From contig FLMG01000600.1 of NCBI GenBank assembly GCA_900088475.1, positions 3,388 to 67,387 on the forward strand: a stretch of 64,000 nucleotides of DNA, given 5' to 3'. Made by a program: the position numbers and the translations under genes. This stretch comes from Hyphochytrium catenoides (lineage: Eukaryota > Protista > Hyphochytriomycota). The notes beneath the pieces were generated by a model. It did not search any database. It saw nothing but the letters and a program-made list of their open reading frames with translations, and had not been told where the DNA came from. Each line of letters opens with the position of its first letter. Positions within the stretch are counted from its first letter, which is position 1. Shown here piece after piece: positions 1 to 64,000 of the stretch.

Positions 1-1572
1 GCCTTGGTCTTTTCTGGATTTTATATGCTAGTCCCTTCGTCCTTCTTGCTGCCGAATGGGGCATACAATTATCCTTTGGTAGCAGCGGCAACAGCTGGGG
101 ATGTGGGGTACGTAGCTAGACGTTGCTCGGTCAAATTCGCAACGACCTCCAGTGAGAACCTACCAAATGACGTATTATAAACCAACTTTGACAGGCAGAA
201 AAGAAGTGACTAGTCTAGTTCAGTTTGCAGGAGCTCTTCCGGCCGAGGAGACCTCAACATGAAGGTATGTTGCTAAGATTGGAGCTCCTAGGGGCCCTAA
301 CGATACCCAGCTTCAGTTTCTCCAACCTTCAGGGCAAAGTTGGGACAACAAGAGTTTGGGATGAGTAGAAATAAAGTATTAGTAGGGCAGGTAAGTTACC
401 ACACAACACAAGAGCTCTGTGATTCAGGCAGTTTTACTTACACCACCGAACACAGGGACCACCTGACTCTTCCTGGAAAATTTTGATTAGATATTGGGTT
501 GACTATCACTCACTGATGTCGGTAGTTTAGATAGCTCTGGCCCAGCCATCCATTTTGAGACCAGCTTGTGGTGACCACACTTAGTATGGTATATGGTCTA
601 GTCGTATGCACTAAAGACATTATCCCCGGACCCCATCGCTAATCTCAGTTGTTCGTGTAGAAAGAGAACGAGGATTCCCTTTTTGCGTGACTTCTTCTTA
701 GTTTGTTTAAGGCGGAAGCCCTAATAAGTTAGTCTCCAAAAGGTCACGGCCTGGTCTCGTAGCAGCAGGAGCATTAATTAGCTATGGGCATCTTTGCCCC
801 CCCGGGCGGCCGCCGGCCCCAGACAGTCGACCTTTACGTCTTCGGCCTACTCCTCCTAGGGACCTCGAGCGCCAAGGAGATCATAGTAAAATTCCTAGAA
901 AGGTAACTTCTCTCTTCTTGGGGACGTCGTTCATTTGGTGCTTCAGCCCTTAATAAAGTGTCCAAATATTCCTCAACTCTAACAGTGCTTAACTTTATAA
1001 CGCCAAACTCATGATGTGTTACAGACAGCACCCAATATTCGATGACACTTACTATCGTTGACCTTCCTTAGAGTTCAAAATTAGGGCTTTGCGGGAGACC
1101 GCTTCGAAGGTCGAAAAAACAGACTTAGAAAGAACATCCAGACTAGCTCCCTCTTCATCGCCAGTCCTCTTTCTTCATTGTAAGCCTTTGTACAGGGTTT
1201 CCAACCATTGGGAGGTTGCAAAGTGCGGCCCGACACCTGGCATGCACATTCCAAACCCTGTTTACCACACGAACAAATGGCACATAGATCCCAGAGGGGT
1301 AAAATGTAGCTGATTATAAAAGTTTCCCCTATCTTGACAATTCTCGCAACAGCATGTGAAGTAGAAACCCTTTCCGAGATGATGACGGCTGGCCTGGTCC
1401 TTCGCCACCGTACAAAGGATACAACAGCCTTACTCTACAAAGGTAATCAACAACGTAATTCTACAAGAAATCGATCCGTAAAGCAACCGAGAGAACGTCG
1501 CTGGTGGTGAAGGACGAAAAGTGAGCTACCAGCTGCTTCTTGTTTCCACTGCCAATCCGCTGCACCTGCTAC

Positions 1573-1602
1573 TAGCAGACGGAGTCGTAGCAGACGGAGT
1601 CG
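1573..1602. repeat. 15-bp tandem duplication (tagcagacggagtcg x2)
   Basis: Directly visible in intergenic DNA. Confidence 0.75.
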
Positions 1603-2099
1603 TGCCAATAACCTTCTTCCCTCAATTGGTTTTCTATCCTCAAATCATTATTGGACATATGCATTACTACTTTTTGCTCTTACGTGGTGACAACAAGAAA
1701 ATCGATGAGAAAGACAGGAGGATGAGTGCAACAGAGATGGTGGCAGGAGGGCCGTAGTACTGGAGAGGAAAAAAAGTGACAGCAGAGGAAGAAAGTAGTA
1801 AGGAAGAAGCAAAACCAGACAGAGCAAACAGAAGAGAAGATGAGGTTGATCATAACGAGATAGGTCTAAAAAGTTTTGTCCCTCTTCTCTAGGCCAGCTC
1901 TCTCGTATGAACATCACATCACGATTAAGCCCAGCTCCAGAAAGAAAGTAATAAGCGCTTCTTCAGCCTTTCGCCCTCCCCGCTGTCCAACAAATAACCA
2001 TGGCCAAGTAGGAGTGTCATCGCTTTGACATTCATAATAGCTTATAATCTCATAAAAGAAGACTTCTGTGTGGCACTGAATGGGGTCCATCGAGATATT

Positions 2100-2380
2100 G
2101 TTGTCCCTGGATAATCACCTCCTATTGTATGCAATTTGCAGGCAGCTATGCAATCCATGGTATACTCCAATCTCGGGACCAACTCGCTGAAGACGAGTTC
2201 AATACGGAGAAAAGGGTACATAACACACAACAGCGTCATCACGAGGAATACGGGCGTTGCGAGTCGGCCTTGCCATCTTCAGAGGCGTCTTCAGCCTTAT
2301 TTTGTGACCCTGTTGTGAAGTAGAGACGAGCCAGACAGGGTAAGAAGTAACGATGATGTCATGGCCTTGCTTGGTCGGCA
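2100..2380 (-). mobile_element. Possible decayed IS630/Tc1-mariner (DDE_3) transposase fragment
   Basis: Frameshifted VVCYVPFSP / IELVFSEL resembles the YLPPYSPxLNPIExxFSxLK motif. No intact ORF or terminal inverted repeats are seen. Confidence 0.3.
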
Positions 2381-2450
2381 TCTACTGCGTCGACAGGATT
2401 GGCCCAGCGGCCTTCTGGAAAGTATCCTTTAATTACATGATGGCACTAGA

Positions 2451-5257
2451 CTAATGGGTGCACGTATGGTACAACAGTCCATAGAGTTCTTCCTGCCGCC
2501 TTCGCGCGCGGGCATAGATTTGTGTGAACGCATGGTCCGGCTCAACTCGTGTTGACTTATGATCCAATTCACCTGGCAAAAGAGAGCCCAAGTAAGCAGG
2601 AGAAGCTAGAGGAGGAGGAATGGTCGCAAATGGTCGTTCATACGTATCTGGAGCGCAGTCCTCCCAGGCACGCAAGTAGACTTCAGAGAGCCTGCTATAA
2701 GATAAGCTACCCCTTTCAGTGTCGACTCCTGAAACGGTTCTAATATCAATGGCCTTCCCAAGGCATCCGCTACTTATACTGGTCAGTGCTGGGTGGAAGC
2801 GACAACAAGACGCTGCTGCTAGCCGAAGATACCTATAATGTGCTGCCAGGCCTTTGAATTAAGTAGAGCTGCTCCGCTCCCTATAACCGTGAAAGAATCC
2901 GGAAGCACAGGTTCTGCTTGCATTCCCGTTAAAAGTATGCCACCTGAAATAATAGTACTACGAAAGGATCAAGCCTACCTAAGAGCGTTAGAATGGTTGC
3001 TAGTCGCAAAGCGACTGCCTCCATGGACGCACGCAGTATCTGCTCGGATGTTGTGTTCCTAAGGGAGGTTGGGCGGTGCTCATCAGTTATATATTTTGCT
3101 TTTTGACGAATCGTTGCAGACATTAGGAAAGTCATACTTTGTGATGCCTATAATGGCTGCTCGCGCGTGATCACGCCAGCCCGGAGCTCTTTCGCCTGTC
3201 ACAGAAAGGAGGATATTAACGGGACCTTCATCACTCCCTGCCGCAGCCCTTACCGCTGAGAAAAGGAAGAATAGTTAGTCCATGACTGTCTGGAGCTTCT
3301 GCTGCGCAGGAGCTATCTGCAATAAGCCTTCCATTAGCCAAAAACAAGGCTCGACTCGAGCATGCGAACCCATGGTCTGGGTACCCTCCGGGATCTCAGC
3401 TCCTAATGCCGAGTTGCACCACTCGTACACGCTTCCTCCGTCCGTAAGTGCGCCCCCAATAAGGAGGTGATCTTCATCAAGACGATAGCACCAGAGGCCC
3501 GCTGGCACTAGGCCACCGCGCTGTAACCAGAGGAAGTCAAGGCGTAGGGTTGAGAGCCTTGGACAGAGTACCAGCAGATAGAGTATCTTACAGCTTCAAA
3601 TGTAGCATCCGATATAACCACTCTCATGGCTGCACTGGTACCGATTGTCAACGCCACGCGGCTAAGCAGCATAGACAATCAGACGAACGGTAGAGAACCA
3701 ACAAAAAAGAAAAGAGGAGTTCAACCGAGCAAGATTGCCCCCGACTTTGTTTGTATACCTATCAACCGTGCATTTGGATCCAATATTTGCGGCGGCGCCA
3801 TCTCCTACTCCGAGGAAGAAGCTGCATAAGCGCAGGACTGGCCAGCGCTTAGAGTAATGATCTGAAAGCCCCTGAAGACAGCCATCAAAGTTCTGAGAAG
3901 TTTACAGAGGTACAGAGATATGTAAGAATTTGGTGGTTGGGCCGCGAAAGTGATAGCCATGGGTAAATGTAAAGTTGTTACTGACCGCAAGAGGTGGAAG
4001 CATATCAGCCTCTATGCCCAGAATCTCTAGCAGTTCCTTATGCCAACACTTTAGCCTGAAGTTGAGTAGCCCCGTCCATGAGGCTTCACAGTAGCTGACT
4101 GGCACCCGCCCAGCCTTATGTCCTACGGGGACAATGAAACAGCTAAGAGGGTTAGTTTTAGGGTTCAATGGTCCAGCACCAGGCAAGCATGATTTACCAA
4201 ACCGATATGCCCGACGACAGGAGCCAAGGGAAAGCAAACCCCACCTAGAAGAAGGGAGTGTGCGGCACAAGAGGATACCAAAAGAGATCAACTGCTTGTT
4301 TTACCTATCCAAAGGCCCATCAGATGTGAACTGAGAGTCTTCCAGTGCTTCACAGTGGCAAAGGTCTCTGGGTCCCGTTGTCTGAACGCTGCAAGCTGGA
4401 CTGACGCGTACGATTGATGGATTGGAACTCCAGTCTCTTGAACAATTGCCTCCAAGCGACCCAAACGCTCCAATATGTTGTAGAGAATATTCTTACTCTC
4501 CTTGTCGTGGCCTTCCTCCATGAATGATGAATCCCTGCTCGCATACTAAGCGAGAAGAGATAGGTTAGCCCCACCCTTTCAAAATGACAGCCAAAAGCAA
4601 GTCCCTCAGAAGGCTAGTTAATTTCGGGGCCGAAGAGAATACTCTGTGCTTACCGACCGTGAAGACTGGGGTGATTGGCCGGTCCTGGGGTTGGCGGCGG
4701 CCAGCCGACGATCAGAGTGTAAGTAAGTCGCAATGATAAACACTAGGGATACAGGGCGAGTCGGATGTTGCCTGACCTCCATATCTACACCAAAGAAGTT
4801 CATCACAAACGAGTCCAGTCCCATAGCAACGACTCTGTAACTCTCCAGCTTTACTTCCAGAGCTGCGAGACAGTGATCGATGCACTGCTCCACGGTTGTT
4901 TCGATCAAAGATAGATTTGCTTTACCTGTACCGCACCGGTGATAGAAAGAGAGCAATCAGCTGGTTTGTCCTTTGCCCTAAAGAGCTATGATTAAGTGTT
5001 TCTCGACTACGCATTGCGGCTCGGCATCAGCCTTGACGCCATTGTACTTCTACAGTAAACGTTTCCTTACCCTTATCGTCCAGAATGGTCCACTTCAGCT
5101 GCACCATGGTACCCTCCACTAAGGACACCTCTTCTTTGGAGTTGTCACATACCGCGACCCCATCATGGTGGGGGGGACCATGTTGTCTGTAGAGAGTATG
5201 CGCAGAACAGCGTACAGAGGAGGTGCCGATGTCTAGAGTGAGGATGACGTCCTTCAT
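2451..5257 (-). CDS. FGGY-family carbohydrate kinase, gluconokinase (GntK)-like; multi-exon
   Basis: Spliced translation gives the FGGY motifs in order: LDIGTSSVR (exon 1, donor after 5071), GLDSFVMNFFGVD, DRPITPVFT/YAS, TGVPIHQSY, SYCEASWTGLLN, GVGDGAAANIGS, TIGTSAAMR, GLWCYRLD..GGALTDGGS, GERAPGW, ILRASMEAVALRL, WQHIIADALGRPL and a C-terminal EPDHAFTQIYARARRRQEELY. Junctions are GT-AG. Confidence 0.88.
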
Positions 5258-6006
5258 CTGTCAGCCAGTTCCTAGAGCTGCAAGCCACCTCTACCGCTGT
5301 TAAAAACGGTACCAGCGTTGATGCAGGTACTGGTCCTGCACTCACGATGCTTGTTGGATCTTAAAGTGAAGAGTGTTACTAGAATAGAGTTCTGTTTCTG
5401 TCAGCTCCTAATTGTCTGGGAGGCTGCATTCCTTTGTCGCGTGGGTATCGAACTCCTTGCTCTTGTTGGGAAAGCGGCGCTGGCCCCAGCCTACATGTAA
5501 ATGGAGAAGATCTTTGTTTTTGGTCTTTGTCAACCCTCCCTCCCAAGATTGAGATTATTGGCTTGATTGTGGCGTCGTTTCAGGTTCAGGATGTAAAAGT
5601 ACTGCAAGGACTTGACATTGGGTACCTGTTACTTGTACTTGGTCTTTACGACTTGCCTTCGTACAGTTACTGGTACCGGCTTGTGTATGAAAAGGAACAC
5701 TTGGTCGTTTCGGTGTGCATATAAATTTAGGAGCTGGAGCGTGATGGGCGGTCTGATCCCACCCAAGAATGCGCCGCCCCCAAGGTGACTCTCCTGACTC
5801 TCCCGTCAGCTCCTTCCCGAGCTGACCCTATCATATTCCGCCATCGAGGGGTAGATCTATTTTTGCCTCTGCCTGCGTGAAGTATACAGTTCGGAGTCCC
5901 AGCAGGAAGGAAGGAAGAAGAGAGCGAGAGGAGGGAAATAACTGACAGGAACCGAACAGGAAGCCTCCGCGGCAAAGAGAAGAGAGACAGAGAGCAGAGA
6001 CAGAGT

Positions 6007-6057
6007 GAGAGAGAGAGAGAGAGAGGGAAAGAGAGAGAGAGAGAAAGAGAGAGAGAG
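6007..6057. repeat. (GA)n microsatellite within a purine-rich tract (~5900-6300)
   Basis: gagagagagagagagagagggaaagagagagagagagaaagagagagagag is directly visible. Confidence 0.9.
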
Positions 6058-6703
6058 CGCGAAGGGAGAGGAATGCACAGGTACAGGGATAGCAAGAGAG
6101 CTAGAGGGAAGAGAGCTAGAGAAAGGGAAGGAGAGGGAGAGAGATTGTGAAAAGATGGCTCGAACTTCTAGGGAGAATGTTGAGGGCGAGGCAATAAGGG
6201 AAGAGAAGGAGAAAGGAAAAGAGGAATGGACGACTGGATCTATCACCTGCGATAGGCTAAAGACAGGAGAGGCGGAGAGGGATGAAGAGAGAGTGCTTCG
6301 AGTTGGCCATGATTTAGAGACTTGTCTACTTTGTTTTTCTAGGGATCCCCCACCGTAGCCTATTCTAGCAGCGCGTTCAGTGTACTCTAGGATCCAAAGG
6401 GGAGAGGAAGGAGATGTCAAATAATGAACAAGCGGCTTCTGGCTTTAGCGTCTCTATTTTTGGGATGACAGCAGTGCGGACTGAGCTACAGGGACAGCAG
6501 CAGGAGGAGATGTCCTAAAGCTGCAAGCTTAGCCCAAGATCAAACCCGCAAGACGTCCGCCGTGCAGCTGGCATGAGAAGAGAACCAGATTGCTTCTTGA
6601 GAATTTCGTGGTGGCTGCGATCAGTTTGATTATTCGCCTTGCCTCACCGACCTTGGGCCGCCAACAACTAAGGACAAATAGCGAAAAGCGAGAAGAGGAA
6701 CCA

Positions 6704-8429
6704 ATGAAGAGCGCGACCTGGGATCTCTTCCGAGGCGGCGAGCCCGGGCGGAAGAGTCTTGAAGTCGATCGCGAGGACGAGGTCACAGGCCTCTGCTCCG
6801 TTATGGAAGAGCGTGATAGCACCTTCCTCTCTCACGAGGATGCTGTCTCATGGCTCTCAGGCCTTATCTCACCGTCCTCAGCGTCGCTGCCTCGGACGAG
6901 GGACAGCTTACCCCATTTTAGCTTCGAGTCCTTTAGTGGAGTGAGGAGTAGCCAGTACCCGTCACCTGGTAAATTGGGTGGAACCTTGGATGGGGCCGGA
7001 AAGGAATCAGAGAGCCGCGACCCCACCTGTCCTGAGCCAGCCCTATCGGTAATTGAGTTATCTTCTAGCGTGGAACCTGTGAGTCGTCCCATCTGCCCTC
7101 TTCCGAGCCCGGAGCTTCGGCGACGGGAGTTATCAGTCCGTACGCAGCGCGGGTTGCCGCTCCTTCGCGCAATCACCTGCCCAGCACCACCCGCCGCCGG
7201 CCGAAATGAAAGTTGTGGGCTTGAGCCGACGCTTCCGTTCATCGACTCCCCGCTATTTTCTGTGTACAAAGGGGGTCTTTTGTTTCCCTCACTTCAACTT
7301 CCTTCTGACTCTTCGGATCTCAGCTTGAAGCCACGAGTTCAGGAACACCTGCAAAACCTTCCCACAGACAACCTCATGGAATCTCCTCCGCCGACGGGGT
7401 TACGGGAGCTATCGGGAGGTCACAAGCCCTGCAGCATCACAGGTTGCCCAAAGCGGGTCAGGTCGCGAGGACTCTGCAAGGCCCACGGTGGTGGGCGACG
7501 CTGCGTCATTGACGGCTGTCAGCGGTCAAGTCAGGGAGGGTCGCTATGCATCTCCCATGGGGGTGGGAAGAGGTGCGTTGAGCTTGCTTGTATATCCTAT
7601 CCGTGCAACAGTTTACTTATCCACTCTCGCCGGCCATTTCTAAGTCTCTCTTTCCTCTTACCTCGTGGTGCCCTGTAGATGCAAAGTAGAAGATTGTGGG
7701 AAAGCTGCCCAATCAAGAGGTGAGTCCTGCTTCTTTCTCTCACACTTTATTCGACACTGATCTCACGTACCCATGACAGGAATGTGCAAGGGACATGGAG
7801 GTGGCGTTCGCTGCAAGGTGGAGGGGTGCACGAAAAGCAGCCAAGGTAAGGCTGGAACGCCCACCGACGAACTAAACGGAGCTGATATCGAAACGAAAGC
7901 GGGGCAACTGAGTGTTTTCATGCCTCAGGCTCTGGATTCTGTCGGGCCCACGGAGGTGGCAAGAAGTGCAAGGTGGAGAACTGTGTAAAAGGTGCGCAGC
8001 GTGGCGGTTTCTGTGCTGGCCATGGAGGCAGTCGCTATTGCCAGATTCCTGGGTGCTCTAAGAATGATCGCGGGTGGGTAAAGCGCCTTTTGTTATCAAT
8101 GGTCGGCCAAACCATCGTTGCGCTCAATCACACCGGTTCTGTCCGTTATTTTGGCGTTGGTTTGGCGTTGGGCCGTCATCGTCTTTGAGCCCTAACCTTC
8201 GAACTCGTCTTTTGTCTTCAGTGGTGGTTTCTGCACAATGCATGGTGGCGGCAAGAAGTGCAAGGGGGAGGGCTGCGTGAAGCCCTCTCGAACAAAGGGC
8301 TTTTGTATCATGCATTTCAACCAGTACAAGCTTGCCATGGCTTCCAACCCCTCCGAGCAGACTGGGGCCTCCTCGTCAACATTGAAGCCCGGGAGTTCGT
8401 CGACACAGACACAAGCTGTGACAGCATGA
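6704..8429 (+). CDS. WRKY19-like zinc-finger repeat protein (7 x C-x4-C...C-x2-H-GGG), putative DNA-binding regulator; ~5 exons
   Basis: Approximate exons 6704-7572, 7679-7718, 7780-7845, 7929-8073 and 8222-8429 splice to CSITGCPKRVRSRGLCKAHGGG, RCVIDGC..LCISHGGG, KRCKVEDC..MCKGHGGG, VRCKVEGC..FCRAHGGG, KKCKVENC..FCAGHGGS, RYCQIPGC..FCTMHGGG and KKCKGEGC..FCIMHF, after a Ser/Pro-rich N-terminus. The start codon is uncertain. Confidence 0.85.
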
Positions 8430-8659
8430 GTTGCGCCCGCTTCTTTTCTCCTCCTCGTTTTGGATATTTATTTTTCTAACCCACTTTTGCCGCAGGAGCA
8501 CTGCTCCACCAAGTGTGCCTTCACTTTATAGTATGAGCTTTGGCCTATTGATTGACTATGAAGATAGTTCTCAGTGTCCATGAGCTACTTAATAAACCTG
8601 GACTATGATTTTAAAAGAGGCCCTTCGCGTGAGCATGCGGAAGTAGAGTGGAAACGAAC

Positions 8660-8830
8660 CTCACTATGACTGAACTGCGGTGCGTTGTTGGTCCTGGACA
8701 ACCTCGAGCTGGCAACCTCGAGCTGGCCACTGTGAAACGCTCTTCGGTGGCTACGTCTACCGGTTTCCTGTCGCTCGACGCTATGGAATTGTGGTCATGG
8801 CCACCAGAGATCAAGCCATCACTCTGACGG
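8660..8830 (+). mobile_element. Possible decayed pogo/Tc5-type DDE transposase fragment
   Basis: GALLVLDNL, then in a shifted frame AGHC...ARRYGIVVM, interrupted by a 14-bp tandem duplication (caacctcgagctgg, 8699-8726). Resembles LLxLDNxxxH...AxxxxIxL. Confidence 0.25.
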
Positions 8831-9368
8831 CGGAAAGCTTGCTGAGAATAGTCCCACAAGGACGAGGGGGGGAGATGGTTCATTTAAGGGTAGCCCCAGG
8901 ATGGAGGAAAGAAGACGTCGAGTCTGAGAGGGCTGAGAGTGCAAAGAGCTGGCCGTGCATAATCCTCATCAGTCCGCGCCTCTGCTCTTCTTGACCTGTG
9001 GCGACGATGAAGCATCTCCTCCGCCCAGACCACTTCTGGAGGCCTCCTCCCTCTTCCCCTTGCTCCTTCTCGCTGATCAACTTCCTCGCGGAGCTGCTAA
9101 CGCCTCGTTTACACAAAGAAGGTACTCCGGAGTATCTCTTAGCAACTTCTGCGATAATAACCAAAACTAACAGCAGTGTACAACGACAACTTCAACATGG
9201 CCCTCTCAAGCCCGCTGTCGCTATAATTGACAGCGTGAAGTCAAGAACGAAGCAGGAGCGGTTGTTGCAGATGTGCCACCAGCCTTGTTGGCGCTTGACT
9301 CTTGCACTTCTTCTCGCCGCTGTTGCATCTCACCTCATTCCTCCCGTCCCAGGAGCCTTATTATAGCC

Positions 9369-11887
9369 ATGACGATGCTTCTGGAAGTGGGTGGTCCGAC
9401 GTCCGAGCTTGCCGACTCGGACTTGAAGCGACTGCTGATACAAGCGTTGGAGAAGCTTGGAGATCGCCAAAGGGTGATGATCGTGCCCCCAGATTTCACC
9501 AGATTCCATTCGTAGGTTGATATCTCGTGATGCACAGTCCTCCATACCCCTTAAGTTGTCCTTTCAGGAAAGCTGGGGAGCTGACCAAGTTTGCCTATGA
9601 GTTTTATGGGGATGCTGTGAAAGACATCATGCCAGCGCTTGGAACGCATAAAGCTATGAGTGAAGGGCAACTGTCAAAGGTGAGAGTGCATTTTTTACCT
9701 TCGAACCTCAGCACTTGACCTCTACGACCCTGTTAAAGATGTTCCAGGGCATCCCGCACTCCCTTTTCAGGATCCATGACTGGCGGTAAGAGTGACCGTG
9801 TTAGAGCTTTCGAACTATCTGATTCTGTGACCTTTTCACCATGTCTTCTTAACCTTCTCCGGTCAGGAACGATGTGGTGACAATCGGGCATGTACCCGTC
9901 GAGATGGTAGAGCGCGCCAGCGATGGGAAGGTTAAAGAGTCCTGGCCGGCACAAGTGAACAAATTGGTAGGCTAGGTCAGGGAACTCTTCGGGTTACTCT
10001 CCCATTCTGACATGCGGTTCGGCAAAATCGCAGCTGTGGAACGGTGGGCACGACCTCATTCTCTCCATTGGCCAGGTACTCAGGGCTATCACTGAATCGG
10101 GAGAGAAGCTATCGGTTCATTCATTTCCCATCATCCTCAGGTTGTTCCACATGAGGTGATGGGCATGGCGAACTACAATAAGAACATCTTCGTTGGCATC
10201 GGTGCGGATGACCTTTCTTCCTTCCTCTTCTGACATCCTCACCATCATTCCCATCGATTGACCTCAGCTCACCTTCCTTGAACCTCTCTCTCGATCTCTT
10301 TCTCTTCTCTAATAATATCCCTTCACGGACAGGTGGGAGTGAGGCTATTAATTTCTCCCACTTCATTGGCGCTGTATATGGCATGGAGAGGATGATGGGT
10401 AGGACATGCTGCTGGTGATGGCTCCTGTGTCCCTCAAATAACACTTCCAGGCACCTGCAGGCAGGTCCAACAACCCCCTCCGCCAGATATTGAACTATGC
10501 CTCTGACCATTTCCTGGCGGAGAAGCCCGTTGTGTATCTGCAAACAGTCATAGCACGCAGGTAGTAAGAGATCATCGTCCCACTGTACTTCACCACAATG
10601 ACAGATCTGAATCTTAGGGCCGACGGCAAGCTTGTTACCCGCGGTCTTTTCGTTGGCGACGACAGTGAATGCTTTGAAAAAGCAGCCGCTTTGTCTCTCC
10701 AAGTCAATTTCACTATGTTAGAGGCGCCATTAAGGAAGGTTGTCACGGCCGCGGGCCTCCTATTCTTCGCTGGTAGCCCTGGTTCCTTTGACACCGACTT
10801 GTTGTAGGTAGTGGTCTATCTGGATCCGGAAGAATTCCATTCGACATGGCTGGGTAACAAGAGCATCTACCGTACTAGAATGGCCATCGAAGATGACGGA
10901 GAGCTCGTTGTCCTGGCTCCAGGGGTTCAGATGTTTGGCGAGGTAAAATGATGCACCCATCAACAATCTGCCCGTCCATTTAGCGCTTTCTCCTGTATAT
11001 GTTTAGGATGACCAGATAGATGCCTTAATCCGAAAGTATGGTTACCGATCAACGCCGGTAAGTAAGCGTGCAGTGCATGCGTAAATTGGCCACCCAAAAA
11101 CAATCTCAAGAGCACTTATTTCAAGTGTCTGCTGTTTGAATATACTCCTCTGTGCGTCGCATCATCTACTTTGGCCTTCTTCCATGATCTGAACGAATGG
11201 CATTCCTTGCGCTCGGGTTGGTCCTCATCCCTCTCTTGCGCAACCTGTTCTGTGTTTTTAGGAAGTTTTAGAGTTCCTCCGACAGAACCGTGATCTGAGC
11301 AAAAATCTTAGCGCCGCTGCACACCTTATCCATGGCTCTTCCGAAGGTCGGTTTCGCATTACCTACTGTCCAGGCCACCTTTCAAGAGACGAGATAGAAA
11401 GTGTTGGCTATGTCTACGCACCGCTTACCGAGATGTTTAAAAAATACAATCCTGAGGTATGTGACACGTCTTCTAAATGTTAGGAGCGACATCAGGACCA
11501 ACAATTAATCCAATTGCAGACTTTAAATGATGGTTTGAACATTGTGGAAGGCGAGGAGGTATTCTTCATCTCCAACCCGGCTATTGGCCTGTGGGCTTTC
11601 CGTGGCCGTTTCAACGACAGGTGAGACATAAATCTCATTTCATAGCAGGCTAGACCGATGCAAATAGCTCACACGGAGTCTTGTTTAGTGATAAGCCCAA
11701 TCCGAGCCAAACGGCCGCAGCCTCAGCTGAGGCAGAGTTCTCTTCACCCAACAATCGAACAAACTTCAAGCGCAACTCAGTGGCACAAGAAAACCTTGAC
11801 CGTGGCGTCGGAGGAGGGCCTTTCAGACTCATGGATGAGGAAGCAGAGCCTCGGTCATCAAAGCGCAAGAAAGCTGATAAGAAGTAA
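9369..11887 (+). CDS. LarA/DUF2088-family nickel-pincer-dependent hydroxyacid racemase/epimerase (resembles the D-mannonate/D-gluconate 2-epimerase type); 13-14 exons
   Basis: Spliced protein contains PPDFTRFHS, PALGTH, RIHDWR, IGQVVPHEVMGMANYNKNIFVGIGG, INFSHFIGAVYGMERMMG, STWLGNKSIYRTRMAI, LAPGV and AAHLIHGSSEGRF. The core ends at ~11620. It stops at 11624 if unspliced, or a 47-nt intron (11621-11667) adds a tail ending KRKKADKK at 11887. Confidence 0.88.
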
Positions 11888-12125
11888 CAGTCCTCCCTCA
11901 GGCGTTACAATGATAAGCATTCGAATGATTCATCGGTATCTCCTAACAGGTGACACATCGTTATTGGGTGCTTAGGGTTATTTCCTACGCCTCCATCCAC
12001 AGCGGAGGCCACGACACAGTTATAAACATACATTCAACAGAATAAGGGAACTCTCAATGCCGTCTTCTTTGTCTAATTGCTATTACGTGTCCGCATTTCA
12101 GGCCAGGTTAATCTAAGAGGAGGCT

Positions 12126-15100
12126 TTATGTTGCCTTCTTCTGATAATTGACCAGGCAGACCTTTGCTGGAGCTCCAGCACTAGCTAGTGTCCTTAGCCA
12201 ATGGATCTGCCTCCAGGAAAGCCGGTCATTCTGTCCCTTGACCTCCACGAACATAGCCTCCCACTGCAAGGAGGTCACAAGTTCTTCGCACACTCTTACT
12301 TCTAGCTCCACCTTTTTGTGCTGCGATTCCCCTTCATTCCCGACTAAGGGCTTGAGCGTTCTCTCTGCGCAATGTTCCGCGTCCTGAGAGAAGAAAACAG
12401 GCAGAGCGGCCGTTGGGATGCCCTCACAACAGTCGAATTGAATGACTGAAACCCCTTCTTCAAGTGGTGCGCCGTTCTTTACTCGCATCATCAAGAGGTC
12501 AGGCAAACCGGCCGACAAAGTCACGTAGTCCATGGCCATCTCTTTCAGTAGTCGAGCGAGAACTTCACCTCCTAGGCATGCAGCCACACACAGCATCTCC
12601 CGAGGATCTATGCTCTCCCAACCTAGACCGAGGCACCGTTCGCCAAAGTGGCTCCTCATGACACATAATGTCTGTTGCATGAGGGCATAGGGAGACATTC
12701 TAGACAGAAGCTGCACCTTCTCGTCAATGACTCGCCGCCGCTTAAGATAGAATGACATACCGTCGTAGATGTCGAGAGGTGTGTTCTGGAAGGGCGTTTG
12801 AAAAACGTCAGGGACCTCACTAAAAATCTCATCCCAGAGCAGCAACCAAAAGAGATGTCGAAGGTGCCTGCCCTCGCAGTGCAGACCGTACCAGCTCCCC
12901 TCCTTATGGAAGTGCTGGATGACAAGCTTTTCCACTGTGCAGTTTACTGAGTTGTCAAAGCCAGCATAGAGATTTTTTTGTCCCACCTTGGCAGAGATGG
13001 GACGACCTTCAATGCTGATAACTTCCACTCCTAGCCCTGCATGAACCTCAAAACCGTTTTCTGCGGACTCTACAAGACTTGAAGTGCTTCTTCGCGGGAG
13101 AGAGGTGGGAGATATATCGCAATACAGCCCATTACCTTCCCCTTTGTACTCCGGCAAGCTCTGGGAGGAGCTATCAAACGCTTCAAGGTCCCGCGGTCTG
13201 CTCGAGCTCAGGAGCTTCCATATGAATTTGCCTAGAGGGGTCAGCTCTGGATTGGTCTCATTATTCTTTTTGTGAAGACGCTGGTACCGACACCAGAGCT
13301 CGGCTCGGGAGCACTGCGGAAGGGAGAGGTCCTGGATTGCAAGGAGACAGATATCCCTGCTCTCGGCTGACAGCTTCAGGTGTTGAAGATTCACGGAGAG
13401 GCGAATATAGTGGTCGCCTCGAGCCTCTCCAGAATGGTATGGTCCCATCAGTAGAGAAACTATTAAGCATACCGCTTGCACGTACTCCCGCTTGCGCTCT
13501 AGGTAAGGTAGAGCATCTTTGAGGACCGCAGCAATCTGGTAAGCCGCGCTGAAGCGATCAAAGAAGCTACTGACACCAGGTGAAGAAACGTTTTCTGAGC
13601 TGCCCATTTGGATGGCTAGATCGCGCAGCTCTCTAGGGCGAGCACTTGAAGCTTCAAAGAAAGTATACAGATGGTAAAGACGCGATGCTTCTTGAACAGC
13701 GCCAAGGAGGTCATCTTCGTCCACTGCCTCCCCGTCGTTCGGCAACGCAGGCAGGCTGCCAAACCCCTTGACGACATCACTGAATTCCCATATCTGGAGT
13801 CCGTCCTGTAACGATTTATGAATCAGAGCCGCCATTAGCTGTAGTGTTGGGTGCAGGGAACGCTTCGCCGGCGTGGGTGTATGCCATTCATCTATCAGAG
13901 ACATGATCTCTGTAGCAGGGTCCGCTGTTGCCTCAGTGCAACTATTTTCTCTTTTACACGCTCTCGTCGTCGTGTTCTTCGTCGCCAAGATGATCCTCTC
14001 TTCCACAGCAGCCGAAAACTGGCTCCTGAGTTCAATGGCCAGCTCGTAGCAGACGAAATGAACTCGGGAAGGGAAAATAGCGGTCGACTGTTGGCAAGTG
14101 TACTGCGGATACCTTTTGTACGAAGAAGTTAACCGGTGGTCGAGAATCCACTGAGTTAAAAGTGTACGTACCTAAGCTTGCCAAAGGCGCTGAGGAGTCC
14201 GGGCCAAAAGGGAGCGCCACCGTGGGAATGAGCACAATAAAGAAGAGATGTAGCCTCCACCTGACCATCACCTATCTTGGAGGCTCCTGAGGCCTCTCCT
14301 GCAGTTGCTGTGGGACTTTGACTCATCAAGAGATTGGAGGAGGACAAATAAAATAGTCTGAATATTCGCTTGAACAGTAAAGCAGGGCCATCCGTCAGCC
14401 GCACCATCAGTAGCTGATCTTCCACATCAAACTCTTCCTTTTGGGATGACGCCTTCCGCAACATTGTTTTGATGCGGAAGGCCAGTGGCAGGCATCTGCC
14501 ATTAATCTGCCGCTGCTGAAGGCACAGGGTCTTCAGTGTTTCTAGGCAATCACCCTTTGTATTCACACTTGACTTTGAGCTGCTGGTCCTTGGTCTGAAG
14601 TGGCCAAGCAAAGTCTGCAGTTCCTTATGCTGCAGCTGCTCAAGCACCTCAAAGAGATCTGAGAAAGAGGCTTTAGAATATGGAGGGCCAGCGGGCTCAT
14701 TTAACCCCCGCAAAAATCCACCGTCGACCAAAATCTGCAATACTTTCGCCAAGTCGCCAAGGCTGCAGGTATCCTGCAAATAACTTCCTCAGAGAGCAGC
14801 GGCGCGCATAAGGTTAGCCAACACTGTGTAGTCATCTCTAAAGGCAGAGGATCTCACTTTCTTAGCTCAAGGCTTCGGAACCATGGGCCCTTCCGCTGAA
14901 GTAAGCGGGCATATACAGACCTGACGTCCTCCAAGTACGACAGGAGACGCTGAACGTTGTCCTGCTCTTCTGAGGTGAACAGCAATCTATAGTCATCTCT
15001 GAACAAAACTCGCTCCAGCACTAGAGTCAAATGTTTCGCATAAGCGCAGGTTCTTTTACTCCCTGCCTGCTCTTCCCGGAATGAACGGAATGGTAATTGT

Positions 15101-15513
15101 CCGTCGCCAGGCAAGGGCTCCTCAGCTCCTGAGTCTTCCGAGCTGCATAAGTCTATGGTGTCTCCTGAATGGTGAAGTCGACATGACTCCTGTCCTCCGG
15201 GTTCACTCTGTCGCAAATCGGATTGCCCCCGGTCCCTTCGCTCCTGCGGTCCCTTTTTTGAAGGGTGAAGATGCTTCGTCAAAGCCGACTCATGTGTCTG
15301 CAACCGCCGCTTGAGCTTCAGCTTTGAGGACCTAGTGGGGACTGACGGGTTCACAATCACATCTGCCTGCCATGGACTAGTGATCAGACAAACCACTGTT
15401 GATTCTTTTGGTTTCGCCTGATCCGCAGTACTCTCGCTCATCTGTATAGAGATGATAATTGGGATAGTACCTGGGGCATTTGTCTGCGGCACATCCCTGG
15501 CTGTCTGCGGCAC
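12126..15513 (-). CDS. FAN1: Fanconi-associated nuclease 1 (VRR-NUC domain); at least 3 exons, start uncertain
   Basis: Motifs YARLLQRKGPWFR, spliced LRYPQYTC..IFPSR..YE, RGDHYIRLSVNLQHL, TVEKLVIQHF..WYGLHCEG..LFWLLLWDEIF..VPDVFQTPFQNTPLD, GLPDLLM and VEVKGQNDRLSWRQIHWL (PD-(D/E)xK VRR-NUC active site). Confidence 0.93.
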
Positions 15514-15529
15514 ATCCCTGGCTGTCTGC
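15481..15529. repeat. 21-bp tandem duplication (tgtctgcggcacatccctggc x ~2.3)
   Basis: Directly visible. It encodes QTARDVP QTARDVP if in frame with the FAN1 N-terminus. Confidence 0.8.
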
Positions 15530-16399
15530 TAAAGAAGATGTCTTTATAAAGCAAGCTTCAATAAGAGGAGGCTACTCGTACTGGACAAAGGAAATGAAGA
15601 TGCGAACTGGATCTTAGACCCAGTACAGTGTACCAGCTGAAGGAGGCAGCAGAGTGAATGTCATTAGGAGATAGAGCTCGGCGTTAGCAGCCACTCTAGA
15701 CTGGCATTGACAGCTACTGCAATCTCCTTTTTTAGGAAAAAGGTCAAACCAAGAGCTCGGATAGAACTAAAGGTTCTATCGCTACGGCACAAACTGGCGG
15801 ATGACATGAGCACTTTTATGCTGACCGCTGCAGGATTGAGGCTCTGCTCATACGTCAAGCTGCGCCTTTTATAGAACGGTGCGGTGAGAGGAGGGGTCAA
15901 AGTGAAGAGGGGTTAACGTGAAGAGTCCTGAGTTGAAGAGTCCTGATGTTGTGCTGCAGTTCTTTATTCGTTAGCGGCGCGCTTGCTTCGTAACTTCGCC
16001 ACTGTGTATGGCCGGTCTCCCTACCCTTGCGTTAGCTCACCGCTGATGTGCCACCAGTTTTTAGCTCACCATCATCTCTTCCTGGGTTTAAGAACGTGGT
16101 CCTTTATGTTGTGGTTAGATATCAATAGGCGATCGTAGAAAGCATCATCATGCCCTAGTTAGACAACAGAGAGAGAAGAAGCGATACATGGAGAGACGCG
16201 AGATCAGTTATGGACGACAGCTGGGTCTGCCGTACCATAGAGAGCCTAGCCTACCCACATGATGACCAACACCAGTACTACTGCCGCCATTGGGGAATAA
16301 AGGGGCGGCCTCACTGGAAGCCACAGCCACGCCACCATACAATCATGAAAGAAATGAGAAATTGAAAGAGGCTCCAGGGCTGTCAAAGTTCTGGTGCCT

Positions 16400-17240
16400 A
16401 TTGTCCCAGCTCTTGTCACGATATAAGCGAGTGACCAAGTAGACGAGACGACCAGCCTCAGTACAGCAAGACTCTCGATGCCAACGCGACACCTAATGAA
16501 CAGGTTCTATTATTGGGGAAGGTAGTTGGAAAGAATAGGGCCCTACAACGCAGGAAGCTATCATCTGGTCAAACTATCATCTCGTTAGCAGACACCACGA
16601 CCCAATGACGCTTTGGCAGCTGGACTGAATCTGAGCCGTCCACTCTTTTCTTGACGTGAGCCTTGAAGTCAACTGTGCTGATTGGCCTGCAACGAACCTC
16701 GCTTGTGATTGCCTTCTTATGGCAATCTACCAACGTTCAAAGCTTCTGATTCCTACCCATGTTCATAATCACTGGCTTGAGGGCTTACAACTTGCGTTTT
16801 CCGCTGTACCCTCTTCTCAGCGCAAGCTATTCTCACTCTCTCGTGGCAAGTGGTGTAAAGGACAAAGAGGCTGCGCAATGAAGAGCAAACCGCTTCGTCC
16901 CTTCGAGGCTACCTTGCAGGAGCTCGCAACAGTAACAACTCTGAGAGCCAGCCCAGAGGAGGCTTCCTCTTTAGGCGTCGCTCCCTTCCGAGAATAGAGT
17001 TAGCCAGTCAACCTGGCTAAGCCATCACGTTAAAATTTGAGTGAGGTTTGCCATCATGAAACCTTGTGAGCCGGAGTTACCAAGGAGTGAAAGATCCCTG
17101 ACAACCTTATAGCAGCAACCATTCTGGAGGCTTGACAGGCGATGGTTAAGTACTCCTTCCTACACATAGACAGTGGCTAATAATGACACGGGAGCTGAGA
17201 ATGTTTGGAGGGATGAAAGGACTCTTCGAGTTAGGTTTAT
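16400..17240 (+). mobile_element. Possible decayed Ty3/gypsy pol remnant (integrase zinc-binding and chromodomain-like fragments)
   Basis: Broken frames give SKTL...HLMNRFYYWGR*LERIGPY (compare KT...L..RFYW..M...I..Y) and, ~700 nt downstream, AENVWRDERTLRVRF (compare chromodomain xxTWExExxL). Many stops. Confidence 0.25.
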
Positions 17241-17490
17241 TTATAATAATAAGATGACAGTAACAAAAGGTGGAAAGTAACACTTAGAAAATACAGTCAG
17301 TTGAAGGGCTGTGGCAGTACCCTCGTCGTTGATCTAGAGCCAAGTAGACCGTTCGGCATTTACAAGGCGTACGACACCAGGACTACTCGGCAGACCATTC
17401 ATCAAAGCTTGGTCGCCTTGGTCCATGATGGGATGAGACCTTTTCCGCAGTCCGGCCCATATTATGGGCTAGTCATAGACGTAGGCCCTT

Positions 17491-17760
17491 CTAATGAGTA
17501 GTGGTTGCTTGGCAATGGCTTGTTGAAGCTTGGCCCGTCTGCCATGCCTCTAGTAGGTACTCTCCAGTGAGCATTTTCAGTAAAACTCTAAAGATCCCTT
17601 GAGATTTCTTTGATTTCTTCTTCTGGACGTCCTTGCCAGTAGTGTCAGATGCTTTGGAATGTAGCGCTATCGTTGAAGATTCTTCTTGGAGGTACTGATA
17701 GTAACCTACGGCGGCTACGATGAGGGAAATGAACAGCAGAATGTAGCGCAAGGGGCACAT
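17491..17760 (-). CDS. Small single-pass membrane protein of the 'MCPLR' type (uncharacterised eukaryotic family)
   Basis: MCPLRYILLFISLIVAAVGYY (N-terminal TM helix), a Lys-rich linker and LKMLTGEYLL. This recalls the MCPLRxIL...DMxSGxYLW pattern of a small conserved plant/algal family. 89 aa, intronless. Confidence 0.65.
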   Translation of the reverse strand: MCPLRYILLFISLIVAAVGYYQYLQEESSTIALHSKASDTTGKDVQKKKSKKSQGIFRVLLKMLTGEYLLEAWQTGQASTSHCQATTTH

Positions 17761-19246
17761 GATTCTGGACGCGCCGCTGGGTACCGAGTTGTAGATGGCC
17801 CTATCAGTTCTGCACAATTTGGCTTCTCGGCGCTATGGCTGGTCGGTCTTTTCGTCGCGATGTAAAGGCTCCAGAGAAAATGCTTGTTTCGGGGCTGGAC
17901 GAGGTTGAGAAAGCTACTTTGTAGAATCAATCGCTTCTGAGAGTGAGAAGCTTTGCTGGAGTGAAGGCCTAGGAGTCGCCACAGAGGTTTGACTGGCAAA
18001 GATGGAAATGATCTGTAAACGAAGCTCTCGCCCTGGCTTGCACCTTCACATCATGAGCTGTCAGCACAGACAAGCTGACAACAAGCTGCAGACTGAGCTG
18101 GAAGTGGAGCTTTCACTAATAATCTTTCCCCAGTTCCAAGGAACCCGACAGTTCTGTTGCGTCGTATGTCACCACAGCCTCGCTGTTTATTGTGTGTCCT
18201 CTATCGTTCTATGCGTTGTACAAACTGCATGACTGGCCAACTGGAAGTGGGACTTGACAGCTTTGTCTGCATAATGTGCACCAAAGTACGGTCCGACGTA
18301 CGAACACCAAAGCCAAGCCTTACCCTTGCTAGTTATGCTAGTGGACGGTCTACTACGCACACGATGGATGCAGACAAGAACCAAGGACTCTTATTCCTTG
18401 GCCAGGATGGATGGGTCTTTCATTCCTTCCCGTGATTTATCGTTCTCTATCCCACACGTCTGTTGGTGTCATTATTCTTGTGTGCTCTGAGAGATGAGGT
18501 GAGGGAGGAGAGAGGCCAAGGCAGGCTCTGGCGGTAGAACAACTTGGACCCAGTCAAGCCAATCAGCACCTAGAACTGAAACTGCAAATGTAAGGCAGGA
18601 GGTAAAGGCTTTGTTCGTCATAAGTAACTAAAAATAAGGCGTAGGTTCGTACTCGCTGTACAAACTTGTACCTCTTATTTGTACTTGTAGAGAGAGGGAG
18701 TGGTCAGATGAGGGCCAAAGAACGGAAACTTTATCTTTTTACTGGACCTCCTTATGCTCTCTCTTATTGTAGAGACTGCATGCTGTGAGGAAGGATGCGA
18801 GGGTCACACACATGAGCTACAACGTAGCACGCTGCTCTCAATCCGCTTTAGCCGTTATAGATTTTTTAGTCGTAGACTAGGAGGCTCTCGGCGTGAGGAA
18901 GTATTTGGTTTTGCATCCTCTGCACCCACCATCATCCATAGAGAGAGCTGGTTTCCGACTACCTGCTAGCGCATTCTACTGTGACCATCAACCACACCTA
19001 AAGCTATCTAAAGAGGCTCCTAACCCTATTACCTGACTTTCTGATCCAAGCACTATTACGGACATCTCCGCCCGCTGATTATGTAGACGAATTGCATCAG
19101 GCGACAATGAGGTACCAAGAGGAAGCTAGCAACGCCAATAGCAGGACGAATATCTACTAATAATAATGTTTGATTTGCGTAGCATTAACTCTCCGCCCAC
19201 CCTGGCACAATAACAAAGCAGCAGCCAAAAGTCACAGGAGGCGTGC

Positions 19247-20345
19247 CTATCCAGGGGGAAGATGAGCATCATCAATGTCGTTGTCTTCCATTATCGTTTT
19301 GGTAGCGCCTTCCATTGACTGCTCCCCACGCTTGATGTTCCCCGCGCTTTTGCTATAGGGTGAGATGGATGATGGTTGGTTACTCAATACCATCTAAAAG
19401 ACGTCAAGACACACCCACCTCTTTGCCATAGCAATCACACCGCTTCTGTGGATCTCTATGATCCCGTAGGGTTTCAAGAGGTCAATTAGTGACTCTATTC
19501 GCTCTGGTACACCAGCCAGTTGCACCATCATCTGCCAGGCCTCCGAGTGAGCCAACATTCCCGTAAGCAATGTATTCCGTTTCCTTCCTCACCTGCTCGG
19601 GTCGAACGTTGATGATCTTAGCTTCAAAGAGGTTCGCCAGCTCTATAATTTCTGCTCTTGCATTTGGTGCTTTTCCATGGCGCACGGTATGAGACTTAGA
19701 ACCACCAGATTTTGTAGCATTTTGTACAGTACCTGCCGTTGAAACCTTCGCCAACATCAAGTCCCTCTCCACAAAGCTATCTCTGGAACCATCTGGATCC
19801 GTAAGAATGTTTACCACAGCTACGTGAACCACATCTTCAAGCTGCTTCTTCATCTACACCGTACATTGGTCAGCCATGCTGGTCCAGTATGCTGAGATGC
19901 CTGTTCTAATTCACGCATACCTGTTCGACCCGATCATTTGTCCCATGCATAACCACAGTCATTCGAGATAACTCTGGTACCTCCGTCTGTCCGACAACTA
20001 GGCTGTCAATGTTATAGCCTTGGGGCGTGGCAACCAATTAGACAACCGTTTGCTGTGATTGCAAGCTGGACACTTACCTCTAGCGGCAAAGAGGTTGGCT
20101 ATCTGGGCCAAGCAACCTGGCTGATTAACGACCAACGCAGCTATAATATGCCTTCTTACTCGGTTTGAGTCATCCCTGTAGTACCTGCGACTACCTAAAC
20201 CTGCGGTGATGGGTTGCAACGGGAATTTTGAAGGTTCGTTCAATCTTGCTTTGACCCCTGAGCCAAGCTGGCGAGCTCCCTTCGGAAGGGAGCTTCTCAG
20301 CCCCAGCGCGCCAAAGCGCAAAGCGGTCTTCCACCCAGACGCCAT
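19247..20345 (-). CDS. ILV6: Acetolactate synthase small (regulatory) subunit, ILV6/ilvH-type, with N-terminal transit peptide; ~5 exons
   Basis: RHIIAALVVNQPGCLAQIANLFAARG|YNIDSLVVGQTEVPELSRMTVV (ACT domain), MKKQLEDVVHV, FVERDLMLAKVS, ELANLFEAKIINV, LLKPYGIIEIHRSGVIAM and a C-terminal DDAHLPPG*. Confidence 0.93.
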
Positions 20346-21242
20346 CTTGGAGACTGAGATTGATCAATCTTTAGCTTCTGATCTTCTCATGCTTGCAAAA
20401 CCTTTGAGGGCCGACTCATAGTGGAGAAGGGTGAAGGTCAACAACTCGCAGCCGCTAGAAATTCTTGAACTTGCGGAGGAGCTTCAACCGTGACAGTGAT
20501 AATAAGGCCCTTTAGTTCTATTCTCCAAAACCCTGAATGGTGAAGAGATGCTGGTATCAGTATCAGGGTTTCAAGATCAGATCCGCCCGGAATCCAGTAA
20601 CCAGCGGCAATATAGCCGTTAGCGGCCAGGTCCAGGTAACGGGTAAGTAGATTCAAACCTTGTACTCGTACAGAGAGTCCTTGTGTTCTTGTCTTCTCGC
20701 TTGTCATGAATTATGAAGCTGGCCGAACGTGTGATGAGGGGAAACAGAGGCGGATGGCAGATCATCGGTAACCTTTAGATGACGGCGAGGCCTGACCTAT
20801 GATCCTCCAGGGAGAACTACTCTATTTTCTTTCAGACTTCTGTCTGGGAAACTCTTTCTTTCCAGCAGAGCATCAACATACCTTGTCTGACAAAAGCTGT
20901 CTGGAAGAGGGCACGGCATTACTGCCAGTTTCCCATTGCGTCACTTGGATAATATAGCTGGACTCCTCACTTCGCGCTCGTCAGTTGGCAAGTTGGAGTT
21001 CCAATCTTTATAGGCCATTTGTATACTTTCTCCTTACGGCCGAAGCCCGGCCAGATGACACTATAGTTCCATACCTACACGACCATTTGCGCCAATATTC
21101 TAGACAACCACCTTACGGTCATCCATAGCCGGAAGACGTGATTGCATGCCGCATGAGCGTATATCGCCTCGTAGAGAGTTGCCAAACGTCGCAGTAGGTC
21201 TCTTACGGAAGCGTGTGAAAATCATCATACATCCTTAGCGCT

Positions 21243-23343
21243 ATGGAGCCAGATCACTCCTTAGAGTTCTACAAAGCGTAAGTGAGATATATGTCTTTTT
21301 ACCGGTTCCTTTTGATAAAACACTAAGCGCGTCTTTCCACCTTCTAGGGAGAATGAACGCCTCCGCCTCGAAGGACAGGCCTTGCATGAAGCTTATGAAA
21401 GAAAAGTGCTACGCTTGCAGGCGACCAAAACTCACATGAACGAACTGATGGAAAGTAATAAGGCAGCTGAGGAGGAAATAAATCAGCTAAAACGAGAGGT
21501 GGAGGGGTTGAAGGAGGTAGGCCCGGACATCTCTTTTAGGTTCCAAAGTAACTGAGGCTGATCAGCTCTTAACAGGAAAGACAACGAGGCAATGGCAAGA
21601 TGGTAATATCATGGATATCCAGTCACCTCGCCCTACGACTAATTGTTCCTTTTGCAGATAACGGAAGAAAAAATGAATTATTCTCCTGAACCATCGAGGT
21701 GAGAAACATGTTCCCATTCGCTACAGCCTTGATACTGACACTATCTTAAATCAACTTGTAGCAGTGGCAGCAGCAATGTGTTGGTAATACCTTATCGCGG
21801 ACTTTCCATGAGGGGGCGTCTGACCAAGTTCTCCGTCTAGACTTCCGTCCTTGAGCGGCATCAGCTACTGGTGGCAGAGAATGAGGCCAAAGCTGAAGTG
21901 CTCGGCTCTATGCCACACCTCTTGAACGAGATCAGCAAGGTGAAGCAAAGCCTGAAGGAGAAGATCTTGGTCCTGCACAACGGTGCTCAGTTGATGCTGG
22001 AAACCTCTGAATTGCTCGACAGAGAAGCCAGTAATGCACACTCTCAGGCCGTTCAACAACCCTGTGCTGTGTGCAGCGCTAAGGTTAGCTTCATCACGGA
22101 CTTTCTAGCAAGTAACGTTGAGGGATTCTAACCGTGTGAGCTTTTCCCGAATGCAACTGTGTTAGGGCCTCGAGTCTGCTTCAGAGCCTTGTGATTCAAA
22201 TGGGACCGATGGTCCTGGTTTTACACAGGTGCATAATTCGCTTCTTAAGCCCTGCTCACCTCCCTATCTGTCTAAGGCCAGATCTGCAGTCAGATTTGCT
22301 AGCGGAGATAGACCATTTGAAGGCCCTTGTGGAGAGGCAGGCAAAAGATCTGAAGGAGCTCACGGAGTTCGCCAAGCTGGAGCTGGATGCGACAAAGGAG
22401 TACAACCAGGAACTAGAGGTCAGATATACTTCGGAGTCAATAGCCGACAAAAGCCACGGCCCTGACCATTCTCTAGCTATCGCTGGTAGAGGCGAAGCAG
22501 AAGCTCACTGATTCTCAGTCAGAAGTCACAAAGCTCAAGGAGTCCGTAGCTCTTTTAGATATTCAGTGGAATGAACTTAAGGCTGTACACGGTCAAGCCG
22601 AAGCCACTTGGCGGGAGCAGAAGGTGCGTCTGAGCCATGAGCTAGACGAAACCAGAAGGGAGGTTGTGTTCTACAAGGTAAGAGGGTACTCGCTCTTATG
22701 CTTACGTAAGATATTAATCCCAAGTCAGGAGGATGCCGCGACAAAAGAGACTATCATTCGATCTATGTTCGTGGAACAGGCAAGTTAATTGTCTCATTAT
22801 GTCACGGGTTTGGAGTTCCTCTGTCTAATAGGAAATGGGCAGAGACATCTACGAGAGATTAGACAGATGATGGAGGAAGACCTTATGGAGCGCGAGCGCC
22901 GATGGTCTTCCCGAGAACTGCAGGACGCAGCACTTCAGGGGGATAATTTCGATGCTATCCGGCACCACTTCCGCACAGTGGTTGCTAAGACAATGCGGTT
23001 TCGTAATTTCCCTCGCGCTAGCACCACAGTAACGCACCAGGTATTTGATCTGATTCCCCCTCTAACCATCGCTGATCACGGTGCAATACAAACTCATATA
23101 CTGCCTTGATTAGGAGGAGCTCCCCCTACTCAATGCCCCGCTCTCGCAGACCGAGATGGAAAAAAACGGACGCCTTGAGTTGGTGGAAACACAATGCCTC
23201 CAGCTCAGACAATTCATCCTCCGAAAAGCAATGGAAGGAGGTGTGCGCCTTTCATCCTGAAGACTCTGATGACCGGTTTAGCCGCTGATCTGCTTCCAAG
23301 AGTTCCTTCTCTTCCTCTGTCAGAAGATCGTGAAGTATCTTAA
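21243..23343 (+). CDS. Hypothetical coiled-coil protein, many short exons
   Basis: Exon chain MEPDHSLEFYKA|ENERLRLEGQALHEAYERKVLRLQ...EEEINQLKREVEGLKE, LLNEISKVKQSLKEKILVL, LLAEIDHLKALVERQAKDLKELTEFAKLELDATKEYNQELE, ending EDREVS* at 23343. GT-AG introns and heptad-rich sequence. Confidence 0.6.
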
Positions 23344-23429
23344 GCCCTCTGTAATTTACTGTGCTTGACATCACGCTTTCGGCCAGTGCCGCAAGCGCTC
23401 TGACCTAGGGAAGTGGTCAATTCAAGTAT

Positions 23430-25126
23430 TTGGAACGTCTCCCTTGCAATTTACCTTTGCTTTTTCCTTCTTTGTTTCGAGAGCCGTTCGTTCTAGAAGA
23501 GACATCTGGGACGCTGCATGTGCTGCATACTTCGATCTGTTTGCCTCAATGGTGGACAGCCAATTATCTCTCTCTTGTTTGTATCTCCGCCTTCTCTAAG
23601 GATGCAAGGGCTTCATTAGGATCTAATTTTATGCAGTGAATGCGAAAGGGTACCTCTTCTATTGACAGTGCAGAGGGAAGTCTTGCGGGGTGCGATGCAA
23701 GGACTTTCTTCATGAACTCATTTGCTCTACGCAGTCTTTCAAGTCTCTCTTCTTCTTTCCTTTTCTCTTCCAGAGCTTTCTGCTGGACAAGTTCCGTTCT
23801 ATCTTCAACTGCCTTCTTCCGCAGTTTTGATGATCTGGTGGATTTGAAAGTGGGAATGCAAGAAGAATTCCGAAGATGGATTGCTGATTCATCTTCGATT
23901 CTCTCACTGGGCTCGACCTTCTTGTCAGCTCTTTTATTGTTCGCGGCCACTTCCCCAACCGTGCGGGGAGTGGCTTTTTGTGGTCGGAGGTTGGAATACA
24001 ACTTAAACTCGGCCACTTCTGTCACGGTTCTCGCCTGGCGCGCAGCGTTGAGCTTGTCCTCAAACTTCTTTTGTTGGTCCCTCATAAACTCCTCATATCT
24101 CCCAATCTCAACGGCCTGCCTCTTTGATGGGGCAGACTTTGGCCGTATAGGGCTCTCCCCTTTACCTCGCGCCTGAGCTGCAGAATCAGAGGAGTGAGAA
24201 GAGGAGCTCTTCTGCTTGTTGTTAGTATCGCTCCCAGCTTTTGCCATTCTGGGGAACAAGCGCGACTCCGCAAGTAGTTTAGCGCTGCGAGCCGCTATGC
24301 GCTCCTGCCTCTTCTTCGCGTTCACCTCTTCTTCTCGTGCCCTGCTCTGGCGTGTAGTTTGTGGGACATCTCTGGCGTGAGGCTTCTTGGCTAGAATAGC
24401 TCTTTCTCTCTCTTCCACTACTTTGTCAATATCCTTCTTCCTTTCTTCGGCGGTCTGCTCCTCATGTTTAAGAAACTCTTGGGAGGGTCCACGACCGTTA
24501 TATATGGCTCTTTTACGACGAAGCTCGCCTTTTATCGCCTCAAGCTCCACTTGACGCTGCTTTTTTTCTCTATCAATGGACAAACACCAGGATCACTTAA
24601 GGGATTCCTCTCTATGGCGTGTGGTTAAAGTGTCAGACTTTACTTACTCTTCAGCCCATTTGCGTCGTTGCATATCCTTAGCTAGCTCGAACAGTTCTTG
24701 GGAACGCGGGATCGGCAAAACGCGAGCGCGGCGATCAGGATCCGTCTCCTCACCGTCTGAGCTGTGCAATGATTCTTTTTCCGAATCACCTTCCTCACGT
24801 TTGTGTTGTTCTCTCTCGTCCTCCTCCTCCTCGCTGTTGCGTTCTCTCTCAAGGCTGCCTCTTCTCCGTCGTCTACGGCCAATGTCAGGGGATGCTGTCT
24901 TCCCTTCCTCGTCATGCTTCGTTCGCAATTCATCAACGACGGCCAGGAGCTCTTCTACCTTGCTCTCAAGATATGACACATACTGCTTTGATGGCGCTGA
25001 TTTACCCATTGGACTCTATGAAGCCAAAAAGGAATATCCTCCAGCAACTACGTACTCCTCTCCCTTTCTCTTCTGAAGCTTCTAAGGAAGAGCTTCAAGC
25101 TGACCATGCGAAGCTTTCTTCCCATG
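23430..25126 (-). CDS. Charged coiled-coil protein, possibly FAM161-like (centriole/cilium); boundaries approximate
   Basis: ORFs 24644-25009 and 23564-24583 are K/E/R-rich and joined by an intron. The segments QQKKFEDKLNAARQARTVTEVAEFKL, PTFKSTRSSKLRKKAVE and SLLER recall FAM161/UPF0564. The family call is tentative. Confidence 0.45.
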
Positions 25127-25641
25127 TCGGTCAGCAGACAGCCCCACCAAACTTGCTGCAGACATTGCGAACTCAGAGAGCCGACTGGAGGTAGTGTTCC
25201 GTATCACTGGACTGGGAGACTTCCAAGCTGTGGCTTCTCCTGCGGTGATGGGTTCTGATCATTCTGTAAGTGGAGGTCACTGTGTCAGGAGGTAGGGCTT
25301 TGGTGAGCGTTAGCGGCTCTTCGTAACCGCTTCATCATTGCTGACCCAACCTGACCGTTAACGCTATTCTTGTCCTTTGGGAGAAAGGGTTCGATCTTCG
25401 AGAGGTCGCTTCGGCGATCGATGAAGTTACAGGAACATAGATTCTATGCCAAATGGTGGAGACAAGAACCCAAAAAGCAAAGACCCAAGGGCCGATGACT
25501 TGGAGGAGCTGGAGGCTTACCTTCTACCCCAGGAAGTGCCAAGAACCCCGGCAGCCATACGCTAATACTCTATCTGGGTGCCCCGAAAAGGCGATCAACA
25601 ATTAAGGCAAAGGCGGCCGATTGCCCGCGAACCTGGGCAAA

Positions 25642-28600
25642 ATGACCTCCGACCCCACTAGCGACACTACGTCTGCGATGGAGAAAGTGCCACTTCCTCC
25701 TGGTGTGGGGGCGATGTTTATTAGCCAAAAAAATCTGGAGAAGTACGGGCTGCTCGAGGAGGATGGCAAGAGTGTCAAGCCCTTTAAACTCTTTCCGAAG
25801 AGCGAGATTATGGAAGAAATCCAGAAGATTGGCTTTTATTCTGATTTCTTTAACTTCAGAGATAGTCTCAAGGTCAGTGAGGTTGGTACTTAGAATGCCA
25901 AGATCCTCCTTCTGACGAACTCCGAGCAGACATATGATAGACCTGAGATCCTTGTTGCTAGTGATCCCGAGTCTGTTTATGGGGAGAACTTCATTTTGGC
26001 ACTGACTGGTGAGGCCTACGAGAATGAGACAAAGGTACAGAACAATAGTGTGAAGAGTTTCGAATTGTCTTCGACCACCCGTTAGCTAATGCTGTTCTGT
26101 ATAGAAATTGGAGATGAAAGCTAGGGAGAAGCAATTTGCGTTAGAGAAAAAAGCCGCTGAGGATAGACGACGAGAAGAGGAAGAACGAGCCATACTGACC
26201 GCCGTTTACGAAGACCGTCCAATTGTGGCAGGATCGTATCACTCTTTAACCCTGCACATCTCTGCCACCGAAGTTCAAGATCTCACTGTGAAGAACGAGA
26301 GGCCCCTGGTGAATCTCTATATGGACTACTCGCTTGATCTTCTCTTGACACATTACATGCGCCTCCAAGTAACCACCCTTCCATTCAACTTTCCATCTCG
26401 CATAGATACGAATAAACATCTCAAAGGCTGCTCACCGTCGAAATGGTCCATACAAGTTCTCCGACAAGGAAGCAGCGGACACGGCAGGTAAGCAGTCACG
26501 AGGTGTGAAAACCTGGTAATTCACAAAGGTTAATCAACTTGCTAGGATTATGCGAATGTCGCCCACACAAGGATCCAAATTTTGACCTATCGCGGGTGGT
26601 TTTGGACGCAGGGTTTCAAGCGAACGCCCTTAGTGTCAGCACTGAGACACAAACAAGCTGGTTTCGAAGTATAAATAACTCGTCGCAGGTACCGCTTTCA
26701 GAGGTGATTCTGTGGACGATGTAGCCGTTCTAAATGTCGTACTTCTTGTCCCGCATGCTACCTATAGTACACTGAGCTGGACTACGAAGCAAAGGAGAGA
26801 GAGCATTTGTTAGAGTCTCACGCCCTTGTGACCTTTTTGCGCCGAGTTCAGCCTAAGATGGAAGAAGCATTGCAACAGAATGAAACCCTTGACCCGTTTG
26901 TCGATGAGTTCTCATGGCTGGCAGAAGATGAGATTCCACTTGGAAACAAGAGCGAGAATATTGTGAAAGAACTCCGAACGTTCACAGATCTTGTGTATAG
27001 CAAAAATAAGAGCTTATCCTTCATCGATTGGCATCCGGTCAAGAAGGGTGTCTTGGCTGTCTCAGCAACTTCAAGCGGGACTTTGGAGCAACGGATTGAA
27101 CAATCGGGGAAGGTAAGAACGCAAGTAGTACCCCGGTCTTCAAATTCTTCCCACCGCTAATCAGACGTCTTGTCAATCTTTGTCAACTCCTGTTCGCCTT
27201 TGCTTAACTCATAGGCTGAGATGTCCTACGTTTTGGTTTGGAACTTTAGAGACCTGATCCATCCGCAGTTCGTGCTGGAGTCCCCTGGGGACGTGTATTG
27301 CGTCCAGTACAACCCTACTATGCCGCACCTTATTGCTGGTGGTAGCTCCACGGGTCAGGTAGTGTTATGGGACTTGTCTACAATGGAACAGAGCGCAACG
27401 GCTAAGCAAGCGAGTGGAGGTGCTTCAAGCCTTCCCGAAGAGAATGAGGAGGAAAAGACTCCGCCTCCGGTAAGAAGAAAAATAGCCACCTCTACAGGGA
27501 CTAGTATCAGTTCGATAATCTTTGGTAGCGTAGATATCTCCAGCAAGCGTCTCTTTCGTGGAGGGCAGCCACAGACGCCCGGTGGCGGATATTGCTTGGC
27601 TCCCAGCGGGAGTGGAGGTGAATAGCAACGGAAACATTCAGAAGTCAGAGGATGGTAGGGCCAGTCAATTCATAACTGTTGCCGGTGACGGTCAAGTTTG
27701 CATTTGGGACGTTCGATACAGAGAGCAATGCATCAAGAACCCTAGAATGTACAATAGGAAGGTGAGTCAGACTATATGTTAGTTGTGCCTCAATTATTTC
27801 TAAGGCCCGCTCGATTAATGTTGTGCAATCTCTTTCATTTGCAATGGTCCCAGCCCAACAAGGATGGTACACTCTCGGAGATTGTATGGATTCCGATCTT
27901 TCGGACGGTGTTGACAAAGATTGAAGGAGTTGGTGAATTTCTGCTCTCGGCGGTGGCTCTTTCCAGTCCTAGTCGAGACGAGGCGTTGAGCTTTAGCAGT
28001 CAGTTTTTTTGCGGTACAGAGGAAGGAGAGCTTGTCTACGCCGATTGGAAGGCGCAGCATTCTATTCCCTCTAATAAGAAGAGTTTAACGGGTGAAGAAA
28101 ATGGCTCAATTGAGAAGGTCCCCAGTGCTGACAAGACCGGTAACCCGGGGGACTCTTCGGGCCAGGACCATGTGCTCTGGTGTAGTCAGGATCATTTCCG
28201 CCCTTGCTTGGGGTTGCGCCGTTCACCTTTTCATGTACAGCTTATTGTCAGCGTGGGAGATTGGTCATTCAATTTGTGGAAAGAGGGTCTGCAGTTGCCT
28301 ATATTTAGCTCTCCGATATCTTCAACCTATCTAAGTTGCGCGGCATGGTCACCTACTAGGCCTTCGGTTCTTATGGTCGGTCGGATCGATGGCAACCTGG
28401 ACGTCTGGGATCTGGCTGACCAGTCTCACAAGCCTGCCCTAGTCGTGAACGTAGCTCCGTATCCGATCACTTCGCTGCAATTCTGGTGGCATCCGACGTC
28501 AGGAGCCAAACAACAGCTATTAGCGGTAGGAGATGCCAATGGTAACCTCCATATTCTGGACCTTCCAAGAAATCTCTGGCGCCCAATTCCCAACGAGCAG

Positions 28601-28852
28601 GATTTTATGGAAGCTTTTATCGCACGCGAAGTGGGTCGGGTAGAATATTTGAAGAGCCGTCAATCGGGAAAGACCGACCACGCGCCTCCCTTGGCTATAG
28701 ACAACAGAGAGCAAGTGGGTGGTCAAGAAAATAGTGGCACCACTCAGGAAGCTCTTCGTTTCAAGACTGATGAAGCATTAGAGGCTGAGTACCAAGAGTT
28801 GGAAGCACAGTTCCGACAGCAGTTCTCGGGAACGAATAAACAACAGCTATGA
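25642..28852 (+). CDS. DNAI3: Axonemal inner-arm dynein intermediate chain IC140/WDR63 (WD40); multi-exon
   Basis: N-terminal PFKLFPKSEIMEEIQKIGFYSDF, MEEALQQNETLDPF, ELRTFTDLVYSKNK..IDWHP, VLVWNFRDLIHPQFVLESP, IAGGSSTGQVVLWD, SHRRPVADIAWLP, FFCGTEEGELVYADW, SVGDWSFNLWKEG, WSPTRPSVL..DVWDLADQSHKP and LAVGDANGNLHILDLPRNL. Confidence 0.88.
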
Positions 28853-29115
28853 CGGCCCTATAGGAAGAGGTGCATTGCAGCTGGAACTTTTTATCATTTA
28901 TTTGGAAGCATCTTCTTTGGGTCTTTAGGACAACAGCAAGGCTTGTAACTAAACAACTAGATTAGAACCATTTAAGATAACGACACTCGTACTATTTGGC
29001 AAAAACTCTACTCTACGTGCTTCATGTTGCTACCTATCTACTACGAGTATTTGATTGGCATAAATGTGGTTTGTTGATGCTACAACGTGCTACTCTATTT
29101 TACGTCAATGATATC

Positions 29116-32100
29116 CTAGGATTGTAAGGCAGCCACCCGCCACTTACTATTGATGCAAATGGCAAGTTGCGATGTGGTGAAACGAAGCTCACCCTCCTCG
29201 ATACAGGAGTCTCCTGCGGTAACAGCGAGATTTACCGGGAAGACAGCGCCAACAACGTTCACAGAACCTTGAAGCCTTACTGAGCCTTCAAAGATTGCTG
29301 CACCGTCTACCCCCAAAGTTGTCGTTTCGATTGTGACCGAGGTCGTTGCAGAGAGACTTATGGTGGAAGATTCCAGTGCGACCCTGTTGCTGTCTAAGCT
29401 CATCACTTCCGAGGCGGATGTTCCCGAGTAACCCAGAATAGATCCAGTGCTCCCACCATCTCCGCTGCGTAGAATCACATTTCCTCCACTCGCGGTGCCC
29501 TCACCTGCCACGATGTTGACTGAGCCACCAGCAGACGAGTCTGAGGCTCCACCGATAATCTCTATGGATCCGCCAGGAGACGAGCCGGATGTACCCACAG
29601 AGAGCGTAATCTTACCAGCTGTGCCGGTTGCTGGCGAGGTAGCAAGGAAAAGGTTTCCACTTACGGTTGACAGCCTGCCAGTTGAAAGAGAAATGCTTCC
29701 GTCGGTTCCCGACAGAGCCATTTTCGCCGCTAGCTCCGTGGGGGTCGCGCCAGACGTTATCGTTACACTGCCATGGGTTGTGCTACCAAGCCCAGCGGTG
29801 ATGGCAATTGCTCCGCCCAGAGTCCCTCCTGCTCCTCCTGATAACATCACATCACCACCTTCTGATGATGCAGAACTGCCACCTACGAGTGTAATCTTTC
29901 CGGCCATGGATGACGCTTCGCCAGCGGCAATGGTCACGTTGCCTGAGGCCGAACCAGAACCGGTCGTCAGAGACATGGATCCACTAGTTGCTGCTGCAGA
30001 ACCTGTTGAGAACGTAATGGAACCCCCTGACGATGCAGAGTCGGGCGTGGAGATCATTACGGCCCCAGCGGCTCCAGAATCGCTACTACCTGATATGAGG
30101 GTAAGCAATCCTCCAGTAAGTGTGGTCGCGGCTCCGGCTTGGATGCGGATTTCACCACCCCGGGCTCCATCGCCACCTTTTACAGTCAGGGCTCCGCCCT
30201 CAGAACCTAATGCGGAAGTGCTACCTGCCTCTAACTCTAGGCTGCTGCCCGCGCTCGTTCCGCTGAGACCTACACTTACGGAAATGGTGCCTGCCGAGGT
30301 TGACCCTGTTCCCGTTGTCAGGGTTATCTGGCCCGACGATGCGCCCGAACTACTACCTGTGTTCAGATTCACATTGCCGGAAGCACCATCGCTGTTTCCA
30401 GTCCTGACAGCAACCTTTCCACTTGTGCCTGCTAAGTTGTTTGCTGACTTCACACTGACATCACCGCTGCCAGACCCTGATCCACCTTGGCCTGATATGA
30501 GGCCAAGCGAACCGCCACCCAGGATACCTGCTCCACCACTGACTTCTACTCCTCCGCCGAAGGCAGCGCTAGAACCACCAGCTGAGAGAGCTATTGCTCC
30601 CCCATTGGCTCCAGCGTTGCCAACACTAAGGAGAATGGAACCAGCACTTGTGCTTGAAGAACCAGTACGCAGACGAACAGACCCTGACGTGCCGGTCCCT
30701 GCGGAACTTCCGGTGGACAGCTCAATGGTTCCGCTCGTGCTATTGACTGCTGGTGGGGTTTGAATATTTACGGCTCCTGATTGGGCGCCGCTGCTGCCAC
30801 CAGAACTCACCGTCACACTTCCTCCGTTGGCGCCAAACCCGTTTCCTGCAACTAAACTAAGAAGACCACCAGCTTGAGCCATACTGGTCCCAAAAGCACT
30901 TCCACCACTGATAAATACGGATCCTGGTGCTTCAAGGTTGTCGGAAGTCCTACCACCTGTGAGGAAAATGTTCCCTCCTCCTCCATTCGTGCCTGTGCCA
31001 CCGCTCAATACGATACTTCCCGCATCTCCTCCAACCGCATTACCGGTGGAAAGATGTATTGATCCAGTAGATCCACCAGTGGACGACCCAGAAGCCATTT
31101 TCAAGAACCCCGTTGAGATCGAAGTTGCCGTAGAGGTCAATATATTGCCGCTTTGAAGCCCTCCAGCCCCAGCCTCCAGAATCACGTTTCCTCCAGTCCC
31201 CACTGGGGCGGACGCCGAGCTAAGTCTTATGTGTCCGGATTGCCCGGTTCCCGTGTGCGCACCTGCAAGAAGGCTGACGTCTCCTGAGATACTAGAAGCT
31301 GTTCCTGAGGAAATGGTGACGGCACCTGACGCTGCACCAAGGGATCCAGAATGCACTGCAACAGTTCCAGTATTTCCTGAAGTTGCCGCGTCGCCAGACT
31401 GGAGTCTTACGCCTCCAGTGACGATTTGGCCGCCACCTCCTTCAATAAGTATACCTCCTCCATTGCCCACTGATGCTCCCGCACGCAGAGTTATAGATCC
31501 ACTCATAGCGCCAGCACTGCTGCCGGCACTAATGGTAATATGTCCACTCACACCATCACTAGCGGCCCCACTTTCAAGATTCACAGCCCCTGAGCCCATT
31601 GATCCAACCCCAGATTTAATGTTAACGCCGCCCGTGTTGTCGGATTGCCCAGAGGAGACTAGAACAGACCCGCTGTATCCGCCACCCAGCTGACTGATGC
31701 CTGATGTAAGCCTAAGAGTTCCCCCAGTAGCCTGCTGGCCTGTACCGGCAGTCAACGCAAGCTCTCCACCTTCGTCTCCTCCTCCTGCTTGCAACAGTAG
31801 CTCGCCGCCCGCACTCAATGAGCTCGGACCAACACTTAAGGTTATTGAGCCAGCCGAAGAGGCGGCTCCCGACCCGATTACCAGTGAGCCTGAAGTACCA
31901 TCTTGCACCGCAGGACTACCAATAACTATAGCACCACTGACCGTACTGCCAAAGCCGCTGGATAGTAGCAAGGAGCCACCAGTGGCGGCTGTTCCAGCTG
32001 GCAGGGTGATAGATCCTCCTGCAGCACCCGCGCTAAGTTCCAGTTCACCGCTTGTGAGCCCATCACCTGCCTCCAGGTGAATGCTCCCAGCTACACCGGC

Positions 32101-35100
32101 AGCAGCATCGCCAGTCCTAAGAGATATAGAACCCGTATTTCCCGCAATAGAAGATCCTGAAGAGAGCACCATAGATCCACTGTTCCCAGCAGGGCCCGTG
32201 TCCGCCGTGGAGATAATAGTTGCTCCGCTTCCGGCTGAGCCGGCACCGCTCTGAAGGTTGACGTGACCTCCTAGACCTGGAGATCCTAGTCCGCCATTGA
32301 TTGTCACTCTGCCTCCCTCGTATCCGACACCAGCCTCAAAGGACAGGGGGCCGCCGTACGACGAAACAGGCGCTGGAGCTCCTGTGCCATCTTGCAGAGA
32401 GTTACCACCAAAGATGCTCACGCCAGCACCGTCGCCGGTGGCACTATAGCCGGCACTCATCGTTATCTGACCTGCGCTTCCCTGTGTGTAGGCATCGCCA
32501 GTTGCGATAAGGACGTTTCCGGTGTTGCCGACATTCGACTTCATCCTTGTCCTGATCGTTACGTGCCCAGTGCGCCCAGGTTCATCAGCCGAACCGCTTA
32601 GAAGATTGATATTACCCCCATTGCTACCAGCGCCGCCATCAACTTTAACATCACCACCACTGCCACCACTGCTCATACCCCCGTATAATCGTAGCTCCCC
32701 ACCGGTTGCGGAACCAATTCCAGATGACAACATGATATACCCTCCCACTCCGCTCTGGGACAGTCCCGCAGAAATTTCCACATGGCCTCCATGGCTCCCA
32801 TCACCTACCGATAGTTGAATAGTTCCAGCTTTGGCAGTTGCCGACTTTCCAGTTGCAAGTGACACGTCGCCGCTCGCTAGGTTGGGAGTGAAGCTTTGTC
32901 CCGTCAGCAGCTCGATAGACCCGCTCATGCCCCATGCTCCTCCATCAGCAGTGAGAAGGCTAATCATGCCGCTAGAGGTGGCACTTCCAGCTCCACTCAG
33001 AAGATGAACGGAGCCTCCTGTCGCTACATTGGATTGACCTCCTGCGATTTCTACTGATCCTCCACTCCCTCCAAAGAAGCTTGAGCTTGAGCCGCCCACA
33101 AGTGAGACCTCTCCGCCAACACCATTGAGCTCCCGACTTGCGTTGCCTGCAGCTAGAGATACGGACCCACTCAGGCTGTCCTTGCTACCACCAGCCTGCA
33201 GAAGAATGCTCCCGCCCTCACCCCACACCGAAGACCCAGAGGACACAATCACTGAGCCGGCATCAGAGGCAATAGAGTCACCAGTGCTTACAGTAAGCTC
33301 TCCACTAGTGCCAGATGAGCCACCTTCTGGGGTTCCAAGAGAGATGCTACCACTGCTGCCTGTCACACTTGATCCGCTCCTAATGGTTATCGTGCCTCCG
33401 CTGAAGCTGTCTTCCCCTGGACCTTTTGCAGCAGAGTCTCCAGCAGAAATAAGGATATGACCTCCACCGTAGCTACCCACTCCAGCATCCAATGTAATGT
33501 TACCAGTGGTTGAGTTGGACAATCCAGTTCCCAGTAGTATATTGCCAGACCCTCCCTTGACCCCTCCAATCCCGGTCTTTATCTCAATAAAACCAGATCC
33601 TCCCAGCGGAGCCCCGTTCGCGGTATTAATGGCAACATTCCCACTTTCACCACTATTAGCAGATCCACCACTTCCACTCGTTATCGAGATTGATCCCCCA
33701 CTTGAGCCTTCAGATGCGCTTCCTGCGACCAATCTCAAGTCCCCGCCAAAGGACCCAGAACCGGCATAAGCAAAGATTGATCCCCCTTTACCAGTGGCAC
33801 CAATGTTGTTACTAGCGAGAAGCTCGATGGGGTTTGCCTCCATGGATGAGTGGCTGTCTCCCATACCGAGTGCTATCCCTCCAGCCCTGCCCTCATTGCT
33901 GGAGCCCGTATATACGGAGATGCCCCCCGTATCTCCCCTAAGGGATGCCCCACTTGATAGTGACACCAACCCACTATCTCCTGAGCTAGCAAAACCAGTT
34001 CCAAGCGACACACTGCCGGAAACACTGCCAGTCCCACTTCTGAGCCCAAGCGTTCCTCCTTGGTCTTTAGCGGAGCCAGCTTCAAGCATGATCGATCCAC
34101 CGGGGGAGGAGTCAGTGGACCCGATACCACTAGTCCCAGCGGTAATCGCAATAGAGCCTCCTTGACCATGGGCTCTGGTGCCTTGAGAAGACCCCGCCGC
34201 AATTGAAACAGAACCACCCCGAGCCTGACCACTTAGCCCTGCGGACAAAACGATGTCTCCACCAGCTCTCTGAAGACTCCCACCGGCAGAAATGTTGAGA
34301 GCCCCTGCCGAATGCCTTATCGTTGACCCGGTCGCAACCGTCAGAGAACCACTACTCTGGTCACTATTACCAGTGACCATAGCTAAATGTCCGCTATTTG
34401 TGCCCAACCCGCTTTTGTTTGCGGTTCCTGTTTGAACCAATATAGCTCCGGAACCACTATGCGGCTCAGCATTTGAAGCCAATCCCGAGACCAGGGTGAT
34501 ATCCCCCCCTTTTTCAGTGCTGTTGCCGCCGCGCAGCTGAAGGCTTCCACCTCGCCCAGAGTACGGGTCGGAGGCGGACCCTGCANNNNNNNNNNNNNNN
34601 NNNNNNNNNNNNNNNNNNNNNNNNNNNNNATAATTGAAATGGAACCAGAAACGCCTCCAGACTTAGAATGGCCCGTCGCAATGGCAATATTTCCACTATC
34701 TCCCATATCCGAAGGACCGGTAGATAGCATCATAGCTCCGGAGGTTTTACTGTTTTCGGTATCTTGTGTCGACATTAGAATTGATCCACCGCCAGCTGCT
34801 CGGAGTTGCACATCACCACCCTGCCACATCTCAGAACCTGCTGAACTTATACGAACGGATCCACCACGATGCTTTCCACTACCGGAAGCTAAAGTGACGT
34901 CGCCACCAAGTCCTGTGGCAGAAGTGCCTGCAGACATCATGACATGACCTGCGACACCATCATAGGAATCGACTCCTCCCCCGGTACCAAACTCAGTACT
35001 CTTACCGGCTGTAAAGGCAATGTCACCAGCCTTCCCGCCGGCAGAGGCGTCCCCTGTGATGAGCGAGAGGTCACCGGTCCTTGATGCCCCATCAGAGAAC

Positions 35101-38100
35101 TCTTTGTCCCTTCCACCGCCTGTTTCGAGCTTTATGGATCCGCTCATGCCTCCGCGCTTGGGGTTTGCTGTTAACATATGAATGATTCCACTAACTGACG
35201 TCCGTCCTCCTCCACCGCTGTGAATTCCTATAGAGCCACCTTGAGACTGCTGGGAGCTACCAGCAGTGATGTCAACAAAGCCGCCACTACCACCACTTCT
35301 GCTGAAGCTAGATCCGGCGGTCAAAGAGACAGCGCCACCATGTCCGTTGAAGTCCTTGGTAGTGTTACCACCTGCGATGTCAATTGAACCACCTGAACCT
35401 TCCCTGCTCAGACCAGCTCCAAGGAGAACACCGCCAGCTTGACCATAACCGGATGTTCCCGAGTTGAGCTTAATGGAGCCTGACATCGACCCTAAGGCGT
35501 CGCCGGTACTGAGAACTAGATGACCTGTGCGGCTTTGTAGCGATGTCAAGGATTCATTCTGAGCTGCAGCGGTTCCAAGATAGAGCTCTCCACTATTTCC
35601 ACTAAGGCTTGACCCAGTTTTAAGTGATACACTGCCACCGGCGAAGTGCTCACTGCCGAGCTCATCTCCAATGGAGGCACCTGCCTCCACAAGTACTTGT
35701 CCTCCTCCTCCGCCTGCAGACCCTGCGCGGACAGTAATACCCCCACTGAGACTATGTGAAGATCCTGTAAGTATGCTCACTTCTCCCGAGGAGAGCTTGC
35801 CACCAGAGCCGGTTGAGAGATTTATACTTCCCGACCCTGCCCCATAAGGCGACCGGTTGTTTGCACTCAAGAGAAGCACATCCCCGCTGCTATCCTTTTG
35901 GCTTCCACCACTTTTGATGGATACTTGCCCTCCCTTTGACAATGATGTTGAACTAGTGCCTGCGGAGATCTCAAGACTCCCACCTTGGTTGCCGTCCCCG
36001 GCTCTTGCCAGCAGGAACCCACCCCTGCCTCCACTGATGTCTCCTGCGGACAGCTCAATAGAACCAGCTGCATTACCGTCTGCGTCTTCGCCAACGGCCT
36101 GACTCTTCCCCACGGCGAGCGTAATCGTGCCAGCCCTTGCTCCGACACTAGTACCAGTAGACATGACGATGCTGCCGGAAAAAGCGTTAGATGAGGAACC
36201 AGTTCTTATGCTTATTGACCCGGAATTGTCTGCCGAGGGAGCGGATTCAAGAGAGGCATTTCCGGATTGCCGTCCCATGCCGCTCTTGACTTCGACGGCA
36301 CCACCAAGATCCGCTGAGGATGATCCGGCCCTCAGGGTTAACCTACCACCTGACGCGCCAAAACGGCTCATAGTATTACCGGCTTTGATAGCAACGGACC
36401 CACCATGGCCACCATTAACCGAGTCTCCCCCGGAGAGAGTCACCCCGCCCCCAGTCTTCTCGTCGCTGCTACCACCCACCATAGTCAGATTGCCGGCTGC
36501 GGCTCTAACACTTGATCCGGTAGTCAGCCGGATCGTCCCACTTTGACTTTCAGCGTCACCACTTCCGATGGAAATTGCACCTGAAGACAATTTCTGACTA
36601 TGACCGGTGTTGAGGACTATTGATCCAGAGCCGAGAAGGTTACGTAAGTCTTCGCCGATCTCAGGGGTAGGGGACGAAGGAGTTACAATCCCCACATGAC
36701 CGCTTTCGTGCCGGGCTGACCTCCCGCTTTCAATCTTGACGTTACCACCGCTACTTCCATGGCTGTTTCCAGCTTGAAGCACAGTATCGCCTCCTTTCCC
36801 TGACATCTCGTTACTGGCGCTTCCAGCTAATAATTTCAGCCCTCCTCCTGATGCTTCTTTACCGGTCATTGAGCCACTTTGCATAATGATGTCACTGCCC
36901 AACCCTTCTACTCCTTGTCCCGCCACCACAGAGATGCTTCCTCCCGCCTGGCTCTTAGAAGCACCACTCAACAGATCCAATGTGGAACCACTGCCCTTCG
37001 AAATTGCATCTCCAGCCTTAATTCGAATTCCCGCTTCACTATTCTCGACAATACTTCCGCTAGAAGCCATAGTTTCAATGTCAATGCGCCCACTACCCTG
37101 TGCACCGGATGCGGCTTGCAAATAGATGTTGCCTCCCACACCGACCATAGGCCCCGCAGAGCCACTGCTGATGCGGACATCTCCTCCTCTTGCTTCTGAG
37201 CTATTTCCAGCTCTAAGCAGAATATTTCCACCCCTATTGTCGCCTGCTTCCACAGACACATCGCCATAACTCGATTTCATGTGGATATCTCCACCCTTGC
37301 CGGACGGCAGATTTTGGTAGCCCATACCGTCACCAAGTACCCCGGCTTCGATCGTTATGCTACCTGCAAGAGCAGGACCTTTCTCGATACCTCCTGTCTG
37401 AAGTGCCAGCGACCCCGAGGCCCGCTGGCTCTTTCCAGAGGCCAGAATGACATCCCCGCTCACGTCTGCCTCGCCAGATCGCAGGGCCAGTGAACCGGAT
37501 CTCGCCTCTCTTGAAGAACCAGTTCCGAGATGCAAATAGCCAGAAGTTCCAAGTCGAGTATTGCCAGAGTGCAAGGTTACATTACCGCTNNNNNNNNNNN
37601 NNNNNNNNNNNNNNNNNNNNNNNNCGCCCGCCACTTATCGAAATCGCGCCACCATTTGAGTTAGCAGAGGAGCCACCAGTGAGCGCTACTCCTCCAGCTG
37701 TAAGTGAGGAACTTATAGCATTTGCTCCACTGAGCTTGATAGAGCCTCCGCGGACTGCTCCTACACCAGACCGGATGGTCACGTTTCCTCCATTTCCGTC
37801 CAACGACTCTCCAGAAGAGATGCTTACGTCTCCACTTGAGCCATAAGACGCAGAACCAGAGAAAATGCGGATATCACCAGAGTTACCGGACGCGCTGTGG
37901 TTTCCTGATCCCACTGATACATCACCACTGCTTCCTTTATAGGACGAGGACAAGCTATTCCCACTCTGTAGTAAAATTGCTCCTCCATCACCTTCGGTCG
38001 CTGAGCCTGCTGAAAGCAAGACATGACCCCCGTTTGAAGAAGCCATAGAGGACCTCGTAGATCCAGCCTGAATGACGATCCCACCGGCTGGGGAAGGATT

Positions 38101-41100
38101 GTTGTCAGACGTCGTTGAGCCAGCAGCTAAACTAATGGCACCGGCTAAGCCGTCCGTATTGTGACCCCCAATCAATGAAATACCGCCGGCGCTTCCTCCT
38201 GTCCCTGTCGATAAGCTAATGGATCCCGATGACTCTTGGCCCATTCCAGAGGCAATGGATAGGCTGCCAGAGGAACCTCTCTCCGAATGTGAGCTCAAGA
38301 GGGAAATATCTCCAGTGGTACCGCCTGGAGCAGCAGAATGACCACTGTACAATGAGACAGTCCCCGAAGAACCTTTTAGATTCCGGCCAGTGAATAACTG
38401 AAGTGCGCCTGTGTGGTCCCCATTGTCGGTCGCAGCGGTGTGAATCTGAACTGTGCCAAGGTCGCCTTCTCCGCTCCTTACCACCACAGACCCACCAAGG
38501 GCTCTATTCGCCGAGGAACCTGCAGCTATTATGACCTTCCCTCCTTTGCCCTCTCCATGACCTGTAAATGACCCTGCCCGCAAATCAATGGAGCCGCCTT
38601 CACTATCACTAGCATTCATGGAACCAGCGTGGAGCCTAATCCCCCCTCCTTGCCCTCGGGTTCCACTTCCAACCTTAAGACTAATTGAACCTGAGGAGGC
38701 ATCGGTGGAATGACCCGTCATGAGGTCTAAAGCGCCAGTTTGCTCGAGGGAGCCAGCCGAAGCTAATGCTATACTACCACTGCCTAGTGGCGTAGCAGGC
38801 CAAGCAGCAGTTGTTAAAATCGATATGTCACCCGTGCGCGATGAACGAGAGGCACCACTACGCAAAGTGAGCTCCCCACCTACGCCGGCCACACTTGAGC
38901 CTGCCTGAATGTCAAGACTTCCTCCAGTCTGGGACGTAGAGGATCCAGCTGAGATGGAAACTGACCCCGCACTGCCTTTCATCATAGAGCTACCCGCAGC
39001 AAGCTCTAAAGAACCAGCTTCACTGGCAGAGCTACCCGAAGAAATAGTTATCGATCCACTTGTGCCATCTTCTCCCAAGACTTCTCCAGAAGAAACACTG
39101 ATGCTGCCACTTTGTCCGGCTGCCGCAGCTCCTGAGGTCAAGTTTAAACTACCAGTCGAAGACATTCCTTCGCTAGAACTTATCATGACCTCTCCACTTG
39201 AGCCTTGTTTGCTTGACCCAGACGACACTATCACACTACCTCCGTTCCCAGTCCCTAAGGAGGATCCGCCTCCCAGAACAACATCACCACCTGAAGCGGA
39301 GGGTGCGAGTGCTGCGCCTCCAGTTAGCGAGATGGCACCAGCTGAATCATTCTCGAAGCTGCTGGTAGGTGGAGATGAACCAATTGACCCCGCTTCCAGC
39401 AGAATGCTGCCTGATAGGCCTCCCTTTGCAGTTCCTACGCTGACGCTGTAGGATCCTGTTTCAAAGCCGTCACCGGTGGAAATGGAGACAGCTCCCGACG
39501 CACCCTCTTTGCTGGATCCGGTGTACATCAACACAGAACCTGACATTCCATCAGCCGTTTGTGCCGTAAGGACGCGCACATCACCAGTCGTCCCAACTGC
39601 TGACGCACCAGTCGACAACGTTATCGCTCCGGAGGAAGAAGTGCTAGTTGCGCCAGTAGAAAGCATTATTTGACCAGTCTCACCTCCTCCAGATGATTTA
39701 GCAGAGCCAAAAAGAATCGAACCAGTCGCCCTCCCTGCGAGCCCAGTACCGCTCTTCAACACAATTGCACCTCCAGTGCTCTGAGTGGCATTTGCTCCCA
39801 AAATTGTTACGTTGCCAGCCCTGGCTGAAGACCCAGCAAGGAGGTCAATAGATCCCCCTAAACTCTCACTTTCATCGGACAACGTATTCGTGGGTATCGA
39901 GCCAGCTGATAACCGGATTGAACCACCTTGGCCTCGATTGCCTTTACCAATTGATATTTCAATGGAACCGGTGCTACCTCCAGAGCTATTTCCGCTATTC
40001 AATTTGATAGAGGCGCTGGCGCCTGCGCTTGACCCTGTCGACAGGCTGACCAGTCCGCTGCGGCCTCCAGCAGGTCCGCTGGCGGCTGAACCAATCCAAA
40101 TGGACCCACTGGCTGAGCCCTGCCCTTGGCTGGCACCGCTTTGTAAGACCAAGTTCCCACCAGTCCTGCCGGCGCCAGTCGTTGAGCCGCCATTTAGAGT
40201 AATAGTTCCTCCATGTCCGTTCAAAGTTGATCCAGCAGTCACATTGACAGCTCCACCATCCGTGCCGTATTCTGGCCCTTGAGCTGATCCAGCCAAGAGC
40301 ATCATTGACCCACCCGAGACTGAGCCGGATCCTGTTCCTACAGCGAGAGTTATTGAACCCCCGGCGCCCCCGAGGCTTTCTCCCGTTGCCAACTGCAGTC
40401 CTCCACTACTAGAAGCTCGCGAAGCACCAGAAGACAATACTACGTTACCACTTGACCCTATGCTACCGTCCTCAGCTTCGCTAGATCCTATCCAAATAGA
40501 TCCACTTCCAGCTAGTCCGGTGCCCGAGAGCAGCCTAAGCTGGCCTCCGACTCCTCCAACGGCCGTGCCACCACGGACCAGAATGCCTCCCGCGCTAGAG
40601 GAGGGATGTGTAGATTGGGAGGAGCCACCGGTGAGTTCTACTTCACCCGCAGTATCCTGTGGGGTATGTGAGGTGATAGAGCCAGCACTGAGACGTAGGC
40701 TGCCAGCCTCTAGCTTGGTGCTGTTACCAGCTATTATCATGACAGAACCAGACTGCAGTGCTTTTCCAGTCGACAGAGCAATTCCCCCTGAGGAGCCGTT
40801 CAGGCTACCTCCAGTGGAGATTAAGCTTGCGCCAGATCTTGCGCCCACTGCTGTGGCCTGTCCTGTAGCCAGAGCTATAGTGCCTGCAGCCATGCGTGCC
40901 ATTCCCGTCTGGACCTTTATGGAGCCAGAAGAGGCGCCTGCCTGATTGGCACCTGTCACAATTTGTACTTCTCCGGTGTCTCCTGCCAGCTCGAGTTCAG
41001 AAGCCGCCGTTCCTATCTGGACAGGACCGCTCTTCAGATCAGGACTTGAGCCACTCACAAGGGTGATAGCACCCCCGGGACCATTTCGGGCATCCCCTCC

Positions 41101-44100
41101 CTGAAGTAAAATGCTACCTCCCTGGCCCTCCAATTGGGCTTTACCACCACGGAGCTCGATGGAGCCACCTCCTACAGTGGAGGACTTCAATGCTCCTGTT
41201 GACCCAGCGGTAATCGTCACCTTTCCTCCGCCACCTTGGCCACTTTTTCCTGCTTCTATTAGCACTTGTCCTGCGTTTGCTACTTCCGAATCACCTGATC
41301 GCAGTGAAAGGGATCCGCTGCTTCCTGCTCCAGTTGGCGAACCGGGTCGTGCTGTGGAGGAGGTTTGGATCGTCACATTTCCGCTTTGACCATTGCCTTT
41401 TGCTATGCCAGATGCGACAGTGACCTGTCCACTGTTGTCGGCATCAAATTGCCCCTCGGCATCTCCGCTCACTAGCCTAAGATCGCCACCTCGCCTACCG
41501 GATCCTGACCCTAAAACAAGAGCTCCACCTTGCCCATTTGAAGCTCTACCTGCGCGAACAGAAACAGAACCCCCCTGGCCATTGGATTGAAAGTTATCAC
41601 TCGTGCTTCCCCCATCAATAAGAACGGATCCACCACCAAGGGCCCCTATTCCTGCTGATAAGGTGAGCGATCCTGCATGGCCACTGCTACTCCTACCGGT
41701 TGCAAGACTAAGATGCCCAGAACCAACTCCTGCCTGTCCAGAAAGGAGAGTTATGTTACCACTGCGACCTTGGCTATTGTCAGTATCTCCAGAGCTTAAG
41801 CGGACGCTACCGCTTCCACTAAGAGAGGATCTACCAGAATTGATGGCGATGTCACCGCCGCGTCCAGCGCCAGCGCTTCCACCAGTCAAGAAAATACTCC
41901 CTCCCTGCGAAGACTCCTTAGTAGACAAAGCAGAGCCTGCATTGAGGTCTATTTCCCCTCCCACAGCCCTTTCCAGACCGGACCCTGCGGAAATTTGAAT
42001 CCGGCCACCGGTCCTCTCTCCGCCATGACCTGCCTGGATTTCGACTGACCCTGCCACTCGTCCAGCGTTACCGGTTGAAAGCGTTAGCGATCCCGAGGAG
42101 GCGGTCGATGGAGAAGCCGCTCCCGTGGCGAATACAACTGAGCCAGTTTGAGCGCCTTCTTTAGCAAAAACGCTAGATGTTGAGAGTTTGACCTCACCAC
42201 TCAACCTGTCCGCGGATCCACTATAGATACGGATAGCGCCAGACTTTCCCCCTTCATATGATGCGGAGCCAGAGGACAGTTCGATTGATCCTGAGGCATC
42301 CCCAGAAATGCCACTGCCAATCGTCACAAGCCCACCAGCCTTACCCGCACTAGGGCCACTGAGGATGCTCAAGGAGCCACCTGCTCCATTTAGAGAAGTT
42401 CCTCTGCCCGCGTGGAAGCTAACATTACCACCGGAAGTGCCTCCGCCCCCTTCCAATATAACACTGCCACCAGAAATTGCAGCGTCTCCAGCGACAAGGC
42501 GCACGGAACCTCCGTTGCCTGCATATCCAGTGCCGGCTTGAAAGCCTAGTGATCCTCCCTCTCCCAAAGTGCTACTACCAGCTTTAAGTAGAAGGTACCC
42601 TCCAGTGGAGGTGTTGGTAGAAGAAGACTCTATAGAAATGTTGCCACCAATTCCATGGGACGAGCCCGAAAGAATAGCAATGGATCCGCCGTCCCCTGCA
42701 CGAGAGGCACCACTTTGAATTGTCACGTAGCCTCCACTCGCAGACTCGCTATCGCCTCCCTGGAGCGTCAGCTCTCCTCCACCCTTAGAACTAGACTTTC
42801 CTGCTGCCAAGAACAAAGAACCTCCATTGCCATCCCTGCTTGGCCCAGCCAAAACTGAAAGAGTTCCCGCTTCCTGTGGCCCCGAGGACCCAGTTGCAAT
42901 AAGGACTGATCCGCTTCGGCCAGAGTGGCTGTCACCAGTTATAAGCTGTAGTGCTCCGCTTTGAGAGTTGGCTTTACCGGAAAACAGTGACACCGCTCCG
43001 GTCTTGCCATCGCTGTTATCTGAGTGATGTGATCCGATTTCAACACCGCCACTATTCCCAGATGTGGAGTTGCCAGAATTGAGGATAACATCCCCTCCTG
43101 AGCCACCAGAGCTAAGACCTGCCTCAAGTTTGATATTTCCTCCCTTTGAACCTGCGAGGTTGGATGAACTGTGCCCACCCTCTATTATTACGTCACCACC
43201 CGCAACCGGACCGCTCGCTTCCTGTGATGAGACTTGAGAAGCCCCTGCCGAAAAGTGAATCGACGAACCCTTATTCCCGTTGCTCGCCCCAACGACGGCG
43301 CTGATTGACCCCGAATGAACGCCATCACCCGTACGCATGTTCAAAGAACCAGACAACCCTCGAGGAGTGTTTCCACTGACGAGTGAGATCGAACCGGACA
43401 GGGCTCCCGATCTGACATTCTCAAGCACGTCAGAGGTAGAAATGTAAACGCTACCGCTTATGCCACTTTGAGAGTTGCCGGAAAGGAGATGTAGGGATCC
43501 CGAAGTCCCAGAAGATGTACCGCCACTGCTAATTGTAAGATTCCCAGAAGTTGCCCCAGAATTCATTGCGTCAGAAGTGATAATCTGGACAGAACCACTA
43601 AGGGTGCTGGAAGGGCCTGATGTTAATAGAAGATGGCCATCAGCTCCCGCTGAGAATGTCGCGTTGGCCCCATCCGACGATAGGCCCTCCAAGCCAATAT
43701 AGGCCCCATTGCGATCGTTGTTAACCGTGGGGTGAGCGGAGCCCGCTGATATTCTGACAGCACCCGATTCCCCAACCCCTGAAGTATCACCCACGGTGAT
43801 CTCGATGTCCCCAGTCCGTCCACTGGAACTTCGCCCAGACTTTAGTGATAGCGAGCCGCTATCGGCCTTGCCAGTTGATCGGGATGAAAGCGATATGTTT
43901 CCGGATGATCCCTCGGCGCCGACCACACCTGACCATATCTGCACATTCCCGCTACTGCTCTCTCCAGTGCCACTATACAGTTCAAGATTCCCTCCAATGC
44001 CAGACATACTCTCTCCAGCTTCCAGACTCAATCTGCCACCAGAGCCATCCAAAGTGTTGCCCGAGTTCAGAAGAATAGATCCACCTTCACCCTTCGTCAC

Positions 44101-47100
44101 CGACCCACCCACCAACCTCACAAGGGCACCTTCCCCTGGCCCGCTAGCTGACCCAGCAGACAGAGTGATACTACCACTTTGCTCTCCCGCTAAACTGTTA
44201 CCAGTTGTCAGCCAAACGTGCCCACTTCCTCCATCGCTTGATGATCCAGTTTCCATAGAGAGGTCACCACTATCGCTTCCTTTGCCTGGAGTGTTTGTAG
44301 CTACCTGAATCGATCCACTTGCACCAGCGGCACTTGTACCTGAAAGGAGGCTAATGGTTCCTCCGGACCCAAAGGCTGAAGAAGTTTGTCCTGCTAGAAT
44401 CCGTATGCTACCGCCTTCACCCGAAGTCGCAGCGCCACTGCTGCCTGCCCGGATAACAATGTCACCACCTTTGGCAATAGGAGACCCAACTGTTTCCGCA
44501 GAGCCTGCGAAAAGCCCTATGTTGCCTCCCTCAACCTCACGACTCCGCCCGACTGCAAAAGACATCAAGCCAGCCTTGACTCCGTCGCCTGTTGACAGAC
44601 TAATCACCCCTGAAGACCCACTGGGACTGTAGCCCGTCGAAAAGTGAACACCACCGGAGTTTGATTCCGGCCCCAGCACCATGGAGGTGGATGCAATGAT
44701 ATCGCCACTCTCTCCGTAGGTCGCTCCACCGGTCTGAAGTGTAACCGAACCGGACTTCGACGCCCTACCAGGACCGCCTTCGGTAGGTCCGCTAGTTAAT
44801 TCGACCGAGCCGCTTCCACTCTTACCTTCACCTGATTCTAGATGCAGCGTGCCACTTCTAGCCTCTGCCCCAACTCCAGTGCGGATTGTAACTGAACCCC
44901 CATTCTCACCGTCTGCAGACCCACCCCCGATGTCAATCGTACCTCCAATCTCATTATTGCCGCCAAAACCGGCCCTAAGCCGAATGGAGCCGCCAGGTGA
45001 TCTCTCCTTGGCTTTGGTAGAGCCAGCCTCAACAGTCACAGAACCACCCTGACCCAACATGCTGCTTCCTACTTGAAGGGCAATATTTCCTCCTCTTCCC
45101 GCGGAACTAGAGCCGGAGGTCAGAGACAATTGTCCCGTGCTGTCAGGGGAGTTGGCAGTCTTGATTGAAACATCACCGCTGTGGCGAAAGCCTGAGGAAC
45201 CTTGAGATGTTCCTGAAGATATTAAAACAAATCCTCCAGTGCTATCACTCCCCAAAGCATCTCCAGCAGCAAAGTATGCAGCCCCTCCCCGCTTGCTCCC
45301 GTAACCTGCAGCGAGGTTGAGGGATCCGCCGGCACTTACAGCTGAGGAGCCTGAGGAAAGCGATATCGTTCCACCATCAGCCTCATTTACTAGGCCCGCA
45401 TGTACTTCTATGGATCCACCGTGAGATACACCTTGGCCTGTTGACAGTTGAATCGAACCTGAGTGTCCGCCGGCTGATATTCCACTAGCGACAACGACAG
45501 CACCAGTAGAATGACTCCTGGCTTTGCCAGAGGCAATGACTAAAGATCCGCTTGATCCTCCTGCCCCTCCGGACGTAAGTTTAACACGACCACTTGTTCC
45601 TTTTAGGCTGCTTCCCGACGAAAGTGAGAGCTCACCGCCTATCCCTGCGCTTGCTTCACCAGCAGCAACAATAATCCTGCCGCCATCTAAGGCACTGTTC
45701 GTAGACGTTGAAGTGGATCCGCTCTGTAGAATTAGATCGCCTCCTTTCCCGTTGCCGCTATTCGACTCAGCTCTAGCCACAGATCCAGCAGCGATATGCA
45801 CCTTACCCGCCGACGCATCTAGCGAGCTATTTCCAACAGTGAGCGTAATAGAACCAGGTACTTCTGCTTCTCCCGTCGATAAGCTTATAAAGCCAGAAGA
45901 ACCATAAGGACTGACTCCTGTGGCGAGAATCGCTGAACCAGACCGGGACTGAGTGCCAGGGCTAGAGGTAGCCGTCTCAGCCGTACTGATAATGACTGTT
46001 CCACTCACTGAGGATGACCGACCAGTGCTCAACGCTATTGATCCCGAGGTACCGACAGCACTATCGCCAGAGTAAAGCTCTATGTTACCGGTGCCTTCGG
46101 CCTGGGGGTCGACAGCATTTGCAGTAGAAATGCTTACCAGGCCAGTCTTTGTCTTGATTCCCTCGCTACCGCCGCTACGAAGCTGAATGCTGCCGCCAGA
46201 GCCGTCGACGCCTTGCCCTGCTGCTACGGTTAGGTTACCACCCATCCCGCTGCCTGTCTTCATAACAGAACCAGACTGTAACTCAATAGAGCCCCCAACT
46301 GCATTCCTGCTTGTGATGTGGCCCGCATGCAGGCGAATCTTCCCTCCTACACTGTTGCCACCATCATGGACCTTAATAGTAACAGATCCCGCGGACCCGT
46401 GGCCACTGCTCCCGGTCTCAAATGAGAGCGCTCCAGAATTTCCCTCGTCCGTTGGAGAGGAGTACATCTTTATGTTGCCGCTGGCACCTTTTTGTCCAGT
46501 TAGTCCCGACGCGATGGTAAAGTCGCCACTGCCATACCCCTCCTGAGTTCCTCCAGACTGAATTGAAATTGCGCCACCTGTGCTGGACCTACTGCCGCCT
46601 GCGGAAACATCTATCTTGCCACCAACCCCATACTCTGAGGATCCTGACAATAGTGAGATTGGACCACCTTCTCCCTTTTCGGATTGTTTCGTTAGAGACC
46701 CAGCCGTGATGTTTACAGCTCCTCCAAGTGAGTTAACACCCGATCCTGAGGACAGACTGATCGATCCGCTTTTTCCAGCGTGGCTGTTACCTGTAGAGAC
46801 CGCAATATTGCCCGACTCTCCGGTGGAGGATTCCCCCGAAGAAATGGCCACGCGACCGCTAGATCCTTGTAGCTTTGAAGAACCAGAAGCAATAACGACA
46901 GAACCACTGTCCCCCTTGACAGCAGAGCCAGAAAAGAGCATGAGGTGGCCGGCTACTCCTTTAGAGGCGTGTCCTCCCTGGAGCATGACATGCCCTCCGT
47001 CAGAGGATAGATCATTGCCCACTGTATTACTAGATCCACCTTGCAAAGTAACCTTGCCTGCCTCTCGGGTACCGACCGGTCTTGACGACGATCCATCGAC

Positions 47101-50100
47101 AGACCCCGCCCTGAGATGGATACCCCCCGACTCTGCCTCACTACTATTGCCTGTGCTAAGCCAGATCGAGCCAGAATTTACCAGCCCGGTGCCGGTAGAA
47201 AGTGAAACAGATCCACTGGACTCATTTAAGGCCTCTCCTGTGACAACGGAGAAGGATCCGGAGGGAACCCCTTGTCTTCCTTTATTCGCCCCGGTCATGA
47301 GCATTAGGTCTCCGCTACCGCTTTCGGATTGTCCGGTGGAAATGCTGACTCCGCCTGATCCTACGTTGGTACTACTACTTGTATAAATCTCAACAGAGGC
47401 ATGGCTCTGTTGACGGGAGGTGCTCTCAATGCCGCCTGTTGAAGTGCCCAGACGCACTGATCCGGCTGCCCCGAAACGCCCTGCGCCGCTCTCAATCTCA
47501 ACAGAGCCACCCTCCCCGTGACCCATACTCATACCGGCAGCAATCCTTACATCGCCCCCTTCAGCCTCGCCGGAACCCGCATGAAGATCAAGAGCTCCAC
47601 CGACGGAACTCGCGCCAGAAGACGAGCCCGAGCGCAGACCAATGTCACCTGCGGCACCAGTGCTGTTTCCCGAGCCAATCGCAATGGCACCCCCATGTGC
47701 GCCTTTTGAGGATCCTGTTGTCAAGAAGAGAGAGCCGGTCCGTCCATCGCCGGAAGATGTAGAGATTGAAACGTTACCGGAGCCCCCACCATCGTTCTCA
47801 GTGATTCCACCAGATCCAGAGCTTATGAACACTGATCCGCTGGTCCGACTCCTAGAGCTACCGCTTCGCATCAAGAGCTCTCCTCCTCGCCCTGTCACAC
47901 TAGTACCTGCATCTATCTCCAAAGAACCACCGTGGCCTGAGACAGATGCACCTGCCTTCACTTGAATCCGACCTCCTACGCCAGTAGGGTAAGCTCCCAG
48001 GGCAGAACCTGCAGTGAGCTGGATCTTTCCTGCAGGTAGAGGTCCAGCAATCGACCCAGCCGACAGGTTGACGCTACCACTGGTACCATCTTGAGCTGAT
48101 CCGGTCAAAAGTGTAATACTGCCGGTATTGCCAGTGGCCTTCGATACACCTGACTCTATCTGAACATTTCCAGAGGAAGCCCCGCTGGTGGCTCCAGATT
48201 TTAGACGTAGTCCTCCAGTTGAACCTGTACCAGCTGCAGATGCCACAAGAATGTCACCACCGATGCCGGTGCCGAAGGCTCCCCCACTTCTTAGAACAAG
48301 GTGACCTCCCTTCGATTGGCGCTCGCCATTCAAAGTGGAGTAGGAGTGTCCAGCGTCTAAAATGAGAGAGCCTGCGTCGGATTCGCTTCCAGACTCTACA
48401 GAACCAGCAGACACAGAAATAGTGCCGCCTTGGTGAACGGTGCTATTACCTGCCGTCACAGAAATTGAACCTGCAGTCTTAGCTGCCGAACCGCTTGTGA
48501 GCCTTAGCGATCCTGTAGAGCCCTTTGAAGTTCCTGCTGTTCCCAGCACAGCAGCACCAGAACTTCCCAAACCAGAGACAGCGGATGAGGAGAGAACGAT
48601 ATCTCCACTATTTGCTGCAGCAACACCTGTTTCAATTCGAATGCTCCCAGAGCTTAATGCTCTTGAGGCGCCAGTTGCAATAAGGGTCGATCCACTGGCC
48701 CCGCTTTGCACAGCGGCTGTTGTGAGGGTGAGCTGACCACTCCCTTGCGGCCCACTTCCAGTAATCAGATCTATGGGACCACCCTCACCGTACGCTGCAG
48801 CTGTCCCTCCAATCAGACTTAATGACCCTCCCTCCAGCGCTCCATCTCCTGCCGAAATCTGTACCGCTCCTCCTTCACCCTGCAGGTTTGAACCTGCGGC
48901 CAAGGAAATTAGACCCGCCGAAATCCCATTGCTTTTGCCAGCAGTAAGTCGAATGTCGCCACTCGAGCCTGCAGAGCTGTTTCCTGACGTCAACAGGAGA
49001 TGGCCACTGTCAACACCAGCATTATTAGACATCAGAGCAACAGCACCACTGAAAGTCCCCTCCTGAGAAGACGTCTGCCCAGAAGATATTGAAACAGAAC
49101 CGCTGCTTCTCGAGGTGGCTGACGTGCCTCCACTTTGAATGTGAAGGCTACCTCCATCTCCGCCATTTTCTGAGGCAGAGCCGGCCTCAAGACTAAGAGA
49201 GCCACCTGTCCCCGAGTAGGAGGATCCTGATTGCAGGTGCAGTAATCCGCCAGTCCCACCTTTATCACCCTCCACGGAGCCAGCACCAATAACCACATTC
49301 CCTCCTTGTTTGGAGCCATGCCCGAGTCCACCAAATAGGCTGAGTGCACCAGCTTCTTGGCCACTCAACCCTGAAGAAATTTTAACTTCACCACTCTTCA
49401 CTCCTTGAGCCTTGCCTGTCGATAGGGTAATGCTCCCGCTTAGCCCTTCAGGTCCTTCTGCTACGTCAGTAGCGAGGAGAAGGGAGCCACTTCGTCCCTT
49501 GGAGGATCTGCCCGATAGAACTCTCACATATCCGCCGGTACCCTCTGCAAAACCTCCAGAGAGGACTACACCACCTCCATCAATAAAACTGGAGCCAGCA
49601 ACCAATACCGCATCACCCCCTTGCCCCTTGGCTGAACCTGCTTTCAGGACGAGGTTCCCGCCGGTCTCTTCCAAGCTTTCTCCAACAACCACAGAGACAG
49701 ATCCAGCAGCGGAAGCATTACCGGTAGACAGCATGAGTGAACCGGACGAACCAGCCTGGGCATGGCCAGTTTGCAACTTTGCGTACCCAGTTGCCTCCCT
49801 AACAGCGCCAATCGAGTCGATAATAGCCGACGTGCTTAGGCTAAGGCTGCCAGTTTGAGTTTGACCCCGACCTGTTGCAATCCGAACTGCTCCTGAAGAA
49901 ATACTCTCACTATTTCCACTCAGCAGCTCGAGAGCACCAGTTCTGCCAATGCCACTGTCGCTGCTGCTTATATGTACTGATCCACTGTTTCCGCGCTTGA
50001 ACGCACTGCCGCTGGAGATTGTTACCGAACCACCGAGACCCTGATCACCAGACGAGCCGGCATAGATTGTGACATTACCTCCGATTCCTCCATTAACCCC

Positions 50101-53100
50101 ACCGGATCCGGCCCTGAGGTCAATGGAGCCAGCGATAGAGGTATCTCCCTCTGCCGTATCCATCGATCCAGCACTAACCCTGACAGAGCCAGCAAGACCT
50201 TTTTGGGATGCTCCCACGCGAACTCGTACGTCTCCGGAGCTCTGAGCACTTTTGCCAGTTTCCATTGTCAGAGAGCCGCTCAAACCCTTCTTAGATGGAG
50301 CAGTAAATAGCGAAACGTCACCACTTCCGCCATCATTTGACACTAATCCTGAACCGATTCCTATCTGACCGCTATTGCCCTCTATCGAGCCACCGCTTCG
50401 GATCAATAGAGGCCCACCACTTCCCATACTGCTAGAGCCAGCAACCATATGAACACCTCCGCCAGTTGCAGTAGATGAGGATCCCGCGTTGAGGAAGAGG
50501 CTTCCACCTGCGCTTCCGTCCATCATTGGCCCTGCCATTAGGCTAATTGAACCTCCCTGAACTGAATTTCGTCCGGCACCTGAAGCGATACTTATGTTGC
50601 CACCTGCACCCTGACTGCTAAGTCCAGTTAGAACGTCAAGATTGCCGCTCTTCCCCTCAGAAGAGGATCCAGTGGAAAGGGTCACAGTGCCACTGTCTTC
50701 CTTTGCCGCACCAGATTCAATAGCCATCTTTCCACTGTCCTGTGATAAGCTCGAGCCGGTTCGAAGAAGTACATTCCCACCGGAGGTGCTGGTGGACATA
50801 CCCGCGCCAAGAAGGAGGCTGCCTCCTTTTGCTTTGTAGGATCTTGAGAGACTAGAGCCTGCCTCAAGCTTGATATCCCCCGCGTCATTCACATTGTTGC
50901 TGAGCGTTGAGTCTGAATCGATGAGGAAGCCAGCAGAGATGGATAGTCTGCCTGGTCGTTGCCCAGTGCTGTTACCCGCAGCAATTGATATCAAGCCAGG
51001 GCTTTGTGCGTCCCCTGTCTTCAGTTCCAGATCTCCGCTTGACCCTCCGCTGTTGCTTCCTGTCCCAGCTACAAAGGAACCAGAAGAACTTTTTGTCCCC
51101 GACATAATGGGAGATACGTCTGAGGATGTTAGCCAAAGATGACCACTGCTTAAGGAAGATGATCCGCTTTCAACCTTAATGTGGCCTGACACAGCATCTC
51201 TTCCAGTAGCATGACCACTGAAAATCTCAACGGAGCCCGTACTGCCTTTGTTGGATGCTCCACCGCTTCCAAGGAATACAGAGCCACTACTACCCATAGA
51301 AGCTGTACCGCTACGCACACTCACTGTTCCACCCAGGCCATCAGGGGAGGCTACACCACCACTAGAGATGCGTACACTACCCCCTCGACTCGCCCCACCG
51401 GGCCCTAGCGCCGTGCCCGCCATCAGAGAAACAGACCCTGCACTTGAGTTCTTGCCGGTCATGGAGCCCGCCTCAATGGACACAGTCCCACCACTGCCGA
51501 CCCCCCCGGTGCCCACTCTGACATTTATACTTCCTCCCGATGCAGCATCGCTTATTCCGGTTGTTATAGATAAATCTCCTGACGTCCCACTTCTTGCGGG
51601 TGCTGAAGCGACTGAAATATTGCCGGTGCTTCCAGTCAACCCGCCAACGAGGCCAGATGCTATCAAGACAGAGCCGCTGCTAGAGCCATTTGTGCTTCCG
51701 CTTCTTATCGTTATGTCGCCTCCGAAACCGGTCGAGCTTGCGCCGCTTGTGAGCGTCAATGCACCCCCTGTCCGAACAACAGAAGATCCCCCCACCAATT
51801 GTACGCCAGCTCCCATTCCTAGAACGCTAGATCCGCCAATCAGCTGAAGAGAACCTGGCCCATTCATGGATGTACCAGTTGTCGTCCCAGAAGAGATCAA
51901 TATGTCACCGCTAGTCGAAGAATTGCTATCTCCAGTCTTCAGATGAAGCTGCCCACTTGGCGCGGCATCTGTTGCGCTCGTATACAAGAGTACCTTACCT
52001 CCTACCCCTCCGTTCGCAATGTTTTGAGAACCCGAGCCTATCGCCACCATGCCACTAGTTCCTGAAGGTGAAGCTGTAGCTCCTGAAGAAATACGGATAT
52101 CTCCACCCATGCCCATGTTACCGCTGCCTGCTGTCAACTCTACCGTCCCGCCGGTTGTCAATGCAGCTGAAGACATTTCGCTAGTACCACCTCTTATTAG
52201 TACATGACCCGCTGAACCTCCCTCGTCGGACGAAACCATTGATGCCGCAGCCAACAGAATATCACCACCTTGTGTGCTATATCTGACTCCTGCTTTTATG
52301 TCAATAGACCCTGCTTGCTTGCCATTGCCAGTCGAGAGCAATAGAGAACCAGAACTAGCATCTCTGCTACTGCCAGTTTGTAAGACGGCATCTCCTGACG
52401 ATCCACCGCCATACCCAGCCGGTGAGGTTGACGCCTCAAAGTTGCCTGTGTCACTATTGGAGCTACCGCTATATAGACGAATGGAGCCGGATCTTGCTTG
52501 CGAATGGCCTGTCATGATCGCGACAGAGCCGCTCACACCACGGTGAACTTCTCCAGTACCAATAACTGCTGACCCACTCTTTCCATTGGTTCCAGGCCCA
52601 CTCATTAGCAGAAGAGAACCTCCCGACCCGTCTTCTCCGGCGCCCCCTGCAGAAAGCATCAGGCTACCTCCTACACCATCTTCTACAAATGCAGATCCTG
52701 CGGATAAATTAATCCACCCGGCAGTAGCATCTCCTTTGGAGGACGAGTTGACATCTCCAGCCCTTATTTGAACTGACGATGCGGTAGCGCCCCTGCCCCC
52801 TGTGATGTTGACATCACCAGCCCTCCTTCCATTCCCAGTTCGAAGAGTAATAGCCCCACTATCCTCAACAGTCGATGATGTCTCAAGTAGTATACTGCCA
52901 CTGCTACCGGACAGAGCGCCACCCGAGCTAATTTGAATGGCCCCACTATCACCTTGCTCAGAACTCCCGCTGCTCAAGGACAACTTTCCTCCAGACCCCT
53001 TACTCCCACCGCTCGCGATTCGGAAAGCGCCTCCAGCGCCAAGAGTCGATGATCCGGATATCAGGGAAACAGATCCGCCTTCACCGCTCCCGTCGGTGGT

Positions 53101-56100
53101 TCCCGCCTGTAGCTCGATAGGGGCCCCAACGGCGGCCCCTGTTCCAGAACCCGCGGATATTGAAACTTTACCAGCTAACCCTTTTCGACTGTACCCAGTA
53201 CTCAGATTGATAGGACCACTTCGTCCTAGAGCCGAAGCACCGGAATAAAGGCTTATCGCACCACTAGATGCTTGGTGACCGGCTACATTGGGTGATATGA
53301 TATCCACACCCCCGCTTTGGCCAGAAAGACTAGTGCCGGATGTGACCATCACTTTGCCACCAAGCCCATCCCCGCTTGACGAGCCTGCCATTAGGTGGAC
53401 ATTACCACCTCCGGAAAGTTCAGATGACGAGAGGGATGAGCCTGCTTTCAGTAGCAAATCTCCCCCAGACGAAGTTCCTCCCATCGGTGAAAATGAAGAA
53501 CCTGCGGAGATCAATATTCTTCCAACTTCGCCCCCATATTCGCCAGTCCTGCCAGCGGATATCACTATGGAACCGCTTGCTTTAGCGTTGCCTGTCTGAA
53601 TATGGAGCGAGCCACTTTCCCCTTGGCTGCTGTTGCCGGTGGCAAGCGTGAGTGCACCTGTCTTACCATGAGCTGAACTTTGACCGTTGTCTGAGGATTT
53701 GACAGTAATGTCACCTGAATGCATATCAGAAATACCGCTCTGGACCTTGACTTCACCGGAAGCGCCGTGTCCCGAAGGAGCGGCACCACTAAATATGCTT
53801 ACTGACCCTGACTGACCAGGACCAAGGATGGGGCCGCTGCCGAGCCAGATAGTACCGCTATCGCCACCTGTCGATGTTCCAGTAGTTATATCAATGATGC
53901 CACCAGCACCCGTACTTGCGGAGCCACTTCTCAATTCCACCTTTCCTCCTGAACCTGACATCCCTGATGTGTTACCAGCCAGGATTTCAATAGACCCTCC
54001 AGCAGAGTCTTTGGCAGTCATAGAACCAGCCTCAACCTTCACACTAGCTCCGACGCCTGTGACACCATTACCGGCCTTTATATCAACCAAGCCACCGGAG
54101 CCCTTTGCACTCGATCCAGTTTCAAGGGAGATTGAACCTGCTGCATCCGTTTGAGACATGGAGGAAGACACACGAATACTCCCACTGCTGCCTTTTGCTC
54201 CGCTTCGTCCTGTAGAGACTGTAATATCTCCACTGTTATCAGCGTTCGAAGTTCCACTGCTCAAATACAGGTGACCACCTGCCCCATGTGCGCTAGAGCC
54301 ACTCTCGAGCTTAAGTGATCCTCCTGCGACTGAGGAAAGTGACGAGCCACCTAAGACACTTATGGTGCCCGGGATGCCTGTGGCGGAAGGACCTGCGCTC
54401 AGGCTGATGGATCCACTAGAGACTGCAGGCCCGGAAGAGATGGATATGTCCCCACTTTGAGCAGAGTGACTGGAACCTGTACGGATCCCAAGTTGGCCAC
54501 TGTTCCCACGATCTGCAGAATACGTATAGACCAGTACAGCTCCGCTGTCGCTCTTGCTTGCCCCTAAAGGAGCGGAGCCTGATCCTATGGAGACAATTCC
54601 GCTACTAGTTCCGAGTGAAGTTGCTCCGGATGCTATTTGAACATCGCCGCCCTTGCCACCGCTGGCGTCACCTGCAGATAGGACTATGTCTCCACCAGCG
54701 GAAGCGGTTGAAGATGATATGCTGGACCCAGCTCTCAGCGAGATATTGCTCCCAGACACTCCAGCCATCGTTGATATCACCGATGCGGCAGTCACGGCGA
54801 TGCTTCCGGCTCCTCTCCTTGCGGCCCCATGGTGGACACCAGACTTAATATCTATAGATCCTGCCTCAAGACTATCACCTGTCGCAATCGCAATAGATCC
54901 CGCCGTCCCTGCCATACTGTTTCCTGTCTTTATGGATGCGGAGCCTGAAGATCCGTGAGCGGTAGGGTCCAAGTTAGAGGTTGACGCTTCGAATATTCCT
55001 GTTCCGCTCTTGGATGCCCCACTCGAGAGGCGGATAGATCCTGACAGTCCCTCTGATGTTTGGCCGCTGAAAAGATGAATTGAGCCGCTCTTGCCATCAA
55101 GTGTAACGGCAGACGCTGTGCCTACGAAGATTGAGCCACTTTCACCTTTCCCATTGGACAGTCCAGTCATCACATGCACGGATCCGCCATGAGCACCTGA
55201 TCCGCCAGACAGGGCTAGATTTCCTCCCGTGCTCCTGTCACCGGAGACTCCACCGCCAGAGATCTTAACGTTGCCGCCTTCAGCTTCTTCCCATAACATA
55301 CCTCCCGCAGCAATGTCCACGGAGCCGCCCTTGCCACTGCGTCCTTCTCCAACTTCTAGGTATATGGAACCGCCTGATGCAGACAAACTAGATCCTGTCT
55401 GAAGTCGAAGGCTTCCTGCATTACCTTTAGTGGCTGTCAAAGTGGCAACTCGAATGTCACCACCTCGTGCACCACCATAGCCAGTTAGAAGGTCTAAAGA
55501 TCCGCTTTGTCCGTCTTCGGAGGCACCAGCTATAATGCTCACGGAGCCACCGGTCCCGGAGTCGCTTGCTCCGCTTTGCAGTCGCAAAAAGCCCCCAACT
55601 CCCTCCTTAGAGGCCCCTGACCCTAACAGTATATGCCCACCACTCCCTCTAGGTGCTGCGCCTCCCAACAACTCCAGCGAACCGCTGCCTTCTTCTCCCA
55701 GAGCAGAGCCAGAAGAAATTGTAACTTCTCCACTTTTGCCAACTCCACTCGAACCGGACCCGATAAGTACGCCTCCGCTATGACCAACCCCCTCTCCCAT
55801 GACGGACCCGGTAGAAAGGGTCATTTTGCCAGATGGGCTTGTTCCACCTTTTGAGGTTACGGCGACAGCTCCACTGATACCACCATTTAGCCCTCCATTG
55901 CCAGACACAATATTGATAGCACCTCCCGACCCAGAAAAAGCACCTCCTCCAGAGAGAGATATGGTGCCTCCCCTGGAGGAGTCAGAAGATGAAGATGTGA
56001 ACCCAGCTTCTAATGTGACGTTGCCGCCATTTTGCTTTGACAATGTTGAACTCAAGGACCCTGCCGAGAGGTGCACACTGGCTGCATCAGCATCCGTTCC

Positions 56101-59100
56101 GACGGAGTTTCCACCTGCGATGAAAACTGAGCCCGCCATACCGCCAGCGCCCGTCATAAATTGCAGAGATCCTGTCGATCCTCTGTAGTTTGTTCCTGTC
56201 GAAAGAGCTACGCTACCCGACGAATGTTCAGCCTCTTCGTCTCTTAAGTTGGTCATAGGGGAACTCATGAGGAGCACATTCCCACTTCCGTAAGCAGAGC
56301 TCCCAGTGGATAGCATTATGTCGCCTGAAACACCACGAGAAGAACTGCCAGTGGAAAGCTCAATTCTACCGCTGTTCTTCTGGCTGTTTCCTGTCCTAAT
56401 CGTTGCTCTACCACTATTGCCAGTGATGGCTTTTCCAGTGACTAGTAGAATTGATCCTCCAGAGTGCCCGTTCCTGCTCCAACCAGCAGTGACGTTCACC
56501 GACCCTCCAGCACCTGCTTCGGAGGCTCCTGCGGAGACCTTGACTAGGCCCCCAGCAAAGTCACGTTTAGAGTACGTCGATCCAGCATTTAGGTCTATTG
56601 ATCCGCCTGCAGCGTCACCTGACGTCCCAACCTGCATGTTGATTGAACCTGCCCCTCCATGGTCACTCATTCCGGTTCTTAGGTACAGCGATCCGCTGTA
56701 ACCAGCTTTTGCGTCGCCCGTTACCATGGAAACGAAGCCACCCATGCTTCCTCCGACCCCTGCATTTACCGTGACATTCCCCCCGCCAGTACTCTCACTT
56801 GCCCCTGCTTCCAACAGAAGGGAGCCGCCCGACAAATTTCTTGAGCCCGAAGCTCCAGCCTTCAAACGGATTGATCCTCCACCCAAGCCCACGGCTAGTT
56901 CAATAGACCCGCTACTTCCTGAATGGGAGTGACCGGTGGCCATAGAGATATGACCCGTTTGTCCGTAACCGCTTTCGTCTGACCGGAGAGAGATGTCTCC
57001 GCTGCCAGTGCCATCATCACTGATGGATTTGGCTGTGTTCAGCGTGAGAGACCCACTTCTCTGTTTTTCAGAAAAGCCACTGCTAATGGTGACATTCCCC
57101 GCTCGACTGCTACCGCTCCGTCCCCCGATGAGCCTGATGGAACCCCCAGGTAGTGCTGAAGAATCGCCACCCACTATATCCACAGCGCCTCCAGCTTGGT
57201 TGGAGCCGTGGATTAGGACTGAGGGTTTTGTGTTGAAGGAGGAGGTCACTCCCACTCCTGCTGACAGCACCACGGCTCCTGCCTGACCTTGTCTGACGTC
57301 TCCTGANNNNNNNNNNNNNNNNNNNNNNNNNNNNNNNNNNNGAAGCAACTCTCACATGGCCTGCAGTTCCCTTCCCAGTAGAAGCTGCTCCCGCACTGAG
57401 CTCGACGTGATTACCTGAGCTGGCATTCTCCTCGGCCACAGCCGCCCCTGCCGAAAAAGTAATAGCACCACCAGCGCGCCTTCCAATACCGGTGGAAACA
57501 ACAACTGACCCAGAGCTCGAGGTTGCACTGGCACCAGTCCGAAGCTTGACGGTTCCCGAGAAGGATGTTCTGGCATCGTTTGTGGCCACTGAAATGTTAC
57601 CACTTTCGAGACCACTCCCAGTCGCCAAAACAACATTACCAGATGCACCTCCCACTCTCTCACCTGTGGTTATGCTAGCATCGCCGCCGGAACCGGTACT
57701 GCCTTGATCCTCGCCTGGCGTCTCCAGACGGAGCTCGCCACTCGATTGTGGTCCTTCACCCGTAATGACGCGAATAGCGCCCCCAACAGCGTCCTTACTT
57801 GAACCAGCCTCCAGTGTAACGGTCCCAGCATTGCCTGCTCTTGATGATCCAGCAGCGAGCCTGATGGGGCCCGCGCTTCCATCTCCTTCGGCGGAGCCAC
57901 TGATCAAATTTAAGGATCCGCTTGAGCCTGGACCTGCAGCTGCTCCACTCTTTAGAGTTATTGGCCCTGACGCCAGGCCGGAGCTCCCTGTAGCAAGGGT
58001 GATCATGCCAGTACTATCACCCCAAGATCTCCCTGTTTGAACTGCGATTTGCCCTGTAGAGTGACCCTCCGAGGTATCAATATTGACATTACCTGTCACT
58101 GAGTCCACCGAAGAACCAGATATTAGCCTCAGATTGCCACCGGAGCCAGTGACGCTTTGGCCTCCTTGCATGATCACAGTACCTCCATTTGACCACTGTG
58201 AAGAACCGGCCGAAAGAGCAATATCACCGCCAAAACTATTTGCTGGAGAATACGCAGTCCCATCATTCGCACCAGCTTTGAGGGAAATCGAGGCACCTCT
58301 CCTCCCCTCTCGTGTCAACCCTCCCTCAACCACGATGTCTCCAGCCCCTAATCCGTCCCCTGACGCTATCACTACTTTTCCGGTGGTCCCAGACGAAGAC
58401 TTTCCGGATTGCAAGGTAACTTCGCCAGTAGTGGCATCCTTTAAGGACACTGATCCGCTGGCAAGCATCATTGCGCCACTCCCAATGCTTGAGCCAGATC
58501 CAGAGAATATTTTCACCAACCCGCCGAGTCTATCAGCATCTCCTGCGTACATGGCAAGGCTGCCCCCGGTTGATGCAGGGTTTGAACCGAATCCGCCCAT
58601 GATCTTTACCTCACCACCTCCCCCTTCACCGTGAGTGTGCTTTCCAGCAATAAGATGGATGGAACCCCCAGTGCTCTCAGAGGAGGTTTCGGCTCTCCGG
58701 CTTGTTCCGGGTTGGACTATAATAGAGCCGGCGGCCCCTTGACGTGCGTCGCCTGACGTCAGAAGGAACTGACCGGAGTTCGTGCCGGAACCCGTCACGG
58801 TGCCTGTTCCCATAACGACTCTACCAGATGGTCCTCCTCCGGACGGTGATGATGTCGTTATACTCAAACTGCCGCTACTCCCCTTGGAGTGTCCTGTGGA
58901 GAGGGTGACATCACCGGAGACTTCGGATGCTTGCCCAGAAGACGCTATTACATTTCCACTTTTACGGTCGGCATCAGCACTCGCGAGAATTAGATGGCCG
59001 CTGTGCCCTCCACGCCCGGTCTCAACCACCACTGAGCCGCCAATTCCAGTAAAGCTTGACGCCGAGCCTGCCGTGATGTTTACGTCTCCCGCTAATAAGT

Positions 59101-62100
59101 CTGAGTCTGAGTGCGAGGAGCCTCCCACAACCCTGATAGCTCCAGGTTTTCCCTTGTCGCCAAAAGCGGAGCCGGCTTCGACGTACACAGATCCTGCTTC
59201 ACCTGATGCTACGAAGCCACTACGAAGCACAAGGGACCCCGAGTTCCTGTCTTTAGCTGTTACGTCACCTGACTGAAGTGAAACATTTCCGCTTGAGGTG
59301 CCCTCCGTCGACAAGGATCTTACGTCCACCCCTCCGGGACTATTCTTACCGCTTCCTGATCGTACCGAGACAAGTCCTCCACTGCCTTCCTCTGATTCGC
59401 CACTTGCGATAGTCATATGACCTCCGGTATTGGAGGCACTGCGTCCTGCTGTCACTAATATTGATCCGCCCTTTTGGTTCACCGAGAATCCAGCAGTTAT
59501 GGAAATTGAACCTAGTCCAATCTCATTATCTGTCCTTGCTGACTTTCCTTCGATCGCAATCCTTCCTCCTCTTTCAGCGTCTGCTCCCGATAGGGAACCC
59601 GAGGAGAGCACCACAGTACCTGAGATGCCCTCTTTGGTACTGCCACTTCCCATCGAGAGATTCCCGGATTGACCAAACCCTGCGTCCCCAGAACGAACCA
59701 TCACAGATCCGGACGATGATGGACTTGCTCCCGAAGATGTCGAGAGGCGAATATCACCACTGACATCTGAGCCTGCTCCTGACGTTAGCGTCAAGGAACC
59801 GCCCCGGCCAGTCGCATGTCCACCCGATACAACCACCTGACCCCCCATGGACTGTGCCTCAGATGCGGATCCTGCCTGAAGAATGAGCCTACCACCATAC
59901 CCGACGGAGGATCCTGCCAATACCCTAATCTCCCCACCAGATGCCTCACTGCTGCCTGAAGAGCCTGCTATGGCTTCAATATGACCCGGCCGCCCTAATT
60001 CCGTCGAGCCTACGCGCAGCCGTATAGTTCCCGTGGAGCTGTCTGCTGCTTGGCCACTGCTAAGTGCTATATCGCCAGAGTTGCCAACCCCCCCAACATC
60101 AGATGTTGATATGTCGATGGCTCCACTGTCCCCGTCCTTTCTGCTAAGTCCGCTTGATAGTAAGATATTTCCGCTTTTGCGGGGAGCGGAACCTGTAGAT
60201 ATCTCAAAAGAGCCACTTGAATGTGATCCAGAGTTTGTGCGGACCTTAATATACCCGCTGGTCTGATGTCCACTCCCACTCTGTATAAGGACAGATCCTC
60301 CAATCGCGTCAAAGGATTTACCAGCTGTAACGTTAAGGGCACCCCCTTCTCCTTCTGTCGATGAACCCCCCTGCAACGCGATTGCGCCTCCTGATGTTCC
60401 CTTTCCTTCTGCTAGTCCACCAACGAACATAAGTTGTCCAACGCGGCGTCCTGGTGAGGTTCCAACGCTTAGTTGAATTGACCCACTTTCACCGTTGAGT
60501 CCTGAAGGTCCCGAACTAATTTTTATGCTTCCAGTATCACCCATATCTCCTTTTCCAGTTTTAAGGTGAATATCTCCACTTTCGGCTTCCCCGCCATCGC
60601 CTGATGCAAGGGTTAGAGAACCTCCCTTGCCAGCCATAGAAGTCCCTGCACCCAGATATATGTTTCCTCCAATGGCTGTGGTTGCATTGCCAGCATTGAT
60701 GTCTACAGATCCTCCTTGAAGCCCTGACCCAGCAAAGATTGCAACTGCACCTCCCGCTGGACCTAAGCCACTGGAACCGGCATTTAAGGCTACCGTGCCC
60801 GGAGTTCCGCCATCCCCTGTCGCTATTCTCACTGGTCCACTTGAGCCTCCTCTTATGTCGCTTCCGGTAGCTATCTCCATGCCACCGGAACCACCAACCT
60901 GAGAAGTTCCAGAAGTTAAGGTCAAAGCACCGCTTCTATGTGAAGCTGAGCCACCTGAAGTTGTCACAGCAATGTCGCCAGTGGAAGCCATGCTAGATCC
61001 CCTGCCGGAAACAAGAAGCAGTGCTCCTCCTTTGCCATTTACTGCTTCACCTGCAGAAAGGGATAGAGTGCCTCCATTTACGATGGTCGAGGTCGCCAGC
61101 GCGCGACCTGCACTGATGGTTGCATTGCCGCCTGCAAAGCCTGAGCCAGCCTGCAAATCAAGGTGCCCACCTCTGACGTTTGGACCGCCACTACTACCAC
61201 TTTGAAGTACAATGGAACCTCCTGCTGAGCTCTCCGAGCTTCCGGCTGAAAGGGCGATAGAACCTCCAGCTCCCATCTTTGTGGAGTTCCCCGCCCCCAA
61301 GGTGACGGAACCAGAATCCATTTGAGCATTTGAGGTTCGGATACTTATGGCGCCCGATTGCTGTTCCGTTGCACTGCCGCTCACAATCTTGATCTTTCCT
61401 GATTGCAGACCATCTCCCGTTGCTAGTCGCAGGTTTCCAGACTTGCTGGCAGCTTGGGATGGACTAGAGATCCATAAGTCACCGCTCCGCACTTTACCTG
61501 ACCCACTTTCAATGCGAGTGGAGCCACCCGTGCTTCCTGCGCTACTCCCAGCCCTTAAATCTATCGAACCGCCATCACCACCATCTTCATCCATGGTCGA
61601 GCCAGCAGAGATGATGGTTGCACCTCCAATTGCACTGGGTCCTACCATTGTCCCTGCTGATACAACAATTGAACCTCCATTACCCAAAACGCCCTGACCG
61701 ACAGTAAGGGAAACTCCACCTCCCTCTTGCGACGATGAAGATCCAGAAGCGATGAGGATGGCTCCAGTGCTGGAGCTCGAATGACTAGACACAATGGTTA
61801 CATTGCCGCTCTCTCCTAGTAGGGTCCCTCCCAGCCCAGATTGCAGTAAAAGGCGACCGCCTTTTCCATGCTTAGACATACCGCCAAGCACCCTGACAGT
61901 ACCTGCATGGCTGCTTTCACTTTGACCACCATAAATGGTTGCATCGCCACCATCCGCTGAGCCAGAGGATCCTGGAATAATATCTACGCTACCACCGTGT
62001 CCTTCCCGGGACCTACCAGCCGCAATAGCTACGTCTGCGCCTTGTTCGTACCCCAAACCTCCGCTGAGCGTTATTTCACCTGCGACTCCGAGGGAAGCGT

Positions 62101-64000
62101 CACCCGTCGCAAGTTTGAGCTGGCCGCTCTTACCGGCATGAGAGCTACCGGTGACAAGGAGTATCGTTCCACTGGGGCTAATCCCTTCACTAATCTGCGA
62201 AGCAGAACTTAGAATGACGTGACCGCTGCCGCTTTCAGCAGAACCGCTACCAGATTGCAGCTGCACAGAACCGCCTAGCTGACCATGAGCACTTTTGCCA
62301 CCCAAAAGCGTGACGTTACCACCTATTCCCGTGGGTGAGTCCCCAGCTACCAAACCCACGCTGCCTCCTATAGCTCCAGCAGCGCGAACAGCACCTGCTG
62401 AGAGAAGAATATCGCCACCTCTCGTACGAGGTGAGTGCAGACCAATACTTTCACCACCCATCACCACAACAGATCCTCCCTGACTTTCAGAGGAACTGCC
62501 AGCCGCGACAGTGATGTTGCCAGATCTCTGCCGCTCAGAGGAACCCGTGGCAAGATTGATCGTTCCGGACCCCCCTGGAGTGGAAGAAGTAGAGATTTGT
62601 ATAGATCCTGTGTTGCTAGGTGACAGTCCGGAGGTAACGTTCACTGTACCCGAAGCAAGAGATTTAGCTACTCCTGAGGATATCGTGATGTTACCACTGT
62701 CCTGAGTCCCGTCAGCGGTTGATATTTGGATTTCACCTGATATCTTGCCGCCACCCGATCTCAACTTAACCTTCCCGCCTTCCAGATAAGAGCCGTCTCC
62801 ACCACCAATATTTATTTCGCCACCCCTTCCGCCCCCTCCAGAACCGCTGACAGTATGTTTTGTGGCTCCTGCGTCAATGAAGATGCTACCGCCTGCATCC
62901 CCGTCAGGGCTGGTTGCACTACCTGACCCTGCTGAAAGTCTTATTTGGCCCCCCGCCGCCATAGCTTTGCCAACGCTCAAAATAATGCTGCCACTTCCAG
63001 ATTGCTTGGAAGATCCACTTTGGAGCATAAGGTTACCAGATGACGATACAGCCCCAATGGTACCTATCTCAATGGAGCCACTCCGTCCTTCCACAAAGTT
63101 TGAGCCTGATCGGAGTTTAATTTGCCCGGAAGTTCCCTTTTCAGAGCCACCTGACGCAATAACAACATTACCGCCATCACCTTGCTCACTCTCTCCAGCC
63201 ATCATGGTCAAATCACCTCCTGTTCCTAGGCGGGAGGAACCACCACGTACAGCCACGTCGCCGCCACCTCCAAGTCGGGCTTCTGATGTCGATTCTCCAC
63301 CCTCAATGTGCACAGAGCCCCCTACTAGGGGTCCTGCAGCATCAGAAGTACCAGCTGATATGGTGACGTTCCCAGCCTCCGCCGCAGCCCCTTGGACGTT
63401 GCCAGTTGCAAGAAGCAAGCTGCCGCTCTGCTTGCCCATGCTCTTTGCTGTTGCAATTGTCATCCTACCGGTGAATCCTTCCAGACCACCCTCCCCAGTC
63501 TTGATATCTACGTCCCCACTGCTTCCAGCTGAGCTATATCCCGATTCGATCCGGATCGCTCCACCTACACCCTCACTAGAGGAATGATTTCCAGCCTGCA
63601 GAGTTACATTACCTCCCCTAGCCCACTTTCCTCTACTACGTATAAGGCTGGAGCCCGCGGACATAAGAAGACTTCCTCCGACGCCATTTGGAGAGGCGAT
63701 GGCCCCTGCCGATATGGCAACATCCGCTCCGGTCTGAGGCGAAATACGCTCCGCAGACGAACCACTTGATAGACCCCCTGCGATGTAGATGCCACCGCTG
63801 GACTCTGCCGTTTCGCTCGAACCGCTTGTCAGTAAAATGGAACCCGATGGCCCCTTCCTAGATGCCCCCGACGACAGTACTAACGATCCAGAAACTCCAT
63901 TGGCTAGCGCTGGGGACGAACCAAGGATCACGCGACCGGTAGACCTGCCCAGAGAGGAGCCGCTCTGCAGGAACACATCGCCAGAGGAAGAGGAAGTAGA
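29116..64000 (-). CDS. Giant (>11,600 aa, 5' end beyond window) Gly/Ser-rich repeat protein, predicted beta-helical/solenoid fibre
   Basis: Four stop-free segments (57342-64000, 37625-57306, 34630-37589, 29116-34585) share the same repeat, (G/S)G-x-hydrophobic-x-hydrophobic-x-(A/S/T)G-x-(S/A/G). They are separated only by N gaps of 35, 35 and 44 nt. The frame is open at the window edge and the stop is at 29116. Confidence 0.85.
34586..34629. other. Assembly gap (44 N)
   Basis: N run. A true length of 42 or 45 nt would keep the giant ORF in frame. Confidence 0.95.
37590..37624. other. Assembly gap (35 N)
   Basis: N run. A true length of 34 or 37 nt would keep the frame. Confidence 0.95.
57307..57341. 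other. Assembly gap (35 N)
   Basis: N run. A true length of 34 or 37 nt would keep the frame. Confidence 0.95.

Follow-up and report, generated by a model that had tools for sequence, protein, structure and literature searches.

A LarA-family epimerase gene and an FGGY kinase gene in Hyphochytrium catenoides: a plausible mannonate-to-6-phosphogluconate pair

A LarA-family gene and an FGGY-family kinase gene of Hyphochytrium catenoides together encode a plausible two-step pair that would take mannonate to 6-phosphogluconate, a reading to which we give a probability of roughly 0.6. The LarA homologue would interconvert D-mannonate and D-gluconate in a nickel-pincer nucleotide-dependent reaction, and the neighbouring kinase would convert gluconate into 6-phosphogluconate, which would then enter the pentose phosphate pathway. 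Such a pair would amount to the last two steps of the hexuronate route that leads from glucuronate through fructuronate, mannonate and gluconate to 6-phosphogluconate and is known from Thermotoga. If this is true, the protist completes a bacterial-type path from hexuronates (e.g. glucuronate) to the pentose phosphate pathway, with one step relying on a rare nickel cofactor.

Both genes lie in a 64-kb window (the whole stretch of DNA that was analysed, to which all positions refer), together with a gene for a Zf_WRKY19 repeat protein. The preliminary description of this DNA had drawn a kinase gene transcribed divergently from a zinc-finger gene, with a LarA-family gene after the latter, and all three are indeed found there, intron-rich, in these orientations and at essentially the same coordinates. 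The span that it had given, 2451-11887, ends in a small open reading frame; the LarA coding sequence stops at 11624. The kinase and zinc-finger genes are transcribed divergently, and the start codons of the kinase and LarA genes are 4.1 kb apart, with the zinc-finger gene as the single gene in between. All three are separate genes of the nuclear genome, each intact, in a protist rich in introns.

The LarA homologue and its relatives

The LarA-family gene, encoding a putative D-mannonate/D-gluconate 2-epimerase of the NPN_18 type (GntE branch), occupies positions 9369-11624 of the forward strand. It consists of 13 coding blocks (approximately 9369-9512, 9569-9679, 9739-9786, 9865-9969, 10034-10078, 10141-10203, 10329-10403, 10460-10552, ~10600-10750, 10808-10942, 11007-11057, 11262-11456 and 11508-11621) and a stop codon at 11622-11624, and likely GT/AG intron ends are seen at most exon junctions. 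Twelve of the 13 blocks match the NCBIfam model NF052594 (NPN_18_hexonate) in order, from profile position 3 to 410 of 411; the fifth block (16 residues) gives no match to this model alone and aligns with the bacterial proteins. The exon-by-exon scores, obtained for each piece separately, sum to about 477 bits, compared with a family cut-off of 500 and with 625 and 653 bits for bacterial members, and no competing LarA-family model emerged for these exons. With a bacterial member as the tblastn query, the gene was aligned across residues 1-423. The protein is equal in length to bacterial group 18 LarA and colinear with it, and its gene has 12 introns. It shares 59-66% identity with 10 bacterial members and keeps 134 of the 136 columns invariant among them. 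The motifs PPDFTR, GTH, VVPHE, NYNKN, FSHF and GNKSIYRT are all present, and we take them to align with the catalytic and cofactor sites of L. plantarum LarA (His108, His174, Lys184 and His200). The only solved structure matched by the profile of the LarA group is 4NAR from Thermotoga maritima (2.1e-47), presumably the GntE2 of that bacterium; the LarA structure itself gave no match with the profile among solved structures. In the tree, the Hyphochytrium protein sits on a long branch and is nested within no bacterial phylum with support.

Judged by its sequence, the protein is most likely a nickel-pincer-nucleotide-dependent D-mannonate/D-gluconate 2-epimerase of group 18, on the GntE branch, where assayed D-gluconate/D-mannonate 2-epimerases are found, and the hexonate-epimerase type initially assigned to it stands. 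An alternative is that it acts on another hexonate or another 2-hydroxy acid, in which case the first step of the pathway would be wrong. Consistent with this are the wording of the NF052594 annotation, 'nickel-dependent putative hexonate epimerase', in which NCBIfam retains the label 'putative', the lack of an assayed bacterial group 18 member and the caution of earlier work, which proposed that group 18 epimerises just 'a hexonate' and, in view of the very high Km of the group 19 enzyme GntE1 for mannonate, suspected a different native substrate for the latter (PMC7583248). However, Phytophthora LarAH15 from the same branch does use D-mannonate, with a kcat/Km of ~1.2e4 (PMC11770544), and many bacterial group 18 loci have a D-mannonate oxidoreductase gene directly upstream of LarA and a 6-phosphogluconate dehydrogenase gene downstream. 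We consider a different substrate to be quite improbable.

The bacterial neighbourhoods were counted within four genes of LarA at 127 group 18 loci. Short-chain dehydrogenases of the SDR type are the most frequent of the neighbours considered here (64/127), and the one SDR that was scanned matches the D-mannonate oxidoreductase model NF006132 with 369 bits against a cut-off of 281. Next in frequency are 6-phosphogluconate dehydrogenase (49/127), glucuronate isomerase (29/127) and a PfkB kinase (23/127), and the same picture of the group 18 neighbourhood is given by Table S1 of PMC7583248. The passage of mannonate via gluconate to 6-phosphogluconate, first suggested from the Hyphochytrium genes, is implied by the surroundings of LarA in bacteria. 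The 64-kb window itself contains no gene for D-mannonate oxidoreductase, 6-phosphogluconate dehydrogenase, glucuronate isomerase or a PfkB-type kinase.

Two known systems help to place the gene. Assays of the LarAH15 protein of Phytophthora nicotianae have shown D-gluconate 2-epimerase activity (PMC11770544; J Biol Chem 2024). This LarA homologue comes, like the Hyphochytrium protein, from a stramenopile eukaryote, and the same study places all eukaryotic LarA homologues on the GntE branch; its nickel-pincer cofactor and its D-mannonate/D-gluconate conversion are predicted for our protein. Since the Phytophthora enzyme was published in 2024, the Hyphochytrium gene does not represent a new kind of eukaryotic enzyme, and the initial suggestion of a nickel-pincer-nucleotide pathway new to eukaryotes finds no support. 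If our reading holds, it would instead provide a second, independent eukaryotic example beside the sole assayed one. What PMC11770544 does not discuss is the eukaryotic gene neighbourhood or a partner kinase. The second system, GntE2 of T. maritima, has the same proposed chemistry, from mannonate through gluconate to 6-phosphogluconate, with an FGGY-type kinase alongside: at 86% of the group 20 (Thermotoga) loci, LarA has a kinase of this type (COG1070) as its neighbour (PMC7583248, Table S1). It differs in belonging to group 20 rather than 18 and in being encoded in a bacterial operon rather than by separate spliced genes.

The kinase and its probable substrate

The gene for the FGGY-family putative sugar-acid kinase lies at 2451-5257 on the reverse strand, with the start codon at 5257 and the stop codon at 2451-2453. 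Its 13 coding blocks are located approximately at 5257-5180, 4929-4750, 4545-4300, 4105-3971, 3877-3767, 3675-3607, 3508-3395, 3305-3252, 3196-3137, 3060-2971, 2908-2834, 2773-2684 and 2552-2454. Taken singly, the exons give only weak matches to Pfam FGGY_N, but when aligned with 12 full-length FGGY relatives they cover the whole length of the alignment, with 40-46% identity and all 44 invariant columns kept. These relatives carry both FGGY_N and FGGY_C domains, and the motifs of the family are found in the kinase exons. In the tree, the kinase falls within a clade of mostly stramenopile eukaryotes that is common to oomycetes, diatoms, brown algae and eustigmatophytes.

As to the substrate, five of the seven full-length relatives scanned have gntK_FGGY (TIGR01314) as their best NCBIfam model, and in the other two it is outscored by XylB. 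The relatives reach 120-148 bits against gntK_FGGY, far under its equivalog cut-off of 648.55, and we therefore rejected membership of the window kinase in this equivalog, which is just the nearest named kind. The best PDB match of the full-length relatives is 3GBT, deposited as 'Gluconate kinase' (1.7e-36; the glycerol kinase match has 1.8e-14), and both bacterial and eukaryotic relatives are named gluconokinase in several annotation sources. FGGY gluconokinases are the nearest characterised relatives, as initially described. They have the two-domain FGGY fold in common with the window kinase, which sits in a clade of its own, made up mostly of eukaryotes; we know of no assayed member of this clade. 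The phosphorylation of gluconate to 6-phosphogluconate is, from these similarities, the most likely activity of the kinase.

It is also conceivable that the two enzymes are neighbours by chance, the kinase using xylulose, another pentulose, a hexulose or another sugar acid, and the epimerase being served by another kinase or having another role. On one hand, the kinase family falls about 500 bits short of the gntK_FGGY cut-off, and XylB scores higher than gntK_FGGY not only for the two relatives but also for the LarA-adjacent bacterial kinase at locus L022. Moreover, the kinase usually found at bacterial group 18 loci is of the PfkB type, not the FGGY type; an FGGY kinase directly adjoins LarA at only one of the 127 loci and lies outside the family of the window kinase. 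The linkage of kinase and LarA genes is not conserved either (see below). On the other hand, a gluconate kinase leads the solved relatives with an E-value margin of over 20 orders of magnitude, the gluconokinase annotation extends to both bacterial and eukaryotic relatives, the product of the epimerase can get to the 6-phosphogluconate dehydrogenase so often encoded near bacterial LarA only through a kinase, and the Thermotoga group does pair the epimerase with an FGGY kinase. In our view, unrelated neighbours are unlikely, and a kinase that takes the product of the epimerase is the preferred reading. Were it true, the kinase would be a candidate partner for the Phytophthora epimerase, available across the four stramenopile groups named above. 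The oomycete epimerase has been proposed as a fungicide target (PMC11770544), and the identity of the kinase that takes its product would sharpen this idea.

Linkage in other eukaryotes and the zinc-finger gene

Kinase loci were compared in Peronosclerospora, Pythium, Saprolegnia, Nannochloropsis, Ectocarpus and Seminavis, none of them a close relative of Hyphochytrium, with up to 10 kb of flanking DNA on either side. None of the six has a LarA gene within these flanks. The kinase-LarA pairing is thus not conserved, and the adjacency appears to be specific to the Hyphochytrium catenoides lineage.

The gene between the two enzymes, at ~6704-8429 on the forward strand, encodes a protein of about 270 leading residues without a Pfam match followed by Zf_WRKY19 zinc-finger repeats, which extend over at least four exons. 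Pfam PF24906 matches four ORF pieces (E = 3.8e-12, 7.4e-10, 1.8e-4 and 2.8e-5) and reaches 46.3 bits against a domain cut-off of 27. Five C..HGGG..C motifs lie between 7475 and 8261, with none elsewhere in the 64 kb. To our knowledge, the Zf_WRKY19 family has no known function, and we know of no evidence that its domain binds DNA.

The three genes could form a selected, co-regulated metabolic cluster with the Zf_WRKY19 protein as its pathway-specific regulator. Two probable consecutive steps are encoded inside 9.5 kb, and by a rough estimate the chance of two given genes lying within two genes of each other is about 4 divided by the gene number, of the order of 1e-4. The divergent kinase and zinc-finger genes could have a common promoter region. 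In addition, both Peronosclerospora sorghi and Pythium insidiosum have a Zf_WRKY19 repeat gene just upstream of their kinase orthologue, separated from it by a single biotin/lipoyl-domain gene. However, a genome holds many pairs of consecutive enzymes, so that, again as a rough estimate, one chance adjacency is unsurprising, and the kinase does without a nearby LarA gene in all six of the other eukaryotes. Only in the repeats do the Hyphochytrium and oomycete zinc-finger genes resemble each other; with no match over the first 270 residues, orthology is not established. At four of the kinase loci (Saprolegnia, Nannochloropsis, Ectocarpus and Seminavis) a zinc-finger gene is missing from the neighbourhood, and chance could account for its presence in two related oomycetes. 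The part of candidate regulator initially given to the zinc-finger protein finds no support, and the two upstream regions, 5258-6703 and 8430-9368, have no word of at least 11 bases in common. We regard such a regulated cluster as unlikely. The fuller version, in which kinase, regulator and epimerase make up a selected sugar-acid module and the zinc-finger gene of Peronosclerospora and Pythium is a remnant of an old neighbourhood, we likewise consider unlikely. The zinc-finger gene is probably a bystander to the enzyme pair, for which gene adjacency alone adds little unless co-regulation holds.

Assembly support and intergenic regions

Positions 5000-10999 of the window, the part that was compared, are tiled by contigs of two DNA samples with few differences. 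No individual contig in these samples spans two of the genes, and the physical gene order therefore rests on the assembly. The region between the kinase and zinc-finger genes (5258-6703) contains a long CT/GA-rich low-complexity tract at ~5727-6420, whose open reading frames translate into SLSLSL and RERERE runs and at which the Logan contigs break. The spacer between the two forward-strand genes (8430-9368) presumably accommodates the promoter of LarA along with its 5′ untranslated region. Within this spacer, all three DNA runs carry a 7-base insertion behind position 8931 relative to the window sequence, and two of the three carry a 1-base insertion behind position 9363.

A probable GntE-type epimerase gene with bacterial relatives

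The interval singled out in the preliminary description lies in eukaryotic DNA, with a G+C content of about 50% and numerous short introns, and is occupied by three genes; these are the kinase, zinc-finger and LarA genes named there, so its observation was confirmed. The LarA-family gene (9369-11624, plus strand, 13 coding blocks) begins about 0.9 kb beyond the zinc-finger gene. Pfam, applied to its exons one by one, detected no LarA family although E values up to 10 were allowed, and on a full bacterial member of LarA group 18 its Lar_N model reached 30.7 bits at most; the informative library for this gene is NCBIfam. Twelve of the 13 blocks match NF052594 (NPN_18_hexonate, nickel-dependent putative hexonate epimerase) colinearly over profile positions 3-410 of 411; the fifth block, of 16 residues, has no match alone, yet it aligns to bacterial proteins. 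Taken exon by exon, the scores sum to about 477 bits, the cut-off of 500 being one for whole proteins; for two bacterial members the scores are 625 and 653.

Hundreds of relatives, up to 74% identical, were returned when prokaryotic genomes were scanned with one LarA exon. Aligned to ten of these bacterial relatives, the window exons cover 422 of 423 positions and retain 134 of 136 invariant columns, and their identity to them (59-66%) equals the range among the bacterial proteins themselves. The conserved motifs PPDFTR, GTH, VVPHE, NYNKN, FSHF and GNKSIYRT are intact, and we take them to be the counterparts of the LarA catalytic histidines, cofactor lysine and nickel histidine. Among solved structures the group matches 4NAR from Thermotoga maritima alone, presumably the GntE2 apoprotein. 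One bacterial group 18 member (P0225) is called 'Novel D-mannonate dehydrogenase' by one source; the name is likely a misannotation, though another tie of the epimerase family to mannonate.

A tree that includes 59 bacterial members puts the window gene on a long branch outside every supported bacterial group, and thus points to no donor. Neither search for eukaryotic LarA orthologues produced one: a metagenome scan, aimed at close relatives of the organism as well, found nothing above 78% identity, and the loci scanned looked bacterial; from a family of more than 8000 members, a word search using a mixed profile listed 120 proteins, bacterial-looking ones.

LarA homologues were split into 25 groups in 2020 (PMC7583248), and the eukaryotic ones all fall on the GntE branch, that of the assayed D-gluconate/D-mannonate 2-epimerases (PMC11770544). 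A eukaryotic nickel-pincer-dependent gluconate epimerase is thus already known, and therefore the proposal of a new type of eukaryotic pathway dependent on the nickel-pincer nucleotide fails. The earlier interpretation holds in part: judging from sequence, the window LarA gene would join the GntE-type epimerases already known from eukaryotes, and a plausible partner kinase lies beside it.

A plausible gluconokinase-like partner and the bacterial gene context

The FGGY kinase gene lies on the minus strand (ATG at 5257, stop at 2451-2453) and also has 13 coding blocks. Its exons, taken singly, give weak family scores (FGGY_N 17-24 bits, gntK_FGGY 11-19 bits), and therefore a representative library was searched with the longest exon (4291-4545, minus strand), which yielded 14 proteins. 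These proteins, like the other relatives, are full-length FGGY kinases. The window exons tile the alignment of the relatives completely and retain all 44 invariant columns; their identity to the relatives is 40-46% throughout. Among seven full-length relatives, the top NCBIfam model is gntK_FGGY for five and XylB for two, all with scores far under the cut-offs; in solved structures the gluconate kinase 3GBT (1.7e-36) is matched far better than glycerol kinases (1.8e-14) or xylulokinase (1.9e-13). Several relatives are named gluconokinase by JGI, UniRef and NCBI. The gene is best described as a member of a gluconokinase-like FGGY subfamily, with gluconate as the putative substrate.

The named eukaryotic relatives come from oomycetes (Saprolegnia, Aphanomyces, Achlya, Pythium, Peronosclerospora), Nannochloropsis, Ectocarpus and diatoms. 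In the kinase tree, the window kinase falls within a clade of all of them, mostly stramenopiles (SH-aLRT 97), and the bacterial relatives lie outside. Only for the two trees, kinase and LarA, were the window's exon rows (alignments A5 and A2) joined into one. Three homologues (P0003, P0005, P0013) are on contigs of 1.8-3 kb that resemble transcripts and carry no gene context, and two loci of bacterial relatives (L089, L091) showed no informative neighbour genes. In Seminavis robusta, an intronless short-chain dehydrogenase (SDR) gene (L174:8781-9605) lies adjacent to and divergent from the kinase orthologue; among NCBIfam models it best fits glucose 1-dehydrogenase, with 160 bits, under the cut-off of 215. 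Conversion of glucose to gluconate by a neighbour of the gluconokinase-like gene would agree with gluconate being the kinase substrate.

If mannonate is converted through gluconate to 6-phosphogluconate, a reductase that makes mannonate is to be expected upstream and an enzyme that consumes 6-phosphogluconate downstream, and both are found around the bacterial genes. ORFs were called in 160 fetched bacterial or metagenomic loci; in 127 of these the LarA ORF served as anchor, and neighbours were counted within four genes of it. SDRs were the most frequent (64 of 127 loci, 40 directly adjacent), followed by 6-phosphogluconate dehydrogenase (49, 22 adjacent), glucuronate isomerase (29, two adjacent), PfkB-type kinases (23, 11 adjacent), and UxaE-like epimerases and MFS transporters (19 loci each, with six and seven adjacent, respectively). 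The one neighbour SDR scanned scored 369 bits against the D-mannonate oxidoreductase model NF006132 (cut-off 281). The counts agree with Table S1 of PMC7583248, which gives SDR at 36% and 6-phosphogluconate dehydrogenase at 32% for group 18; for Thermotoga group 20 it gives an FGGY-type kinase at 86% of the loci. The bacterial gene context thus lends support to the proposed chemistry.

Linkage of the three genes

Conserved linkage, one of the checks suggested in the preliminary description, found no backing. When kinase loci of six other eukaryotes were read (Peronosclerospora, Pythium, Saprolegnia, Nannochloropsis, Ectocarpus, Seminavis), no LarA gene was present near the kinase orthologue within the fetched DNA, which reached at most 10 kb to either side; nothing found indicates that the adjacency is conserved or regulated. 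In bacteria, an FGGY kinase lies directly beside a group 18 LarA gene at only one of 127 loci, in a Planctomycetota genome bin (L022). As the pairing is so rare and the L022 kinase branches outside the family of the window kinase, joint transfer of the two genes as an operon is not supported; the window kinase itself belongs to the eukaryotic clade.

Might the kinase and LarA genes be neighbours by chance? By a rough estimate, two given genes would rarely be such near neighbours, with a probability of about 4 divided by the number of genes; since consecutive enzymes form many pairs in a genome, however, one chance adjacency somewhere would be unsurprising, and the present one may be such a case. 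A tblastn search with all 856 proteins of the bacterial loci found no further pathway genes within the window, and the two upstream regions (the kinase/zinc-finger intergenic region and that of LarA) have no common word of at least 11 bases. The full alternative, in which the adjacency is accidental, the enzymes are unlinked and the kinase acts on another substrate, strikes us as unlikely; a GntE-type epimerase beside a plausible partner kinase is the reading we prefer.

The zinc-finger gene, a Zf_WRKY19 repeat gene (about 6704-8429, plus strand; PF24906, E = 3.8e-12), starts some 1.45 kb from the start of the kinase gene, from which it is transcribed divergently. Its C..HGGG..C motifs number five, at 7475-8261, and occur nowhere else in the 64 kb. 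It had been put forward as a candidate regulator of the pathway, but nothing links it to sugar-acid metabolism. In Peronosclerospora sorghi (L085:7428-9285) and Pythium insidiosum (L173:72-1521), a single gene, which carries a biotin/lipoyl domain, separates the kinase orthologue from a Zf_WRKY19 repeat gene just upstream; these two oomycetes have the arrangement through common descent. The likeness of the oomycete and window zinc-finger genes is restricted to the repeats, and no zinc-finger gene lies by the kinase in the four other lineages (Saprolegnia, Nannochloropsis, Ectocarpus, Seminavis). The oomycete proximity recalls the window, where the zinc-finger and kinase genes are likewise neighbours; it is a weak hint at best.

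Assembly and other genes of the window

Contigs from two DNA samples tile window positions 5000-10999, and within this stretch none spans two genes. Sample S2 (runs X2 and X3) shows many single-base differences from the window there, and all three runs have a 7-base insertion behind 8931, which suggests strain or allele variation together with a small departure from the assembly. A long CT/GA-rich low-complexity tract (5727-6420) lies between the divergent kinase and zinc-finger genes, and the assembled contigs of public runs end within it. In the two DNA samples, a contig matches the window until 10319 and 10972, both in LarA introns, and then continues with 150-216 unrelated bases; either a second haplotype whose introns differ or a second gene copy may account for this.

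Convergent with LarA is a FAN1-like nuclease gene (12126-15513, minus strand; VRR_NUC 61 bits, FAN1_TPR and FAN1_HTH weak). A search of a large protein collection with it for close relatives of the organism gave a best identity of 32%, and the organism is therefore isolated. Very long ORFs of 1788, 1083, 6588 and 2288 residues at 29116-63976 (minus strand) look like one giant gene; Pfam matched neither of the first two pieces. Over 30-64 kb the GC skew has a strongly negative value of about -0.17. At 23564-24583 (minus strand) and 27776-28852 (plus strand), one exon is FAM161A/B-like (32.8 bits, cut-off 29.9) and another has weak WD40-type beta-propeller matches.

What the first reader, a model, noticed from the sequence alone, without database searches (positions are those of the whole stretch)
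29116..64000. Giant >11,600-aa Gly/Ser beta-strand repeat protein: candidate sub-micron extracellular fibre
Seen: ~35 kb of one strand encodes roughly 700 imperfect ~15-17 aa units such as GGSIELRAGSS, SGDVSISTGSS and AGSITLSVG. Each has a 5-6 residue alternating hydrophobic strand flanked by Gly turns and a variable loop. The DNA is not tandemly identical, and the frame is still open at the window edge, so the protein is larger still. Established: strand-Gly-turn repeats of this kind build beta-solenoids and triple beta-helices (phage fibres and spikes, giant bacterial adhesins) with ~0.48 nm rise per rung. Inference: one unit per rung in a trimer gives a rod of at least ~350 nm, or ~120-175 nm as a single-chain solenoid. 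It could be a surface filament, adhesion or motility fibre, flagellar-hair filament or extrusome thread of a flagellated protist. I know of no characterised eukaryotic protein with this architecture.
Basis: partly seen in the sequence, partly recalled or inferred. Interest (0 to 1): 0.92.

Follow-up and report, generated by a model that had tools for sequence, protein, structure and literature searches.

The report
Giant tail-fibre-like repeat protein gene
One intronless gene of at least 35 kb in a protist (probably a stramenopile) encodes about 11,660 residues made almost wholly of a 15-residue Gly/Ser strand repeat; relatives in water moulds carry the self-cleaving trimerising domain of phage tail fibres, so it is most likely the core of a very long three-chain surface fibril.

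Summary
On the minus strand, 29119-64000 is open, stops at 29116-29118, and still runs at the window edge. Frame changes occur only at the three N gaps. Independent DNA contigs close two gaps (45 nt, not 44; 127 nt, not 35), and both corrections restore one frame. The third gap was not tested. The 11,587 readable residues are about 600 recognisable, roughly 750 in all, degenerate 15-residue (7+8) units. Tiles are about 31% alike, and there is no DNA tandem repeat. Polymorphisms give pN/pS 0.17, so the frame is under selection.

No Pfam, PHROG, NCBIfam or PDB sequence match was found. A search of 1.8 billion proteins found 180 relatives with the same 15-residue period, including proteins of Aphanomyces, Lagenidium and Phytophthora. 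One starts with a signal-peptide-like sequence, and 19 of 156 carry Peptidase_S74 (ICA). The window's protein has no S74. It ends in a roughly 100-residue cap holding its only two cysteines; Lagenidium shares the cap motif.

The closest precedent is the cryo-EM TLP-12 glycofibril: giant alveolate proteins with 12-residue repeats, a triple beta-helix and an ICA domain. The trimeric fold, glycosylation, expression and cellular role are inferred, not shown. The scan also noted S74-bearing fibre genes elsewhere in this genome; these notes are unchecked.

The parts
57342..64000 (-). Repeat block A: 2,219 residues, open to the window edge, so the 5' end and N-terminus lie outside the window
   Evidence: no stop; 120 HMM units
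57307..57341 (.). Assembly gap 3 (35 N). Continuity was not tested. The frames on its two sides differ by 2 mod 3.
   Evidence: The same repeat is open up to both edges.
37625..57306 (-). Repeat block B: 6,560 residues
   Evidence: 335 HMM units; an old duplication signal at about 3,000 residues offset
37590..37624 (.). Assembly gap 2. It is really 127 nt, not 35, and the correction puts B and C in one frame.
   Evidence: X1 and X2 contigs skip 35 with 127 letters between; frame arithmetic, and the 48 visible letters are open and repeat-like.
34630..37589 (-). Repeat block C: 986 residues
34586..34629 (.). Assembly gap 1. It is really 45 nt (15 codons, one unit), not 44, and the correction puts C and D in one frame.
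   Evidence: one base put in behind 34585 in X1 and X2 contigs that span the gap..
29410..34585 (-). Repeat block D: about 1,725 residues of repeat
29119..29409 (-). C-terminal non-repeat cap of about 97 residues. Longer Gly-poor strands are followed by a C-x3-G-x-L-x-F ... C-x4-W-R-V-A motif. The protein's only two Cys are at 29203-29205 and 29155-29157.
   Evidence: low Gly/Ser, Cys positions; the motif is shared with Lagenidium giganteum P0026; language-model neighbours are phage trimeric fibre modules, as a lead only
29116..29118 (-). Stop codon of the giant gene
   Evidence: No S74 domain was found in any frame of the window downstream of it.

Best explanation
This is one real, intronless, protein-coding gene. 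Its product has at least about 11,660 residues and about 1.08 MDa per chain. It is a member of an uncharacterised stramenopile family of tail-fibre-like shaft proteins.

Proposed structure (inferred):
- Each 15-residue unit is G-S-[IV]-x-[LI]-x-[SAT]-G-S-S-x(3-8)-G.
- A unit provides one clearly hydrophobic short beta-strand and one small-residue strand or loop, each bounded by a corner Gly.
- Three parallel chains intertwine into a triple beta-helix of triangular cross-section, as in phage tailspike stalks, the MYRF stalk and the TLP-12 glycofibril.
- Each unit probably spans two sides of the triangle.
- The roughly 750 units in the window would then make an unbranched rod of about 0.6-0.7 um, or about 0.35 um if a unit spans one side only.

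Proposed assembly (inferred):
- The chain enters the secretory pathway.
- The many exposed Ser and Thr residues are probably O-glycosylated, giving a glycan-sheathed fibril on the cell surface or released from it.
- Relatives use a self-cleaving C-terminal or internal Peptidase_S74 (ICA) domain to nucleate and register the trimer. This protein lacks that domain.
- It ends instead in a cap of about 100 residues with two Cys and a Trp. I propose that this cap is the non-cleaved trimerisation and registration nucleus, from which the shaft zips up towards the N-terminus.

Shown here: gene continuity across two of the three gaps, the repeat anatomy, selection on the frame, homology to S74-bearing and signal-peptide-bearing relatives, and absence of S74 in this protein.

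Inferred: the trimeric fold, glycosylation, secretion, the role of the cap, the length and the cellular role.
For: Gene reality:
- About 35 kb is open in one strand.
- Two gaps close in frame when independent contigs are laid over them.
- Among 37 polymorphic or assembly differences, 25 are synonymous and 12 are not. The synonymous-site fraction is 0.26, giving pN/pS 0.17 and p = 2e-7.
- Strong GC skew is confined to the gene.

Repeat: a 15-residue period made of 7+8.

Family:
- 180 relatives have E <= 1e-3; the best has E = 2e-31.
- None of 50 composition-matched shuffles scored at all.
- All 10 relatives checked have the same 14-15 / 7 periodicity.
- Named members are Aphanomyces euteiches, Lagenidium giganteum and Phytophthora fragariae.

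Link to the trimeric fibre fold:
- Peptidase_S74 is found in P0001 (three copies), P0006, P0020 and P0011 by Pfam, and in 19 of 156 fetched relatives by a local profile.
- P0001 residues 55-450, repeat plus S74, match the tail-fibre family phrog_1980 at 1e-18.
- The best PDB profile hit is the beta-helix of a gp5/VgrG spike, E = 2e-4, with two 8-residue strands aligned per unit.
- The four best ESM Atlas shape matches are an oomycete cluster, a 'Peptidase S74' cluster, a diatom cluster and a phage S74 cluster at TM 0.46-0.47. The next match is at 0.30.

Secretion:
- The Phytophthora fragment P0165 begins with a hydrophobic signal-like peptide followed by a head of about 370 residues.
- The only two Cys sit 16 residues apart in the cap.

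Precedent: the TLP-12 cryo-EM structure and its giant repeat proteins with ICA.
Against: - No direct evidence for a trimer. The tools fold monomers only.
- AlphaFold gave pLDDT 44 without an alignment; that model stacked one strand per unit as a single chain.
- With an alignment of internal repeats it gave pLDDT 63 and almost no sheet.
- Foldseek found nothing in the PDB.
- The window's own tiles hit no Pfam, PHROG or NCBIfam family.
- The protein itself has no S74 domain, so the S74 argument rests on homology of the shaft alone.
- The resemblance of the cap to Lagenidium is at motif level only; BLASTP is not significant.
- No RNA run was listed, so expression is unproven.
- The N-terminus, and hence a signal peptide, lies outside the window.
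- Gap 3 is untested.
- The PDB hit and the Atlas matches are weak (E = 2e-4; TM below 0.5).
Confidence: 0.6

Rival explanations
1. It is a single-chain beta-solenoid or beta-roll. Each 15-residue unit is one coil with about 0.48 nm rise, like the 14-residue YadA-head roll or the 15-residue insect antifreeze helices. The monomeric rod would be about 0.35 um long and might associate side by side.
For: The single-sequence AlphaFold model placed one hydrogen-bonded strand every 15 residues. The pattern (two inward hydrophobics, small residues, Gly turns at positions 0 and 7) resembles two-sided beta-rolls; this comparison is from my own knowledge.
Against: That model has pLDDT 44. With an alignment the intrachain sheets vanish. 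No YadA_head, Hep_Hag or other solenoid family hit appeared at E <= 1. Relatives pair this shaft with a domain whose known role is trimer folding. A coil holding two large and two small side chains is a very thin core for a monomer.
Confidence: 0.15
2. It is an intrinsically disordered, mucin-like Gly/Ser-rich secreted protein, such as a gel, adhesive or coat matrix. The 15-residue period would reflect only glycosylation or cross-linking sites.
For: Gly + Ser make up 42% of residues. There is no confident fold and no family hit.
Against: The periodicity of the alternating hydrophobic dyad appears without assuming any motif. pN/pS is 0.17. The order-dependent similarity to relatives is lost on shuffling. 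The association with S74 also argues against it. These features fit a folded repeat.
Confidence: 0.12
3. It is a fibre gene of an integrated virus (a polinton-like or giant virus) rather than a cellular structural gene.
For: Polinton-like viruses of protists commonly encode modular fibre proteins with Peptidase_S74 (PMC12220804). The gene is intronless, whereas an earlier unchecked scan note (s1-350097) describes a neighbouring gene as intron-rich. The nearest neighbours of the cap by language-model features are phage proteins.
Against: No viral hallmark was seen. GC3 and codon use are not far from the neighbours. At 35 kb it is as long as a whole polinton-like virus. No viral or phage relative was found. 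Ancient viral ancestry of the family remains possible.
Confidence: 0.05
4. It is not a functional gene: an assembly artefact, or a decaying repeat array that happens to be open.
For: There are three assembly gaps with wrong lengths, and no RNA run was listed.
Against: A 19.7-kb stretch without a stop cannot arise by chance. Contigs from two separate samples agree. Synonymous changes are in sevenfold excess per site. The DNA is not repetitive.
Confidence: 0.03

Closest known systems
TLP-12 glycofibril and its candidate giant proteins in Amoebophrya and other alveolates (bioRxiv 10.1101/2025.09.30.679562)
   Same: Both are giant protist proteins of more than 10,000 residues made of many hundreds of short Gly/Ser-marked repeats. 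[quoted passage not shown] The link to the ICA / Peptidase_S74 domain is present there, and here in the relatives. Ser follows the corner Gly in both.
   Different: The repeat here is 15 residues (7+8) with an I/V-x-L/I dyad, not the 12-residue GSxxSx7. The lineage is stramenopile, not alveolate. This protein has no ICA domain and ends in a two-Cys cap. Glycosylation and the trimer are unproven here.
Phage tailspike and tail-fibre proteins with a C-terminal intramolecular chaperone (Peptidase_S74; K1F endosialidase type), and eukaryotic MYRF
   Same: Relatives of the window's shaft carry bona fide S74 domains directly after the repeat. One of them matches a phage tail-fibre PHROG across both repeat and S74.
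   Different: The window's protein has no S74 domain. Its shaft is one to two orders of magnitude longer than the phage or MYRF stalks. Its tiles hit no phage family or phage genome directly.
gp5 / VgrG cell-puncturing spike beta-helix (PDB 9gtr chain q)
   Same: It is the only solved structure found by the repeat profile (E = 2e-4). It is a triple-stranded beta-helix of 8-residue strand-plus-Gly units, and two of these align to one 15-residue unit.
   Different: The score is marginal. In gp5 both strands are hydrophobic, whereas here only one in two is. No OB-fold or lysozyme parts are present.
Adenovirus and reovirus fibre shaft (triple beta-spiral, 15-residue pseudo-repeat)
   Same: The repeat length is the same, and both are trimeric fibre shafts (from my own knowledge of van Raaij et al. 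1999).
   Different: The adenovirus unit has two hydrophobic mini-strands and a conserved Pro/Gly turn, whereas this unit has one hydrophobic dyad. No Adeno_shaft Pfam hit appeared at E <= 1.
Stramenopile mastigoneme proteins (Sig1 / Ocm / PnMas, with EGF-like Cys-rich domains)
   Same: Both are extracellular hair proteins of the same group of organisms. An unchecked scan note reports a paralogue in this genome with an EGF head on a similar shaft (s1-347894).
   Different: There are no EGF or Cys-rich domains in the 11,587 residues seen, which hold only two Cys in all. No sequence similarity was tested or found.

Membership tests
Uncharacterised stramenopile 15-residue Gly/Ser shaft family (oomycete hypothetical proteins) | Significant, order-dependent sequence similarity of the repeat region | tested here: met
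   Phmmer E-values run from 2e-31 to 1e-11 against P0001, P0006 (Aphanomyces), P0165 (Phytophthora) and P0026 (Lagenidium). None of 50 shuffled controls was reported.
Uncharacterised stramenopile 15-residue Gly/Ser shaft family (oomycete hypothetical proteins) | Same 15-residue period built from 7+8 Gly spacing | tested here: met
   The autocorrelation maximum is at lag 15 (14 in two cases), with Gly lags of 7, 8 and 15, in the window and in all 10 relatives checked.
Uncharacterised stramenopile 15-residue Gly/Ser shaft family (oomycete hypothetical proteins) | Shared C-terminal two-Cys / Trp cap | tested here: inconclusive
   The motif is seen in Lagenidium P0026 at about residues 673-705, but BLASTP is not significant and no other fetched relative has it.
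ICA / Peptidase_S74 triple-beta-helix fibre proteins (phage tailspikes, MYRF) | A Peptidase_S74 / ICA domain following the beta-helical stalk | tested here: not met
   No S74 was found in the 11,587 residues or in any frame of the 64-kb window, using a family-specific profile at maximum sensitivity. Pfam found nothing on tiles or on the C-terminus. The feature is met in 19 relatives.
ICA / Peptidase_S74 triple-beta-helix fibre proteins (phage tailspikes, MYRF) | Homotrimeric intertwined triple beta-helix | not testable with these tools
   Only monomer prediction is available, with pLDDT 44 and 63.
ICA / Peptidase_S74 triple-beta-helix fibre proteins (phage tailspikes, MYRF) | Autoproteolytic release of the chaperone at a Ser-Lys dyad | not testable with these tools
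   There is no S74 domain here. In the relatives the S-D-x-R-x-K site is present, but cleavage needs an experiment.
TLP-12-type glycofibril core proteins | Dodecapeptide GSxxSx7 repeat | tested here: not met
   The period is 15, not 12, and the consensus differs.
TLP-12-type glycofibril core proteins | Giant chain with many hundreds of repeats | tested here: met
   At least 11,587 residues, with 604 units recognised and roughly 750 estimated.
TLP-12-type glycofibril core proteins | Dense O-glycan shell on repeat Ser/Thr | not testable with these tools
   Ser is 19.6% and Thr 7.0% of residues, and Ser is favoured just after both corner Gly. This shows potential only.
Adenovirus-type triple beta-spiral shaft | 15-residue unit with two hydrophobic strands and a conserved Gly/Pro turn; Adeno_shaft profile | tested here: not met
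   No Pfam hit at E <= 1 on 4,500 residues. The unit logo shows only one hydrophobic dyad.
Trimeric autotransporter YadA-like head / Hep_Hag repeats | Match to the YadA_head or Hep_Hag profiles | tested here: not met
   No Pfam hit at E <= 1 and no NCBIfam hit.

The most novel reading that the evidence does not exclude
Zoosporic stramenopiles make micrometre-scale surface or flagellar hairs from single giant tail-fibre-like chains. Candidates include the still unidentified fine hairs or terminal filaments of mastigonemes, or cyst-coat fibrils. This member would have replaced the phage-type self-cleaving ICA chaperone with a permanent disulfide-stapled C-terminal cap. That would be a second, unexplored way to register a roughly 0.7-um triple beta-helix of about 750 non-identical rungs.
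Probability: 0.15. Interest if true: 0.8.

Novelty: new variant of a known kind. Interest (0 to 1): 0.6.

Why it matters
Giant protist proteins built as phage-like triple beta-helices have only just been seen, in TLP-12 (2025), and only in alveolates, with unknown function.

This locus shows a second family with a different repeat in stramenopiles, including plant and animal pathogenic oomycetes. It gives a concrete gene for which the fibril, its glycans and its cellular place can be sought.

It also poses a folding question: how does a chain of more than 11,000 residues and about 750 degenerate rungs stay in register without the ICA chaperone that its relatives use?

On the practical side, it shows that such genes are systematically broken or mis-modelled in assemblies. 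Examples are contig ends, wrong gap sizes and chimeric gene models, as in Lagenidium.

Tried and rejected
Searches and tests that gave nothing:
- Pfam on five tiles and on the C-terminus: nothing, apart from noise above E = 0.05.
- PHROGs and NCBIfam on the window's tiles: nothing.
- PDB by sequence with a single 800-residue query: nothing.
- Foldseek against the PDB with the pLDDT-63 model: nothing.
- TRF: no DNA tandem repeat.
- RNA runs: none was listed, so expression could not be examined.
- The search for related loci with P0001:1-470 found no viral relative.
- tblastn of a tile against 50,697 phage genomes: no match.
- tblastn of the cap: one hit at E = 0.06, not pursued.
- A paper search for the two assembly accessions that hold P0001 and P0003 gave only chance matches, so those organisms remain unnamed.
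- The Lagenidium orthologue could not supply an N-terminus, because its gene runs off a contig end.
- The FAN1 neighbour has no relative above 32% identity, so the organism could not be named from it.

Readings rejected:
- Adenovirus-type beta-spiral and YadA-type head, because the unit logo differs and no profile hit appeared.
- A splice to a downstream S74 exon, because no S74 exists in any frame of the window.

Full report
1. THE OBSERVATION

The feature is on the minus strand. Stop-to-stop scanning gives four very long open stretches: 57113-64000, 37585-57351, 34386-37634 and 29119-34662. They lie in frames 0, 1, 2 and 1, and each ends inside or just past one of the three N runs. Trimmed to the gaps they hold 2219 + 6560 + 986 + 1822 = 11,587 residues without a stop. 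The frame is still open at base 64000, and the stop codon is at 29116-29118.

The scan's program asked that the gaps be tested first. Logan contigs of two DNA runs (X1 and X2, from two samples of one study) were laid on 33000-38900.
- They bridge gap 34586-34629 with one extra base, so it is 45 nt, which is 15 codons or one repeat unit.
- They bridge gap 37590-37624 with 127 letters instead of 35.
- These corrections (+1, and +92 = +2 mod 3) are exactly what puts blocks D/C and C/B into a single frame.
- The 30 and 18 gap-2 letters printed as loose ends translate in frame into more repeat, without a stop.
- The third gap (57307-57341) could not be tested. It needs +2 mod 3. The same repeat is open up to both of its edges, which leaves no room for a gene boundary.

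2. IS IT A GENE?

The contigs differ from the window at 37 places. Twenty-five of these are synonymous in the proposed frame and 12 are not. Only 26% of sites are synonymous, so pN/pS is 0.17 and the binomial p is 2e-7. The frame is therefore under purifying selection. A GC skew of about -0.17 begins exactly at the gene. All synonymous Gly and Ser codons are used about evenly, and TRF finds no DNA tandem array. No RNA run was listed, so transcription is unproven.

3. ANATOMY

Measured without any motif assumption, hydrophobic residues autocorrelate at lag 15 (0.23) and lag 30, and Gly at lags 7 and 15. The unit logo is G-S-[IV]-x-[LI]-x-[SAT]-G-S-[SAG]-x(3-8)-G.
- The strict core matches 605 times with modal spacing 15. 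A unit HMM finds 604 units. Spacings of 28-35 mark degenerate units lying between them, so the total is roughly 750.
- There is no non-repeat island anywhere except the last 100 residues or so.
- Every 300-residue tile is 27-41% identical to every other.
- Tile pairs offset by about 3,000 residues score higher than the rest: 124.5 against 108 bits, n = 28. This points to an old large internal duplication.
- Composition is G 22.6%, S 19.6%, A 9.6% and T 7.0%. There are just two Cys, 16 residues apart in the terminal cap. The mass is 1.08 MDa.

4. RELATIVES

Tiles hit nothing in Pfam, PHROGs, NCBIfam or PDB sequences. An exhaustive phmmer search of 1.84 billion cluster representatives with the last 800 residues found 180 proteins at E <= 1e-3, the best at 2e-31.
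- The similarity is order-dependent. None of 50 composition-preserving shuffles of ten hits was reported at all.
- All ten hits show the same 14-15 / 7 periodicity.
- Named members are from Aphanomyces euteiches (P0006), Lagenidium giganteum (P0026) and Phytophthora fragariae (P0165). All are annotated only as hypothetical.
- An earlier scan note calls this genome a soil stramenopile (s1-333883). The oomycete relatives fit that. The FAN1 neighbour has no relative above 32% identity, so the lineage is isolated.

Pfam finds Peptidase_S74, the intramolecular chaperone of endosialidase (ICA), three times in P0001 and once each in P0006, P0020 and P0011. A profile built from these finds it in 19 of the 156 fetched relatives, always embedded in or following the repeat. 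P0001 residues 55-450, repeat plus S74, match the phage tail-fibre family phrog_1980 at 1e-18. P0009 joins the shaft to three Kringle domains. P0165 starts with a signal-peptide-like sequence and a head of about 370 residues before the repeats. In two other assemblies (loci L001 and L002), consecutive long ORFs in shifting frames are all full of units. Giant genes of this family therefore exist elsewhere too.

5. WHAT THE WINDOW'S PROTEIN LACKS AND HAS

The S74 profile, run with all filters off, finds nothing in the 11,587 residues or in any frame of the whole 64-kb window. A spliced downstream S74 exon is thus excluded within the window.

The protein ends instead in about 97 Gly-poor residues with longer strands, followed by C-x3-G-x-L-x-F ... 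C-x4-W-R-V-A. The Lagenidium protein ends its repeat part with the same kind of cap, after which its gene model runs into a transportin, a chimeric model. BLASTP does not make this significant, so it is a motif-level match. Language-model neighbours of the cap are phage proteins with trimeric modules (PTL_trimer, T4 gp9/10 N, Mtd_N) at scores of 0.85-0.89, which is a lead only.

6. FOLD

ICA domains are established folding and trimerisation nuclei for triple beta-helices in phage tailspikes and in MYRF (PMC8326128 and PMC3742443, listed). Shaft homology to ICA-bearing proteins is therefore the main argument for an intertwined homotrimer.

Weak independent support comes from two results.
- A profile of 69 in-register tiles has as its only meaningful PDB hit the triple beta-helix of a gp5/VgrG spike (9gtr_q, E = 2e-4), with two 8-residue strands aligned per 15-residue unit.
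- The shape of the alignment-based AlphaFold model is closest to ESM Atlas clusters from Oomycota, a 'Peptidase S74' cluster, Bacillariophyta and an S74 phage cluster (TM 0.46-0.47). The next match is at 0.30.

AlphaFold itself is inconclusive. It gave pLDDT 44 with one stacked strand per unit without an alignment. It gave pLDDT 63 with almost no intrachain sheet when given the alignment. The second result is what a monomer model of an intertwined trimer tends to look like, but it also fits disorder. Foldseek against the PDB found nothing.

7. COMPARISON WITH WHAT IS KNOWN

The closest precedent is TLP-12, a pond glycofibril solved by cryo-EM (bioRxiv 10.1101/2025.09.30.679562).
- Three chains of 12-residue GSxxSx7 repeats intertwine into a triangular triple beta-helix.
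- Each repeat spans two sides of the triangle.
- O-glycans sit on Ser2 and Ser5.
- Eighteen repeats span 14 nm.
- Candidate genes are giant Amoebophrya proteins, for example 19,853 residues with 1,263 repeats, with a C-terminal ICA domain. About 150 candidates were found in alveolates, none with a known function.

The present protein shares the giant size, the short Gly/Ser-marked repeat, the Ser after the corner Gly and, through its relatives, the ICA link. It differs in repeat length and consensus, in lineage, and in lacking the ICA domain. Polinton-like viruses of protists also encode S74 fibre proteins of up to 3.9k residues (PMC12220804). Here, however, the flanks are host genes, and no viral relative was found. 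Paper searches found nothing on this family in oomycetes.

8. MECHANISM AND DIMENSIONS (INFERENCE)

Gly occurs at both position 0 and position 7. If each marks a corner, one unit spans two sides, as in TLP-12. Using the TLP-12 figure of 0.78 nm per two-strand repeat, or the canonical 0.48 nm per strand, about 750 units give about 0.58-0.72 um. With one side per unit the length is about 0.35 um.

The chain would enter the ER; the signal peptide is seen only in a relative. It would trimerise from the C-terminal cap, and the two Cys suggest a disulfide and hence an oxidising compartment. It would then zip up towards the N-terminus, be O-glycosylated, and be displayed or shed as a thin hair. No evidence here discriminates which structure it forms, whether coat fibril, flagellar fine hair, mastigoneme terminal filament or adhesive thread.

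9. VERDICT

Its novelty claim is weakened by TLP-12. I rate this a new variant of a known kind: a stramenopile 15-residue family, and an ICA-less member with a distinct cap. Unchecked scan notes report further fibre genes with S74 and with PSI or EGF heads elsewhere in this genome (s1-352531, s1-345822, s1-343211, s1-347894), so this is probably one of an expanded family. I did not verify those notes.

Noticed in passing
window 34586-34629 and 37590-37624: The scaffold's N runs have wrong lengths. Contigs give 45 nt for the first and 127 nt for the second. This alone causes the apparent frameshifts.
   Followed up: yes
window 33642-33781, 34219-34339, 37251-37301: Paired short contigs, each at about half depth and differing by 3-5 SNPs, look like allelic bubbles. 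This suggests a heterozygous diploid, or two haplotypes, in both samples.
   Followed up: partly
window ~37627-57306 (block B) and neighbours: Tile pairs offset by about 3,000 residues score clearly above background (124.5 against 108 bits). Lesser peaks appear at offsets of 900, 2,100 and 5,100 residues. This indicates ancient large internal duplications under the uniform 31% identity.
   Followed up: partly
L001 5179-18413 (GCA_024449685.1, JAANST010975565.1): A gene of at least 13 kb from the same family has three complete S74/ICA domains spaced about 370 residues apart in the middle of repeat blocks. If each one cleaves, this is a polyprotein releasing several separate trimeric fibre segments. 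A tubulin-tyrosine-ligase gene lies next to it, so it is eukaryotic.
   Followed up: partly
P0009 (Logan contig, 1,410 aa): The same 15-residue shaft is fused to three Kringle domains, a different head on the same stalk.
   Followed up: no
L003 121-5591 (Lagenidium giganteum NSDO01000391.1), protein P0026 / DAZ94475.1: The public gene model is chimeric. It joins the C-terminal 700 residues of a shaft protein, truncated by the contig end, to a transportin-3/importin-13-like protein.
   Followed up: partly
window 12126-14006 (-): This is a FAN1-type nuclease ORF (VRR_NUC plus FAN1 TPR in its relatives). Its best relative among 5.8 billion proteins is only 32% identical, so the organism has no close sequenced kin in that collection.
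   Followed up: partly
window 27221-28852 (+): A WD-repeat protein, read as a dynein intermediate chain and not verified here, converges tail-to-tail on the giant gene. Only about 260 bp separate the two 3' ends.
   Followed up: no
P0012 (RYE85057.1): A shaft-plus-S74 protein is labelled 'tail fiber domain-containing protein' in a Methanosarcinales MAG on a 3.5-kb contig. It is either a mis-binned eukaryotic or viral fragment, or a sign that the family reaches beyond eukaryotes.
   Followed up: no

What the first reader, a model, noticed from the sequence alone, without database searches (positions are those of the whole stretch)
29116..29400. C-terminal tip of the giant protein resembles a phage spike or tail-fibre trimerisation end
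Seen: the Gly-rich repeat gives way to tighter strands (SSTISLSATTSVTIETTTLGVDGAAIFEGSVRLQGSVNVVG), then a small Cys-containing module (TAGDSCIEEGELRFTTSQLAICINSKWRVAAL). There is no transmembrane helix or GPI signal. Established: short-period strand repeats taper the triple beta-helix of P2 gpV, Mu gp45 and VgrG spikes. A G..C...G.(I/L).(F/W)....L.(V/I)C....W motif occurs in phage tail-fibre and shufflon PilV-type tip modules. Inference: the eukaryotic protein is a homotrimer nucleated at its C-terminus and may derive from a phage or bacterial fibre gene.
Basis: partly seen in the sequence, partly recalled or inferred. Interest (0 to 1): 0.75.

Follow-up and report, generated by a model that had tools for sequence, protein, structure and literature searches.

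The report
Phage-type end cap on giant fibre
A giant repeat protein of a stramenopile protist ends in a small two-cysteine piece that is probably a diverged copy of an uncatalogued end-piece found on the tail fibres and spikes of very many bacterial viruses, which points to a viral or bacterial origin for the ends of this eukaryotic fibre family.

Summary
An ORF of at least 11,586 residues, broken only by three assembly gaps, leaves its 15-residue Gly/Ser repeat about 105 residues before the stop at 29116-29118. It ends ...GDSCIEEGELRFTTSQLAICINSKWRVAALQS, which holds the only two cysteines of the whole visible protein.

The tip itself has no significant match in Pfam, PHROGs, NCBIfam, PDB, 50,697 phage records or 1.84 billion representative proteins. 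A homologous fibre ORF of the oomycete Lagenidium giganteum ends at the same place with ...SACTKGTFNYDSTYIYLCTATNTWMRVALTAHV. That is a clear copy of a roughly 40-residue module found at the extreme C-terminus of:
- phage tail fibres, tailspikes and depolymerases (157 GenBank phages);
- at least 539 IMG/VR contigs;
- at least 120 bacterial genome contigs.

No Pfam or NCBIfam family covers this module. Our tip aligns to it in register (G, C, W, R, AL; W lies 7 residues before the stop against 8 in most carriers), but only weakly (targeted p about 0.0005-0.05).

Modelled on an alignment of the module's carriers, the tip comes out as a three-stranded beta-meander, not a triple beta-helix taper. 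Trimerisation is inferred, not shown. The link to PilV is weak. Earlier notes of this scan describe sister fibre genes in the same genome; none that I saw mentions this module.

The parts
29116..29118 (-). Stop codon of the giant ORF
   Evidence: Unchanged in contigs of two DNA samples.
29119..29241 (-). C-terminal module, last 41 residues (FPVNLAVTAGDSCIEEGELRFTTSQLAICINSKWRVAALQS). It is a probable diverged copy of the phage/prophage fibre C-terminal module.
   Evidence: In-register alignment to the module HMMs and by hhalign. MAFFT alignment A4 keeps C58 and W63 invariant across 52 sequences. AF2 gives pLDDT 76-91 with strands at model residues 48-50, 54-59 and 62-67.
29203..29205 (-). Cys 1 (residue 11,558). 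It sits next to the position where two-Cys phage and bacterial variants and Lagenidium carry their first Cys.
29155..29157 (-). Cys 2 (residue 11,574). It aligns with the nearly invariant Cys of the module (YxYvC).
29140..29142 (-). Trp 11,579, seven residues before the stop. It aligns with the module's invariant Trp.
   Evidence: The Trp lies 7-10 residues before the stop in 78 of 80 viral (79 of 80 within 7-12) and 119 of 120 bacterial copies.
29242..29433 (-). Non-repeat, Gly-poor beta-strand linker (SEVMSLDSNRVALESSTISLSATTSVTIETTTLGVDGAAIFEGSVRLQGSVNVVGAV) between the last 15-residue repeat and the module.
   Evidence: 'TISLSATTS' is shared with Lagenidium 'AISLSASTS'. There is a weak multi-stretch likeness to a bacterial S74 fibre, P0001. 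The AF2 model is low-confidence here.
29434..64000 (-). Shaft of about 700 copies of the 15-residue Gly/Ser repeat. The ORF runs off the window, so the N-terminus is not seen.
   Evidence: No Pfam domain anywhere in it.
34586..34629 (.). Assembly gap (N run). The others are at 37590-37624 and 57307-57341. These gaps, not introns, cause the apparent frame changes.

Best explanation
The stretch is the true C-terminus of a giant eukaryotic fibre protein: at least 11,586 residues and about 700 copies of a 15-residue Gly/Ser repeat, in a stramenopile nuclear gene.

The last ~40 residues are most likely a diverged two-cysteine copy of a widespread, uncurated end-module. That module terminates phage and prophage tail fibres, tailspikes and capsule depolymerases. 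Its consensus is P-x-S-x-T-S-x-(G/C)-x-x-G-x-I-x-(Y/W)-D-x-x-Y-I-Y-V-C-x-A-x-N-T-W-K-R-x-A-L-x-T-W-stop.

Shown here:
- The module family exists.
- It always sits at the extreme C-terminus.
- A bona fide copy ends a homologous oomycete fibre.
- When modelled on an alignment made almost wholly of module carriers, our sequence gives a small three-stranded antiparallel beta-meander with good confidence. This shows compatibility, not membership.

Inferred:
- The two cysteines form a disulfide clasp across the meander.
- The module works as the terminal cap of a three-chain fibre, setting the register of the chains or sealing their distal end, as the small C-terminal foldon does in T4 fibritin.
- The stramenopile family took its fibre ends (this module and the Peptidase_S74 chaperone seen in relatives) from phage or bacterial fibre genes.
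For: Our protein:
- It holds the only two Cys of 11,586 residues, both in the last 29 residues.

The repeat family:
- It includes an oomycete ORF and S74-bearing eukaryotic proteins (E 1e-39 to 5e-15; PF13884 in P0004, P0007 and P0008).

The Lagenidium ORF:
- It ends with its only two Cys at the same place.
- Its last 60 aa hit 157 phage records by tblastn. The best is the S-RIM8 structural protein at E 2e-5. The hits are annotated tail fibre, tailspike, depolymerase or structural protein.
- It hits phrog_17312 (tail protein, C-end) at E 2.3e-4 and phrog_21017 at 2e-3.
- It scores 59 bits against a viral-only HMM.

Position of the module:
- It is at the extreme C-terminus in 12 of 12 GenBank phages.
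- The same holds in 79 of 80 IMG/VR loci and 119 of 120 bacterial genome loci.
- Two-Cys variants with 'C-x-x-G' exactly as in Lagenidium occur in phages and in 56 of 116 bacterial copies.

Our tip against the module:
- Phage HMM: 3.9 bits, one-target E 0.002, matched or beaten by 114 of 20,000 shuffles, and by 11 of 20,000 when the end register is also required.
- It ranks third among about 1,195 non-module natural ORF ends.
- hhalign gives P = 0.0013, in the same register.
- MAFFT keeps Cys and Trp invariant.
- The Trp is 7 residues before the stop, against 8 in most carriers.
- Atlas feature search returns the same three viral clusters for our tip (0.86-0.89) as for the Lagenidium tip (0.90-0.92).

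Structure:
- AF2 with the module alignment gives pLDDT 76-91 over the module.
- The nearest BFVD models are the phage carriers.
Against: - Our tip has no database-significant match of its own. Pfam, PHROGs, NCBIfam and PDB were blank. tblastn against phages found nothing. The search of 1.84 billion representatives gave only three spurious multi-repeat hits.
- Our tip against Lagenidium pairwise is weak (BLASTP not significant; shuffle p about 0.02).
- HMMs built from the bacterial set score it lower (1.0 and -0.4 bits; p 0.026-0.05).
- With composition correction switched off, S/T/G-rich windows elsewhere in the protein outscore it.
- The module's most conserved residues (D, Y-x-Y, N-T) are absent, and the Cys-to-Trp spacing is one residue shorter.
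- The AF2 model and the BFVD matches are partly circular, because the alignment came from the module carriers.
- No solved structure holds the module, so the fold and any oligomer are unverified. Only monomers could be modelled.
Confidence: 0.62

Rival explanations
1. A lineage-specific disulfide loop whose likeness to the phage module is chance. On this view the window's protein lost or never had the module that Lagenidium carries, and ends in an unrelated small Cys loop.
For: All direct scores of our tip are weak. The conserved D, Y-x-Y and N-T are missing. Nothing was found in 1.84 billion representatives.
Against: The anchors stay in the same register in four independent alignments. The Trp-to-stop distance matches. 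It is the same unique two-Cys end as in a homologous protein that carries a bona fide module. The same Atlas clusters come up for both tips. The end-anchored shuffle test gives p about 5e-4.
Confidence: 0.2
2. The module is an adhesive or ligand-binding distal tip rather than a folding or trimerising cap. It would be related to the disulfide loop that precedes the variable tail of the shufflon adhesin PilV and to pilin D-regions.
For: R64 PilV holds '[28 protein letters not shown]'. Its local alignment to our last 45 aa beats 4989 of 5000 shuffles and pairs both Cys, the Gly and the Trp. The Atlas shape search lists PilV, minor-pilin and N_methyl clusters at TM 0.55-0.56.
Against: Module HMMs do not detect PilV. 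tblastn of plasmids finds no PilV. The PilV region was picked by eye. TM 0.56 over about 63 residues means little. The same module ends phage proteins of very different receptor specificity, which argues for a structural role rather than a specific binding role.
Confidence: 0.1
3. The tip is what remains of the segment that precedes a Peptidase_S74 self-cleaving chaperone in relatives. The ORF would stop where the chaperone would begin, so the end equals a mature, already 'cleaved' fibre end.
For: Relatives carry S74 after a non-repeat segment of similar length, with a similar exit motif (LS[LM][DS]D) and, in one copy, a two-Cys loop.
Against: Profile-profile comparison of tips against pre-S74 segments gives probability 0.5%. 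The Lagenidium end is plainly the phage C-terminal module, which in phages is never followed by S74 in the loci read.
Confidence: 0.05
4. A tapering triple beta-helix apex like P2 gpV, Mu gp45 or VgrG spikes.
For: Only the short-period strand look of residues 11,495-11,545, plus a weak multi-stretch likeness to a bacterial fibre.
Against: No Pfam, PHROG or PDB match to spike families. No His-x-His metal motif in the tip. Foldseek and VIA found no spike. That stretch is modelled at low confidence.
Confidence: 0.03

Closest known systems
C-terminal ~40-residue module of phage/prophage tail fibres, tailspikes and depolymerases. Examples: Synechococcus phage S-RIM8/syn9 structural protein; Klebsiella phage UPM2146, RaK2 and K64-1 tail proteins; C-ends of phrog_17312 and phrog_21017. 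It is not in Pfam or NCBIfam.
   Same: It sits at the extreme C-terminus of a long beta-rich fibre. The Gly, the hydrophobic-x-hydrophobic-Cys, the Trp, the Arg and the Ala-Leu are in the same order. The Trp is 7 residues before the stop, against 8. A two-Cys variant exists in phages and bacteria.
   Different: Our copy lacks the conserved Asp, Tyr-x-Tyr and Asn-Thr. It has one residue fewer between Cys and Trp and one more between the two Cys. It ends in QS, not TW. The carrier is a eukaryotic protein of more than 11,000 residues.
C-terminus of the Lagenidium giganteum fibre ORF (L003:1-2277; misjoined in model N0F65_003511)
   Same: Same 15-residue repeat family, the same non-repeat exit ('ISLSA[ST]TS'), and the only two Cys of the ORF lie in the last 35 residues.
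   Different: The Lagenidium copy is canonical (59 bits to the viral HMM). Ours is diverged (3-4 bits).
Stramenopile giant fibre proteins with internal Peptidase_S74 (PF13884) chaperones
   Same: Same repeat. Probably secreted, three-chain fibres.
   Different: No S74 domain in the 11,586 residues visible here. This gene ends in the small module instead.
T4 fibritin foldon (27-residue C-terminal trimerisation hairpin). The comparison is from my own knowledge.
   Same: A very small beta module at the extreme C-terminus of a phage fibre, ending in hydrophobic-L-S-T-F-type residues after a Trp. It is a plausible functional analogy.
   Different: No sequence hit of the module profile to any PDB chain, although foldon fusions abound there. 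No fold match.
Shufflon adhesin PilV of IncI1 plasmid R64
   Same: The pattern G-x-S-C-x3-G ... h-x-h-S-C-x4-W-K. Local alignment p about 0.002. Weak shape match.
   Different: The motif is internal, before the variable tail. The carrier is a pilin with a prepilin N-terminus. No HMM or BLAST link.

Membership tests
Phage/prophage fibre C-terminal module (YxYxC...NTWKR...TW-stop) | Lies at the extreme C-terminus, with the Trp 7-10 residues before the stop | tested here: met
   In ours the Trp is 7 residues before the stop. Carriers: 78 of 80 viral and 119 of 120 bacterial.
Phage/prophage fibre C-terminal module (YxYxC...NTWKR...TW-stop) | Nearly invariant Cys, then Trp after 5 residues, then x-Arg-x-Ala-Leu | tested here: inconclusive
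   Cys, Trp, Arg and Ala-Leu are present and aligned, but the Cys-to-Trp spacing is 4, not 5.
Phage/prophage fibre C-terminal module (YxYxC...NTWKR...TW-stop) | G-x-[IFW]-x-[YWF]-D-x-x-Y-x-Y core | tested here: not met
   G-E-L-R-F is present. The Asp and both Tyr are replaced (T, Q, A).
Phage/prophage fibre C-terminal module (YxYxC...NTWKR...TW-stop) | Significant profile match | tested here: inconclusive
   Scores of 3.9, 3.3, 1.0 and -0.4 bits. Targeted p from 0.0005 (end-anchored) to 0.05. hhalign P 0.0013, probability 19%. Not significant database-wide.
Phage/prophage fibre C-terminal module (YxYxC...NTWKR...TW-stop) | A homologous protein carries a bona fide copy at the same place | tested here: met
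   Lagenidium ORF.
P2 gpV / Mu gp45 / VgrG spike apex | Spike-family domain, tapering triple beta-helix, His-x-His metal site | tested here: not met
   No Pfam, PHROG, PDB or fold match. No His in the last 100 residues.
Peptidase_S74 (intramolecular chaperone) fibre proteins | PF13884 domain with a Ser-Lys dyad following the fibre | tested here: not met
   No PF13884 in any of the five pieces. There is no room downstream. Relatives do have it. The N-terminal part outside the window is untested.
Shufflon PilV adhesins | Prepilin N-terminus plus Shufflon_N domain, with the Cys loop before the variable tail | tested here: inconclusive
   The N-terminus is outside the window. NCBIfam and Pfam give no PilV or Shufflon_N hit on the visible part. 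There is only a pattern and weak shape likeness.
T4 fibritin foldon | Sequence or fold match to the 27-residue foldon | tested here: not met
   The module profile finds no PDB chain at E up to 10. Foldseek and VIA give no foldon match.

The most novel reading that the evidence does not exclude
A single ~40-residue disulfide-clasped beta-meander is a universal, so far unnamed 'fibre end-cap'. It would be shared by thousands of phage and prophage receptor-binding proteins, by the conjugative-pilus adhesin PilV, and by giant extracellular fibres of stramenopile eukaryotes. In the eukaryotes it was captured from a phage or bacterium and now terminates filaments of more than 11,000 residues, which could be micrometre-scale. 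It would be a new minimal trimerisation or registration unit comparable to the foldon.
Probability: 0.2. Interest if true: 0.8.

Novelty: new variant of a known kind. Interest (0 to 1): 0.62.

Why it matters
If the reading holds, it matters for three reasons.

1. It defines a very common phage receptor-binding-protein end-module that no curated family library describes and for which no structure is solved. The module is present on Klebsiella capsule depolymerases, which are being engineered for therapy, so knowing what it does is practical.

2. Together with the S74 chaperone in sister genes, it gives a second, independent phage-type part in a eukaryotic giant-fibre family. That strengthens the case that stramenopiles built an extracellular fibre system from captured phage or bacterial fibre genes.

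3. It offers a tiny, testable candidate for how a chain of more than 11,000 residues is capped or registered.

Tried and rejected
Searches with our own tip that found nothing useful:
- Pfam, PHROGs, NCBIfam and PDB.
- tblastn against phages and plasmids (only noise).
- Word-index protein searches restricted to the tip.
- IMG/VR by peptide patterns.
- JGI metagenomes with the two-sequence alignment.
- The search of 1.84 billion representatives gave three hits. All are summed weak matches to repetitive proteins: a bacterial S74 fibre, a cadherin-like protein and a PKD protein.

Other tests that failed or were uninformative:
- Single-sequence AF2 of the last 150 aa was useless (pLDDT 40.6).
- The idea that the tip equals the pre-S74 segment was rejected by hhalign (0.5%).
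- The idea of a further exon with a chaperone downstream was rejected. The convergent WD40 gene ends 264 bp away.
- Foldseek against PDB and VIA-wide gave no credible fold match.
- PDB hits of a phage module to antibody heavy chains (YYC...W) are chance.
- A literature search by motif strings and by topic found no description of the module.
A DNA pattern was used instead.
- R64 was not found under AP005147, but was found as NC_005014.
- Read laying showed only the same organism. The run of 'organism B' holds one identical 179-bp piece and gives no orthologue. No RNA run was on record.
Full report
WHAT IS THERE

The finding lies on the minus strand.

The four long minus-strand ORFs of the region are one reading frame cut by three N runs: 34586-34629, 37590-37624 and 57307-57341. 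Each piece is stop-free in exactly one frame. The ORF runs off the window at 64000. That gives 11,586 visible residues.

The composition is G 22%, S 19%, A 9.5%, and the period is 15 (7+8). About 620 anchors give the unit (G/S)-G-x-[ILV]-x-[LIV]-x-(S/A/T)-G-x-S-x-x-G-x. No Pfam domain is found anywhere in it.

The repeat stops near residue 11,480, and glycine content drops to 5-12%. The only two cysteines of the 11,586 residues are 29 and 13 residues from the end.

The gene sits in ordinary eukaryotic surroundings. A multi-exon WD40 gene converges on it and ends 264 bp away, and a FAM161A/B homologue lies further on. Contigs of two DNA samples of the same organism span the gene end and show no difference within the tip.

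THE TIP ON ITS OWN FINDS NOTHING

- Pfam, PHROGs, NCBIfam and PDB by sequence were blank or noise.
- tblastn against 50,697 phage records found nothing at E up to 10. Plasmids gave noise.
- Two word-index protein searches limited to the tip found nothing.
- The HMMER scan of 1.84 billion representatives gave three hits of E 5e-5 to 4e-4. All are sums of weak matches to repetitive proteins.
- A single-sequence AF2 model was unusable.

THE FAMILY GIVES THE KEY

Searching the last 1,822 residues as a whole found repeat relatives:
- a EukProt protein;
- two TARA Oceans proteins;
- two metaclust proteins;
- a Lagenidium giganteum (oomycete) protein.

Three of them carry Peptidase_S74, the self-cleaving chaperone of phage tail fibres. 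This agrees with earlier notes of this scan on sister genes of the same genome.

Reading the Lagenidium contig showed that its fibre ORF really stops at L003:2278-2280. The public model splices over that stop into an importin-like gene. The ORF ends ...VTVASACTKGTFNYDSTYIYLCTATNTWMRVALTAHV. Again these are the only two Cys of the ORF, at the same place as in ours.

Directly, our tip and the Lagenidium tip are only weakly alike. BLASTP was not significant, and shuffle tests gave p of about 0.02-0.03.

THE LAGENIDIUM END IS A PHAGE MODULE

- tblastn of its last 60 residues hit 157 phage records. The best was E 2e-5, 50% identity over 44 residues.
- Almost all hits lie under genes annotated as tail fibre, tailspike, depolymerase, pectate lyase or structural protein. 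The phages infect Synechococcus, Klebsiella, Cellulophaga, Mycobacterium, Caulobacter and others.
- In all 12 records I opened, the match is the very end of the protein. Two examples are ...TSAGTAGDIRYDADYVYVCVATNTWKRSALATW-stop and ...TSAGVLGQWAADNSYIYVCVANNSWLRAALTTF-stop.
- PHROGs places the Lagenidium end on the C-end of phrog_17312 (tail protein, E 2.3e-4) and of phrog_21017.
- In 79 of the 80 loci kept, the motif's Trp lies 7-12 residues before the stop, and 8 residues in 66 of them.
- A DNA-pattern scan of bacterial and archaeal genomes also reached its limit at 120 loci across many phyla. In 119 of these the Trp is 7-10 residues before the stop.
- About half of the bacterial copies and several viral ones are two-Cys variants with 'C-x-x-G' exactly as in Lagenidium.
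- No Pfam or NCBIfam model covers the module. Among 52 sequences each library gave only one unrelated weak hit, and none to the module.
- No PDB chain matches its profile.
- I found no paper on it.

IS THE WINDOW'S TIP THE SAME MODULE?

In favour:
- An HMM of the 12 GenBank phage copies aligns our tip in the expected register (G-G, C-C, W-W, R, AL). The score is 3.9 bits and the one-target E-value is 0.002.
- 114 of 20,000 shuffles reach that score. Only 11 of 20,000 do so if the alignment must also end in register with the C-terminus.
- Among 1,289 natural ORF ends taken from the window and all loci, 94 outscore it. Of those, 92 are true module carriers.
- hhalign gives P = 0.0013 in the same register.
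- MAFFT of 52 sequences keeps the Cys and the Trp invariant, ours included.
- A weak BLASTP alignment to the S-RIM8 protein uses the same register.
- The language-model feature search returns the same three viral clusters for our tip (0.86-0.89) and for the Lagenidium tip (0.90-0.92).

Against:
- None of this is significant database-wide.
- HMMs built from the pattern-selected bacterial set give only 1.0 and -0.4 bits.
- Without composition correction, S/T/G-rich windows elsewhere in the protein score higher.
- The module's Asp, Tyr-x-Tyr and Asn-Thr are replaced.

I put homology at roughly 0.7. It rests mainly on position, register and the bona fide copy in a homologous protein.

FOLD

With alignment A4 (our tip, Lagenidium and 50 viral copies), AF2 gives mean pLDDT 72.8, and 76-91 over the last 35 residues. 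The model is a three-stranded antiparallel sheet with strands ELR, SQLAIC and SKWRVA. The preceding 'tighter strands' are modelled poorly.

Foldseek against PDB and VIA-align against 48,161 chains give nothing credible. In BFVD the nearest models are the phage carriers themselves, at probability 0.9-0.99 and E 0.07-1. That is partly circular.

There is no sign of a tapering triple beta-helix as in gpV, gp45 or VgrG.

PILV

- The Atlas shape search lists PilV, minor-pilin and N_methyl clusters at TM 0.55-0.56.
- R64 PilV holds '[28 protein letters not shown]' just before its shufflon-variable tail.
- That region aligns to our last 45 residues better than 4989 of 5000 shuffles, pairing both Cys, the Gly and the Trp.
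- However, the region was chosen by eye, and module HMMs and tblastn find no PilV.
- In PilV the motif is not a terminal tip.

This remains a lead.

MECHANISM

Shown: a terminal module of a phage-type fibre family.

Inferred:
- The carriers in phages are tailspikes and fibres, which are trimers (established knowledge of Tail_spike_N and pectate-lyase-type depolymerases, and of S74 proteins).
- The same small module ends proteins of very different receptor specificity. A structural role is therefore more likely than specific binding. That role would be capping, or setting the register of three chains at the distal end, with a disulfide clasp in the two-Cys variants.
- The analogy to the T4 foldon is from memory and was not confirmed by any search.
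- The rival that the tip equals the segment before an S74 chaperone was tested and not supported.

LIMITS

- The N-terminus is outside the window.
- There is no RNA evidence.
- Only monomers could be modelled.

Noticed in passing
L003:1-2280 (Lagenidium giganteum NSDO01000391.1): The public gene model N0F65_003511 (P0009) joins the fibre ORF to an importin/transportin-like gene by splicing over the fibre's own stop codon at 2278-2280. The canonical phage-type end module is therefore missing from the annotated protein.
   Followed up: yes
L001:11417 and L001:17153 (TARA scaffold); same in L004: One giant, probably secreted eukaryotic gene carries two Peptidase_S74 starts 5.7 kb apart. The second is interrupted by a short intron right after SDSRIKRDIS. 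It has a signal-like start, MATRS...LVTW.
   Followed up: partly
window 29854-29992: Two alleles that differ at 7 sites within 139 bp appear in contigs of both DNA samples. This is heterozygosity inside the repeat shaft.
   Followed up: no
window 23567-24583 (-) and 27221-28852 (+): A FAM161A/B homologue (a cilium/centrosome protein family) and a multi-exon WD40 gene. The WD40 gene converges on the fibre gene with only 264 bp between the two stops.
   Followed up: partly
L102 (Candidatus Heimdallarchaeota MAG JABCTC010000034.1), 3669-3715: A canonical copy of the module (…TPASATATGTKGDVAWDSDYIYICVATDTWKRTALSTW-stop) on a contig binned as Asgard archaeon. It may be a virus or a binning artefact.
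   Followed up: no
L217:29791-31215 (-) (plasmid R64 PilV): PilV holds a two-Cys loop ending in TWK ('GASCSPNG...[10 protein letters not shown]') at the border of the constant part and the shufflon-variable tail. It resembles both our tip and the phage module in pattern.
   Followed up: partly
P0001 (3709 aa, bacterial): A Cys-free bacterial fibre of D/T/A/G/N-rich strand repeats that ends in a Peptidase_S74-type chaperone. It was the best, though weak, hit of the Gly-poor linker of our protein.
   Followed up: no
window 34586-34629, 37590-37624, 57307-57341: Three short N runs, not multiples of three, break the giant ORF. The true repeat number and length here are unknown.
   Followed up: yes
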